Shown: piece after piece, positions 1-64,000 of the stretch
Layout of the letters: every line of letters starts with the position of its first letter
How positions within the stretch are numbered: position 1 is the first letter of the stretch
Assembly: GCA_021613535.1 (NCBI GenBank)
Contig: CP075497.1
Coordinates: 13,578,001 to 13,642,000, forward strand
Length of the DNA: 64,000 nucleotides
Source: Adineta vaga
Lineage: Eukaryota; Animalia; Rotifera
Reading direction: 5' to 3'
Translations under genes and position numbers: made by a program
Notes under the pieces: generated by a model
The model's input: only the letters and a program-made list of their open reading frames with translations
What the model was told of the DNA's origin: nothing
The model's database searches: none

Positions 1-3000
1 TTAAACTTTCAAAATAATCAGCTTTCAAACCATTCACATTAGTGAAACAATAGTCAATCTGTGTTTTAGCATTAGTCGAACTTTTATCTAGTTTATTAGT
101 TAAAGTGAGTCCGAATGATTCCATATATTTGATAAACTTATGATTGATTTTCGTCTTCAAGTCTATATTGAAATCACCAACAACAACTATACTTTCACAA
201 ACTCGTTTAGAAATAGGAATAACTTCGTCAATATGTCGTTTTAGGACATCAAATGATGAATTTGGTGAATTATAAACAGAAATTATACAAATATCATCAA
301 CTTTTATTGAAGAATATTCAATATGATCTTTGCCTGAATATTCATCTTTCGGCAATAACTTCGAACTTCAAGTGGTTTTTCAAATAAGTAATTTGACCGA
401 ATGGTTTTCGTACATCATGACAATGACGTCTGTGAATTATCTTAAAACCTTCAATTTCTAAGTTGTCAATAGGTTTCGTCCATGTTTCAACAAGACTGAT
501 TACGGATGCAGACAAACGTTTTGTCAGATTTGACATCTAAAAAATGTTTATTCAATGATTGCACATTATGAAACATAATGGAGAATTTGTTCTCTTCAGA
601 TTCTTCAGGAAATTCAAGCGAAAATTTCAACATTCGCTCGGATCTCATACTTTTGAACATCAACGCCACTGCATCATTACGTTCAGGTGGTTTTGGTGGA
701 GCGAAGTCTCCAATTAAATATAAACCACTTGCTTTTGTTGCACGACTACAAGCAACATACAATTCAGATCTTGTCATTCCCTTCTTCAAATTGATAGCAA
801 CCTTCTCGTAAGTACCACCTTGACTTTTATATATGGTCATAGCTTCACAAGGTACTATTGGAAACTGTTTACGTTCTACTTTGAAGTTTGTTGACTTCGT
901 ATTTATTTGGCGTACTACTGGTTCAATTGGTGTAAGACTAGGATCAATAGTTCGATTACGCATTACGTTGTGAAAATTGGTTCTAGCTTTCCGTCCAGTT
1001 TTTTCTTCATTGAATTTAATCCATATTCTACATGGTACTGTTTCATTAGTTTTCTGAAGTTTTCCGTAATCAATCATCACTAACTTTCCACAAGCACCAT
1101 TGACTAATCCATCTTCAGTATCGAAATTGACTGTCAACATATACTTAGCACCCACCTTCAAATCGATTTTAAGTGGTAAGCCATAAGTTTCAGTTGTTTT
1201 GAGATTCTTTACGTTGTCCAACACTTTTTCTTTTAATGATGCAAGTCCATCACCAATGCAAAAGTCATATGCATTGGCAGTTGCGCCTTCAGTATGAAGA
1301 CTAGCTAATGCTTTTGTATTGTATGCATCAACTTCAGCATTACTTCTGAATATCCTTATGGCATTTTCAACCATTTCCAGACTTTCAATTGAAACAATTC
1401 GTGACTTTAACAGATGAATATCTTCATCTGTCATTGCTCCTTTAGCTATATTACTTAATGCAATGGCAAAAGTCTTATCATCCTTTTGCCTCATAATTTC
1501 TGTTAATTCAAACAATTCAAATAGTGACCATAACGGACTATCTACTAAAGCATTATATGAATTATTAAACTGGAATATGTATTTATCACCAACTGGTCTT
1601 AATTGATTGAAATCGCCTAGAACAATGACTGATATTCCACCAAATGATTTCTTTGTTCTCATTATTTGCTGCAAACGTGCATCAACTTGTTGAAACATTG
1701 TAAAACCAACCATTGATATTTCATCTATAATTAATAATTGTAAATCTTTTAATTTAACTCCAATTCTATTCGAAACATCGCTATTTAGTTGGACGAGTTT
1801 ATGTTTGCATTGATTTACTGGTAAACTTAAAAATGAATGCAAAGTCATTCCATCAATTAATGCTGCTGCTTTGCCAGTTGGTGCACATAGCGCAGCACGA
1901 ATACTATCTGGATTATATCCTGGAACTGAATTATAAAATCTTAGTATTGATTGATACACTGCTTTGATTAGAGTGCTTTTGCCAACACCTGCACCTCCAT
2001 TGATGAAATGAAAAAATTGATTTTCACCATTTTTAATCAAATTCATCACATTTAGAGTATATTTCCTTTGATTACTATTAAGATTTCTCATCATTTGTTG
2101 ATATTCTGTGTCTGGTATTATTTTGGGAACATTAAAGTGTTCGACTTTTTCAGTTCGAGTATTTATTCCCATTTCAACAAAAATATCACCTTCAGTATTT
2201 CCTATTTCATAAATGAGAAATTCATTTTTATCTTGATCGTATTCAATATTTGTATCATCAATATCATCTTCATCTTCTCTCTTTTCCATATGTTCTTCGA
2301 AAGTTTGTTCGAATTCATTAGCTTCACGATGAATATATTCAGATCTTTTCTGTTGAATTATATCTTTGTACAATTCAAACTTCTCTTCATGATTTATATG
2401 AATAAGTTCTTCTTCTTCATTAGTCCATGGAAGAAACAGCATCAGCTGCTCTCTATAATAGTTTTCAGTATCTTGATGTAGCTTAAAGTATCTGTATCTT
2501 ATGATTTTCTGCTTTGTTCTTTTTTTAATCCAACCTTTTCCATTTTTCATCTTCAAAGCAGTAGTTTTATCATTACTTTCATTTTCAGTAATATCTTCGT
2601 CATCAGAATTTTCTGTAATTCGATCACTGTCTGTTTTTTTCTTTGAGATATTATACAACGAAGCAAAATCAGCCAGACAAACATTTTTCATTTCGTCCGG
2701 TCTATTAACATACGTCTCAATCAAGCCCTCAACAAATACATCTTTTGAATCAGGCTCCAATTTTTGAAGAATTTCATCTGATTTGAGCATAGAAATTCTA
2801 TTTTCAGGTCTGTTTGTATTAATAAATACAGTACTTCTGCTACTGATGGAAAGTGGAATACTTAAAATATGATAAACAGCTTCTTGTGCAGAAATTTCAC
2901 TTGAATTCAAAAATTTATTTGCAATAACTCTAAGACGTTCTCTGACTGTGTTATTGCCTTTTTTTAGTTCGTTCAATGCTTCTCGTAGAAGTTTAGACAT

Positions 3001-5518
3001 GCCGTTTTCAGATTTGTTGATGTATTCAACACAGTACTTTAAGCATGCATAAGGATCAAGAATGAACTGAATATCCATATTCGCTCTGTGTAATGACATT
3101 ATTTGTGGATTATATGCATTGATTCGGATTTCATTTGGAGCACGTTTCAAGAAGAGCTTTGCTTTTTTTAAGTCAGCTCGAATCATTTTAATATATTGTT
3201 TTTCATTCATATTAATATGTTCCAAGAATTCATCAAAAGTTAATGAACTATCGATATCTTTTGAAGTTCTTTCATTACGTTCTCTTTCTTTTTACTTATT
3301 TCTTCACATTCTTTTCTAGTTAACTTCTCTTCGTCACCAAATGGTTCCAAAATCATAGTTTCTCTCATCGGAAAATATGGAATATCAAAACGACATATAA
3401 TACAACCGTTCACATATTTTTTACAGGTATGTGAGTGTTTATGACGTTGCAAACATATAAGTTCTTCAGAAAATTCTGTTGGTTTAGAACTAACCGAAAT
3501 CAGTTTATCAATAAATTCTATACATTTTTTAATTGATTCAGGTTTATTTTTGTCATATTTTGGAGCATTTTTTAACCATATCAAGGCATGAACATGTGGT
3601 GAACCACGAGCTTGAAATTCAATTCTGACATATTTATCTTCTAATTCATGGCCTTGAAATGGACCAGAAGGAGCTGATAATATTTCCCATAGACATTTTA
3701 CTCTATGTTCGAAATAACGAACACATGTTACAGGATCCTTTCTGATCAAATCACACTTCTTTTCATAGCTCATATTCTCTGCTTCTTCTAATGTTATGAC
3801 TTTATTTTCCAACACCTGAGTCAATATTACAATAAGTTCTGACCACTTTGTTTCTGCTGCTGATAAAGTCAAAAACAATGTGGCACAACCTAATTGTCGG
3901 TTCATAGCCATAAGTTCTTTTTTTTTCAGTTCCCAAAATGCTGGTGAGGATCGATCACATCTCAAGAATGTGAAAGCATCATCATTATGTATTAATCCAT
4001 TAACATAATCTCGATTGAGCATTTGTGCAACAGTTACATTCTTTGTATTTTTTGTTTTTCTCAAAGTTATTGAAATAGCATCTGAAAACTTTCTCGTTTG
4101 CAATTTCTTATAGGTAAAAAATAGTTTCGATATTCTACCACATCTTCGATCGAACATTCTTAGTTCTGACTTAGCAATTTTAGCATAAGTCAATTTAACA
4201 TTTTCTTTGATTTTTCTTTGTTTACCACAATAAATTTTTGGAAATGTTAATTCGTCAACTTTCATATTCATCAAAACTGATATTGGTCTGTTATTCTCTG
4301 CTGGAGCAAATTTAATACCAGTATCATTTTGATCTTCAATCTCATCATTTAATAATGTTTCGGTAACTGCTGGATTGATTGGTTTATCGTCAGATTCATT
4401 CCAATTGGCATCATCATCATCTTCCGATTCCTTCATATTTTCATTCTCATGAATTTTTTTATCTTCATCTTTAACAATGAAATTTTCTCGTTCATTAGAA
4501 TATTCATTCAACCAATCATTGGATATAATGATACCTTCGGCTTTATATAGTTCCTGTTCGACAAGATATTTAACAGCTGTATGTACAACTTTTGGTCGAA
4601 TTGTTTCATACATGAAGGCGTTTTTATTTTTCATTTGTCTCATGAGTTTTAGTTGAATCGTATGAGTATCACTAAACTTTCTCGGTAAGACTGAAACATT
4701 TGAGTCAACATTCATCGGAACATTGACCAGATTACCTTTGAGACCAAATTGCTTACAGAAGCCTAACGTTCGAATTACCATAAAAGGAATTCTTGGTGAT
4801 ATTAGTCGTTCTTCTAATTCAGTCAAGATTTTCAAACAATCTGGTATTTCATAGAATGCTAAACCATTAGATAAACTGATATTAGGTACCTTTTTCGACA
4901 TAATGTCCTTTCTACAAGTGACACATAATTTAATGTTCGCATGTTTCAAATAACAAACTGTATTGATAAATTATTCTGTTAATCCTTTTTTTTTAACATC
5001 TCAACTGTATATTCTCTGATGGAATACTCAAACCATAAACCATCACAGCAACTACAAATATGAGTAGGTCCTTCGTTTATTTTTGATTCATAATTTGATT
5101 TCATATTTTCCAAATTATTTTTGTATTTTTCTCTGTTATTATGTATTCTTAATGCATTTTATTTTCTCTCCTCTTCTTTGAATTCTTCATCTTCTCGTGT
5201 AATTTTCAGAGCTTCAGCTCTTCTTTTATTATCTACTTTTTTGAATTCATCATTTTGTCGTTCAGTTTTATGCGAACCTGCTCGCCTTTTATTTTCTTCT
5301 GTTTTAAATTCATCATCTTTTTGTGCAAATTTTAGAGCTGAAGCTCTTCGTTTGTTTTCTTCTTCTTTATATTCATCATTTTGTCGTTCAATATTATGAG
5401 AATTTGCTCGTCGTCTGTTGTCAAACAAGCGATACTCATCATCAGTTCTTTTTTCTCTCATTGTCCTAGCCATCTCAACATTTTTTTGAGATATAGATCT
5501 CTTTTTAAGCTTTGGCAT
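1..5518 (-). pseudogene. Helentron/Helitron2 RepHel-endonuclease transposase, disrupted; runs off the left edge
   Basis: N-terminal charged ~20-aa repeats from ATG 5518. Zn-finger GPTHICSCC...CVTC (~5075-4915). Rep motifs FLTLSAAE, EFQARGSPHVH (HUH, with S as in Helentrons) and YACLKYCVEY. PIF1 helicase motifs GGAGVGKS, IIDEISM, GDFNQLRPV, KSQGGT, YVACSRA. C-terminal AP-endonuclease-like domain reconstructed across frameshifts (FHNVQSL, LVETW, ISVYNSP, VVGDFNID, TQIDYCF in 1-580). In-frame TAA stops at ~5160 and ~4972; frameshifts at ~5120, ~4990, ~3250, ~515, ~345. Confidence 0.93.
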
Positions 5519-6374
5519 TTCTTCAAACGAGATGGAAAAGCACTTTTGATGTGGCTGTTTTTTTCTGAGCTGTAGATAATGAAACAAAAAAATATACGAT
5601 TAAATCAGTTGTTAAAATTTCAAATGAAGGCAGCTTCTCACTCAGATTAAGCACGTGTAAATATCGAGTGAGCCTTCTACTGAGTGAGGCACGTGTTTAT
5701 CTCTAAACTTGGTGAGATAAGCAATAAATAAGTTTCTTTCGAGATAAATCTTCGTTAAGGCTTGGTGAAGACGTATATACTCGATTCGAAGTAAGAAACT
5801 TTAGACAATGAAAAATTGTCAATTTTTTGAGCAATAATTTGATTTATATTTTCTTTATTTGAACAAAAGAATTTGATTTTATTGTTTTTATTTGATTGAT
5901 GTTTTTATTTATTTAATTGAAAATAATAGAAATCTAAAAGGACGAAAAAAACGAATGACTGTGATTTCAGTCACGAAAATAATTTCATTTGTAAATGAAA
6001 ATAGATCTTAAATTAATGTCTGATTTTATTTGTATTCATTGCTTTTTAATTAGTACAAGATATAAATTAAAGACCAAATGATGATTGAAACAATTAGATA
6101 CTTTTGAGAAAACTTCTTTTTATTTGAAACAAGAAAACAATGTTTCTATACATCTTTTTCAAATAGTATACGACATGTTTTTTAATTTCTTTTGTTTACT
6201 TAGCGAAGAAAAAACGTCATATTGTTGTTGTTGTTGTGAAATATGATGAACAATAAGATTTTTATTTATTTTTTTCTAAAGCAGCTCGGAATAAATCAGT
6301 TCTAAAACGAAGAGTAGTTTAATTTAAGATAAATAAGAGATGAATAAAACCATACATGGTAGATTTAAAAATAT

Positions 6375-7015
6375 CTACGGATATTTGAGTTTGTTGTTCA
6401 CTGGTTTCTTGTTTTTTTTGGGGATTTTAGGCAATTGAGAAACACTCTTTATATTTCTTTCCACTACTTGTATATTAACTGCTTCATGACCTTTTGATGC
6501 TACAAAACAGAAAAAAATAATTCATGTCATGAAGAAAATTAGATAAATTACTTTTGATAACATCGAATTCACATTTATCGGATATAAAGAGTTTTTTTTC
6601 ACGAGCAGATGGATTAACAATAGATGCTTCTCTTGCAAAAATATCCTTGTACTGATTTTTATTATTATCACTACTACAAAGCACATGAGATTGAATATAA
6701 AAAAATAAAAAGTGCATGATAATAACCGTTTAAGAAAAACGTAATGCTTTGCTCGATTGACCGTGACAACTGTTCCATAGATCGCTTTATCTAAGAAAAG
6801 AATTTTTATTTTAATTTTTTTAATTTTTGTAGTATATTACCAACAAGTACAGGTGCATTATTGTTAATAGGAACGAGTACTTTATTCTTGCTTCGAATAA
6901 TTGTTCGTTCATTATTATCAGCAACTGTTGAATCATTATCATCATCAATAATCACTGATTCATTGCCAATTGAATCTGCACGTGTTCTTGTCATTGATTG
7001 CTTTGATTTATTCAT
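6375..7015 (-). CDS. Spliced 4-exon gene, 161 aa, divergent cold-shock-domain (Y-box-like OB-fold) protein
   Basis: Exons 7015-6841, 6790-6727, 6673-6552, 6499-6375 joined by GT-AG introns of 50, 53 and 52 nt give a 486-nt open frame. Product includes VLVDKAIYGTVVTVNRAKHYVFLKRSDNNKNQYKDIFAREASIVNPSAREKKLFISDKCEFDVIKTSKGHEAVNIQV, which aligns by eye to the Y-box CSD ([45 protein letters not shown]). Lys-rich tail. Confidence 0.8.
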
Positions 7016-7746
7016 TTTCAAACTGAAATATTTCTACTTATTATCATTTTGAAGTGTCTTATTTAGAAGGTGTATTCTGTTGTTTTTTTTGAACAATCAA
7101 AGCAAGATTTTATGAAACAAAAAAGACTTTCATGGAAATAAAGAAGTTTCTTTAAAAATATTGAAAATGACGAACAATGAAAACAATTACATATTTGAAC
7201 AAGATAAAAATATTATTCATTTATCTTTTATTTCACATAAGAATAATTTAAAATATTTTAATTGTTCAATCAATAATAAGAATTATTTTATTTTTCATTT
7301 CAATATTCATTGTTTCGTTCATAAAAATTATTTCAACGGAAATTTTATTTGAAATGAAAACGTTTTTTTATTAATATCAGAACAAATTAGTAAAAGTCTT
7401 CATTTCTTTCACTATATTCCATTTGTTCGTTCAATTCCGTTAACTGAACAGTAACCAACGACAATCAAGTTAATTGCAAAATGATTGTATTATGTAAATG
7501 AAGATGTCGAGTTCAAATATGAACCGTACTCAATTCCAAATTCTTTCACATGAGCAATAGTCAAGAGAAATTGTGTTTATGAAACAGATTCTTCGTGATA
7601 GTTTCGGTGTTCAGATATTCTAGAATGAGTTAACTATCTCGTACACTTTTTGCAGTACACATAACTTTCGGATAAAATCCGAAGTTTCCGCATTTATTTA
7701 CATGATAATTAAATATATACATTAAATACTTCTTTATTGATTTCAG

Positions 7747-9933
7747 GTTCTATTTGGAATGTGGTTAATGGCTTTATTGGTGAACAGCAACACATTAGAT
7801 GAAATGGTCATTGTCTGGTGGAATATTTGTATTGTTCTTCTTAGTGTAAATCAAAATGATCAACTCAAAATGGCTGAAAAAATGAATAATAATCCCAATA
7901 CAACAAATTTTGTACTACAGAATGTTATAGGGAAACTCAAAGGAGAATTCACTAGCACTCTTGAAACAAATGTGAGTGAAAAGCATCAAAAATTAAATGT
8001 AGTAACTTTCTAATCACTAGATATCAGCCAATAGTCTCGCGACGTATATGTCACAAGGAAAATTAAAATCCAATGCAATTTAAAATTTCCTCGTAGCATA
8101 TATAAATATAATTTAGGATGAATCCGAGTTTTCAAATTTAATATATTTGAGAATAAGATTTTATGAGCACTTATAATGTTCGGATATATTGTATTACTCG
8201 ATTACTGTAATTTATCTTCTTATTTATATTGAATGGAAAAGTCCACAATAAGAGAAAAAGGCGAGAGATAAGATATGAAAGAAATTAAGGGAAGCTCTAC
8301 CAAAGAGGGAAAGGAGTAAACATGTAAATACGAGACAATAAAAGATAAAGTGGAACAATGAAAGTATAGTATGATTATTGATACTTAACTTCGTGTGTGA
8401 TTTATGTGAGATTTTATTTTCCTCAAATATATAAAAAGAAAAATGCTCGACGAAAGAATAGAAAAACTATTTCAAATGCAATTGCGAAAGTGACGTATAT
8501 AATATTTGTATTATCTAATTAATTTTATGTTTTGATACTCTGATTGAATAAAATACATTATATAAAAAAACCTCCTCTCATGATATATATCTTAATTCAT
8601 TACTAAGAAATGCATTACCTTATTTATTTAGACCGATGAAGATGATTCAAATTACTTGATACTTGGTGAAGAAGACGCTCTCTTATATTTAGAATCATCT
8701 TTTAAAAAATCATTCACCACAATTTTCCAACAATGTAAAGAATTACTCAAGATTTATGATACCGATCAATGGAAACATTTACAAAGTAATCCATTATTTT
8801 CTGCTGCATTTCTTACTCGCCTTCTCAAACTTTATATGCTGACAGCTACGCTCTGGAGTAATCTTCTTTTGGGTAATTTTGCTCATCGATATGGTTACTC
8901 ATCAGCTTCAACAATACCATCATGCTCATGTCATTTTGGAAGAAGTACAGGAGTATCTAAATCAAGAATGCGAGTATTAAAAGAAGCTATCCTAAATAAT
9001 AAAGTATACTCACGAGTTGACGAAGTGATAGGTAAGTTAGGTGAAACAATTGAAGCAATTGAATTTCAATTTGCTGATTATCCCTTGATCAAAAACACAA
9101 AAGATCGACTGTTGCCTGCAAGAAAAAAAAACCAGCATCAGAAGAGTGGAACAAACGTAGAAGGACGGGAAGCACCGACAATACTTATGCCTCTGGACAT
9201 CCATCGATGAATCTTGTTGCCATGATGAATACTCGTTTATTAGGACAAAATGATGATGCAAACCTAGGTAATGAAGTGGAAATTTGCTTAGAAAGTAAGA
9301 AACGATTAGATTATGCAACTTTATATGCATATAATAATTCCATCATAGTAGATACTTAGAAAACTTCTTCAATTTATTTTTACTACTAATTAAACCTTGA
9401 TTACATTCATGATTCCATGTATTAGTAGCGAACCAACTACTAACTATTTTTCGAGAATTTATGAAATTTAGATGTTGGACAACCTTCACATTTTACGCTT
9501 CGAGAACAAAAGGAGCAGTTGTTGGTATAATAGCATGATACAAATGATCCTGGCATCAGGCAACATCATTGAAGCAATTCAACGTATCGAAATCATCGAT
9601 GACGATCTTGTATCTTCAAAAGTGGTTTTTATGATCAAAATGTTGAAAATATTGGTGAAGAGACAGAGAGACTCAGGCAATGACGACAAGAGAAGAATTG
9701 TTGAACAAAGTTTGATTTCGGAACAACTGGGATATCTTCAATGGGCTGGAATTAACATTCGTCCTGATTATTACAATTGCATCTTCGACTTTTTTCAGAC
9801 AGCAATCGCAAATGTTCTTGAATTTTATGATACTGATTTTAATTTTGTTATCGATATTTCGATGAACAGCCAAAACGCAGGTAACGCACAGACGTTTTTT
9901 CAACTTGAAACGGAAGTATCAAGAGAACGGTAA
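7747..9933 (+). pseudogene. Degraded NOF/Foldback (MULE-related) transposase-like fragment ending in a USP/C19-peptidase-like Cys box
   Basis: Exon-like pieces 7747-8001, 8632-9267, 9472-9933 bounded by AG/GT. Motifs ALLVNSNTLDEM..ICIVLLS, NPLFS..LLKLY..LWSNLLLG..RSTGVS..LKEAIL and EEWNKRR (after a frameshift in the A-run at ~9125) resemble NOF-like proteins from memory. FENKRSSCWYNSMIQMIL resembles the USP NxxxxCYxNSxLQ box. No N-terminus or TIRs found. Confidence 0.5.
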
Positions 9934-10219
9934 GAGGGAAAGACTTGTAATTTTGAACAAATATGTAGGTAAATAAGTTCTAAAACATCTGAAAGTTTCA
10001 GCGTTCACAGTCGAGCCATTTGGATTTTATGAGTAAAATACTGGTGGGTAACACACAGACAAAAAAGACCCTCGGTTCTCAGTAGATACGAAAGAAGCGA
10101 TAAATTCTGCAAACTTATCCATAATAATGATATTTTGTGAGAGAAGAGTTTTGTAGCTGACAATCAGGGCTATTTTTTGCTGCAAAGAAAATTTAGATAT
10201 CTTGAAAAATACGCGAGCT

Positions 10220-10276
10220 ATCTTGAGGGTGTGGGTGTGACAGAAGAAGAGATACCCACACCCACACCCTCAAGAT
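10220..10276. repeat. Perfect 20-bp inverted repeat (hairpin) with 17-nt loop
   Basis: atcttgagggtgtgggtgtg (10220-10239) and cacacccacaccctcaagat (10257-10276). Confidence 0.9.
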
Positions 10277-10345
10277 CCGCTTCAATTTCTATTTCCAATA
10301 AATCTTTCACTTCTTTCCTCAACCATCAGAAGAACTAATAAATTA

Positions 10346-11225
10346 CAGTAAAACCTCTATTAGTGAACACCTCCTTATTCTGAACATTTTCAATCGGTGT
10401 GAAACTAGCACGATGGAGCTAGCACGACGAAACAAAGATTTAGCTAAAACTTTTTTATAAGGTAAGTCCCATCCATAAAGACGAGTCCATTCGACTCAGA
10501 ATTTAATTCTGCATCGAATGGTGCTACTTTTATTCACGGGACAAGCTTTAGAAAAAGTTCTGCCTACCTCTTTATTTTCCTCCTATGTAAGAGAAAAAAA
10601 CCTAGATAAAAGTTTTCCAAAGCTTGTCCCGTGAATAAAAGTATCACCATTCGGTGTAGAATTAAATTCTGAATCGAATGGACTAGTTTTATAGATGGGA
10701 CTTACTTTATAAAAAAGTTTTAGCTAAATCTTTGTTTCGTCGTGCTAGCTCCGTCGTGCTAGCTTCACATCGATACATTTTCAGGTCCGACGGAGCGAAT
10801 TTTGCTGGAAATGCACCTCTCTATTGTGAACACCTCTTTATTCTGAACATGAACACTTCTTTTTCAGTCCCTTTTGCCACTACAGCCTCTCTAATGTGAA
10901 CAGATGTTCATATTTTTTTCTTTTTCTCCTCATTTGTTACACATACGATTTGTATACCCAGGTCGAACTCACCCTGTCGGATCGAATCACCTGGGTATCT
11001 GGCCTATTTTCTTCTAACTAACGTCTGTTCGGAATAAGAGGAATCATTGTCTCATTTCTTATTTTTGTTAATTATCTAATCAGCCGGAGAAGCCTCTCGA
11101 TTTTTTCTCATTCATCTAATTATCTCTCTCAGCAGAATGTACACCACCTCTACATAATGAACACCTCCCTATAGTGAACACTTTTGAAATGTCCCAATGG
11201 TGTTCACATTAGAGAGGTTTTACTG
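10346..11225. mobile_element. Tc1/mariner-pogo-type MITE with TA target duplication
   Basis: ta|cagtaaaacctct...agaggttttactg|ta; TIR extends imperfectly to gtgaacac/gtgttcac; subterminal cacctc..tgaaca repeats; no ORF. Confidence 0.88.
10393..10774. mobile_element. Foldback/MULE-type palindromic MITE nested in the pogo-like MITE
   Basis: ~165-bp inverted arms (atcggtgtgaaactagcacg... / ...cgtgctagcttcacatcgat) flanked by a perfect 9-bp direct repeat acattttca (10384-10392 and 10775-10783). Confidence 0.92.
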
Positions 11226-14200
11226 TATATGATTTCCTTTTTACATTCAAGAAAAACAACACTTAACACATATCATTTATAAATTCCACAAATTCTCATT
11301 TTTATTTTAAACTTCTTAGTCAGAAATCAATTGAATTTGATCATGTTTAAGCTATTAAGCCATTTGACGATACTGTGAAATTCAGTCGAAACCGGTCATG
11401 ACGGTTTTAGTCACACACACACACCTTTTGAATATAAGGCCGTTAATACAGGTAAATATACATTGAAGAATGAGATATATTCATTCTTATCTATACGAAG
11501 GAGGAATAGGCAATTTATTTTATTTGATGAATAGAAATTGTCGATTGCTCCTCGTTTCGATACGCTTCACAGAAATTATTATAAAACCAAATATATCGTG
11601 ATCAATAAAAAGTAAGTATATGCAGCAGTTGGTTAGAGATTTTAGTTGAAAGTCAAGTGTATAGCAATAAAAAATACTATATATAATCTATACTTCTAAT
11701 TTAGAGAAAAGAGTAGAAGTGTTAATTATGTACATAGTATTTTAGATTTTGAAAGTAAGAAAGAAAATTATAGTTTGTTCAATTTGCTATATAACCAGTG
11801 GCGTAGCCAAGGGAGAGGTAATGAGTAATTGTCCATTTTAATTTGAGGTTTACCCATTGTAATTTCGTATTGATAAGGCTTTGCCTATTAAATTTTATTC
11901 TCCTAGAATTTGTATACTTGTTTTTTGATTATTTAGAAGCCTCAGTTTTCAGAAATTTTAGCAGTATTTTTATCGAAAAATTACCCAAAACCGAGGTTCT
12001 TCATTAAAAGTTTGATATATTTTTCTGGGTCCGGTGTAAAGACTATAAAATATTTTGAAAATCTGCCTGAAAATCTCAAAATTGCTGAAAAAATTTTAAA
12101 CACCTGAATATCAAAAAATTTGCGGGTTTAAGAGAAGTCCTTGAGGGGTTTCCAATGTAGGGAAGTAGTCTAAATATCTTTTGCTCCTATATGAATTATA
12201 GATGCATTCTAGATATCAGATGAGTGAACTGTTTGAAAATTTACATCCTACCAATTTCATATAATGACGTAGAAGTTCTCTAAAAAACTTAGTTGAAAAA
12301 AATTAAAAATCGGGCTCTGTTAAGTTGCAGCCCCAAATATTGACTATATTTTAAAATAAACCCGAGTTTTCTAGCTTTCAGAATGGTGGAGAAATCTGGG
12401 GCTCACGAAAACCTATGTTTTGGGCCTTATTATTAATCTATCTTCTACAACCCTTAAGACTTCAGGCTGAAATTTTTATCACGAGGTGCCCAGTTCAAGA
12501 TAAATCTGTTCTGAAATTTTCGTTAAGATTCAATGTTCTATGGCAAAAATAAAATTTTGGGTGGGAAGTGGGCCTTAAATATAAGTATATCTCGATCTTG
12601 TTTGATAAAATGAATAAAATTTTGTTGTAGTTTATATTTTGAAAGCATTGAGTTGTGATTGATTCTACTAGTACCCGTCATGAATGACAGAAGGAAGTAT
12701 GGAATGTTTGGTAGGTATTACTTGAGTAGCACTGTTGAAATATTTTCTGTAATACAGTAGACAATTGTTCAATTTATCCTGGTGGGTCAAAGGTAGTAAT
12801 TTATTTTTTGTCTTGATCAATAATCTGTAATGATAATTTTGTTACAGTTAAGTATACATCTTCCCTTTTTTACAATAGAAACATTTGCGATTCATTTTAA
12901 TTGGTGAATGGAATGGATTTGTTTTTATTGTTTTTATTTTATGAATTTGAGGTTGGATGTTATTCCCTTCTTCACTCGCAACTCTGAGACATACATACAG
13001 TAACGGCAGCAACCAGAGCCACTTTGACAACTCGAAATTGGTTAAATTTTATTTTTTTATATGGAATCCCTATGCAAGCAACGAAGTTAGTATTATGTTT
13101 TACTTTTTTGATTTATTTATTTGTTTATTATATGTTTGGCTTATTCGTAATAGTGTAAGTATGATTTTTTTATTTACATTCTATTTATTTAATCATTCTG
13201 TCTATTGTGTTTTTACGAAAATTTGGGTTAATATTGATGGTTCATTTTAATTTTATGCATATGCTCTTAACTCGTTTTTATTGAACAGACAACGTTAGTA
13301 TCATGTTTTCTTTTGGATTAGAGTTATCGTTTTGTCTATTTAAAATATTATCTTTATTGAAGAACCTATGAATGAATGGATATTTAGTTTCATTGTATTT
13401 GATATACTAATATTATCTTTGTTGGATATGCAATGGTTTATTCATATTGGATTTTTATTTACATTTTGTTTCTTTTAGTTATTTTGATTCAGAACTTTAT
13501 GCAATATTTCAGGTAAATATCGCTATTTATTTTAATTGTATTTAATTTATTGCTTTCCAATTCTTGTTCATGAAACGGTAGATGTATATTGAATCACAAA
13601 TAGGACTGTTCATTTATCTTTAGTTTATAAATATAAAGATAAGATAGAGAACAATGAAATTTTATTTCCTTGTGATCCTAGAATTTTGTCGTTTTCATCT
13701 GGGCCACCAAGTACGATAAGGTCACGAGCTAAAAAGAATTTTTAAGATATGTTTTTTTCATGACTTTATTATGTCTCACATTCATTTGTTAGCACTATTT
13801 GATACTAGAATGCAGTTAATGAGAAAAATAACTGCAATCAATGTTGCCTGCTATTATATGAATTATTTCATTTGGAATAATTTTTGAAGACAAACGAACA
13901 AATGTTTGAAAAGGCAGTGAAGAGATATGTGCAATACACTATATACAACATTCCTTCTATGCATTATCAGCGCAAGGATGCTAAAAAACATACGCGGTAC
14001 ATTTTGTAGGTCCTGGAAGAGTATGTGAATATTATCTTCAAATTGAGTAGTCTTAAGCAGTGTAGAATTCTAAATAAATTAAAGGGTCGTCATATTTTAG
14101 ATAAAATATGCCTTAAGAAGTTTTACACATCTTCAGACAAGCAAGACAATAAATTCTATGAAAATAATCGCTAAAAATCGACTAAAAATGCGTTCATTTG

Positions 14201-16378
14201 ATGTTTTATGATGCCTCTAGCTTCTTGACGCAAACTTTATAAAAGTATGATAATTCCTCAATTTTTTCGCAGCTGGACACATTTTAAGATGATTTCCTCA
14301 GAAATAAAATTTCACGAACACTTTATAAACTTAAAAAATAGGCTTCTGGAATTTTTCTAAACAGTAGACTGGTAGTGCATCGATCAAATCGCCCCATCTG
14401 GTGTATCCGATGGGACTTTGAATTGGCTGTGTAAACCACTATTTACTTGTCTTTGACAAATCATTTTTAAAAAATTAGTATTACGAAACGAAAGATGCCT
14501 TAAATTTTGGTTCCTCACAAAACTTATCATTTTTCTCTTATAAATCGATTTTGTGTTTGGATCAAAATTCAATTGCACAGGCTTTCAATAATAGTAGTAT
14601 TCATTTAAAATTGTTACTATACTATCATTTTGTTGTTGCTAAGTAACTATTTCAATTTGTCACTAGTCAAATTAATGTTTACTGTATTTTTACGATTAAA
14701 GAGAAATTATTTGAATCTATTATTTTTTTTTCGCTACAACGTGTCGAAAGCAGTCGAACAGTTTTATCCCTTTCTGTTTCTCTACAATTTTCAATAAATT
14801 TATTGAAGTTTATTTCATGTTGTGAGAATCCAATTAGAACTCTTTTACTTCCAAAAATTTCCCCGACTTATCTCTTTGATGTTACATTTAAGAATAGGTC
14901 TAACGTTCAACTGTTCTCAAAGAGAAATATCCGAATTCTTGATCGAAAATGCGTTAAAAAAATCAAAATTTGTAGTTTAACGTCAGTTAATGTATAGATG
15001 ACTTGCAATCAAACCAAAGAAATATTACATGTTCTTATTTAAACAATCTAAATTGATGTAAACGACGATGATATAATATTTTCTATTGTCGATATCCAGA
15101 ATTCTAAGCAAGATAAAAATAAAAAGTAAATATTTAGTAGATTACTTCCTTTGATCAGCTAAAATTGATTTAAGGAACTGGTCATTTTTATTAATCTAAA
15201 AAGTTTTACTAATCGACTAGATTTTTGTAGATTGATTTCCAACTACAGAGTGGTAAATAATATTATTTAATAGAGGTCGTGCTATGATTTCATGTAGAAA
15301 TACTAAATCATTTGAATGACTTATCAGGACTTTGATCAACACAACCGATAGCTTTGTACGAGATATTGATTTTACATTTTAGTGTAAATCTCGAAATCCT
15401 TCTAGTATTTTTTAGCATCAATAACAGTCTTTTGAAATTCGCTAGCATATCTTTGCTTTCAAGAATATACCGATGGAAAATCTTCCTGAAAACATATTAA
15501 CATAATATGGTGCTAGTTTCGTTAAAGTGAATGGTTCTGTGTCCTTTATATGATTGTCTTGGGAAGTTATCTTTGTGATTATAGTACTACTAGTATGTCA
15601 CTGACTTGCAGCTTTCGAAGTTATTGAAATTCTTAATATATTTTAGGATGAATTTAAATAGGCACACATGTTTTTAATTGGAAAGTATTCATCCTAACAC
15701 CAAGAATTCTTAATTCATTTTTAGACTATGACGACTTTTGATGTATAATGTTCATCGAAAATTCTCTTCATCGTTGAGAAGATTCTTTTTTAGCCCTTAG
15801 AATAAATGTTATTAGAGATTTTTTCAGATAGCTACGTAAACACGACCGACAATCGCAATCGATAAGCATATAATCTTCATATATTACAATACGAGTATAT
15901 AATGTTATATGTTCAAATTTTGTGACAATTTTTGAGAGATGATAAGTTTGAAAAACATGATTATAGTTCGATATACGGCTGTTGTGCGTCGAATATCATC
16001 AATATGGTGAGAAAAAAAGCAGCATCCATACATGATCGTTTATATTTTCCTCTTATTCAGACTTAATGATGTTACAAATGAGTTGTTTGATATGAACGAG
16101 TTCGAAAGATAATTTTAAAAAAAACAGCTTAAACCAAAGTATTTGTTATTGTAATGAAATAAAAGTTGCGATTCTTTTTTTTCGAGCAACACTAAATGAT
16201 CGTGAAGAATGCATGAAAGTCTTGTGGCCAATAAAACAAAATCTATCTTGTTTTTATCTCGATGTTTTGTTTAGAATACCTTATTTTCTTTAACATTTGT
16301 GTATTTTATATTTATTCGGTTTTAGATTTCTCATTTATTTCTTTTATTCATTCATTAATTAATATTTGGTAAATTCAA

Positions 16379-19300
16379 ATGGCATCTTTCAATAATTCAT
16401 TAGAACCAGTGGCTATTGTAGGCATAGCCTGTGAATTTGCAGGTGATATTCACTGTGGCAACGATTTGTGGCACGCACTGAAGCACAATCAAGATGTGGG
16501 TAGTGCAATCCCATGTGATCGATTCGATCTCGAGTCCTATTGTGCTCATATGTTTAACAAAGACAATGATGGACAATTTCGGCAGAAACTTATTCGTCGA
16601 GGATATTTTCTGTCAAATAACCAATGGGATATGTTTGACCCAAGTTTCTTCGGTTTGTCCGATGCTGAGTCAGGTAGTATTGATCCATGTCATCGACTAC
16701 TGATGCTCAAGTTTATTCATTTACTTGACGATGCTGGCTATACTATGGAGAAAATGAATGGGTCAAGAACATCTGTGCACATCGGACAATTTTCCACAGA
16801 TCATGCTATAACATCATTTCGCATGAAGTCTGAGCATCGATCGAGATTTCATGGACCCAACAGTTTGCTTTACAATGCTGCTGCTCGACTATCGTATCAT
16901 TTTAATTTACAAGGTCCTAATGTATCATTGGATGTTGCCTGCTCATCGTCGCTGGAGGCTGTACATTTAGCTGTGCAAAGTCTTCGCACAAACGAAGCAG
17001 ACATGGCTATATGTGGTGGAGTGAATGCTGTCTATTCACCAGAGAATCTTTTATATGGTTCGATTATGGGCGCTGTATCACCTGATGGACGAAGTCGATC
17101 GTTTAGTGCTGATGGAAATGGTTATGCAAAAAGTAAACAACACATTTATTTATATTTGTTAATACCTGTGAATCTCTTATGTTTAGGTGATGGTCTTGGT
17201 CTTTTACTATTGAAACGACTGAGTGATGCCGAACGTGATAATGATCGAATATATTGTGTTCTTCGTGATGTACTTAGTAACCATGATGGAAGTGAGGATA
17301 AGAATAGTTTTGTTGTTCCATCAGCTGCCGGTCAGGCACGTTTACTCAATGATATTTACAAGCGAGCAAACTTTGATCCTCGACGTATTTTTTACGTTGA
17401 AGCACATGGCACTGGTACGCCGGTAGGCGACCCGATTGAAGCCAATTGTTTAGGTCAATTTTTCAATCGATCTTCTTTTGATCCTCCATTGTTAATTGGT
17501 TCTGTTAAAAGTAATTTAGGGCACACAGAAGGAGCAGCTGGTATTGCTGGATTGATTAAGATTGCTATGTGTATGCAGCATCGGAGTATTCCACCAAATA
17601 TGCATTTCACATCATTAAATCCAAAAATTGAAGCACAACGATATAATCTTCATGTTGTCCAACATTTCGTACCATTTCCTTTTGGCAGTGACATTAGTCC
17701 CATAACTATGGGCATTAATTCATTTGGTATTGGCGGCAATAATGTACATGCTATTGTTGAAGAATATCGAACAAGTACAACTTCAGCTATGAATAGATTT
17801 GAAAATGATCATGTTCATGGAAGTAATAAGGAGAGCAAACAATATTTCATTTTTATTTTCTCAAGTGAGTTTCATAAATATAAATTGTATGATTAAATAA
17901 TGCACTTCCTTTTCTTCCTTTCAGCAAAAAGTCGTAAATCTCTAAACAATCAAGTAGCTCAATTCAATCAATGGTTACAAAAGACATTAAAAACTAATAT
18001 GAACAGTAATTATGCATTTCTTCAACGTATCTCTCGACAACTTCTTCTAAAACGTACTATTACTCATGGACACTTAGCCATTTTTGTGTTTGCCAATAGT
18101 GAACAACTTCAGGAACAAATCAACGCTTTTCTTGTTGAAGAGACATTACCTGGCCTATCTATATTCGTACGTCCGGTAATATCACTAGCAAAGATATGTT
18201 TTGTTTTTAGCGGACAAGGTCCTCAATGGTGGGCTATGGGTCGACAACTGTATGAAAGTGAACCTGTTTTTACTCGATGGATTCAACTGATTGATGCTGA
18301 AATGACGAACATCAACAATGGTGAATGGTGCCTACTAGAAGAATTAATTGATAAAAAAAGTGAAGACGAATCTCGTATTAATGATACGAATATTGCCCAA
18401 CCAGCTTTATTCGCTATTCAAGTGGGACTGGCTGCTTTACTTGTCTCATGGAATATCTATCCTTCAACTATCGTATCACATAGTGCTGGTGACCAGGCAG
18501 CTGCTTTTGTTGTCGGTCGTCTAACTTTGCAAGAAGCTGTTCGTATTGTTTATCATCGATCACGTCTTCAAAACCGTAATACACGACAAGGCGGTCGTAT
18601 GTTAGCCATATCGATGAGTGAAGACGAAGTACAAAATAAACTTCTCAAAGGGATCGAACATCTTGTTTGTGTTGCTGTTGTTAATAGTCCTCGTTCAGTG
18701 ACATTAAGTGGAGATGAAAAGGTTATCGATGAATTACAACAAACGCTTTCAACATTTTATCCTGATGTTTTCAAAGCTCGTCTTCGTATTGAAAATGCAT
18801 TTCATTCGTATCAAATGGATCGATTCAATATAGAAAAAGAGATGTTATCATCACTAAAAAATATCCAAGGATTTCCTGTGAAAGACTCCCAACAAATGTT
18901 CAATCCAAAATGTGCTGAAGCTCATCTTTATTCGAGTGTAACTGGTAATAAATTAAGTGATCAGATACCGGTCGATGCTCATTATTGGTGGTCAAATGTG
19001 AGACAATGTGTTCGATTTTGTGATGCTATTACATCCATTCAAAAAAATGATGCTGTAACGGTTTTTCTCGAACTTTCACCGCATCCTGTCTTAGCTACAT
19101 CTATTCGAGAATGTTATGAACCGACAAATTTCCAACCACTTATTCTTCCAACATTAAAACGAAAAGAAAACGAGCAAATAACAATACTTGGTAGTCTAGC
19201 ACAATTGACGACATCATCTGATGTTTGGCAACAATATTTTCATACTCGAGATACATTACCGATGATAGACAATGAACAACTATTTGATGATTTTCCATTG

Positions 19301-22300
19301 TATGCATTTGATCTTAGTTCATGTTGGTATGAATCAAAAGATTCAGTTATTACACGTCTTGCTAATCGTATTCCTACTCATCCTCTACTTGGTGTTCGTC
19401 AATTAACAGGGCAAACAAGTGCTACATGGAAAAGTCTCATCAATATTAATCTAGCACAATATGCTTATTTGAAAGATCATAAAATTCAAGATATAATTCT
19501 CTTCCCGGCTGTTGCTTATCTTGAACTTGCAACAGCTGCCTGTCATCAATTATTTTCATCATCAGATAACAAGCAATCTTCAGTTGTTTTGACACAAATC
19601 AAATTTGTCAAAGCTCTCGTTCTTAGTGAACATGAGTTAATAGAAGTGTTCACACAAATTATTATACCAGTTCGTGAATGGTTTGTCTATAGTCGATCAT
19701 GGACATCAGCTGGTTCGGATTGTATGCGTTCATCAGGCATGGGAAGTGCGGATGTTGTCGATTCTTTTATCGATCCAGAAACTCTCAATCAATATTCACT
19801 ACGTGAATTCACTCTACATGCTCATGGTCAAATTGAGATGGATGGCGTTCAAAAAAAATCAACAACACTACTTTCTACTAGCTCAACTTACAATACCTGG
19901 TCAACAAGTGATACAACCAGTATTTATACTTATTTGTCAACACGAGGTTATCAATATGGACCTTCTTTTCGAAACATACAGTCATTATGTGGTACGACAT
20001 CTACAGTTGTTGCTCAAATTCGTGGTAATCTCGATGCAATTACTGATCTCTCTTGCTATTATTTGCTTCATCCAACTTTATTGGATACTTCTTTGCATCC
20101 ACCTCTAGTTTTATTACCTGAACTACATACTACATTTCTTCCGGTTAGTATCGACAAATTTGTTGCTATGAACCAAGCGAATAGATCCACTGTAAATTTT
20201 GAAATGCGTGGAAAATATCATGATATCGTCTGTGGCTTAAGTCAAGAGCGAACATATACTTGTGACTCATTGGTTCTCTCAAGTGATGCCACGATAATTA
20301 AGGAGCCGATGTTCATTTTTGAAGGTCTTATGATTCAACAAGTTCAAGGTGTACAATCTGGTAGGTGGATATTAGAGAAGTCCATTTTTGACAAATTAAA
20401 TACAGCAGCTGATTTGCCCAATGTATATCGTTGTGAACAATTAGACACAATAATAAAAGACTATTGTATGAAAAGAATATGGATGGATTCACCAATAATA
20501 ACAAATGTAGCTGACTTATTTCCATCACTTGATCAGATTCGTAACAGCACAATCGATTTTGTTAGTAATCAAGATTTAATTGATTCAATTGAACCATTCA
20601 ATAAATTAGCTGCATGTTATGCTCAATTATCAATAAAAGATCTCGATCTAAATCTTGTTGATAATCGGTATCGTTCTTTATTAAATGCATGTACTTCTCT
20701 TGCCACTATTGTACATGAACAAATAACATTACACTCTACACAAATTTATCGTAGACATTTACTCAATCGTTTTCCTCGTCTCATGCCATTTTTGATCTCA
20801 TTGGACATATATGGTTCGCGTCTCAAAGATATTTTTACTGGACAACAGAATGGATTAGATGTATTCTTAGGAAACGAAGAGACTGAACGAGCATTGCAAA
20901 AAATAAAAACTATCATTAGTGCAACTAAAACAGAACAGATATTTCATGCAATATGTCAATATTTTCAGATTCGAAATGATCACAGTAGCGATCAGCCATT
21001 CGTCAATCGACGATTACGTATATTTTGGTTTGCCAGTGGCGAACACTTAGATGTTTTGCCTGTTCTTCATCTTCTACTTAATTTATCACGTCAAATAAGT
21101 TTATGGATTGACTTACACTATGCGGATATGGATCCAGTACAACTCGCACAAGCTAAAGAATTATTTGAAACGCACTTGACTGATCAAACTCATGTAAATA
21201 TAGTATACGATCAAACAATTGATTTGTTTAACAATGAAATTCTTGAAAAAATTCCATTCGAATCTTTTGATATTGTGTTTGCTGCAAATAAATTACAGGA
21301 AAGTGAAGATTTGATGAGATCTTTAATTAAACTTCGTCATCCACTCGTTCCCAATGGTCTTCTTTTATTACTTGAACTAACTGATGTTCCTCTGTATTTC
21401 GATCTTATTTTTGGCCTACTAGATCAGTGGTGGCTAGAATCTGGTAATCTGCGTTCTCTCCATGATATTCATCATTGGACTACAGCTTTAAGAGAAATTG
21501 GTGGATTTGAATGTGTCGAGACAGTGATGAGTCAATGTGAAAGTACGCTAATTATTGCTCAAAAGACAATATCTTACAAGATACTACAAACACTTGATGA
21601 AAGAAAAAATCAAGCATGGTTATACTTTGGCAAAAATGATCCACAGAGTCTTGGTAATACCATTGTACCGTTTTTGCCATGTTCAGACGTTCCATTTTTT
21701 GATATTTGTATCTCAACGATTGATGTAATTCGTTCCAAACTTCAAATACTAATGAATAAATACAAACAATTGTATATTATTTTTGCCTGGCCATTTGAGC
21801 AAACTTCCTTAGGTGACAATAGCGATATGGCATTTAAACAACACGAAAACTCTATTTGTAGCATCTTCATCCAACTTCTTCAAATAATTCACGCAACATC
21901 TCCTAGTTTTCTTCCGTTTATATTTGTTATCACACGACATGCGCAGCTAAATACTGGCTCTGACTGCAATATCATCGATGCACCACTTATCGGCCTTGTG
22001 CGAAGCTTAATAGTTGAATATGAACAGCATCATCTGAAACTCATCGATTTACAAGCACCACCAACTATGATTAATCAATCGGCATTTGTTCAAGCTTTGG
22101 CACAATTTATGGTAACTTCTCGATATACAAAGAATACTGATGAGATTGTTCTTTATCTTGATAAAAATGAAAATAAAGTCAAACATATCACATGGCACTA
22201 TGAAATGTTACGAACACAGGAGAGAAAAGAAAAACAATCAGAACTAAAACAGATTTGTATTATTCCTCAACAAGATGTCAATCAACAACCATTCCGTCTT

Positions 22301-25039
22301 TGTGTGCCTCGATCTCGTTTTCTCACTGAATTAACATGGACTCTCGACAACAGAGCAAAAGAGTTATTACCAGGGAAGGTAGAAGTTCAAATTCACTGTG
22401 TTGGTATTAACTTTCGTGATGTATTGAAAGCACGAGGTTTATATCCATATACTCGTACATTTGCACAACTCGACGAGCATCAGCCATATATGAATCGAGA
22501 CACCGAACTAGGCTCAGATTTTGTTGGCACCATCATTCGTGCGTGTCCTGATGTCAGTTTTCAGCCAGGTGATCATGTTGTAGGCATCTCTGCATGTGGT
22601 GTATTTCGTTCGCATGTCATTGTCGACTCAACGCAAGTAGTATGTATTCCAACTGAGTGTCCGCTCACCGATGAACAATTATCAGTTATGCCTGTCATAT
22701 GTCTGACAGTTATCTATTCTCTCAAATATCGGGTTCATTTGCGACGTGGCCAAACTGTTCTCATTCATGCTGCAACGGGTGGTGCTGGTCAAATTTGTAT
22801 ACAGTATTGTCAATGGATTGGTGCTCGTGTTTTGGCTACAGCTGGAACTGAAGAAAAGCGACGATTTTTACGTGAACATTATGGTATCGAATATGTATTT
22901 AATAGTCGAGACACTTCTTTTGTTGGTGATGTGAGAAATATTCTACCTCATGGTGTTGATGTTGTCATTAATTCGTTATCAGGTATACTTTTACAAGAAT
23001 CCATTAAACTACTTGCTAATCATGGTCATTTTGTTGAATGGGGGAAACGAGATATTTTTGACAAGAGTCAATTATCGATGTTTGACTTTCGATCGGATTG
23101 TAGTTTTCATGTTATCGATTTAGTTTTAATTCTTGGAAAATACCCAGATATCTGCATTGCTATGCTACAAGAAATGGTTAATTTACTTATCCAAGGCAAA
23201 TTAAAAGTAATCGAACCCACAGTTGTGTATGAACCATCTCAAGTGATTGATGCATTTATAAGATGTAATAGCGGTCAATTTATGGGGAAAGCTGTTGTTC
23301 GTGTAACCAAGTCTAATGAATCGCTCTATTTGAATAGCATACATCAGTATAATTTACCTAAAGGTAACTGTTACTAATCTTGCCTTTTGTTTCTAATAAA
23401 TATAATTTTAGATAGTGACATAATGTTTCCTTCGAATGTCTGCCAGCAAGGAACGGTTCTGATTTCTGGTGGATTTGGAGGTCTTGGATTGACAATGTCT
23501 CGGTGGATGATAGAGAAACGAGATGTAAAACGTATTATACTCATGACTCGTCGGACATTAGCTGAACTTGAGCAATCTTCGAATCCACAATATGATGATT
23601 GGTTACGATTAAAACAAACAATAAGTGCATATCAAGCGCATGTTGATGTTGTTCAAGCAGATGTAACAAATTTTGATCAAGTATATGATCTAATAGAAAA
23701 ATTAAGTCGAACTTCTTATCCTGTTCGAGGAGTTATTCATAGTGCTGTAGTTACAGAAGACCGAACATTAGCTAAAATGACACCAGAATATTTGACAAAT
23801 GTTTTAGCAGCAAAAGTTTGTGGTGCTTGGATTCTTCATCAAGTAACACAGCTTACCCATGCTCCTCTTCACTTTTTCCTAATGTTTTCATCAATTCGAA
23901 ATCATCTCCTTGAAGTGGCATCGTCCGGTTACAATGCTGGCAATCAATTTCTCGATGCTCTAGCTCACTATCGCATGAATCAACAAAATTTACCTGCTCT
24001 CTCAGTTAGTTTGCCTGCTGTAAGTGGTGCGGGTATGTTTCATCGACAGCGGGATATGCTCAACACTTTACAAAGTACACATGGCTTTGAAGTATTGCCA
24101 CCAATAGCTGTATTCGAGTTGATCGAACGGTTTCATACAAATCAGAAGGTTTGCCCATGTCCTGTTATTTTTGCTGTTAATTGGCAAACATTGTATGAAA
24201 GACGTCACAAATTGCCAATATTTCAATTGAATAAAATAATAGAAGAACGCTATACTGCTATGAAACTCGTAAATATATCAAAAACATCAACGGAAAACAA
24301 TAGTACGACTACTTTGAACTTGAATGGAAGAGAAACTATTATTGAACGAACTCAGATGACTGTAGCACACCTTCTTGGTACAGCAGATATTGATCGTGTC
24401 TTAGTTGATCGGTCACTGGTTAGTCAAGGTATAGACTCATTAGCAGCTCTTTCATTATACAATTGGTTGGGAAAAGAGACAGGTGTTTACATTCCATTAG
24501 TTGATCTACTTCAAGGATATTCTATTGAAACTATTGCAACAGTGATTCATAATAAGCTCAACGAACGACATCAAGTTGTATCATCGAATATTAAAGAGGA
24601 ACATATGGATACTGATCTAATCGAAGAAAATGAAATAAAACTATCTCATAACTCTAATTACACTGGTGTAGAGAATATCATCTGTCTTCAATGTCCACTG
24701 CAGTACAATAGTCATGTTTTCTTCTGTATTACGGAGCAGTCACCAACTAATACTGATAACCTGAATAAATTCTTAATTGACAAAATATATGAGCATCAAA
24801 ATCAGACAAGATCAGTTGTCGTTTATGCTATCCAAATATCATCTGTAACATCAACATCATCGATATCTACTTACGCTCGTGATATGATTTTGCAAATGCG
24901 TCGTATTCAGCCACATGGACCTTATCAATTAGTGGCTGTTCGCAACAAACAGGAAGAAATCATTGCACATGAAATGATACGACAACTTAAGGATCATCTA
25001 ATGATTATCAATAGTCGATTACTTCTTTTGAACGATTAG
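16379..25039 (+). CDS. Reducing type I polyketide synthase KS-AT-DH-pseudoMT-ER-KR-ACP-pseudoTE, 4 exons, about 2832 aa
   Basis: Introns 17133-17186, 17865-17924 and 23364-23411 give one continuous frame. KS DVACSSS, EAHGTGT, KSNLGH; AT SHSAG, NAFHS; DH HPLLG, DHKIQDIILFP, LLDTSLH; ER LIHAATGGAG; KR ISGGFGGLG, SSGYNAGN; ACP GIDSL; terminal RRIQPHGPYQL TE-like remnant. Confidence 0.93.
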
Positions 25040-27563
25040 AATCAAGAATAACAATAATATTGACACTCTTCGGACATTGATGGTCGGGTTAGTTTGACCT
25101 CTTATTTTTATGTACTAATTCTAACATTTATCAGATATCACACTATAGCAATACTCGACGAGTTCTTAATCATCAAAATAAGGATATTCAGAAGTAAAAT
25201 TTATACCTCTCACTATTTCAGTGAAATGTTTCAAAATTTAGCATTCTTATATATTGTAGCAAGAAATATATAGTTTTACACAAACTATTTTTTCTCAAAA
25301 TCCACTGCTGTTTTCTGAATAAAAGATTTTACTTATTTTACAATGAATGGCAAAAGAAAATTATTAATCTTCGAAAAACTTTACATACATTAGTTGAAAA
25401 CAGTTTAATAACAGCTATACTCTTTGACATACAAAACAGATCAAAAGTAGCATAACACAGAATGTGTTTCAATGTTTTCTTTATACATAATCAGTTAGAT
25501 CTCATACTTATATCACACGTCATAGATAGTATAATTCAAAAATATAGTATATGATCAATATCTAGCTGCGGTAATTTGTTCAAAAGCGCACAACCTTATG
25601 AAGATCGAAATGAGATTATCATGCCTGAGTGAATCTATTGTAACATTTGATACAACAATAAACACATTGAGCAACTTTTATAAAACACGGTATTGTTAAA
25701 AATACTAAATAAATACACATTAATGTGTGTTTGATTTTTTTAGTTTTTATGTCTATCATATGCATAGTATTCAAAATCAAACGCTATTAGAGAGTTGAAT
25801 CTATCCACAAATAAATTTTTCTCATATGTCTAACTTAGTAGCGCTGGTTAATGTCAATTATCAGTTGTTGAAACTTGTGTATACTTGTATCATTGAATAT
25901 GGTAAAGCATAAAATCCTCTAACACATACAATAATTCTAGTAACTATTTAATATTTTATCATATCTAATGATAAAAATGCACATAAGATCTCGACGGTTG
26001 TTTTACATAGTAATATTAACTAGCGCTACTGCAGAAGAAGAGTTATTGATTCTAGTGAAAACATCTTCAGTTTATACTTAAAATAAGTTAGGCAATGTAA
26101 TTTCTCAGATTCAGTTCCATTATAGCTTTCATCTGAAATCTACCTTATTTAAATAAAACAAGCAAGAATTCAGTTCTTGTCTTAATAGTCAACAATTAAT
26201 CTTATTGATTCGTCGTTTAAACGTCGAAAATAAAATTAGATAACGAGTTCTTGCTTATCGAATGAACTCTTTATAAGGGACATATTGGGCTTTTTCTATT
26301 ATACATTTTGTTTTCAAATTATTCAGTGTTCTGCTCAATTGAGTATAATAAAGAGAAACATGTTTTGTATTCATTGTAAACTATTTTCCTGAGAGATAAA
26401 AAAAATAATAAAACGCTGCTAAGAATGACACATATTTAATACTGTACAATGTTTCTGTGTACCATTATTGTTCATAAGTACATGATTAATATACCAAAAT
26501 TGTTGTTGTTGTTAAACATTTTTGTCACTCTAACATAATTAAATATGCAATAGTTTACTATAGAATGTTCTATATGAGGTTCTCAAAATGACTATATTTA
26601 TGGAGAATAATGACCGAAACATATTTATCGTATTGAAAATGTATTTTAACTATCAAATTAATTAACATATGAACCAATCAGGATAGAACAAAAATGTATA
26701 ATGAATAACACGCATGATGAGAGTGAAGGTGAACATATTATATCATTTTATTCTTTGAAGATTTTACAAATATCCTATGAGATAATTGTCAATGACTCTA
26801 GACCGTATTCTGATTCAATAGGTTAAACCTTGTAGAATTCAAATGAATATCTTCTGTATCAATTGCATTATACTGAATACTTTAGGATGTAATTTTCATA
26901 ATATATATAATCTGTTATCGAATTCTAAGGGCTAACCGTCATTATTGTGTGTTCAAAAAATATTTTTTGATGATATATGTTACTTATAGAAGCTATTAGA
27001 ATTATTCTCACTCCATTAGCTCATCTTGATTAAGTAAGAATAAAACATTGAACTCTACATATATTGTAATATTTTTCTGTATCTTAATCCTCCAGTTGTC
27101 ATTTAATTTACTGATGAAAACGCAGCATTTTGATGATTGAGAAAGACGTCAACTCTTCGATTATTTTATAGATATTCTAATAGGATATTTATTCTAAAAA
27201 AAGTTTTTATGTGAATATTTACTAATATTTAATCAACTTATATACTAATACTACCAAACTAACAAGACTATTTTTGCTACTTATCCAATACAATATTATA
27301 TCATCTCAGTTTCTTTTCTTGTGTAATAGTGAAATATTATTATTATACGATGATAGTCCACTTCGAATTCTTATATGAACGATAGAAACTGCAGTTTCAG
27401 CTTTCCAGTTAAAGCAATAAATAATAAATTTAATCATATTGAACTTTTTTTGTGATGTGTTCCAATTTGTATTTTCTATTCTCTTATCTTTTTATAATTT
27501 CTAGATTGTAATCGGCTTTTTGCATTAGAGATCTTTGTTTTTGTAGTTGTTTATCACAAAAAA

Positions 27564-30500
27564 ATGTTTCCGAAAAAGAAGTCAACAATAGCAAGGACTG
27601 ATCAAAAAGCACAACGGCTAACGGGTTCTGGTAGAACAGAAGCTGTAGCTTCATCTGTTCAACAGCGTATCTATATGCATGAAAATCTGTATTTTCGTGC
27701 TTCCGATTTTTCGATCTACAATAGTCTGGTTCCACTGCAGATCAAACGGGGTTCAGTGTCAATAGAACATGTTCGTTTATCCTTAGTTTCAGTTATACAG
27801 CAGCATACAGTTCTTCGCACTGCAATACGTTTCAACCCAGTGAATAATCAAATTGAGCAATACATCCAACCGCTCACCAACGATATCTATTCATTTGAAC
27901 ATTCCCGTGGTGTTTGCATTTTGGAACAACTTGATCGTCTACTGTCAAACGAAACCATTAGAAAAAGTTTCGATATAGAAAAAGGAAAAGTCCTACGATG
28001 CCATGTAGTGCAACGAAGTACCTACATTCATGATGACTTACTACACCAAGGTGATCTTATCATTCTTGTCCTTCATCACATCGCGTTTGATTTGAGCTCA
28101 ACCATGCCATTAGTCAAGGCATTTGAACAAGCATGTTGGGGGAAAATATATCAACAGTCAGAATTAGCAATTCCACAATACATCGATTTTGCGCTGTATG
28201 AACAAAAAATGCTAGCAGACACCAGTGATCATTCAGAAATGAATAAAGCTCGTCAATTTTGGTTTAATCTTATGCAAGGATATGATTGGAATCATATAAG
28301 ATATTTGGTACCCTATGATGGTCGAACTTATCCACATAAGTCTGGTCGTGGTTATTCTACTGTATTTACCATCGACCAAAATGTAGTCGATGCAATGATG
28401 TTGTTCGCTTCAACCAACAACGTGACAATGTTTTCAGTATCTCTTGCTTGTTACTATGCATTCCTATTCAAACTAACTAATCACGATGATGATTTGTGTG
28501 TCGCCGGGAATACAGCTAATAGATTCGAGGAAGAGATGAAAAATATGATTGGTATGTTTGTCAATCTGCTATTATATCGAATCAAACTTGAACCAAATGA
28601 TACATTTCAACATCTCGTGCAACAAGTGCACCAGTTAAACAGTTACATCCTCATACATTCTTCTTTACCTTATCAACAGATTGTCGATTCACAAGGTAAA
28701 CGAGAACATCATATATTACCATCGGCATCATTCCAATACGAATCATTAATATCACTATTATCGCAAAAAACTACATATGAAATAAATGTGGGCGAACATT
28801 CGATTGCTGGTGTCTACAACGACAGAGAGCTATCTCATGGAAATGGCGTATCACTATTCGATATGTCCCTCACAATTGCTCATGACCACCATGCGCGAAA
28901 TATAGAATGTTTTTTAAATTGTTCGGCAGATATATTTAAACATCAAAATAATGTTGATCTACTGTCAAAGCGTTTCCGGTACATGCTTGAACAGCTCTTT
29001 TCAATTTCAATGTTTCAAGAACCCATTTACAAACTAACTATTCTTCTTCCCAGTGAGAAAATATTACTAACAGAATCGAACAACACAAACGTACTTTCGC
29101 CGGATCCAAACACATGCACAATTCCTATATGTTATCACATCCAACAGCCAATGACCATGTCCGAAGCGAGTAAATTCTGGCTTCATGCTCTTCATGATTA
29201 TAATCTTGATCAATCTTTACCATTACCATTTGATCGATATCGTCTTTCGAATGAAAATCGAACTGGTCGCGGAACATCTGTTTCTTTCAATTTCGGCGAA
29301 GATCTTTCTCATCATTTACTCACATGTGCATCATCATATGACATTTCACCTATGCACATAGCATTAACATGTTATTATATCTTCTTATTTAAATTAACAA
29401 ATGGACAAAAAGATTTATGTATTGGAATCAATACACATGGTCGACATAAAGATGAACTAATGTCAATGTTTGGAATGGTTGTCAGTGATATTCCTTTGCG
29501 ATGCCAACTCAATCCATATTGGTCTTTTCATCAGTTGATTGAGTATGTCGAAGAGATGACAAGAAATAGTCTAAAATACTCCTATTTTCCTCTCCAACGA
29601 ATTCTTGCTCAACATCCCAGTGTTTCTACACCAGCATTTCTCGATATAACTTTTGTTTTTGATGAAATTAAAAAGGAAAAGAGCAATGATGAAATCATGA
29701 TGGATGAATGTCGACTTCATTCTATATCAACAGCATCAATAGAAATCAATGAAAATGAAATCATGAATAAATTTGATTTTTCTCTTACTATTCAACATCA
29801 TCTCAATACTAATCAACTATCATGTACAATCGATGCATCACTTGACTTATTCAATCGAAATACTATTGAGAAGATTGCTCAACGATTTCATTCGATGTTA
29901 GAACAATTATCACCATTCATTGTTCCATCAACATCTCCGTCACCATCACCATCAATCTATCAAATATCACTTACACTCCCCAATGAAACATTACTAGTAG
30001 AATCTCTTAATTCTACACAAGTATTGCTTTCTTCTCCTCTCGCTTGTATACATCATGAGTTTGCTAATCAAGTAATGAAATATTCACAAAAACTAGCACT
30101 TGAACTTGATGAACAATCTCTTACATATTCTGAACTATTGTACTATGTACAAAGATTGTCATTATATCTTCGAATTCATTTTCGTATTCTTCCAGGTGAT
30201 ATTATTTGTCAATGTGTTGAGAGAAGTATATCAATGGTGAGTTAATTGTTGTTCATCATAACAGAGAATATGAATGATGTTTCCTTTGTTTAGGTGATTG
30301 GTATGATGGGAATTGAGATGTGTGATGGTATTTATTGTCCATTATCACCTCGAGATCCACAGCATCGTTTGAATACACTTGTAGAACAAACTCAAAGTCA
30401 TCTTGTTCTTGTTCATTATTTGACAAAATCGAATTTCACTAATGATCTTAGTGTACTTGACCTTGACTTTCTATTAACTGCTGAGAATAACGTGGAAAAT

Positions 30501-31451
30501 GATATCGATGTTGATCTTTTGTCAAATATACTGATTAGATCTGATAGCGTCGCTTATATTATTTTCACGAGTGGATCAACAGGAATGCCTAAAGCAGTAA
30601 GTGACTCAAATGAATATTATGAATGAGTGATAAAATTATTCTCATTGCTTTTTCAGATTCAAGTTCGGCATAGTAATTTCACCGCATCCATCTACTCATT
30701 GGTTGATATTGATACATTCAACAAACATGATACAGTTATTCAAATGTCACGTTGTTCATTTGATATTCATGTGCAAGAAATGTTAGGCACATTGATGAAT
30801 GGTGCCACATTAGTTATGCTTCATCCAAGAGGTACTCTTGATTTTGAATACCTTGCTGAAGTCCTCAATAATAAACAGATTACATATATGCATACGGTAC
30901 CAACTCTTCTTCTCAGTTTTATTGAATTTGTTGGACAGTGGAAAAATCGGAACCCTATCAAATATCTTCAGTTGCTTATGTTCAATCTTCCTGCGTCAAT
31001 GAAGACGAATTACGTGAATATTGTCAATTTCATTTACCACCTCATATGATTCCATCTCTTTTCGTCATTCTTGATAAATTACCTTTAAACACGAATGGAA
31101 AAATAGATCGAAAAGCTCTTCCATTACCCGATTTCACTCTTCTATCAACAATTACACATAATAACGATCAACCAAAAACAAATATCGAACAATGTATACA
31201 TTCCATTTGGTGTCACGTTCTTCCACATCTTACATCGATTTCAGTTTCACAAAATTTCTTTTCTTTGGGTGGTAATTCATTATCTTTGATGAAACTTCAT
31301 CATTTATATCAAATAGAATTTAAACATAATCTCAATATGAGTGAACTTTTTCGTTATCCTACTATTCGTGATCATGCTCGATTATTTCTCGAACAAAAAC
31401 ATTCATCTTTAACAGATAACATACAATGGCAATCGCTTCATCTCAATGAAG
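27564..31451 (+). other. NRPS module 1: starter C, extra C-terminal half of a second C domain, internally deleted A, T
   Basis: Full C (HHIAFDL), then FWLHALHDY..LPLPFDRYR..RTGRG..KFDF with no preceding HHxxxD lobe. A domain jumps from NPIKYL to VAYVQSS in another frame at ~30970. Confidence 0.8.
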
Positions 31452-34400
31452 GTAATTCAAAAATATGAAAAAGAAAAACTAATCTTCTTTCTGTTGATAT
31501 TCTCATAGGTCCTGCATCATTTGCTCAAACACGTATCTATCTAGACGAACAAATTCATTTTGCATCTTCATCAACAGCTATCTATCATATGCCCTTTGCT
31601 CTTGAAATAGATCAACATTGTTCTCTTTCCTTCGAAAGACTACAAAGAGCAGTAAGAGCTTTAGTTGAGAAACATCAAGTGTTGCGAACAAAACTTACAT
31701 TCAATGAAAATGATGATGTATTACGACAATGTGTACTTCATTCATTTGATATACCGTTTGTTGAATCGACAATATCTTTCGATGATAAAGAGGCACTTAA
31801 TCAAATCCTTTTCAGTGAGGAAACGCATCCATCATTATTTGATTATAATCAAGGTCATGTGTTCCGATGTCACATTGTTCGTAGAGATTTAGATAATAAA
31901 AATCACGATCTATTAACATCTGGTGACATAATTATCTTCAATTTTCATCATATAGCTTTCGATGCCTACTCCATTCCAATATTCTTTCAAGATCTGCAAC
32001 ATGCTTATTCAACTAATTGTACTCTCGAATCATCATCATCATCTTCTTCTTCTTCTTCTTCTTTCAATTATATTGATTATGCTATACATGAACGTGAAAT
32101 TGATTTTAGTGAAATGAAAGAGTTTTGGCATGAACATTTGCTTGGTTATTCAGATCATATTCTTCCATTACCATATGATCGATATCCATTGAATAAAACA
32201 CGATCTGGTCGTGGTATAACAATCAATTTTGAGTTATCAGCAAAATTAGTTGATCAAATGTATAAATTTGCTGTTGAACATGAATTAACTCTCTTTCAAC
32301 TTGGATTAGCTTCTTTCTATACTTATCTATTTAAACTTACTCAACAAACAGATTTGTATGTGAATTGTGTGTTTGCAAACAGAAATCGTCATGAACTTCA
32401 GGATATTATTGGATTCTTCGTCAATACACTCCCACATCATATGAATGTGGATCCCTTTCAATCATTTGAAGCATTTGTAATGTGTGTGAAGCAGCTTTCA
32501 TTGATGATCATGTCTAATAGCCGACTGCCTTATCAGGATATTATTGGTGGTCAAAGCACTCAAATAATGTTTCTATCTGATAGTGATAGTGACAATGACA
32601 GGAGTCACTTTAGGCTTGATAATAATAATACTCTTCATGTACTTTCGAGAGAAGAAAGTGATGTAGCAAAATTTGACCTGACATGTGCATGGTATGAAAA
32701 TGTCAACGATCGAACCGTTAATATTTCACTGAATGGCTCATCTGATCTGTTTGATAGATTGTCACTTTCAATGATGTATGATCGATTCGAACAAATGCTT
32801 GAGCAATTATTTAAGTTGTCTTCTTTGTGTGAGGCTTCATTGATATTATCCAATGAGAGGAAATTATTGACTGAAATAAGTTATGGTCCTGAACTAAGGT
32901 GTGGCAATGAATGGCAACCTATTCATCATACATTTGTGTTACGAGCTGACGAATATCCGCAGAAAATAGCGGTAATTCTTGATGAACAGTGTCTTACCTA
33001 TGGTGAACTTCTCAATCAAAGTCAACAGTTTGCTGTGTATTTGATAGATATGTGCGATGTAAAAGAGCAAGATATAGTGGTGCAATGTGTTGAGCGTAGT
33101 ATCGAGATGGTGATTGGAATTATGGCTATAATGATAGCTGGTGCTGTGTATTGCCCGTTGTCAATTGATCTTCCTTTAGAAAGAAAGTTATCACTGATCG
33201 AGCAAACCCATTCGAAATGTGTTCTTGTTGAAGACAGTACGGTAGATTTCGAAGGATATACGTGCATTGCATTGAAGAGTGTGATTATATTTAATGGCAC
33301 CGCAGAAATGTCCGATATCCTGTCTTGTGTGAAAGTAAATTTGCAATCGACTGCGTATATTATTTTCACAAGTGGATCAACTGGTATGCCAAAGGGTATA
33401 GGTACGAGTCATCTCAGTTTTGCTCAGTTCTTGGCGTCTTTAGTGCAATCAAAATATATCGACTCGAATGATATTATCATGCAAGTGAGTAAATGCTCAT
33501 TTGATGTTCATGCGTTTGAGACGATTGGTGGTTTAACACTTGGTGCTTCATTGATTCTCCTTCACTCTCACGGCAATCTCGATGCACATTATTTGTATCA
33601 AACTATTCTAAACGAACATGTGACATTTGTTAATTGGGTACCCACAACTATTGAAGCGATCTGCGAGTGTGTCATTACTAATAACGAAACCATGCCACCG
33701 TTAACTAGTTTACGATGTGTTGCAACAGGAGGTAATATTTCTAATAATATGAGATACTTATTTTCCACTACGATTTTGTATGTTTAGGCGAGTTGGTTTA
33801 TGGAAGAATTGTTCATCTTCTATTCACTCATTTAATATCATCCTCATGCCGGATAGTAAATCTTTATTCACCCGCTGAATGCACGATATTTGCCCTTCAT
33901 TACTCTGTTCCAAATTCTTCATCTAACTTGTCGGAAATGAACATAATTCCGCTAGGTCAATGTCTACCAGGACGTCAGGTAGCTGTACTTGACAAATACA
34001 AGCAACAAGTGATCCCAGATGGTAGCATGGCTGGGGAAATTTACCTTGGAGGGTGCAGTGTTTTCTCTGGTTACATCACCCAAACGCAAGAAACCATGAA
34101 AGCGCTTTGTGTATTACCAGGACGTGAAGGGAACTTCTACAAAACCAACGACCTCGGTAAAATAAATTCTCAAGGATATATTCTGTTCAGCGGGCGTATT
34201 GATCATCAAATTAAGTTCAGGGGACAACGTATTGAGATGGGTGAGATTGAGGCCATTATTCTCGGATCATCAGCTGTTATCAACAACTGTTTAGTCATCG
34301 ATTATACCATGAATCAACAGCAACATCTGATTGCTTATATTCATACTACACAGCCTCAACCTAATTTACGAGATTATTGCACACAACACCTTCCATTATA

Positions 34401-37400
34401 CATGGTTCCATCTCTTTTCATCATTCTTGATAAATTACCTTTAAACACGAATGGAAAAATAGATCGAAAAGCTCTTCCATTACCCGATTTCACTCTTCTA
34501 TCAACAATTACACATAATAACGATCAACCAAAAACAAATATCGAACAATGTATACATTCCATTTGGTGTCACGTTCTTCCACATCTTACATCGATTTCAG
34601 TTTCACAAAATTTCTTTTCTTTGGGTGGTAATTCATTATCTTTGATGAAACTTCATCATTTATATCAAATAGAATTTAAACATAATCTCAATATGAGTGA
34701 ACTTTTTCGTTATCCTACTATTCGTGATCATGCTCGATTATTTCTCGAACAAAAACATTCATCTTTAACAGATAACATACAATGGCAATCGCTTCATCTC
34801 AATGAAGGTAATTCAAAAATATGAAAAAGAAAAACTAATCTTCTTTCTGTTGATATTCTCATAGGTCCTGCATCATTTGCTCAAACACGTATCTATCTAG
34901 ACGAACAAATTCATTTTGCATCTTCATCAACAGCTATCTATCATATTCCTATTATTCTCGAAATCACTCAAACATCAATGTCATTATCAAGACTTCAACG
35001 AGCTCTTTTGGTTCTTATGAATAAACATAAAATACTTCGTACTCGTGTTGTATTTGATGAGAATGAACATCATCTTAGACAAGAAATTCTTCCATTTTCA
35101 TCCATTTCAATGATTGATACAACAATTTCTCATGAAGAACATCTTCATCAACTTTGTTATAATGAAGAAACTAATGCAACACTTTTTAATTTAATTCATG
35201 GAGATGTATTTCGATGTCATCTTATTCGAAAATCAATTAGTACAGATAACGATCTTCTCATTCCTGGTAACATTCTTATTTTTAACTTTCATCATGCAGC
35301 TTTTGATGGCTCATCCATTGAAATTTTCTTCCATGATTTACAACGAGCATACACAATAGATGATCAATTAGAACCTTGTTCACTCGATTATATAGATTAT
35401 GCAGTCTATGAAAAAGAGATTAATATGAATGAAGCAACACAATTTTGGAAAGAACATATGAATGATTTCATTAATAATATTCTTCCATTACCATATGATC
35501 GAATACCACATGATAATAATACTCGTTCTGGTCATGGCATAACAATGAGTTTTGGTTTGTCCCAAGATATTGTCGATCAAATGCTCACTTACATGATTGA
35601 AAATGATGTTACTCTCTTTCAACTTGGTTTCGCTATTTTCTATACTTATCTATTTAAACTTACTCAACAAACAGATTTATGTGTTCTTACCGTTAATGCT
35701 AATCGTCATCGACCAGAATTACAAGATATTATTGGTTTTTTTGTCAATACATTGCCTTATCGTCTATCAATTGATGGTTACTTAAGCTTTCTTCATCTTG
35801 TTCGACGTGTGAAAGAACTTGCTCTTACTACATTGCCACATACACATCTCCATTATCAAGACATTATTTCAAATATGACAATGAATACTTTGCAAACAAT
35901 GTTTCTTATTGAAACTGAACATGACAATGTGGTTACTCTTGATTCTCATACTAATCTTCGTCCATTAACTTTTCTCACTACTGATCCACAAACTATTGCT
36001 AAATTCGATTTCACTTGCTCTCTTTATTTACAATCTCAAATGCGTTCCATAACTGTAACATTCAATGTTTCGAACGATCTCTTCGATATGAATACAACAG
36101 TTCTCATGATTAATCGTTTTAAATGTCTTTTCAATCAACTTTTCTCATCATCATCACCATCATTCTTATTTCTTTCGCAATATTCATTACTTCTATCATA
36201 TGAAATCGAGTTGTTTCATCAATTAAATAATGAAAATTCACTATGTTTATCAAATTCATGGCCTATTCATCATCGATTTGTATATCAAGTTGACAAACAT
36301 CCACAAAAAATTGCACTCATACTCGATGATCAATATTTGACTTATGCTGAATTATTGAGTAGATCACAATTGTTAGCTTTGTATTTAATTGAATATTATC
36401 ATGTACAATCTGGTGATGTTATTGGTGTTTGTATCGATAGAAGTATTGAAATGGTAAGTCATTGATGACAATATTGATTTTGATTTTTCTTTTTTCTATA
36501 GATTATTAGTATAATATCGATTCTAATGTGTGATGCTTGCTACTGTCCATTATCACCTGATCAATCTGCATCTAGACTTAATACACTAATTGAACAATTA
36601 GAACCAAGATGTGTTCTTATTCGTATGCAAACAGATACATTTATTTCATCGAAGAATATCAATATTGAACAAGTACTATTGTTATCAAATTTGTGTGAAT
36701 GGAAAGAAGATGATATTCGTGGAGATATGAAATCATTAGCTTATATGATATTTACAAGTGGCTCAACGAGTACGCCTAAAATTGTACCGATTAGTCATAA
36801 AAATTTTGATATCTGTATGAATGCACTTGTTCATTCTGGAATAATGATGAATAGTGATATTGTACTACAAACAACTCCATCTTCATTTGATATTCATATG
36901 CAAGAAATTTTGGGTACACTATGGCTTGGTGGATGTCTATGTTTACTTCACTCAAAAGGAAATCTTGACATGAACTATTGGATATCGGTGGTACAACGAC
37001 AAGAGATTAGTTTTATTATAAGTGTGCCCACTTTCTTCACTTCACTTATTCAATATATAGAGAAATCAGCTGATTTACATCAAGCATTATCAAGTGTTCA
37101 TCGATTATGTTCAATAGGTAAGTTCTTTCTTTTCATATAAAGATTTATTTGTGCTATGGTATGTTCGGAATAAAAAGATTCAGTAGATAAGCTCTTCATA
37201 CCATATTTGTCATGTCATGTCTTAGTTATGAAGGGAATTAGAATGGAGTTTGTCGTAGGAACTGTTCGTTAATGTTTCAGTTTTTGGGGACAATAGTGAG
37301 GATTTCGAGCATAGGCGATTGTGATCACAATAGAGTTGATTAGTTTTTCGAATTAATTAAAATCAGAATCGATCTGAATCTAGAAGTTTCGGTCCGAGTG

Positions 37401-40400
37401 GTGTTATGGAAGATGAAAAATAGCGATGACTTCTACGGCTTTTTAAAACGTTACAGTTATTTTTGGAACTGATTAATTTGCTTTATTACACAACACATTG
37501 ATTGATTATGTTGTTTCGCATTTTGACTATCTCTGTTAGATGGACATACGAACAATATATAGAGTGTACGAGTACACGAATTGCGAGACTTTTTATTTAA
37601 AATTATGCTGCCGTTGAATAGCCTCCTACTTATGGTTAAAAATAGTTTCAGTTGCAACGGTTCTGATTTCCGTTCAGTTATATCACACTTCATGAATTTA
37701 ATTGTGTTTCTGAGCTATAATAATGCATGAATTGGGTCTCTAATTTAGTCATCAGACCGACTCCTTCAGAATTGTAGGCCTCTAAATCGAAACATTATGT
37801 ACTAAGGTATAGTGTAACAATTTCATATTTTAAGCTTGTAGAATTGAGCCTTTATTCAATAGTTCTTCGTCTTATGTGTAAAAAAAAACATTAGAAAGGG
37901 AGAGAAAACGAGAAACAATAACTTTGCGTAGGCATAATATACACATGCCAAGATATGACATATAACTTTGCAGTGATACAATTCTGTATAAGAAAGAAAA
38001 CAGAAGTGATGATAAGGAAAGGATAATACTTGGTGTATAATCAATCCATATGAATAATCTCAAGAATAACAAACGGTACAATCTGGCCATTAACTGAGAA
38101 GCGACAATGATATAGATGGGATGTTATAGATAAATTGAATTGGAAGTGTTACATAGCGATAAATCCTAACAAATTCAAATTCATAAGTTCTGATTCATAA
38201 ATACATAATGCAAAATTTAGGAACTAATAAATGTTTGGATCTATTTCACTGCGGAAAGTATGTAGAATCAAGAGTAATTCGAAATGCAATAGACGAAACG
38301 AAGAATATTTCGCATTATAGTAATTCCATGATTAATAGTTTCTTTTATAAATTCTTTAAACTTGCGATCTTAGCAGGCTTTTGGAGAATAATTCACCTTT
38401 AAGCATTGCAGAGAATCTAATGGTAAAATAATTTAGATACAATACTACGTAAGGTAGAAAACTACAGTCAAGTATTACTTCTTTCTATTCAACATTCGAG
38501 AGAACCTTAGAAAGAGTTCATTATATGAAGATGTCCAAGTATAAGTAAGTTCTTATTTTGGTTATATATTTTGAATATACGACTTTTGACAACTGGATGA
38601 GTCAGATGAGTTGGGTTTAGATCAAATTATCTAGCATAGTTTTTATAGGTCGGTCCCTTTGCTAGATCTTTCTAACAGATCTCAGGCTAGGAATTAGTCC
38701 AGCCCGGTCGAGATCTTAAACCGGCCGGTTTTTACCGTTTTTTAAAATTGTTTATAAGACAATTATATCATTGTTCTGTAGATGTCACACATTATGATTT
38801 ACAAAAATGTGATATTAATACCATAAATTTAAGTTAGAAAGAAGAAAACGACATTGTACGCAGTGGACATATTATTATTAATATTATTATTATTATTAAA
38901 TCGCTATGATTTAAAAACGTTAGGCTTCAATTTTACTGATTGTCCATTTCAGCGAATTAAAAGCAATCCGTATGTACTAGGTACTTAGTATTGCAAGAAA
39001 ATGGATCAGTATCTTAGGTAAATGTTACATTGTCGTTTATATAGATTTTCTGTAAATTATGGAAAGTGTAGTCTGATATTTGCGTCAGCGTTACGTTTAA
39101 TACACATTGTCAAATAGTCATCAAAGATTATAAAAGCTTTATCTAGCCATTTATTATTCTTTTTTCAAACTATTACTTGATTAAACATAAGTTGTAAAAA
39201 GATTGTTATGAATTAGAAAATAAACGACTTAAAACCAGTTCGCTTTGACTACTTCAATTTCAGAAAATAGCACAAATAAAGACATTTGAGATTTGCCAAA
39301 GTTGTTATCTTTTCCGCAAGCTTTCGATACTCATAAACTGTTTTTATTTCTATTAAACAATGACACATGCTCAATAGTCATCTTCACATATATACGAGTA
39401 TAAGAGTCAAATCTAAAGAATAATGCCTATTATTGACTGATATTTCGTTAAAACGTAATTTGCTCACAATGATAGACATATTGAAACCAATATTGTATCA
39501 GTTGAGTTGTCATCAGTTAGACTTTAAAAAATGCTTTCGTCCAGCTTCTTCCCTGTCAAATCACACTATACAACCTGCCGACTTTTTCCAGGTTTTTACC
39601 GTTTCAATCATATATGTAAACCAGTCGATCCAGACTGATTTAAAAAGCCAAACCGATTTAGCAGGTCGTTCAACAGAAATTCTACCACTTCCAAGTCTGA
39701 AAGACTCTAATAATGATATACGTTCATATAAATATGATCTGATTATGAACCATGTTATATTAGCTAAATTCTTTCAACAATATATTTGACCAAATAACAA
39801 TCAATCGCCTATGTTAGAAGAGCAAGCAATAAGATTCGGTTTTTAAAACATCATACATAACTATTTTGCACCCAACACGATGACTGTTATAGGTGTTGAG
39901 TAGGGATGTCACATTACTTTTACTTTTTATTTATTTTGCTCATTAATTGATAATAAATTTATTACCATTATTACTTATTGCTTCTCACTAGTAAATACTT
40001 TAGTTTTGTTATTTTATTGATATTAGAGTTTCCACTCATTCTTTGTAGTGCATTTTTCACTAATTTTGTATCGAGTTATTAGTAATTACTTTCAAATCAT
40101 TATTACTTATTGCCAATAATAAAGTAATAATAAATTTGAAAGTAATAAGTAATAACGAGTAATAATTATTATTATTATAATACAGTAATAACAATTGTAA
40201 AATAGCATCGATAAGAAGAATAGGTAATACATTGACTTCTGAATGTTATCTGTGAACCAAATATTATCTTCTAGAACCTCTCACAGATGCTAAGCGCATA
40301 AAAAAACAGTGCATTGGAAAATTATATACAATTTTATCTGCTCATTTGTTTGGATATAGATGGGTCAGTGACGAATCTAAACTTTTCATGATGAGATTCG

Positions 40401-43400
40401 TTTTTGCGGGGAATAGAGACGATTCAGATCAAACGATGCGTTTTGAAATTCATTACAGATAGCCTCGACTCATTTCCCAGCCTTTTTTGCAAGAAGAAGA
40501 ATAAGAATCTTCAGACTAGTCGCGACCACCCGCAGCATCATCCCCTAAAATCGCTATTGGACCAAATGTGGATATAGATTGGATAGATGTAAATATAAGA
40601 GATGAGTATGCTTTACTCAACAATATATACTCCATCACATGCACACTTCCATCCACAACCATACCTATCTTCGTATTCACTCACCCAATCGAAACCACCT
40701 ATATTCACACCCATTCACATAAATATTGGAATGAATCGTTATGGGAAAAATAAAATCAAGCCTTTTCATGGTTACTTGTTGCGGATATGAAAATATAATC
40801 TATGACATAACGCTGTTTCCGTATATTACTTTATTAGTTTTTTTAAAGCTTCTACTTATTACTAGTAGTTATTACTGACAATTATTACTTTTATTACTTA
40901 TTGATTTATTACCTTAGTACTATTTCAGCTTTATTACATTTCCTAATTATTATTTATTACCAGTAATAAGTAATAACACTTTTAATTATTACTAAGTAAT
41001 AGTAGTGGTGATAGAACACCCCTAGTGCTAAGATTTACCTAACCTATGCGATTGTTTTTTTTATCGTATCCAAACATGTTGATGTCATGCTGTCTTATAA
41101 GTTTCTATCAACCTTCACAATTTATACGACTTTTGTTTAACAAAAGTAGCAAAAAGAAACGTTTATATCACTTCCGTTCGTCATACATATAAATCATCAG
41201 TCATTGTAGCTTACTGAAGAAAAGTTATCTACTCTCCTTGCTTCGTAAACAAGCAGCTATAAAATATAAATTTTTTCTTCATTACTCATCAGTATATATT
41301 TATTCGATTCCCTTTCTAATGCAAAGTATTTCAAATGCCGGTTCATCCACTACAGTCTTAACCCTCTGGTTCTATAACAGTTACTAGGAGATCTAATGTT
41401 TCTCAGACATAGAACTAACAAAATAAAAACAAAAAGTACTAAGATCGCAAAGTTAGGAACAAAAAATATAAAACATGAAATTCCGTATGTTATCTGAAGA
41501 AAGACGGACTGGTGTGACGCAAATTATTTCTTACCATTATATAATGGCTATTTATTTTCCTTCTTTAATTCGCTACTATTAGAACGAGAAAAGTGATAAA
41601 CATGCGCTTTTTATAAGTTGCTCTTCTATATGCGACCGACTATATCCTATCGATCATCCTCTATCGAAGAGCATTTTAATTCGAGAAGATCCTTTCTAGA
41701 ACAATTAGAACACAAAATCCGATCGGTGCGTTGCAACTGGAAACTTTTGAGAACCTAACCCAAGGGGGAAAAGCTGATTGCAATGGTTGCCGTTGATTGC
41801 TATCCGTTTTCTTTCTATCCGATGACAAGTTCAAGTATTTTCTAAAAATACATAAAGTTTTCATCACTAAACATCATGACAATAATCTTTTCACAGTATT
41901 AAACGGATAATAGATTTTTTGGTACCTGTGATTGTCAAAGATTGTCAATGATTGCGGATGGTTGTCGATGATTGCTCTCCTTATTTTGACTACCAAACAA
42001 CGGACTCAGGTTACATCTGATATGACTTGTTGTTTACATCATTCAGCAATATGACAATCATATTTTATCAATGGATTTATGGCTGATTGTCAATTATTGC
42101 TTTACATGCAATCAACTTTTTCCTCCTTGACCTAACCTATCATTATAGCTTCACTAACTCACACTTCAAATCATACTTCAAAATTGTTCTTAACTTATAT
42201 GTTTTTAAGAGTAATAGGGCATATTGCGACGAAAATCTCCTTCTCATTTTGATATTGTCACACAATTTGATGAAATCATAATATTCCAGTATCATGCATT
42301 TCTCTTCATCTTCAATACTGACTTTACAAAACGATAGAGATCACAATATGGAAGAATTCTCATATTTTTTAGTTGAGACTATTCCACATCATGAATTTCC
42401 AATGACATCATCCTCGTAACTTTGAACTTATGTCCTTCTCTATATCCATTAGCCATCATTAAAATCTCTTCAAAAAATTTCATATAAACAAAACATACAC
42501 TCAACAGCTCACCTCTTTCAATTCTTTGTCGAAGACACATTACTCTACTCTTATGTTCTCTTATCTTTTCAGGCGAAACACTATTACCACAAACAGCACT
42601 ACACATATGGAATCATTTGAAATCAAGCGCTCAAATTTATAACTTATATGGACCAGCAGAATGCACTCTTATCTCCACATTTCATCTCATTACACAAGAC
42701 GATCTTCATTTACATTCGATACCTATTGGTGGTCCACTTGTTGGATACACATGTCATGTTCTCGATACATACCTTCAACCAATTCTTATTCAGTATCATA
42801 TCGGTGAACTATGGATTGGTGGCGATGCTGTATTCAGTGGTTATTTACGTCGACCTGATCTTTCAAAACAATCATTAATACATGTTTCTCATACAGAAAG
42901 TCTCCTGTATCGTACAGGTGACTTAGTACGAATTGAACGTCAGTCAGGTCTACTACTTTACGTCGGACGTCAAGATTTTCAAGTTAAATTGAGAGGACAA
43001 CGTCTTGAATTGACTAACATCGAAAGTGTAATTATGCAAATATCAACTCTGGATGCTACGAACTGTGTCGTCATCAAATTTGATCATGCTGATCAAGAAC
43101 ATCTTATTGCATATATTGAAACTAGAAGTCAATTGAGTTTCAACATATTACATGATGAATGTGCAAAACACTTGCCACTCTACATGATTCCTTCCTTGTT
43201 TATCCCATTGAATAACTTTCCATTGAATCAAAACGGAAAATTGAATCGAAAAGCTCTTCCATTACCCGATTTCACTCTTCTATCAACAATTACACATAAT
43301 AACGATCAACCAAAAACAAATATCGAACAATGTATACATTCCATTTGGTGTCACGTTCTTCCACATCTTACATCGATTTCAGTTTCACAAAATTTCTTTT

Positions 43401-46400
43401 CTTTGGGTGGTAATTCATTATCTTTGATGAAACTTCATCATTTATATCAAATAGAATTTAAACATAATCTCAATATGAGTGAACTTTTTCGTTATCCTAC
43501 TATTCGTGATCATGCTCGATTATTTCTCGAACAAAAACATTCATCTTTAACAGATAACATACAATGGCAATCGCTTCATCTCAATGAAGGTAATTCAAAA
43601 ATATGAAAAAGAAAAACTAATCTTCTTTCTGTTGATATTCTCATAGGTCCTGCATCATTTGCTCAAACACGTATCTATCTAGACGAACAAATTCATTTTG
43701 CATCTTCATCAACAGCTATCTATCATATGCCCTTTGCTCTTGAAATAGATCAACATTGTTCTCTTTCCTTCGAAAGACTACAAAGAGCAGTAAGAGCTTT
43801 AGTTGAGAAACATCAAGTGTTGCGAACAAAACTTACATTCAATGAAAATGATGATGTATTACGACAATGTGTACTTCATTCATTTGATATACCGTTTGTT
43901 GAATCGACAATATCTTTCGATGATAAAGAGGCACTTAATCAAATCCTTTTCAGTGAGGAAACGCATCCATCATTATTTGATTATAATCAAGGTCATGTGT
44001 TCCGATGTCACATTGTTCGTAGAGATTTAGATAATAAAAATCACGATCTATTAACATCTGGTGACATAATTATCTTCAATTTTCATCATATAGCTTTCGA
44101 TGCCTACTCCATTCCAATATTCTTTCAAGATCTGCAACATGCTTATTCAACTAATTGTACTCTCGAATCATCATCATCATCTTCTTCTTCTTCTTCTTCT
44201 TCTTTCAATTATATTGATTATGCTATACATGAACGTGAAATTGATTTTAGTGAAATGAAAGAGTTTTGGCATGAACATTTGCTTGGTTATTCAGATCATA
44301 TTCTTCCATTACCATATGATCGATATCCATTGAATAAAACACGATCTGGTCGTGGCATAATAATTAGTTTTGGTTTGTCCCAAGATATTGTCGATCAAAT
44401 GCTCACTCACATGATTGAAAATGATGTTACTCTCTTTCAACTTGGTTTCGCTATTTTCTATACTTATCTATTTAAACTTACTCAACAAACAGATTTATGT
44501 GTTCTTACCGTTAATGCTAATCGTCATCGACCAGAATTACAAGATATTATTGGTTTTTTTGTCAATACGTTGCCTTATCGTCTTTCAATGGATGCATGTT
44601 CGTTGGTTTTAGATATTATTCATCAAATAAAAGAACTTAGTTTAGCTGTTCTATCGTGCTCTGTTGTACCTTATCAAGACGTCATTGGTCGAAACTTATT
44701 TTCTAGTGTGATATTTGCTGTTGAAGAGTTTAGCCAAGTTGCCATGGGAAATTATACTCAACTCGATAGTGGTGCTAGGTTGCATCCGATTGATATGAAT
44801 ACTAATAAAATAGGTCATAGTAAATTCGATTTGTCATGCGATATTTGTCATGGTGATTCTTCCGGTGGAATTACATTGTCAATTACTGGCTCACTTGATA
44901 TCTTTGACCAGGCGACTATGGATGTAATGGCTCATCGTTTCGAATGCCTGTTTGATCAAATATTTGATTTAAAGCCAATATCTGGGCTATCGTTACTTTT
45001 TAATGAAGAATACGAGATATTAAATGATTTGAACAATACTTCTGTGCATATAAGTAGTATTGGTTGTATGCATCATGATTTCATGAGACGAGCTGAGTAT
45101 CATTCACAGAAGATAGCTGTAATTCTGGAACATCAATCATTAACGTATGGCGAAACATTTTATTATGTGCAACTACTGGCCCTTCATTTAATTACTGATA
45201 TAGGGCTTAGGATTGGTGATCGGGTATATCAGTATGTAGAGCGATCTATTGAAATGGTTATCGGTATTTGGGCTATTTTGATGAGTGGTTGGTAAGAGAA
45301 TACTTTTTCTATTTTCTTTAATTATCTCCATCATGTGTATCTTCTTTTATACAGTGTTTATGTTCCCGCAGCTAATTTGGCAGAACATACCGATCGTCTT
45401 CGTGATCAAATTTTAGCAATTAATCCCACCACTGTATTGGTATCCGATGGAACTAGTTTTAGTGATTTTGAAATAGTATCATTAAATATTGGTCAATATT
45501 TAAACAAAGTCATGAACAATAATCACATTGTTAACTTCAATTGTTTATTACAACGAATTTCGTCAACAATGTCTGAAGATTATGCTCATATTATTCTCAC
45601 ATCTGGTTCCACAGGACAACCCAAAGCAGTAAGTCTATTGCTCTTGATCAGAATTGGATTTGAGTCTCACATAAAGTTTTCATCAGAGCCCGAAACAATG
45701 TAGTATTTTACTGATTCGACTCACCTCGGTTCCTTAATGCTCTACCTCGCTTCGCTCCGGTTTTCGGAGGAAGGATCAAAATCGACTGCGAATATGTCGC
45801 ATTTATTTATAATACGATGTACTTTTGCGATATTGCCCATCTGGAATGCATCACATTTCAAATAATCAGTATCACAGTTCTTTTTCTGATAATTAGGAAA
45901 GAAAACATTTTTATCCAAAAAAGAATAAAACGTAGTCAATAAAAATTTACAGTTGACATGTGTACTATGTTGTTTACAGTAGCTCTAATAACAGAGTTAT
46001 CTGGAAATACGCAGCTTGAGTAAATCGTTCGTCAAAAGTTCATTCAGTTGTTCATTGCAGCACTGACTTTACTAACATCCATTACAACGTCGCACTGATG
46101 ACACAGAAACACTTACTACAATTGATATACATATAGTCCGAAAAACAGTACATGGCGGTGTATCAATATCTTCAACACTGAAATGCAAAAATTTCCAGTG
46201 CAGTCTGCGTCCCAGTGATTTTACTAATATCATATTAGTGAGAATTTTTCATTATTTTTACTGAAACTGCATGTCTAAAACAATCGATAAAAGTTGAGGT
46301 GTCACTTTTCACCCCAACTCGCTTTGCTTCGTTCGTTTTGGGCTCTAGTTTTCATGGTCGTCCGTATCTAAACATAAAAATATCTTCTTACCAAATTATT

Positions 46401-49400
46401 TGTTTACCATTTGTAGGTGCAAATTCGCCATAAAAACTTTGTTTCATATGCACGCAATCACTTATTTGCAGCTCGTTTTACTCATGTCTATACTATAAGT
46501 GCCGATGATATCGTCCTTCAACATACTCAGTCTTCATTTGATGTTCACGTTGAGGAAGTGTGCGCAACATTAATGAATGGTGGTCAATTAGTACTTCTTC
46601 GTCCTTATGGTCATTTAGATGCGGACTATGTAACAAAATTGATTTGTGAGCACAATGTCTCTCATATGAATCTGGTCCCTGCTCAAATTGCATCATTAAG
46701 TGAACAATTCCACTGTTATCCAATGCGTGCTCGCTCACTTAGAAGTGTTGCTTCAGCTGGTAAGTGTTCAACATATTAAAAAACGATAATTCTGAAAAGC
46801 TTTGTTCTTTTATAGGCGAATCAATATTGGTGCGCACGTCGCTTAAACTACTATCCTGTCTACCACTAACCTGCACTCTGTACAATTCTTATGGACCTGC
46901 TGAAACAACTCAAAGTGCAACTGGTTTTGTTATTAGTCATTGTGAAACTACTTTGCACAACAGCTTATCAACAATAGTACCGATCGGTCGTCTACTGCCC
47001 AATTATCAAGCACTTTTACTGGATATTTTCTTACAACCAGTATGCATTGGTCAACCAAGTGAACTGTTCATTGGCGGCAATGGCTTGTTTAATGGATATT
47101 ACAATCGACCAGATCTCACCCAACAAGTGATGTTACACATACAAGGAGATCTGTGGTACAAAACAGGAGATATTGTAACCTTGAAGAAGGATAAACAAAT
47201 ACATTTTCTTGGTCGCCGAGACTATCAGGTTCGTATCAAAATCTTGAATACGAAATATCAACGGGCTTTGCATACACGCCAGTTGACCCACAGAATCAGT
47301 AGGATCTATCAATAAATTCAAAAAAAACTCTTTTCTTTCGCAAAAGCTATAGTATTCTTCGATCACATTAACGAGATAAATCTCTATCTCTTCTAAATTG
47401 ATAGATCCCATTTATTAATTATTTTCCCGTAAGATTTCAAGAACCTCTCCACCCTAAAATATCATAGTCCGTCCAAATATCAATTACATACATAGATATC
47501 TTTTCGATTCGATAATTCAAAGTACTTTCATTATTATATGAATAGAGCAAACTCTTAAACGTGACCACCTTTCCTAATAGGTAAAACTACATGGTCAACG
47601 AATCGAATTAGAAGAAATAGAAGCTACCATACTAGCGTTTTCAAACAATATCGCCAATTGTATTGTTCTGAAACTCTCGCATAATGATATAGAACACCTT
47701 TTTGCTTATCTCCAAGTGGGACCACACGAAATCAACACACAATCCCTCCGAGATTATTGCTCCATACGATTACCTCAATACATGATACCTACACTATTCA
47801 TTCAACTTGATCTTTTCCCTTTAAACACGAATGGAAAAATAGATCGAAAAGCTCTTCCATTACCCGATTTCACTCTTCTATCAACAATTACACATAATAA
47901 CGATCAACCAAAAACAAATATCGAACAATGTATACATTCCATTTGGTGTCACGTTCTTCCACATCTTACATCGATTTCAGTTTCACAAAATTTCTTTTCT
48001 TTGGGTGGTAATTCATTATCTTTGATGAAACTTCATCATTTATATCAAATAGAATTTAAACATAATCTCAATATGAGTGAACTTTTTCGTTATCCTACTA
48101 TTCGTGATCATGCTCGATTATTTCTCGAACAAAAACATTCATCTTTAACAGATAACATACAATGGCAATCGCTTCATCTCAATGAAGGTAATTCAAAAAT
48201 ATGAAAAAGAAAAACTAATCTTCTTTCTGTTGATATTCTCATAGGTCCTGCATCATTTGCTCAAACACGTATCTATCTAGACGAACAAATTCATTTTGCA
48301 TCTTCATCAACAGCTATCTATCATATTCCTATTATTCTCGAAATCACTCAAACATCAATGTCATTATCAAGACTTCAACGAGCTCTTTTGGTTCTTATGA
48401 ATAAACATAAAATACTTCGTACTCGTGTTGTATTTGATGAGAATGAACATCATCTTAGACAAGAAATTCTTCCATTTTCATCCATTTCAATGATTGATAC
48501 AACAATTTCTCATGAAGAACATCTTCATCAACTTTGTTATAATGAAGAAACTAATGCAACACTTTTTAATTTAATTCATGGAGATGTATTTCGATGTCAT
48601 CTTATTCGAAAATCAATTAGTACAGATAACGATCTTCTCATTCCTGGTAACATTCTTATTTTTAACTTTCATCATGCAGCTTTTGATGGCTCATCCATTG
48701 AAATTTTCTTCCATGATTTACAACGAGCATACACAATAGATGATCAATTAGAACCTTGTTCACTCGATTATATAGATTATGCAGTCTATGAAAAAGAGAT
48801 TAATATGAATGAAGCAACACAATTTTGGAAAGAACATATGAATGATTTCATTAATAATATTCTTCCATTACCATATGATCGAATACCACATGATAATAAT
48901 ACTCGTTCTGGTCATGGCATAACAATGAGTTTTGGTTTGTCCCAAGATATTGTCGATCAAATGCTCACTTACATGATTGAAAATGATGTTACTCTCTTTC
49001 AACTTGGTTTCGCTATTTTCTATACTTATCTATTTAAACTTACTCAACAAACAGATTTATGTGTTCTTACCGTTAATGCTAATCGTCATCGACCAGAATT
49101 ACAAGATATTATTGGTTTTTTTGTCAATACATTGCCTTATCGTCTATCAATTGATGGTTACTTAAGCTTTCTTCATCTTGTTCGACGTGTGAAAGAACTT
49201 GCTCTTACTACATTGCCACATACACATCTCCATTATCAAGACATTATTTCAAATATGACAATGAATACTTTGCAAACAATGTTTCTTATTGAAACTGAAC
49301 ATGACAATGTGGTTACTCTTGATTCTCATACTAATCTTCGTCCATTAACTTTTCTCACTACTGATCCACAAACTATTGCTAAATTCGATTTCACTTGCTC

Positions 49401-52400
49401 TCTTTATTTACAATCTCAAATGCGTTCCATAACTGTAACATTCAATGTTTCGAACGATCTCTTCGATATGAATACAACAGTTCTCATGATTAATCGTTTT
49501 AAATGTCTTTTCAATCAACTTTTCTCATCATCATCACCATCATTCTTATTTCTTTCGCAATATTCATTACTTCTATCATATGAAATCGAGTTGTTTCATC
49601 AATTAAATAATGAAAATTCACTATGTTTATCAAATTCATGGCCTATTCATCATCGATTTGTATATCAAGTTGACAAACATCCACAAAAAATTGCACTCAT
49701 ACTCGATGATCAATATTTGACTTATGCTGAATTATTGAGTAGATCACAATTGTTAGCTTTGTATTTAATTGAATATTATCATGTACAATCTGGTGATGTT
49801 ATTGGTGTTTGTATCGATAGAAGTATTGAAATGGTAAGTCATTGATGACAATATTGATTTTGATTTTTCTTTTTTCTATAGATTATTAGTATAATATCGA
49901 TTCTAATGTGTGATGCTTGCTACTGTCCATTATCACCTGATCAATCTGCATCTAGACTTAATACACTAATTGAACAATTAGAACCAAGATGTGTTCTTAT
50001 TCGTATGCAAACAGATACATTTATTTCATCGAAGAATATCAATATTGAACAAGTACTATTGTTATCAAATTTGTGTGAATGGAAAGAAGATGATATTCGT
50101 GGAGATATGAAATCATTAGCTTATATGATATTTACAAGTGGCTCAACGAGTACGCCTAAAATTGTACCGATTAGTCATAAAAATTTTGATATCTGTATGA
50201 ATGCACTTGTTCATTCTGGAATAATGATGAATAGTGATATTGTACTACAAACAACTCCATCTTCATTTGATATTCATATGCAAGAAATTTTGGGTACACT
50301 ATGGCTTGGTGGATGTCTATGTTTACTTCACTCAAAAGGAAATCTTGACATGAACTATTGGATATCGGTGGTACAACGACAAGAGATTAGTTTTATTATA
50401 AGTGTGCCCACTTTCTTCACTTCACTTATTCAATATATAGAGAAATCAGCTGATTTACATCAAGCATTATCAAGTGTTCATCGATTATGTTCAATAGGTA
50501 AGTTCTTTCTTTTCATATAAAGATTTATTTGTGCTATGGTATGTTCGGAATAAAAAGATTCAGTAGATAAGCTCTTCATACCATATTTGTCATGTCATGT
50601 CTTAGTTATGAAGGGAATTAGAATGGAGTTTGTCGTAGGAACTGTTCGTTAATGTTTCAGTTTTTGGGGACAATAGTGAGGATTTCGAGCATAGGCGATT
50701 GTGATCACAATAGAGTTGATTAGTTTTTCGAATTAATTAAAATCAGAATCGATCTGAATCTAGAAGTTTCGGTCCGAGTGGTGTTATGGAAGATGAAAAA
50801 TAGCGATGACTTCTACGGCTTTTTAAAACGTTACAGTTATTTTTGGAACTGATTAATTTGCTTTATTACACAACACATTGATTGATTATGTTGTTTCGCA
50901 TTTTGACTATCTCTGTTAGATGGACATACGAACAATATATAGAGTGTACGAGTACACGAATTGCGAGACTTTTTATTTAAAATTATGCTGCCGTTGAATA
51001 GCCTCCTACTTATGGTTAAAAATAGTTTCAGTTGCAACGGTTCTGATTTCCGTTCAGTTATATCACACTTCATGAATTTAATTGTGTTTCTGAGCTATAA
51101 TAATGCATGAATTGGGTCTCTAATTTAGTCATCAGACCGACTCCTTCAGAATTGTAGGCCTCTAAATCGAAACATTATGTACTAAGGTATAGTGTAACAA
51201 TTTCATATTTTAAGCTTGTAGAATTGAGCCTTTATTCAATAGTTCTTCGTCTTATGTGTAAAAAAAAACATTAGAAAGGGAGAGAAAACGAGAAACAATA
51301 ACTTTGCGTAGGCATAATATACACATGCCAAGATATGACATATAACTTTGCAGTGATACAATTCTGTATAAGAAAGAAAACAGAAGTGATGATAAGGAAA
51401 GGATAATACTTGGTGTATAATCAATCCATATGAATAATCTCAAGAATAACAAACGGTACAATCTGGCCATTAACTGAGAAGCGACAATGATATAGATGGG
51501 ATGTTATAGATAAATTGAATTGGAAGTGTTACATAGCGATAAATCCTAACAAATTCAAATTCATAAGTTCTGATTCATAAATACATAATGCAAAATTTAG
51601 GAACTAATAAATGTTTGGATCTATTTCACTGCGGAAAGTATGTAGAATCAAGAGTAATTCGAAATGCAATAGACGAAACGAAGAATATTTCGCATTATAG
51701 TAATTCCATGATTAATAGTTTCTTTTATAAATTCTTTAAACTTGCGATCTTAGCAGGCTTTTGGAGAATAATTCACCTTTAAGCATTGCAGAGAATCTAA
51801 TGGTAAAATAATTTAGATACAATACTACGTAAGGTAGAAAACTACAGTCAAGTATTACTTCTTTCTATTCAACATTCGAGAGAACCTTAGAAAGAGTTCA
51901 TTATATGAAGATGTCCAAGTATAAGTAAGTTCTTATTTTGGTTATATATTTTGAATATACGACTTTTGACAACTGGATGAGTCAGATGAGTTGGGTTTAG
52001 ATCAAATTATCTAGCATAGTTTTTATAGGTCGGTCCCTTTGCTAGATCTTTCTAACAGATCTCAGGCTAGGAATTAGTCCAGCCCGGTCGCGATCTTAAA
52101 CCGGCCGGTTTTTACCGTTTTTTAAAATTGTTTATAAGACAATTATATCATTGTTCTGTAGATGTCACACATTATGATTTACAAAAATGTGATATTAATA
52201 CCATAAATTTAAGTTAGAAAGAAGAAAACGACATTGTACGCAGTGGACATATTATTATTAATATTATTATTATTATTAAATCGCTATGATTTAAAAACGT
52301 TAGGCTTCAATTTTACTGATTGTCCATTTCAGCGAATTAAAAGCAATCCGTATGTACTAGGTACTTAGTATTGCAAGAAAATGGATCAGTATCTTAGGTA

Positions 52401-55400
52401 AATGTTACATTGTCGTTTATATAGATTTTCTGTAAATTATGGAAAGTGTAGTCTGATATTTGCGTCAGCGTTACGTTTAATACACATTGTCAAATAGTCA
52501 TCAAAGATTATAAAAGCTTTATCTAGCCATTTATTATTCTTTTTTCAAACTATTACTTGATTAAACATAAGTTGTAAAAAGATTGTTATGAATTAGAAAA
52601 TAAACGACTTAAAACCAGTTCGCTTTGACTACTTCAATTTCAGAAAATAGCACAAATAAAGACATTTGAGATTTGCCAAAGTTGTTATCTTTTCCGCAAG
52701 CTTTCGATACTCATAAACTGTTTTTATTTCTATTAAACAATGACACATGCTCAATAGTCATCTTCACATATATACGAGTATAAGAGTCAAATCTAAAGAA
52801 TAATGCCTATTATTGACTGATATTTCGTTAAAACGTAATTTGCTCACAATGATAGACATATTGAAACCAATATTGTATCAGTTGAGTTGTCATCAGTTAG
52901 ACTTTAAAAAATGCTTTCGTCCAGCTTCTTCCCTGTCAAATCACACTATACAACCTGCCGACTTTTTCCAGGTTTTTACCGTTTCAATCATATATGTAAA
53001 CCAGTCGATCCAGACTGATTTAAAAAGCCAAACCGATTTAGCAGGTCGTTCAACAGAAATTCTACCACTTCCAAGTCTGAAAGACTCTAATAATGATATA
53101 CGTTCATATAAATATGATCTGATTATGAACCATGTTATATTAGCTAAATTCTTTCAACAATATATTTGACCAAATAACAATCAATCGCCTATGTTAGAAG
53201 AGCAAGCAATAAGATTCGGTTTTTAAAACATCATACATAACTATTTTGCACCCAACACGATGACTGTTATAGGTGTTGAGTAGGGATGTCACATTACTTT
53301 TACTTTTTATTTATTTTGCTCATTAATTGATAATAAATTTATTACCATTATTACTTATTGCTTCTCACTAGTAAATACTTTAGTTTTGTTATTTTATTGA
53401 TATTAGAGTTTCCACTCATTCTTTGTAGTGCATTTTTCACTAATTTTGTATCGAGTTATTAGTAATTACTTTCAAATCATTATTACTTATTGCCAATAAT
53501 AAAGTAATAATAAATTTGAAAGTAATAAGTAATAACGAGTAATAATTATTATTATTATAATACAGTAATAACAATTGTAAAATAGCATCGATAAGAAGAA
53601 TAGGTAATACATTGACTTCTGAATGTTATCTGTGAACCAAATATTATCTTCTAGAACCTCTCACAGATGCTAAGCGCATAAAAAAACAGTGCATTGGAAA
53701 ATTATATACAATTTTATCTGCTCATTTGTTTGGATATAGATGGGTCAGTGACGAATCTAAACTTTTCATGATGAGATTCGTTTTTGCGGGGAATAGAGAC
53801 GATTCAGATCAAACGATGCGTTTTGAAATTCATTACAGATAGCCTCGACTCATTTCCCAGCCTTTTTTGCAAGAAGAAGAATAAGAATCTTCAGACTAGT
53901 CGCGACCACCCGCAGCATCATCCCCTAAAATCGCTATTGGACCAAATGTGGATATAGATTGGATAGATGTAAATATAAGAGATGAGTATGCTTTACTCAA
54001 CAATATATACTCCATCACATGCACACTTCCATCCACAACCATACCTATCTTCGTATTCACTCACCCAATCGAAACCACCTATATTCACACCCATTCACAT
54101 AAATATTGGAATGAATCGTTATGGGAAAAATAAAATCAAGCCTTTTCATGGTTACTTGTTGCGGATATGAAAATATAATCTATGACATAACGCTGTTTCC
54201 GTATATTACTTTATTAGTTTTTTTAAAGCTTCTACTTATTACTAGTAGTTATTACTGACAATTATTACTTTTATTACTTATTGATTTATTACCTTAGTAC
54301 TATTTCAGCTTTATTACATTTCCTAATTATTATTTATTACCAGTAATAAGTAATAACACTTTTAATTATTACTAAGTAATAGTAGTGGTGATAGAACACC
54401 CCTAGTGCTAAGATTTACCTAACCTATGCGATTGTTTTTTTTATCGTATCCAAACATGTTGATGTCATGCTGTCTTATAAGTTTCTATCAACCTTCACAA
54501 TTTATACGACTTTTGTTTAACAAAAGTAGCAAAAAGAAACGTTTATATCACTTCCGTTCGTCATACATATAAATCATCAGTCATTGTAGCTTACTGAAGA
54601 AAAGTTATCTACTCTCCTTGCTTCGTAAACAAGCAGCTATAAAATATAAATTTTTTCTTCATTACTCATCAGTATATATTTATTCGATTCCCTTTCTAAT
54701 GCAAAGTATTTCAAATGCCGGTTCATCCACTACAGTCTTAACCCTCTGGTTCTATAACAGTTACTAGGAGATCTAATGTTTCTCAGACATAGAACTAACA
54801 AAATAAAAACAAAAAGTACTAAGATCGCAAAGTTAGGAACAAAAAATATAAAACATGAAATTCCGTATGTTATCTGAAGAAAGACGGACTGGTGTGACGC
54901 AAATTATTTCTTACCATTATATAATGGCTATTTATTTTCCTTCTTTAATTCGCTACTATTAGAACGAGAAAAGTGATAAACATGCGCTTTTTATAAGTTG
55001 CTCTTCTATATGCGACCGACTATATCCTATCGATCATCCTCTATCGAAGAGCATTTTAATTCGAGAAGATCCTTTCTAGAACAATTAGAACACAAAATCC
55101 GATCGGTGCGTTGCAACTGGAAACTTTTGAGAACCTAACCCAAGGGGGAAAAGCTGATTGCAATGGTTGCCGTTGATTGCTATCCGTTTTCTTTCTATCC
55201 GATGACAAGTTCAAGTATTTTCTAAAAATACATAAAGTTTTCATCACTAAACATCATGACAATAATCTTTTCACAGTATTAAACGGATAATAGATTTTTT
55301 GGTACCTGTGATTGTCAAAGATTGTCAATGATTGCGGATGGTTGTCGATGATTGCTCTCCTTATTTTGACTACCAAACAACGGACTCAGGTTACATCTGA

Positions 55401-58400
55401 TATGACTTGTTGTTTACATCATTCAGCAATATGACAATCATATTTTATCAATGGATTTATGGCTGATTGTCAATTATTGCTTTACATGCAATCAACTTTT
55501 TCCTCCTTGACCTAACCTATCATTATAGCTTCACTAACTCACACTTCAAATCATACTTCAAAATTGTTCTTAACTTATATGTTTTTAAGAGTAATAGGGC
55601 ATATTGCGACGAAAATCTCCTTCTCATTTTGATATTGTCACACAATTTGATGAAATCATAATATTCCAGTATCATGCATTTCTCTTCATCTTCAATACTG
55701 ACTTTACAAAACGATAGAGATCACAATATGGAAGAATTCTCATATTTTTTAGTTGAGACTATTCCACATCATGAATTTCCAATGACATCATCCTCGTAAC
55801 TTTGAACTTATGTCCTTCTCTATATCCATTAGCCATCATTAAAATCTCTTCAAAAAATTTCATATAAACAAAACATACACTCAACAGCTCACCTCTTTCA
55901 ATTCTTTGTCGAAGACACATTACTCTACTCTTATGTTCTCTTATCTTTTCAGGCGAAACACTATTACCACAAACAGCACTACACATATGGAATCATTTGA
56001 AATCAAGCGCTCAAATTTATAACTTATATGGACCAGCAGAATGCACTCTTATCTCCACATTTCATCTCATTACACAAGACGATCTTCATTTACATTCGAT
56101 ACCTATTGGTGGTCCACTTGTTGGATACATGTCATGTTCTCGATACATACCTTCAACCAATTCTTATTCAGTATCATATCGGTGAACTATGGATTGGTGG
56201 CGATGCTGTATTCAGTGGTTATTTACGTCGACCTGATCTTTCAAAACAATCATTAATACATGTTTCTCATACAGAAAGTCTCCTGTATCGTACAGGTGAC
56301 TTAGTACGAATTGAACGTCAGTCAGGTCTACTACTTTACGTCGGACGTCAAGATTTTCAAGTTAAATTGAGAGGACAACGTCTTGAATTGACTAACATCG
56401 AAAGTGTAATTATGCAAATATCAACTCTGGATGCTACGAACTGTGTCGTCATCAAATTTGATCATGCTGATCAAGAACATCTTATTGCATATATTGAAAC
56501 TAGAAGTCAATTGAGTTTCAACATATTACATGATGAATGTGCAAAACACTTGCCACTCTACATGATTCCTTCCTTGTTTATCCCATTGAATAACTTTCCA
56601 TTGAATCAAAACGGAAAATTGAATCGAAAAGCTCTTCCATTACCCGATTTCACTCTTCTATCAACAATTACACATAATAACGATCAACCAAAAACAAATA
56701 TCGAACAATGTATACATTCCATTTGGTGTCACGTTCTTCCACATCTTACATCGATTTCAGTTTCACAAAATTTCTTTTCTTTGGGTGGTAATTCATTATC
56801 TTTGATGAAACTTCATCATTTATATCAAATAGAATTTAAACATAATCTCAATATGAGTGAACTTTTTCGTTATCCTACTATTCGTGATCATGCTCGATTA
56901 TTTCTCGAACAAAAACATTCATCTTTAACAGATAACATACAATGGCAATCGCTTCATCTCAATGAAGGTAATTCAAAAATATGAAAAAGAAAAACTAATC
57001 TTCTTTCTGTTGATATTCTCATAGGTCCTGCATCATTTGCTCAAACACGTATCTATCTAGACGAACAAATTCATTTTGCATCTTCATCAACAGCTATCTA
57101 TCATATTCCTATTATTCTCGAAATCACTCAAACATCAATGTCATTATCAAGACTTCAACGAGCTCTTTTGGTTCTTATGAATAAACATAAAATACTTCGT
57201 ACTCGTGTTGTATTTGATGAGAATGAACATCATCTTAGACAAGAAATTCTTCCATTTTCATCCATTTCAATGATTGATACAACAATTTCTCATGAAGAAC
57301 ATCTTCATCAACTTTGTTATAATGAAGAAACTAATGCAACACTTTTTAATTTAATTCATGGAGATGTATTTCGATGTCATCTTATTCGAAAATCAATTAG
57401 TACAGATAACGATCTTCTCATTCCTGGTAACATTCTTATTTTTAACTTTCATCATGCAGCTTTTGATGGCTCATCCATTGAAATTTTCTTCCATGATTTA
57501 CAACGAGCATACACAATAGATGATCAATTAGAACCTTGTTCACTCGATTATATAGATTATGCAGTCTATGAAAAAGAGATTAATATGAATGAAGCAACAC
57601 AATTTTGGAAAGAACATATGAATGATTTCATTAATAATATTCTTCCATTACCATATGATCGAATACCACATGATAATAATACTCGTTCTGGTCATGGCAT
57701 AACAATGAGTTTTGGTTTGTCCCAAGATATTGTCGATCAAATGCTCACTTACATGATTGAAAATGATGTTACTCTCTTTCAACTTGGTTTCGCTATTTTC
57801 TATACTTATCTATTTAAACTTACTCAACAAACAGATTTATGTGTTCTTACCGTTAATGCTAATCGTCATCGACCAGAATTACAAGATATTATTGGTTTTT
57901 TTGTCAATACATTGCCTTATCGTCTATCAATTGATGGTTACTTAAGCTTTCTTCATCTTGTTCGACGTGTGAAAGAACTTGCTCTTACTACATTGCCACA
58001 TACACATCTCCATTATCAAGACATTATTTCAAATATGACAATGAATACTTTGCAAACAATGTTTCTTATTGAAACTGAACATGACAATGTGGTTACTCTT
58101 GATTCTCATACTAATCTTCGTCCATTAACTTTTCTCACTACTGATCCACAAACTATTGCTAAATTCGATTTCACTTGCTCTCTTTATTTACAATCTCAAA
58201 TGCGTTCCATAACTGTAACATTCAATGTTTCGAACGATCTCTTCGATATGAATACAACAGTTCTCATGATTAATCGTTTTAAATGTCTTTTCAATCAACT
58301 TTTCTCATCATCATCACCATCATTCTTATTTCTTTCGCAATATTCATTACTTCTATCATATGAAATCGAGTTGTTTCATCAATTAAATAATGAAAATTCA

Positions 58401-61400
58401 CTATGTTTATCAAATTCATGGCCTATTCATCATCGATTTGTATATCAAGTTGACAAACATCCACAAAAAATTGCACTCATACTCGATGATCAATATTTGA
58501 CTTATGCTGAATTATTGAGTAGATCACAATTGTTAGCTTTGTATTTAATTGAATATTATCATGTACAATCTGGTGATGTTATTGGTGTTTGTATCGATAG
58601 AAGTATTGAAATGGTAAGTCATTGATGACAATATTGATTTTGATTTTTCTTTTTTCTATAGATTATTAGTATAATATCGATTCTAATGTGTGATGCTTGC
58701 TACTGTCCATTATCACCTGATCAATCTGCATCTAGACTTAATACACTAATTGAACAATTAGAACCAAGATGTGTTCTTATTCGTATGCAAACAGATACAT
58801 TTATTTCATCGAAGAATATCAATATTGAACAAGTACTATTGTTATCAAATTTGTGTGAATGGAAAGAAGATGATATTCGTGGAGATATGAAATCATTAGC
58901 TTATATGATATTTACAAGTGGCTCAACGAGTATTAAAATTGTACCGATTAGTCATAAAAATTTTGATATCTGTATGAATGCACTTGTTCATTCTGGAATA
59001 ATGATGAATAGTGATATTGTACTACAAACAACTCCATCTTCATTTGATATTCATATGCAAGAAATTTTGGGTACACTATGGCTTGGTGGATGTCTATGTT
59101 TACTTCACTCAAAAGGAAATCTTGACATGAACTATTGGATATCGGTGGTACAACGACAAGAGATTAGTTTTATTATAAGTGTGCCCACTTTCTTCACTTC
59201 ACTTATTCAATATATAGAGAAATCAGCTGATTTACATCAAGCATTATCAAGTGTTCATCGATTATGTTCAATAGGTAAGTTCTTTCTTTTCATATAAAGA
59301 TTTATTTGTGCTATGGTATGTTCGGAATAAAAAGATTCAGTAGATAAGCTCTTCATACCATATTTGTCATGTCATGTCTTAGTTATGAAGGGAATTAGAA
59401 TGGAGTTTGTCGTAGGAACTGTTCGTTAATGTTTCAGTTTTTGGGGACAATAGTGAGGATTTCGAGCATAGGCGATTGTGATCACAATAGAGTTGATTAG
59501 TTTTTCGAATTAATTAAAATCAGAATCGATCTGAATCTAGAAGTTTCGGTCCGAGTGGTGTTATGGAAGATGAAAAATAGCGATGACTTCTACGGCTTTT
59601 TAAAACGTTACAGTTATTTTTGGAACTGATTAATTTGCTTTATTACACAACACATTGATTGATTATGTTGTTTCGCATTTTGACTATCTCTGTTAGATGG
59701 ACATACGAACAATATATAGAGTGTACGAGTACACGAATTGCGAGACTTTTTATTTAAAATTATGCTGCCGTTGAATAGCCTCCTACTTATGGTTAAAAAT
59801 AGTTTCAGTTGCAACGGTTCTGATTTCCGTTCAGTTATATCACACTTCATGAATTTAATTGTGTTTCTGAGCTATAATAATGCATGAATTGGGTCTCTAA
59901 TTTAGTCATCAGACCGACTCCTTCAGAATTGTAGGCCTCTAAATCGAAACATTATGTACTAAGGTATAGTGTAACAATTTCATATTTTAAGCTTGTAGAA
60001 TTGAGCCTTTATTCAATAGTTCTTCGTCTTATGTGTAAAAAAAAACATTAGAAAGGGAGAGAAAACGAGAAACAATAACTTTGCGTAGGCATAATATACA
60101 CATGCCAAGATATGACATATAACTTTGCAGTGATACAATTCTGTATAAGAAAGAAAACAGAAGTGATGATAAGGAAAGGATAATACTTGGTGTATAATCA
60201 ATCCATATGAATAATCTCAAGAATAACAAACGGTACAATCTGGCCATTAACTGAGAAGCGACAATGATATAGATGGGATGTTATAGATAAATTGAATTGG
60301 AAGTGTTACATAGCGATAAATCCTAACAAATTCAAATTCATAAGTTCTGATTCATAAATACATAATGCAAAATTTAGGAACTAATAAATGTTTGGATCTA
60401 TTTCACTGCGGAAAGTATGTAGAATCAAGAGTAATTCGAAATGCAATAGACGAAACGAAGAATATTTCGCATTATAGTAATTCCATGATTAATAGTTTCT
60501 TTTATAAATTCTTTAAACTTGCGATCTTAGCAGGCTTTTGGAGAATAATTCACCTTTAAGCATTGCAGAGAATCTAATGGTAAAATAATTTAGATACAAT
60601 ACTACGTAAGGTAGAAAACTACAGTCAAGTATTACTTCTTTCTATTCAACATTCGAGAGAACCTTAGAAAGAGTTCATTATATGAAGATGTCCAAGTATA
60701 AGTAAGTTCTTATTTTGGTTATATATTTTGAATATACGACTTTTGACAACTGGATGAGTCAGATGAGTTGGGTTTAGATCAAATTATCTAGCATAGTTTT
60801 TATAGGTCGGTCCCTTTGCTAGATCTTTCTAACAGATCTCAGGCTAGGAATTAGTCCAGCCCGGTCGCGATCTTAAACCGGCCGGTTTTTACCGTTTTTT
60901 AAAATTGTTTATAAGACAATTATATCATTGTTCTGTAGATGTCACACATTATGATTTACAAAAATGTGATATTAATACCATAAATTTAAGTTAGAAAGAA
61001 GAAAACGACATTGTACGCAGTGGACATATTATTATTAATATTATTATTATTATTAAATCGCTATGATTTAAAAACGTTAGGCTTCAATTTTACTGATTGT
61101 CCATTTCAGCGAATTAAAAGCAATCCGTATGTACTAGGTACTTAGTATTGCAAGAAAATGGATCAGTATCTTAGGTAAATGTTACATTGTCGTTTATATA
61201 GATTTTCTGTAAATTATGGAAAGTGTAGTCTGATATTTGCGTCAGCGTTACGTTTAATACACATTGTCAAATAGTCATCAAAGATTATAAAAGCTTTATC
61301 TAGCCATTTATTATTCTTTTTTCAAACTATTACTTGATTAAACATAAGTTGTAAAAAGATTGTTATGAATTAGAAAATAAACGACTTAAAACCAGTTCGC

Positions 61401-64000
61401 TTTGACTACTTCAATTTCAGAAAATAGCACAAATAAAGACATTTGAGATTTGCCAAAGTTGTTATCTTTTCCGCAAGCTTTCGATACTCATAAACTGTTT
61501 TTATTTCTATTAAACAATGACACATGCTCAATAGTCATCTTCACATATATACGAGTATAAGAGTCAAATCTAAAGAATAATGCCTATTATTGACTGATAT
61601 TTCGTTAAAACGTAATTTGCTCACAATGATAGACATATTGAAACCAATATTGTATCAGTTGAGTTGTCATCAGTTAGACTTTAAAAAATGCTTTCGTCCA
61701 GCTTCTTCCCTGTCAAATCACACTATACAACCTGCCGACTTTTTCCAGGTTTTTACCGTTTCAATCATATATGTAAACCAGTCGATCCAGACTGATTTAA
61801 AAAGCCAAACCGATTTAGCAGGTCGTTCAACAGAAATTCTACCACTTCCAAGTCTGAAAGACTCTAATAATGATATACGTTCATATAAATATGATCTGAT
61901 TATGAACCATGTTATATTAGCTAAATTCTTTCAACAATATATTTGACCAAATAACAATCAATCGCCTATGTTAGAAGAGCAAGCAATAAGATTCGGTTTT
62001 TAAAACATCATACATAACTATTTTGCACCCAACACGATGACTGTTATAGGTGTTGAGTAGGGATGTCACATTACTTTTACTTTTTATTTATTTTGCTCAT
62101 TAATTGATAATAAATTTATTACCATTATTACTTATTGCTTCTCACTAGTAAATACTTTAGTTTTGTTATTTTATTGATATTAGAGTTTCCACTCATTCTT
62201 TGTAGTGCATTTTTCACTAATTTTGTATCGAGTTATTAGTAATTACTTTCAAATCATTATTACTTATTGCCAATAATAAAGTAATAATAAATTTGAAAGT
62301 AATAAGTAATAACGAGTAATAATTATTATTATTATAATACAGTAATAACAATTGTAAAATAGCATCGATAAGAAGAATAGGTAATACATTGACTTCTGAA
62401 TGTTATCTGTGAACCAAATATTATCTTCTAGAACCTCTCACAGATGCTAAGCGCATAAAAAAACAGTGCATTGGAAAATTATATACAATTTTATCTGCTC
62501 ATTTGTTTGGATATAGATGGGTCAGTGACGAATCTAAACTTTTCATGATGAGATTCGTTTTTGCGGGGAATAGAGACGATTCAGATCAAACGATGCGTTT
62601 TGAAATTCATTACAGATAGCCTCGACTCATTTCCCAGCCTTTTTTGCAAGAAGAAGAATAAGAATCTTCAGACTAGTCGCGACCACCCGCAGCATCATCC
62701 CCTAAAATCGCTATTGGACCAAATGTGGATATAGATTGGATAGATGTAAATATAAGAGATGAGTATGCTTTACTCAACAATATATACTCCATCACATGCA
62801 CACTTCCATCCACAACCATACCTATCTTCGTATTCACTCACCCAATCGAAACCACCTATATTCACACCCATTCACATAAATATTGGAATGAATCGTTATG
62901 GGAAAAATAAAATCAAGCCTTTTCATGGTTACTTGTTGCGGATATGAAAATATAATCTATGACATAACGCTGTTTCCGTATATTACTTTATTAGTTTTTT
63001 TAAAGCTTCTACTTATTACTAGTAGTTATTACTGACAATTATTACTTTTATTACTTATTGATTTATTACCTTAGTACTATTTCAGCTTTATTACATTTCC
63101 TAATTATTATTTATTACCAGTAATAAGTAATAACACTTTTAATTATTACTAAGTAATAGTAGTGGTGATAGAACACCCCTAGTGCTAAGATTTTACCTAA
63201 CCTATGCGATTGTTTTTTTTTATCGTATCCAAACATGTTGATGTCATGCTGTCTTATAAGTTTCTATCAACCTTCACAATTTATACGACTTTTGTTTAAC
63301 AAAAGTAGCAAAAAAGAAACGTTTATATCACTTCCGTTCGTCATACATATAAATCATCAGTCATTGTAGCTTACTGAAGAAAAGTTATCTACTCTCCTTG
63401 CTTCGTAAACAAGCAGCTATAAAATATAAATTTTTTCTTCATTACTCATCAGTATATATTTATTCGATTCCCTTTCTAATGCAAAGTATTTCAAATGCCG
63501 GTTCATCCACTACAGTCTTAACCCTCTGGTTCTATAACAGTTACTAGGAGATCTAATGTTTCTCAGACATAGAACTAACAAAATAAAAACAAAAAGTACT
63601 AAGATCGCAAAGTTAGGAACAAAAAATATAAAACATGAAATTCCGTATGTTATCTGAAGAAAGACGGACTGGTGTGACGCAAATTATTTCTTACCATTAT
63701 ATAATGGCTATTTATTTTCCTTCTTTAATTCGCTACTATTAGAACGAGAAAAGTGATAAACATGCGCTTTTTATAAGTTGCTCTTCTATATGCGACCGAC
63801 TATATCCTATCGATCATCCTCTATCGAAGAGCATTTTAATTCGAGAAGATCCTTTCTAGAACAATTAGAACACAAAATCCGATCGGTGCGTTGCAACTGG
63901 AAACTTTTGAGAACCTAACCCAAGGGGGAAAAGCTGATTGCAATGGTTGCCGTTGATTGCTATCCGTTTTCTTTCTATCCGATGACAAGTTCAAGTATTT
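27564..64000 (+). CDS. Multi-exon, multi-module nonribosomal peptide synthetase (starter C plus at least 6 C-A-T modules), 3' end outside window; frame broken at ~30970 and ~56128 as assembled
   Basis: C motifs HHIAFDL, HHIAFDA, HHAAFDG, ASFAQTRIYL; A motifs FTSGSTGxPK, SFD, NxYGPAE, Y(R/K)TGD, GRxDxQVKxRGQRxE, NGKIDRKAL; T motif FFSLGGNSL. Introns 30237-30293, 30597-30656, 31452-31508, 33732-33787, 34808-34864, 36454-36501, 37118-42572, 43590-43646, 45292-45354, 45629-46416, 46760-46815, 47229-47580, 48188-48244, 49834-49881, 50498-55952, 56968-57024, 58614-58661, 59275 to beyond 64000. Confidence 0.9.
31107..31590 (+). repeat. 484-bp A10-T-linker-intron-C1 cassette, five copies
   Basis: Same sequence by eye at 31107-31590, 34463-34946, 43245-43728, 47843-48326 and 56623-57106, including the 57-nt intron. 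Confidence 0.92.
31509..34807 (+). other. NRPS module 2 (type X) C-A-T
   Basis: C HHIAFDA; A with TSGSTGMPK, NLYSPAE, YKTNDL; T GGNSL; one 56-nt intron. Confidence 0.88.
32030..32062 (+). repeat. Coding poly-Ser microsatellite (TCA)4(TCT)7; (TCA)4(TCT)8 in the copy at ~44168-44203
   Basis: Direct reading; offset between the copies changes from 12138 to 12141 across the tract. Confidence 0.85.
38683..39699. mobile_element. Degenerate hAT-like non-autonomous element in the large intron (also 52063-53079, 60840-61856)
   Basis: Imperfect TIR caggctaggaa / ttccaagtctg; subterminal ggtttttaccg motifs near both ends; flanks acagatct / aaagactc(t) match only partly. Confidence 0.5.
39901..41024. 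mobile_element. hAT-like non-autonomous element in the large intron (also 53281-54404, 62058-63181)
   Basis: TIR tagggatgt / acaccccta; 8-bp flanks gtgttgag / gtgctaag (6 of 8); dense subterminal ttattact/agtaataa arrays at both ends. Confidence 0.7.
43647..48187 (+). other. NRPS module 4 (type Z) with chimeric C, A split by four introns, T
   Basis: Exons 43647-45291, 45355-45628, 46417-46759, 46816-47228, 47581-48187 splice in frame and restore SGCVYVP, PKAVQIRH, SAGES, DYQVKLHGQRIELEEIE. Confidence 0.87.
45684..46347. mobile_element. hAT-type MITE inside NRPS intron 45629-46416
   Basis: TIR cagagcccgaaac / gttttgggctcta; perfect 8-bp TSD gttttcat at 45676-45683 and 46348-46355. Confidence 0.88.
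48245..57024 (+). repeat. NRPS module 5 (type Y copy 2), 8780 bp, 2-bp deletion frameshift at ~56128
   Basis: Matches 34865-43646 except differences seen at 52091 (C vs A) and ggatacat vs ggatacacat. Confidence 0.93.
57025..64000 (+). repeat. NRPS module 6 (type Y copy 3), truncated by window end
   Basis: Tandem to copy 2; net 3-nt loss in the A3 P-loop at ~58932 (TSGSTSIK vs TSGSTSTPK); a few +1 homopolymer differences near 63190-63315. Confidence 0.93.

Follow-up and report, generated by a model that had tools for sequence, protein, structure and literature searches.

Helentrons, reportedly described by Poulter et al. in 2003, are said to encode a RepHel protein joined to an AP endonuclease and often to an OTU domain, and Kapitonov and Jurka reportedly described RPA-like accessory ORFs of Helitrons in 2007. 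Cold-shock domains (CSDs) bind both single-stranded DNA (ssDNA) and RNA, and the main known roles of Y-box proteins are in mRNA packaging and translation. Horizontal gene transfer is already noted in bdelloid rotifers, which have long been considered asexual. In Helitrons and Helentrons, ORFs for RPA-like ssDNA-binding proteins are frequent and are thought to act in transposition (PMC4067079, PMC6431247). These ORFs, which resemble the DBD-A/B domains of RPA70, occur in plant Helitrons and in mite, oomycete and other Helentrons (Thomas et al. 2014, PMC4067079). The accessories known from reviews are RPA, OTU, SET and AP endonuclease, and the retention of a complete functional unit after capture by a Helitron is exceptionally rare (PMC6431247). 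In the literature searched, no Helitron or Helentron is linked with a cold-shock or Y-box gene, in line with an initial annotation of the present locus, which knew of no description of this pairing.

The locus lies in a 64,000-nucleotide stretch of the Adineta vaga genome (contig CP075497.1, positions 13,578,001 to 13,642,000; hereafter the window), in which a gene with predicted introns that encodes a divergent CSD is found on the minus strand upstream of RepHel (Table 1). The reading favoured here, at slightly better than even chances, is that this captured Y-box gene is the 5′-most gene of a bdelloid Helentron and, by analogy with the RPA-like ORFs, most likely its single-strand nucleic-acid binder. 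The initial annotation had assembled the gene from three introns and one 161-codon frame. When translated exon by exon, the four exons of that model sum to 486 nt (161 codons and a stop), the intron phases are 1, 2 and 1, and every boundary is reproduced exactly; the motifs GTVVTVN, KHYVFL, DIFAR, EFDVIK and KGHEAVN are all present. The 3′ end of the model requires revision. Relative to the paralogue on another chromosome (L001) and to the whole family, the window copy has a 1-nt deletion at 6424/6423, so the last 16 codons of the proposed frame are a frameshifted tail that ends at a premature TAG (6377..6375), and a fourth intron and a fifth exon had been missed. In the family frame, the text after the deletion is PQKKQETSEQQTQISVDIFKST (6423..6358), followed by intron 4 and then by exon 5, TDLFRAALEKNK and a stop. 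The conserved tail, intron 4 and the 40-nt exon 5 are still present in the window copy, disconnected by the deletion. An AATAAA overlaps the stop region of exon 5.

Table 1. Predicted features of the Helentron copy in the window, in the order of the minus strand. L001 is the second A. vaga copy and L008 a copy from Rotaria socialis.
Feature	Position	Strand	Description
5′ terminal motif	7637..7700	minus	about 63 nt, small hairpin; very high-copy genomic repeat
Upstream non-coding region	7016..7636	minus	putative promoter or 5′ UTR; 91.1% identical to L001
Exon 1	7015..6841	minus	175 nt; ATG and variable, predicted-disordered N-terminal region; ends ..APVLV before phase-1 intron
Intron 1	6840..6791	minus	50 nt, GT..AG, phase 1
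Exon 2	6790..6727	minus	64 nt; CSD strands 1-2, GTVVTVN..KHYVFLK
Intron 2	6726..6674	minus	53 nt, GT..AG, phase 2, inside Arg codon
Exon 3	6673..6552	minus	122 nt; DIFAR (RNP2 position) to EFDVIK
Intron 3	6551..6500	minus	52 nt, GT..AG, phase 1
Exon 4, frame of the initial annotation	6499..6375	minus	125 nt including TAG
Exon 4, family frame	6499..6356	minus	last domain strand KGHEAVNIQVV, basic linker PKIP.., start of conserved tail
Intron 4	6355..6302	minus	54 nt, GT..AG, phase 2; placed by alignment to L001 and family gene models
Exon 5	6301..6262	minus	40 nt; end of conserved C-terminal helix, ..TDLFRAALEKNK, then stop
Repeat-rich, charged N-terminal ORF preceding Rep	5587..5159	minus	internal duplication of about 130 nt
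Rep part of RepHel	4949..3240	minus	DUF6570 and Helitron_like_N, E 6.5e-20
PIF1-type helicase part and start of AP endonuclease	3225..487	minus	PIF1 E 1.6e-30
AP-endonuclease part	536..1	minus	2-nt gap near 517 relative to L008 shifts the frame; element leaves the window start

A contig from a 2013 DNA run, whose independence from the source sample of the assembly is not established, spans 6248-6626 without gaps and carries the same 1-nt deletion, so the deletion is not an artefact of one assembly alone. As it cuts off the conserved C-terminal helix, and as RepHel has two frame breaks of its own, the reading frames indicate that the window copy is decaying. The predicted exon–intron structure rests on comparative evidence: the 64-nt exon 2 and equal phases recur at five further loci, which come from four other bdelloid species, and also in the second A. 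vaga copy, a recurrence beyond chance. The NCBI gene model at the locus (A. vaga I4U23_031535, P0001) is chimeric, with exons 3-4 fused to the 5′ ORF of RepHel. Self-comparison of the window, which has a G+C content of 32%, revealed no second copy of the gene, and an Rfam search over 5500-8500 returned no match.

On the same strand, the gene is followed by the charged ORF, Rep and the helicase, as the initial annotation had placed it. A Rep (HUH) domain and an SF1 PIF1-like helicase, two hallmarks of a Helentron, are present in the window itself, and another, a C-terminal AP endonuclease, is seen as Exo_endo_phos_2 in the same ORF in the R. socialis copy (L008) and in an environmental copy (L138). 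In the window, comparison with L008 shows a 10-nt gap where Rep meets the helicase, which puts the helicase out of frame with Rep; the first part of the endonuclease (..ISLVETW..) lies, frameshifted, at 536..342, with the remainder beyond the window start. The charged ORF is conserved in L001, L008, L009, L010, L135 and L138, and the upstream non-coding region is partly conserved in two Rotaria copies (72-78% in L135 and L136). L138 has one uninterrupted RepHel-EN-OTU ORF of 2183 aa and no RPA gene. The element shares with described Helentrons the arrangement of Helitron_like_N, PIF1, Exo_endo_phos_2 and OTU in one long ORF; in contrast to them, it has no RPA or SET gene, and the Y-box-derived gene holds the 5′ position.

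To define the protein family, exon 3 alone (40 aa) was used as a phmmer query against 1.8 billion representative sequences, which returned seven proteins, including P0001 and two full-length Rotaria relatives. Follow-up searches with these relatives and with a family alignment returned 28 and 36 proteins, giving a family of about 36-40 members. Every match with a named organism is a bdelloid rotifer: Rotaria magnacalcarata, R. socialis, R. sordida, two Rotaria sp., Adineta steineri, A. ricciae and A. vaga. A further A. vaga member, P0028, is the protein of the second copy; it matches exon 2 of the window without an amino-acid change, and four of 84 codons differ in exons 2-4. The evidence from Pfam and from the predicted fold comes from this paralogue and from other members, the window having been examined exon by exon; its four single-exon translations, which are short, divergent pieces, gave no Pfam match. 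Among the family members, 14 of 18 match the Pfam CSD (PF00313) at E <= 0.01, with a best E of 1.4e-7, and some carry precomputed PF00313 matches. The scores of P0028 (22.4 bits) and P0007 (23.8 bits) lie below the Pfam gathering threshold of 27 bits. When the family profile was compared with the PDB, eight sequences were matched at E <= 1e-3 (E 3e-6), all of them Y-box proteins, and a single member scored 27 bits in phmmer against YBX2/YB-1 versus 14 bits against bacterial Csp. The family-alignment sequence search reached no canonical Y-box proteins; its word prefilter needs shared 5-mers. No RPA family was detected in Pfam scans of the family members.

An AlphaFold2 (AF2) model of P0028, computed with the family alignment as input, has the five strands of an OB-fold CSD (pLDDT 78-91), a disordered N-terminus (pLDDT ~30) and a C-terminal helix at residues 171-188. 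In a Foldseek search, the top matches of this model are the CSDs of YBX2 and YB-1 (E 5e-6, TM 0.75-0.87, rmsd 1.6-2.0 Å, probability 1.00), and bacterial cold-shock proteins rank after them, with CspA likewise at probability 1.00. The closest matches in both sequence and structure are therefore of the Y-box type rather than bacterial Csp, as the initial annotation had proposed from the residue pattern. Like YB-1, YBX2 and the bdelloid host proteins P0046 and P0111, the family has a CSD with a Y-box-type N-terminal extension and a long β3-β4 loop, and it shows 27-29% identity to YB-1/YBX2 at an rmsd of about 1.7 Å. In contrast to Y-box proteins, members lack the Arg/Gly-rich C-terminal domain of roughly 200 aa and end 40-60 residues past the CSD in a basic linker and one helix. 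Because this long domain is absent, the gene is Y-box-derived and not a Y-box protein.

The nucleic acid binding face is also altered. In place of the canonical NGYGFI (RNP1), DVFVH (RNP2) and KWFN, the window copy has KHYVFL, DIFAR and VTVN. Two Phe residues and the Tyr are kept; no family member retains the Trp, and all have Arg at the position of the His. These substitutions, first noted in the window copy alone (KWFN to VTVN, GYGF to HYVF, VFVH to IFAR), are invariant across the family, and invariant columns fall at the RNP1 and RNP2 positions. The invariance of the replacement residues argues that the binding face is still in use and has been re-tuned. The loss of Trp and the change of His to Arg may also mean that binding is altered, weak, or aimed at RNA or protein.

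The intron positions carry the argument for the origin of the gene. The initial annotation had noted that animal YBX1 genes have a 64-nt exon bounded by a phase-1 and a phase-2 intron and had read the same structure in the window. Metagenome contigs scanned for the Y-box motif WFNVxxGYGFI yielded 120 loci, among which none has the vertebrate-type exon peptide and none looks human; an earlier pattern requiring a short intron at the expected position had returned no locus. Seven of the 120 are genomic Y-box genes of environmental origin that have a 64-nt exon that is entered in phase 1 (at the Ala of ATKV) and left in phase 2 (at the Arg of FI(N/H)R). Two of the seven (L052 and L070) are AT-rich with 55-nt introns, and a transcript of their type (L021) is 80% identical to an Adineta ricciae protein. 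The host Y-box gene of R. sordida (P0111) has exon lengths of 136, 64, 116, 177 and onward, with introns at KPVI|ATKV (phase 1), GFIQ|R (phase 2) and EFDIVQ|G (phase 1); the A. ricciae host gene agrees for introns 2 and 3. The structure described in the initial annotation is thus borne out in Y-box genes themselves.

The Helentron gene follows this host pattern closely. Intron 1 has the same position and phase in L001, L002, L008, L009, L010 and the host Y-box genes; exon 2 is 64 nt in the window, L001, L002, L008 and L010, such that the Y-box gene structure (64-nt exon, phases 1 and 2) is found in the window and at four other family loci. Exon 3 is 110-122 nt in the Helentron gene versus 116 in the R. 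sordida host, and the last exon is 40 nt in L002, L008, L009 and L010. An extra intron that follows VFVHQ in other animals (L047, L048, L067 and L099) is absent from both the bdelloid host genes and the Helentron genes. Recognizable homology to the host covers the final residues of exon 1 (..PVI), exons 2 and 3 and roughly the first eight codons of exon 4; the rest of the protein is new. In a tree of the domain, the family is monophyletic (100/100) and falls inside the eukaryotic Y-box clade (99/99 versus bacterial sequences), on a stem branch of 3.05 changes per column, a divergence that sets it apart from Y-box proteins. The tree names no donor, and a topology that unites the family and the bdelloid host genes in one clade is not rejected (AU p = 0.30). 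As the tree is unable to place the donor, the origin argument falls to the introns, and the match of introns 1-3 in position and phase, together with the 64-nt exon, supports capture of a host Y-box gene as genomic DNA, introns included, which is what the initial annotation had put forward.

Based on these comparisons, the following course of events is proposed. Genomic DNA from the 5′ portion of a bdelloid Y-box gene, beginning at the close of exon 1, retaining introns 1-3 and stopping some eight codons inside exon 4, would have been acquired by an ancestral element. In place of the Y-box C-terminal domain, the protein would have gained a basic linker (..KLPKIPKKK..) together with a short amphipathic helix, the five-stranded OB barrel being kept while RNP1 changed from NGYGFI to KHYxF(I/L), RNP2 changed from DVFVH to DIFAR and the KWFN Trp was lost. 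The resulting element would comprise, in order, the 5′ terminal motif with its hairpin, a gene of five exons and about 150-200 codons, an intergenic region of roughly 0.7-1 kb, and a RepHel-AP endonuclease-OTU gene. The protein is expected to bind single-stranded nucleic acid on behalf of the element, and its leading candidate targets in rolling-circle transposition are either the DNA strand as it is displaced or circularized or the hairpins of the termini. Since RPA-like binders are known from other Helitrons and Helentrons and are missing from this lineage, a role on ssDNA or the terminal hairpin is rated likeliest, and we infer that a role on RNA comes next and that of a passenger last. The resemblance to the RPA-like accessories lies in the OB fold and the binding of single strands and is an analogy; the gene does not belong to that group. 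The two have in common a separate, host-derived ORF for an OB-fold single-strand binder inside a rolling-circle transposon, independent capture by different lineages and a proposed coating of ssDNA in transposition; in contrast to the RPA70 domains of the former, the rotifer gene has a single Y-box CSD, keeps three host introns and adds a basic linker and a C-terminal helix.

With the same gene and the same origin, the protein could instead act on RNA, as Y-box proteins do in germ cells, by packaging, stabilizing or translationally regulating the long mRNA of the element. This seems unlikely but retains a real chance. Its Y-box ancestor belongs to a group known mainly for mRNA packaging and translation, the nearest structures are CSD-RNA complexes, and the gene is directly 5′ of the long RepHel message. 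However, the C-terminal domain with which Y-box proteins package mRNPs is absent, the Trp with which YB-1 stacks on RNA bases is missing, and no contig of three putative RNA runs lies on the gene, a null result that bears neither way on expression.

The pattern of substitution was examined between copies and between species. The dN/dS among copies, proposed as a check in the initial annotation, came out low. The window and L001 coding sequences differ at 13 synonymous and 10 non-synonymous positions (dN/dS 0.19, Fisher p = 2e-4), and in exons 2-4 at 12 synonymous and four non-synonymous positions (dN/dS 0.075, p = 2e-6); exon 2 has five synonymous differences and no non-synonymous ones. Exon 1 of L001 has a 30-nt insertion or repeat relative to the window, and the non-coding parts of the two copies are 6-10% different. 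Between the gene copies of a Rotaria sp. and R. sordida, dN/dS is 0.069. Between subfamilies, synonymous sites are saturated and dN is 0.14-0.32. For RepHel, dN/dS is 0.14-0.23, and that of the accessory gene is at least as low. By these measures, the gene is under purifying selection in several bdelloid species.

These values bear on a further reading, in which the gene is a passenger: a transduced host fragment that rides along, its conservation reflecting young copies or selection of another kind, such as interference with Y-box-dependent silencing. Gene capture is well known for Helitrons (PMC6431247), the window copy is broken, and some copies have no RepHel: at L002-L007, L012 and L136, none lies within 10 kb of the gene, which implies that the gene can persist without an adjoining transposase. 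At L002-L005, a terminal motif is present about 1.1 kb downstream of the gene, and these loci are tentatively regarded as internally deleted derivatives of the element. On the other hand, the gene keeps its position in at least four species and several divergent subfamilies, dN stays at the values given above in spite of the saturation of synonymous sites, selection is as strong as on RepHel, and captured fragments usually decay. A passenger is accordingly improbable. The comparison with Helitron gene capture in maize, bats and fungi is similar: host genomic DNA is taken up in each case, introns included, yet the usual captures are decaying fragments, whereas the rotifer domain is conserved across genera under purifying selection.

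The co-occurrence of the gene with RepHel, which the initial annotation had suggested seeking elsewhere, is seen in a second A. vaga copy, R. socialis, R. sordida, A. steineri and environmental contigs. Identity between the window and L001 copies, which are on different chromosomes, is 87-92% over RepHel, the gene and the sequence up to a shared boundary at window 7700-7707, past which the two are unrelated; the homology of the two copies begins at the 5′ terminal motif. Gene and RepHel are linked on the same strand in the window, L001, L008, L009, L010/L011, L135 and L138/L139/L140. In L008 (R. socialis), the gene is followed by DUF6570 and Helitron_like_N and then by PIF1, Exo_endo_phos_2 and OTU, and the same order is found in L009 (R. 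sordida) and L010/L011 (A. steineri). In L135 (R. socialis), which is 75% identical to the window, the 5′ motif and the gene are present together with the beginning of RepHel. The environmental loci L138, L139 and L140 carry the motif and the gene, the motif being upstream of the gene in L138 and L139. Overall, the gene sits between the 5′ terminal motif and RepHel in A. vaga (on two chromosomes), three Rotaria species, A. steineri and environmental contigs, an arrangement that supports its assignment, from genomic context, to the Helentron rather than to a neighbouring host gene. An ordinary host gene beside a Helentron insertion, as might be read from the A. vaga annotation, which has genes here (P0001, P0028) and no transposon label, is ruled out by these linkage data, and such a gene or a chance ORF is altogether most improbable, for true bdelloid host Y-box genes differ (about 300 aa, nine exons, among ordinary genes), the A. 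vaga copies have the 5′ boundary and RepHel in common and differ in their flanks, and the linkage recurs in other genera, the Helentron gene being multi-copy and inside a transposon, unlike Y-box genes.

Returning to the single-strand binder as the preferred reading, the few helpers known so far to be retained by Helitrons and Helentrons are RPA-like binders, OTU proteases and SET domains. The Y-box CSD is a different host domain, one that would have been captured with its introns, had its binding face rebuilt and gained a new tail, and that is selected as strongly as the transposase. It would represent an independent and datable case in which an OB-fold binder was recruited convergently, in support of the idea that rolling-circle transposons need a single-strand binder of their own, and it would offer a natural experiment in the re-tuning of CSD specificity as well as a marker for following transposon movement and module exchange among bdelloids. 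The RepHel DNA is 92% identical between A. vaga and R. socialis, with a synonymous divergence of 0.18-0.23, and the adjoining helper genes are only 66% identical. A more ambitious and rather doubtful proposal, which we hold tentatively, is that a bdelloid-only Helentron swapped an RPA-type helper for the Y-box domain and depends on it for transposition, the helper and RepHel having separate histories; if true, the element would move between genera and swap modules.

Finally, the 5′ terminal motif may extend the resemblance to described Helentrons, which are marked by subterminal inverted repeats, a 3′ palindrome and insertion into T-rich sites without duplication; the element would share with them a palindromic terminal motif, A/T-rich flanks and an abundant short repeat with the same terminus. 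When folded as DNA, the motif has a free energy of -7.4 kcal/mol (z = -2.25). An inverted copy comes after the ORF in L008, and L002-L005 have one downstream of the gene. It may mark the 3′ end of the element, although no such copy was found downstream of the intact ORF in L138. In the DNA run, the summed contig depth over the 5′ motif is about 17,500 versus about 250 for the rest of the element (~70-fold), and many different, A/T-rich sequences flank it at 7634/7637 and 7698-7700. This depth and the variety of flanks indicate that the 5′ motif is common to a large population of short elements.

The divergence of RepHel, the Rep-helicase-AP endonuclease gene, was compared with that of the adjoining Y-box-derived cold-shock gene. 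Between A. vaga and a Rotaria socialis copy (L008), RepHel DNA is 91.8% identical across 5.35 kb (window 5..5337 versus L008 2457..7797), with a dS of 0.18-0.23. In contrast, the adjoining cold-shock genes share just 66% identity, and their synonymous sites are saturated. For comparison, the host Y-box gene has a dS of ~0.66 between A. ricciae and R. sordida, in a small host-gene sample. Based on these sequence comparisons, transfer of the element between genera and exchange of modules are suggested, and the switch between modules would lie near window 5340-5540.

Ahead of Rep lies a charged ORF, rich in repeats, that contains a tandem duplication (repeated text ..RRANSHNIERQNDEYKEEENKRRA..). 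This region is kept in all related loci, among which its length varies. The (AAC)n tract between the cold-shock gene and RepHel is far longer in the paralogous position of the second A. vaga copy (L001, 10815-10890). A microsatellite is known from DINE-1 and similar Helentron relatives (PMC4067079).

Among the contigs of one DNA run (2013), the 5' terminal motif of the element has a summed depth ~70 times that of the adjoining element and many and varied flanks. The motif is also contained in several putative RNA contigs, is 88-89% identical in the Rotaria loci, and had no match in Rfam in a search of window 5500-8500. It is probably the terminus common to short non-autonomous (HINE-like) elements that form a large family. 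In an environmental contig bearing an intact Helentron (L138), a PIF/Harbinger-type element (DDE_Tnp_4 and a Myb/MADF gene; 1427-3834) is found directly upstream of this motif.

Relative to other copies, the window copy carries three frame-breaking gaps and, as a result, looks inactive from its sequence.

Features of the window copy of the element
Feature	Window position	Location
~63-nt motif with small hairpin	7637-7699	5' terminus
Tandem duplication, ~130 nt, 78.6% identical	5154-5410	ORF preceding Rep
(AAC)n microsatellite	6226-6245	between cold-shock gene and RepHel
2-nt gap	517	endonuclease
10-nt gap	3262	Rep/helicase junction
1-nt gap	6424	cold-shock gene

The public A. vaga gene model I4U23_031535 (P0001) is a chimera (window 6375-6717 and 5159-5587): it starts within intron 2 of the cold-shock gene, takes in exons 3-4 plus a frameshifted tail, and then splices to the RepHel 5' ORF. 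In the public A. ricciae host Y-box model (P0046; L133 3001-4433), intron 1 is read through, resulting in the odd stretch ..TYPFCPNDFTIYLFAIRFK..; the true intron 1 is very likely placed as in R. sordida.

Follow-up and report, generated by a model that had tools for sequence, protein, structure and literature searches.

The closest described system is that reported for bdelloid rotifers by Nowell et al. 2024 (PMC11258130; Nat Commun 15:5787), whose Suppl. Data 9 already catalogues the present cluster as 'region6.6'. The ORF coordinates of those rows are identical to ours, and the locus is therefore already known; it is called 'intact' there save for the comment '2 frameshifts', and, in the portions of the paper available to us, cluster 6.6 is not among the focal clusters. 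An earlier note on this DNA, made from the letters alone, had proposed a cluster for an 'unknown' acyl-peptide, a description that gives way to this published record; the PKS and NRPS pair at the locus is very probably the published two-gene cassette. Within the same study, the nearest counterpart is g48151 (Av20 cluster 5.2, a 'PKS-NRPS hybrid cluster'), a paralogue of the pair that is induced by a fungal pathogen. It shows the same KS..KR-ACP block, followed by a gap of about 370 nt and then the first C domain, and both clusters are subtelomeric, horizontally acquired and intron-bearing. PKS and NRPS are taken there as cotranslated, and three features reported below, namely the half-thioesterase, the tandem C domains and the conserved boundary between the genes, are absent from the available portions of the paper.

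Three further systems offer partial parallels. Bacterial lipopeptide synthesis started by a starter C domain (surfactin SrfAA, CDA) likewise relies on an N-terminal C domain with no A-T ahead of it and on an acyl donor that a separate protein supplies. In the present NRPS, by contrast, the first C domain is not of the Cs type by sequence, a truncated second C domain comes after it, and the acyl group would come from a dedicated reducing PKS, where those systems use a fatty acyl-CoA or a small ACP. Fungal HR-PKS-NRPS hybrids (LovB-type HR-PKS, PsoA) share the order KS-AT-DH-MT-ER-KR-ACP with a C domain next, and LovB and PsoA both turn up in the comparison with solved structures. In contrast to these hybrids, the rotifer genes comprise two reading frames, many NRPS modules and a putative Pls/PosA-type tail instead of a reductase or Dieckmann cyclase, and the closest non-rotifer relatives of the rotifer PKS are bacterial. 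Finally, AB3403 of Acinetobacter baumannii (4zxh, C-A-T-TE) also has its C domain at the N-terminus, and no solved structure matches the first C domain better (E = 1e-17). The similarity is nevertheless distant, AB3403 has one module only, and the scores of ordinary elongation C domains are nearly as good.

The locus and its PKS gene

The window, that is, the whole stretch of 64,000 nucleotides analysed, corresponds to positions 13,578,001-13,642,000 of Adineta vaga Av20 chromosome 6 (assembly of 100.8 Mb in 6 contigs) and lies 250-315 kb from the end of this 13.9-Mb chromosome. Position 64000 is only the window edge, as the NRPS gene runs about 46 kb further, to about C6:13,687,849. Spliced models were searched exon by exon or through the NCBI model P0001, the PKS exons being joined only for the comparison with P0001. 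The central observation of the earlier note, an intact reducing PKS followed 2,524 nt downstream by a same-strand NRPS whose first domain is a C domain, is confirmed by Pfam and by motifs. The features are collected in the table.

Table. Features of the PKS-NRPS locus and its surroundings (window positions unless a chromosome is named)
Feature	Position	Strand	Basis or remark
Helitron/Helentron Rep + PIF1 helicase	487..4949	-	Pfam Helitron_like_N, DUF6570, PIF1; Rep 3240-4949, PIF1 helicase 487-3225; outside cluster
MITE-like repeats	about 10.4-11.2 kb		dozens of copies in genome
PKS gene, NCBI model I4U23_031538 (P0001), 2832 aa	16379..25039	+	open frames, Pfam, NCBI model
KS domain	16403..17608	+	Pfam PF00109, PF02801; intron 1 inside
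AT domain	18200..19216	+	Pfam PF00698; alignment
DH domain	19379..20182	+	Pfam PF21089, PF14765; alignment: His kept, H..D....P
Degenerate methyltransferase remnant	21110..21364	+	Pfam Methyltransf_12, E = 0.0035
ER domain	22370..23299	+	Pfam ADH_N, ADH_zinc_N; HAATGGAG
KR domain	23450..24025	+	Pfam PF08659, E = 8e-47; GGFGGLG + YNAGN
ACP	24359..24577	+	Pfam PP-binding, ACP_SdgA_C; carrier motif GIDSL
Truncated thioesterase remnant	24659..25036	+	BLASTP vs TE region of bdelloid relatives; kept in 4 paralogues
PKS-NRPS spacer, single-copy, non-coding	25040..27563	+	2,524 nt; stops in all frames
NRPS exon 1	27564..30236	+	first C, truncated second C, start of A1; Pfam; colinear with paralogue c67 and A. 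steineri orthologues
First C domain	27639-29057	+	HHIAFDL; begins at residue 26, ATG 25 codons ahead (Pfam)
Truncated second C domain, C-lobe only	about 29154-29909	+	between first C and A1
Rest of module 1	30294..31451	+	A1 fragments 30294-30596 and 30657 to about 30965, then AMP-binding_C remnant, T1
Module 2 (C-A-T), apparently intact	31509..34807	+	one 56-nt intron 33732-33787
Repeat-unit module U1 (C-A-T)	34865..43589	+	5,455-nt intron 37118-42572 within A domain
Module Y (C-A-T)	43647..48187	+	candidate 788-nt intron 45629-46416; apparent break 47312-47581
Repeat-unit module U2	48245..56967	+	99.8% identity to U1; long intron 50498-55952; 2-nt deletion
Repeat-unit module U3, cut at window end	57025..64000	+	gene continues ~46 kb
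Last NRPS exon: T domain + putative Pls/PosA-type terminal domain	C6:13,685,243-13,687,846	+	beyond window
Linked A. vaga loci	c66; c67 (C6:13.75 Mb); c3x (C3:19.94 Mb); c5x (C5:0.67 Mb); C3:0.33 Mb; C3:1.57 Mb		

The PKS consists of open stretches that all share one frame (16379-17896, 17900-23377 and 23387-25039), with short, stop-containing GT-AG introns between them. Its exons span 16379-17132, 17187-17864, 17925-23363 and 23412-25039, with introns of 54, 60 and 48 nt, the extra in-frame intron of 54 nt being taken from P0001. Short introns of 48-63 nt are also found in the NRPS, so that the spliceosomal introns claimed in both genes stand. An alternative genetic code was considered for the in-frame stops and discarded, since all three stop codons are represented and every one of these stops falls within a GT-AG intron, 48-63 nt in length.

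The KS domain retains its Cys-His-His triad (DVACSS, HGTGT and NLGH motifs). The AT domain has SHSAG at its active site, where the first Gly is replaced by Ser and the catalytic Ser is kept, and a malonyl-like specificity motif, NAFHS. The reducing loop is complete, DH, ER and KR each carrying cofactor or catalytic motifs, and SAM motif I of the methyltransferase is lost (FWFASGEH where LEIGAGTG would be expected). From the single module we infer that the PKS is used iteratively.

Outside rotifers, the PKS has its closest relatives among bacterial type I PKSs (27-35% identity), and its domain order resembles that of animal fatty acid synthase (FAS). These two points are what could be said for a non-animal contaminant or for the animal's own FAS, a reading that is already refuted and to which we attach practically no probability. 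Animal FAS matches the PKS far more weakly (E = 1e-80) than bacterial and fungal PKSs do (1e-120 to 1e-147), and orthologues, modelled at about 2.8 kaa, occur in A. steineri, A. ricciae and Rotaria. Furthermore, the gene lies on a chromosome-scale contig of 31% GC, is interrupted by GT-AG introns of 48-63 nt and is adjoined by rotifer transposons, so that the DNA is that of the animal, as had been supposed. The transposon-rich setting described earlier is borne out by the Helitron/Helentron and the MITE-like repeats upstream of the cluster.

The half-thioesterase and the gene boundary

The tail of the PKS matches the N-terminal ~125 residues of a thioesterase, with BLASTP E values of 3e-12 to 9e-9 against bdelloid relatives that possess PF00975 and a GYSFG motif; matches to solved TE domains are weak. 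VAVRNKQ stands where the nucleophile motif would be, and the part that would carry the Asp and the His is absent. Pfam detects no release domain, and GxSxG occurs neither anywhere in the PKS protein nor in any member of the PKS subfamily compared. The statement that the PKS has no catalytic release domain is thus upheld, with the addition that its tail is a truncated TE devoid of its nucleophile. This conserved dead half-thioesterase goes beyond the published record, as far as the available portions of PMC11258130 extend.

The distribution of the truncated TE does not always follow that of the NRPS. The same truncated TE, with no NRPS within 10 kb, is found in A. steineri P0002, the closest PKS orthologue (82% identity), and in one Rotaria member, and at A. 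vaga C3:16.5 Mb a PKS with a truncated TE likewise has no NRPS neighbour; the truncated TE is therefore not always paired with an NRPS. Among the relatives bearing an intact thioesterase, neither of the two examined has an NRPS neighbour.

Between the two genes, the first ~100 nt of the spacer resemble those of the chromosome 3 paralogue, the pattern expected of a 3'UTR, and a pyrimidine tract with a TAG|ATT acceptor-like site is present at about 27488-27503. An acceptor-like motif lies some 60 nt upstream of the PKS ATG as well as of the NRPS ATG, the latter in all eight loci examined. The PKS stop that follows the half-thioesterase shifts by no more than 3 residues among four paralogues, the NRPS ATG is kept in 4 paralogues and the A. 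steineri and A. ricciae proteins align with it from residue 1 onward, and the spacers range from 209 to 3,000 nt across loci with unconserved sequence. At the present locus no continuous reading frame runs from the ACP to the C domain, which are separated by the conserved stop, the 2,524-nt spacer and a separate ATG. Because the stop and the ATG are conserved, the spacers are not, and an acceptor-like motif precedes each ATG, the sequences read as two genes rather than one fused hybrid.

A single hybrid gene encoding one PKS-NRPS polypeptide would agree with cotranslation, the general assumption of Nowell et al. 2024 in the available text (PMC11258130), and with the Av13 model g48151, which covers both parts in the paralogue. 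We consider it very unlikely in view of the conserved stop, the unconserved spacers, the NRPS start and the acceptor-like sites just described; moreover, NCBI models the PKS alone (2832 aa), in keeping with the orthologue models of the other bdelloids. A more elaborate scheme combines two proposals: the half-thioesterase would have been kept as an adaptor that docks the loaded ACP onto the separate first C domain, giving a split hybrid synthase evolved in an animal, and one primary transcript would be split by spliced-leader trans-splicing at the acceptor-like site ahead of the NRPS start. This scheme is improbable in our estimation; if true, the shared transcript and trans-splicing would represent an operon-style way of keeping a transferred bacterial pathway co-expressed.

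The first C domain, recurrent linkage and the putative acyl hand-off

On the reading as two separate genes, attention falls on the N-terminus of the NRPS. Compared with the canonical HHxxxDG, the catalytic motif of the first C domain keeps both His residues and the Asp, and the Gly is replaced. The domain was typed as Condensation_LCL by antiSMASH (PMC11258130, Suppl. Data 9). Against solved structures, its best matches are AB3403 and ordinary PCP-C didomains; the starter C domain of surfactin SrfAA (8f7h) is among the weakest matches, and CDA-C1 is unmatched. Its N-terminal placement recurs in 17/17 matches, which begin within ~40 residues of the protein N-terminus at 30-62% identity, and all relatives looked up are bdelloid. 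The first C domain may accordingly be described, from these comparisons, as belonging to a putative bdelloid-specific C-domain group, N-terminal in every close relative found. The earlier assignment as a starter C domain consequently holds by position (N-terminal, upstream exons complete, ATG conserved) and fails by subtype (LCL, with only a weak match to the SrfAA starter).

The arrangement of a PKS stop, a spacer of 0.2-3 kb, and an NRPS ATG with the first C domain is present at six A. vaga loci, a count that overstates the independent observations, as paralogous loci share linkage by descent. One of them, c5x, is the pathogen-induced g48151 of Nowell et al. 2024 (PMC11258130). A. ricciae and A. 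steineri share the tandem layout, and the linked loci are spread throughout one PKS subclade (FastTree). The Didymodactylos NRPS contig begins 1.4 kb upstream of the gene and is uninformative on a PKS neighbour. Conserved linkage, which the earlier note had put forward as a check, is thus found at the six loci and in two other Adineta species, though not within 10 kb of the closest PKS orthologue, A. steineri P0002. The NRPS partner has been lost in some lineages.

Taking these observations together, the locus is best read as one copy of a two-gene cassette of the bdelloid genus Adineta. The first gene encodes a type I PKS of bacterial origin, fully reducing and with one module (KS-AT-DH-(dead MT)-ER-KR-ACP plus the dead truncated TE), predicted to assemble malonyl units into a saturated, unbranched acyl chain. 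Because the PKS has no release domain of its own, the chain would stay on its ACP. The second gene, on the same strand 0.2-3 kb downstream, encodes a multi-module NRPS whose N-terminal, bdelloid-specific C domain would accept the acyl chain in trans from the ACP of the PKS and attach it to the first amino acid. Elongation by the later modules would follow, and the putative Pls/PosA-type terminal domain would release an N-acylated peptide. For the last step, the final NRPS exon matches TIGR02353 with E = 4e-32, at 111 bits against a cut-off of 423 bits, and 'NRPS_term' is entered for cluster 6.6, with 12 PCP rows, in Suppl. Data 9 (PMC11258130). The gene structures, the catalytic motifs, the dead half-thioesterase, the recurrent linkage and the separation of the reading frames are direct observations; we infer from them how the chain is handed over, what is made and how it is released. 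At the level of the family, transfer of the acyl chain to the first C domain is likely, with moderate confidence, and for the copy at this locus it is doubtful; the explanation as a whole, from cassette to N-acylated peptide, is held with a similar, moderately favourable confidence.

State of this copy and significance

The lesions that the earlier note reported in this NRPS allele are real features of the sequence as assembled. In module 1, the A domain lacks Pfam positions 275-384 and AMP-binding_C 1-41 (~184 residues), with a junction of deletion and frame change at about 30966-30970, so that A1 is broken in what would be the A + T initiation module. Position 31046 was rejected as the deletion breakpoint; it is a gene-conversion boundary, sequence to its left being still homologous. 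A 2-nt deletion at about 56127 in U2, relative to the copy at 42747, causes a frameshift, and module Y contains an apparent further break. Four copies of the NRPS module are at least 99.5% identical. The 5.3-kb insert was considered as a transposon and set aside, with only four copies, all within the NRPS gene, and no ORF matching Pfam. RNA-like runs held 0-2% of the sampled words of 22000-31000, and 8% in one run of another label.

Since the initiation A domain is broken and at least one further frameshift is present, this copy is probably not producing peptide, at least from the assembled haplotype, while the PKS is intact; that it still works is unlikely. It is quite possible, though short of probable, that the pair has ceased to function as a unit here, the NRPS being a decaying, recombining pseudogene and the intact PKS acting alone or with an unlinked partner, its product released by something else. 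The damage to A1 and the frameshift in U2 are consistent with such decay, and the near-identical modules point to recent unequal recombination. In the same direction, the sister PKS of A. steineri sits among housekeeping genes with the NRPS absent, and the RNA runs carry almost none of the region. Against it, the published record calls the region 'intact' save for two frameshifts and, in its available portions, reports that some apparently defective clusters are expressed (PMC11258130); the assembly is haploid and the other haplotype may be whole; in the remaining modules the exons are open and the splice sites good; and silence of a gene cannot be read from contigs.

The two-gene cassette with an acyl hand-off, favoured for the family, bears on a broader matter, bdelloid rotifers being the clearest case of animals that have apparently acquired antibiotic assembly lines of bacterial type. 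The locus itself, published and probably damaged, adds little. The details of the family, namely the two genes, the dead half-thioesterase, the dedicated first C domain and the loss of the NRPS partner, provide targets for the expression of an intact paralogue, such as cluster 5.2 or 6.7, which could identify the first animal-made lipopeptide of this kind.

Published locus and its PKS

The locus lies on chromosome 6 of the 100.8-Mb, six-contig Adineta vaga assembly (G000:C6:13,578,001-13,642,000). The coordinates of its PKS and NRPS open reading frames equal, exact to the base, the 'region6.6' rows for Chrom_6 (CP075497.1, 13,893,210 bp) of A. vaga Av20 in Supplementary Data 9 of Nowell et al. 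(2024, Nat Commun 15:5787; PMC11258130); for example, the row 13,594,379-13,595,896 corresponds to window 16379-17896. The cluster is therefore already published. The row labels run in the order PKS_KS, PKS_AT, PKS_KR and then Condensation_LCL, and the region is annotated with '2 frameshifts', an additional 'NRPS_term' domain and a size estimate of 16,531 aa (PMC11258130). The locus is situated 250-315 kb from the chromosome end, and the same source places most clusters of this kind in this subtelomeric zone. A short palindromic MITE-like repeat of ~360 nt, present dozens of times across all six chromosomes, and a second, adjoining repeat are also found in the window.

Regarding the PKS, Pfam searches identify KS, AT, DH, ER, KR and ACP domains spread over three same-frame open stretches; searches with spliced sequence used single exons or the NCBI model. 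The interrupting stops sit within two GT-AG introns, 60 and 48 nt long, and the NCBI model (I4U23_031538, 2832 aa) contains one further in-frame intron of 54 nt within the KS domain. The catalytic motifs are in place: the KS has Cys-His-His and the AT has Ser-His, the latter within the variant SHSAG and alongside a malonyl-like NAFHS motif; DH keeps its His, KR its Tyr and ACP its Ser, and both ER and KR retain their nucleotide motifs. The SAM motif of the methyltransferase region is lost. The SHSAG active site, in place of the usual GHSxG, occurs throughout the truncated-thioesterase PKS clade, and GHSVG is retained in the thioesterase-bearing sister clade. Outside the rotifers, this PKS is closest to bacterial type I PKSs (27-35% identity), with animal FAS far more distant.

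The 165 residues C-terminal to the ACP match no Pfam family. They align with the first ~125 thioesterase residues of more distant bdelloid PKSs (E = 3e-12 to 9e-9), in which PF00975 and a GYSFG nucleophile are present, and give weak matches to solved thioesterase domains. This short tail without GxSxG is found in every checkable full-length member among the PKS relatives (P0001-P0049), and four A. vaga paralogues conserve both the tail and its stop codon. The enzyme thus corresponds to the intact, intron-containing reducing PKS without a catalytic release domain that the earlier note had described, and it ends in a truncated thioesterase.

NRPS architecture and lesions

The NRPS starts on the same strand, 2,524 nt 3' of the PKS stop, and begins with a C domain, as had been proposed. 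The second C domain of exon 1 comprises the C-terminal lobe only. The same layout is colinear in cluster 6.7 (the minus-strand paralogue on the same chromosome) and in two A. steineri orthologues. The NRPS N-terminus thus has a tandem C-C arrangement, in which the second C domain is reduced to this lobe here, in cluster 6.7 and in A. steineri but still conserved (about 50% identity); in the chromosome 5 paralogue g48151 it is full-length (L011:3754-5860). In an exhaustive profile search, 17 matches (30-62% identity) start no more than about 40 residues from the N-terminus; all of them carry the first C domain at that position, and those looked up belonged to Adineta or Didymodactylos. It carries the antiSMASH label LCL (PMC11258130). 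Among solved structures, it matches AB3403 and ordinary PCP-C didomains best, the surfactin starter C domain is one of the weakest matches, and an internal C domain of the same NRPS yields a similar ranking. Judged by position, the first C domain is therefore a starter, as had been claimed, but by sequence it is not of the canonical starter subtype, and a C-domain remnant follows it.

Module 2 appears intact. Beyond it, the window contains a repeat unit U, a C-A-T module of 8.78 kb, then module Y and a second and third U; the U copies are 99.5-99.8% identical. Each U copy has a 5,455-nt intron in the A domain with good GTAAGT and TTTTCAG ends, whereas modules 2 and Y have an intron of only 56 nt at the same position and the other introns here measure 48-63 nt. 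The inserted sequence occurs in four copies, about 100% identical, exclusively in this NRPS gene, and its open reading frames have no Pfam match. Further modules continue past the window, and, in addition to a T domain, the last exon encodes a stretch that matches TIGR02353 (Pls/PosA family terminal domain), in agreement with the 'NRPS_term' annotation (PMC11258130).

The lesions reported for this NRPS copy as assembled are indeed present. Compared with cluster 6.7, module 1 is without about 184 residues (A-domain Pfam positions 296-384 and AMP-binding_C 1-41) and one intron, and its frame shifts at about 30966-30970. Because the deletion has its left edge in unique sequence, it is unlikely to reflect simple collapse of a repeat during assembly. 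Separately, modules 1 and 2 share a gene-conversion tract in their T-domain regions (99.6% identity); immediately to its left the two modules are only about 60% alike. The second U copy carries a 2-nt deletion relative to the first, and no convincing splice solution was found for a further break. As assembled, the initiation module is predicted to be unable to activate its amino acid, and this NRPS copy appears defective. In the sequencing-run search, the region was present in DNA runs; RNA-like runs contained 0-2% of the sampled region words (8% in one run labelled as another organism). All of these runs are in the form of contigs, which cannot show silence.

Coordinates of features at the PKS-NRPS locus (window positions)
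Feature	Position	Strand	Remarks
MITE-like repeat	about 10390-10775	both	palindromic
Adjoining repeat	about 10815-11230
Acceptor-like site before PKS ATG	about 16300-16320	+	equivalents in loci L012, L014-L019
AT active site SHSAG	about 18.6 kb		model P0001 (I4U23_031538) residues about 640-660
Acceptor-like site before NRPS ATG	27488-27503	+	equivalents in loci L012, L014-L019
NRPS exon 1	27564-30236	+	ATG at 27564; complete C domain (HHIAFDL), second C domain C-terminal lobe, first 60 A-domain positions (Pfam)
Second C domain, C-terminal lobe	29154-29909		Pfam positions 190-433
Gene-conversion tract	31046-31590; 34402-34946		modules 1 and 2
Long intron copies	37118-42572; 50498-55952; 59271 to window end	+	fourth at C6:13,646,091-13,651,419
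Break	47312-47581
2-nt deletion	about 56127

One transcript or two

Nowell et al. (PMC11258130) generally assume cotranslation of PKS and NRPS. Four A. vaga paralogues share a common PKS end point and a separate NRPS ATG just 5' of the conserved C-domain N-terminus, and their spacers, measured from open frame to open frame (209, 263, 860 and 2,461 nt), are mutually unalignable. The spacer at the present locus is single-copy, with likeness to a paralogue confined to the first ~100 nt past the PKS stop, as a 3'UTR would be. Furthermore, in eight loci a (T/C)AG|AT motif preceded by a pyrimidine tract lies 50-75 nt 5' of the NRPS ATG, and the same kind of site precedes the PKS ATG in all eight readable loci (this one, the chromosome 5 locus and six loci of other species). 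These sites look like candidate splice acceptors, of a spliced leader or a 5'UTR intron. Because of the conserved ends and ATGs, the unalignable spacers, the acceptor-like sites and the stand-alone NCBI PKS model, the sequence evidence favours two mRNAs.

Linkage and the acyl hand-off

The tandem PKS-then-NRPS arrangement occurs at six A. vaga loci (the present one, C6:13.75 Mb(-), C3:19.94 Mb(-), C5:0.67 Mb(+), C3:0.33 Mb(-) and C3:1.57 Mb(+)), and, with two loci each, in A. ricciae and A. steineri, so that the linkage the earlier note had proposed to check is conserved; these loci are related by duplication and are not independent trials. The chromosome 5 coordinates are those of the pathogen-induced g48151 of cluster 5.2 (PMC11258130). 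At one A. steineri locus the NRPS is upstream of the PKS, and at C4:14,900,001-14,920,000 (L025, L026) a same-family PKS is convergent with an NRPS beginning with this type of first C domain, the 3' ends being about 5 kb apart.

No NRPS was found within 10-14 kb of the PKS at C3:16.5 Mb or at one Rotaria locus, and neither of the two thioesterase-bearing relatives examined has one as a neighbour. The A. steineri PKS nearest to the present one (L015, CAJNOI010000022.1; 82% identity) likewise has no NRPS inside 10 kb; it shares the truncated thioesterase, and its neighbours are genes for tetraspanin, a glycosyltransferase, ribosomal S24e and prefoldin. In a FastTree phylogeny of 23 PKSs, the truncated-thioesterase and thioesterase-bearing clades are sisters. 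The linked loci occupy one subclade, with the unlinked A. steineri gene nested among them as sister to the present PKS; its missing partner thus looks like a secondary absence.

What the earlier note observed is confirmed throughout. Its reading, in which the PKS feeds the NRPS, is weakened for this locus by the apparently defective NRPS copy. For the gene family, it is reasonable that the reducing PKS would pass its acyl chain to the C-initial NRPS, a reading strengthened by the dead half-thioesterase and the recurrent linkage.
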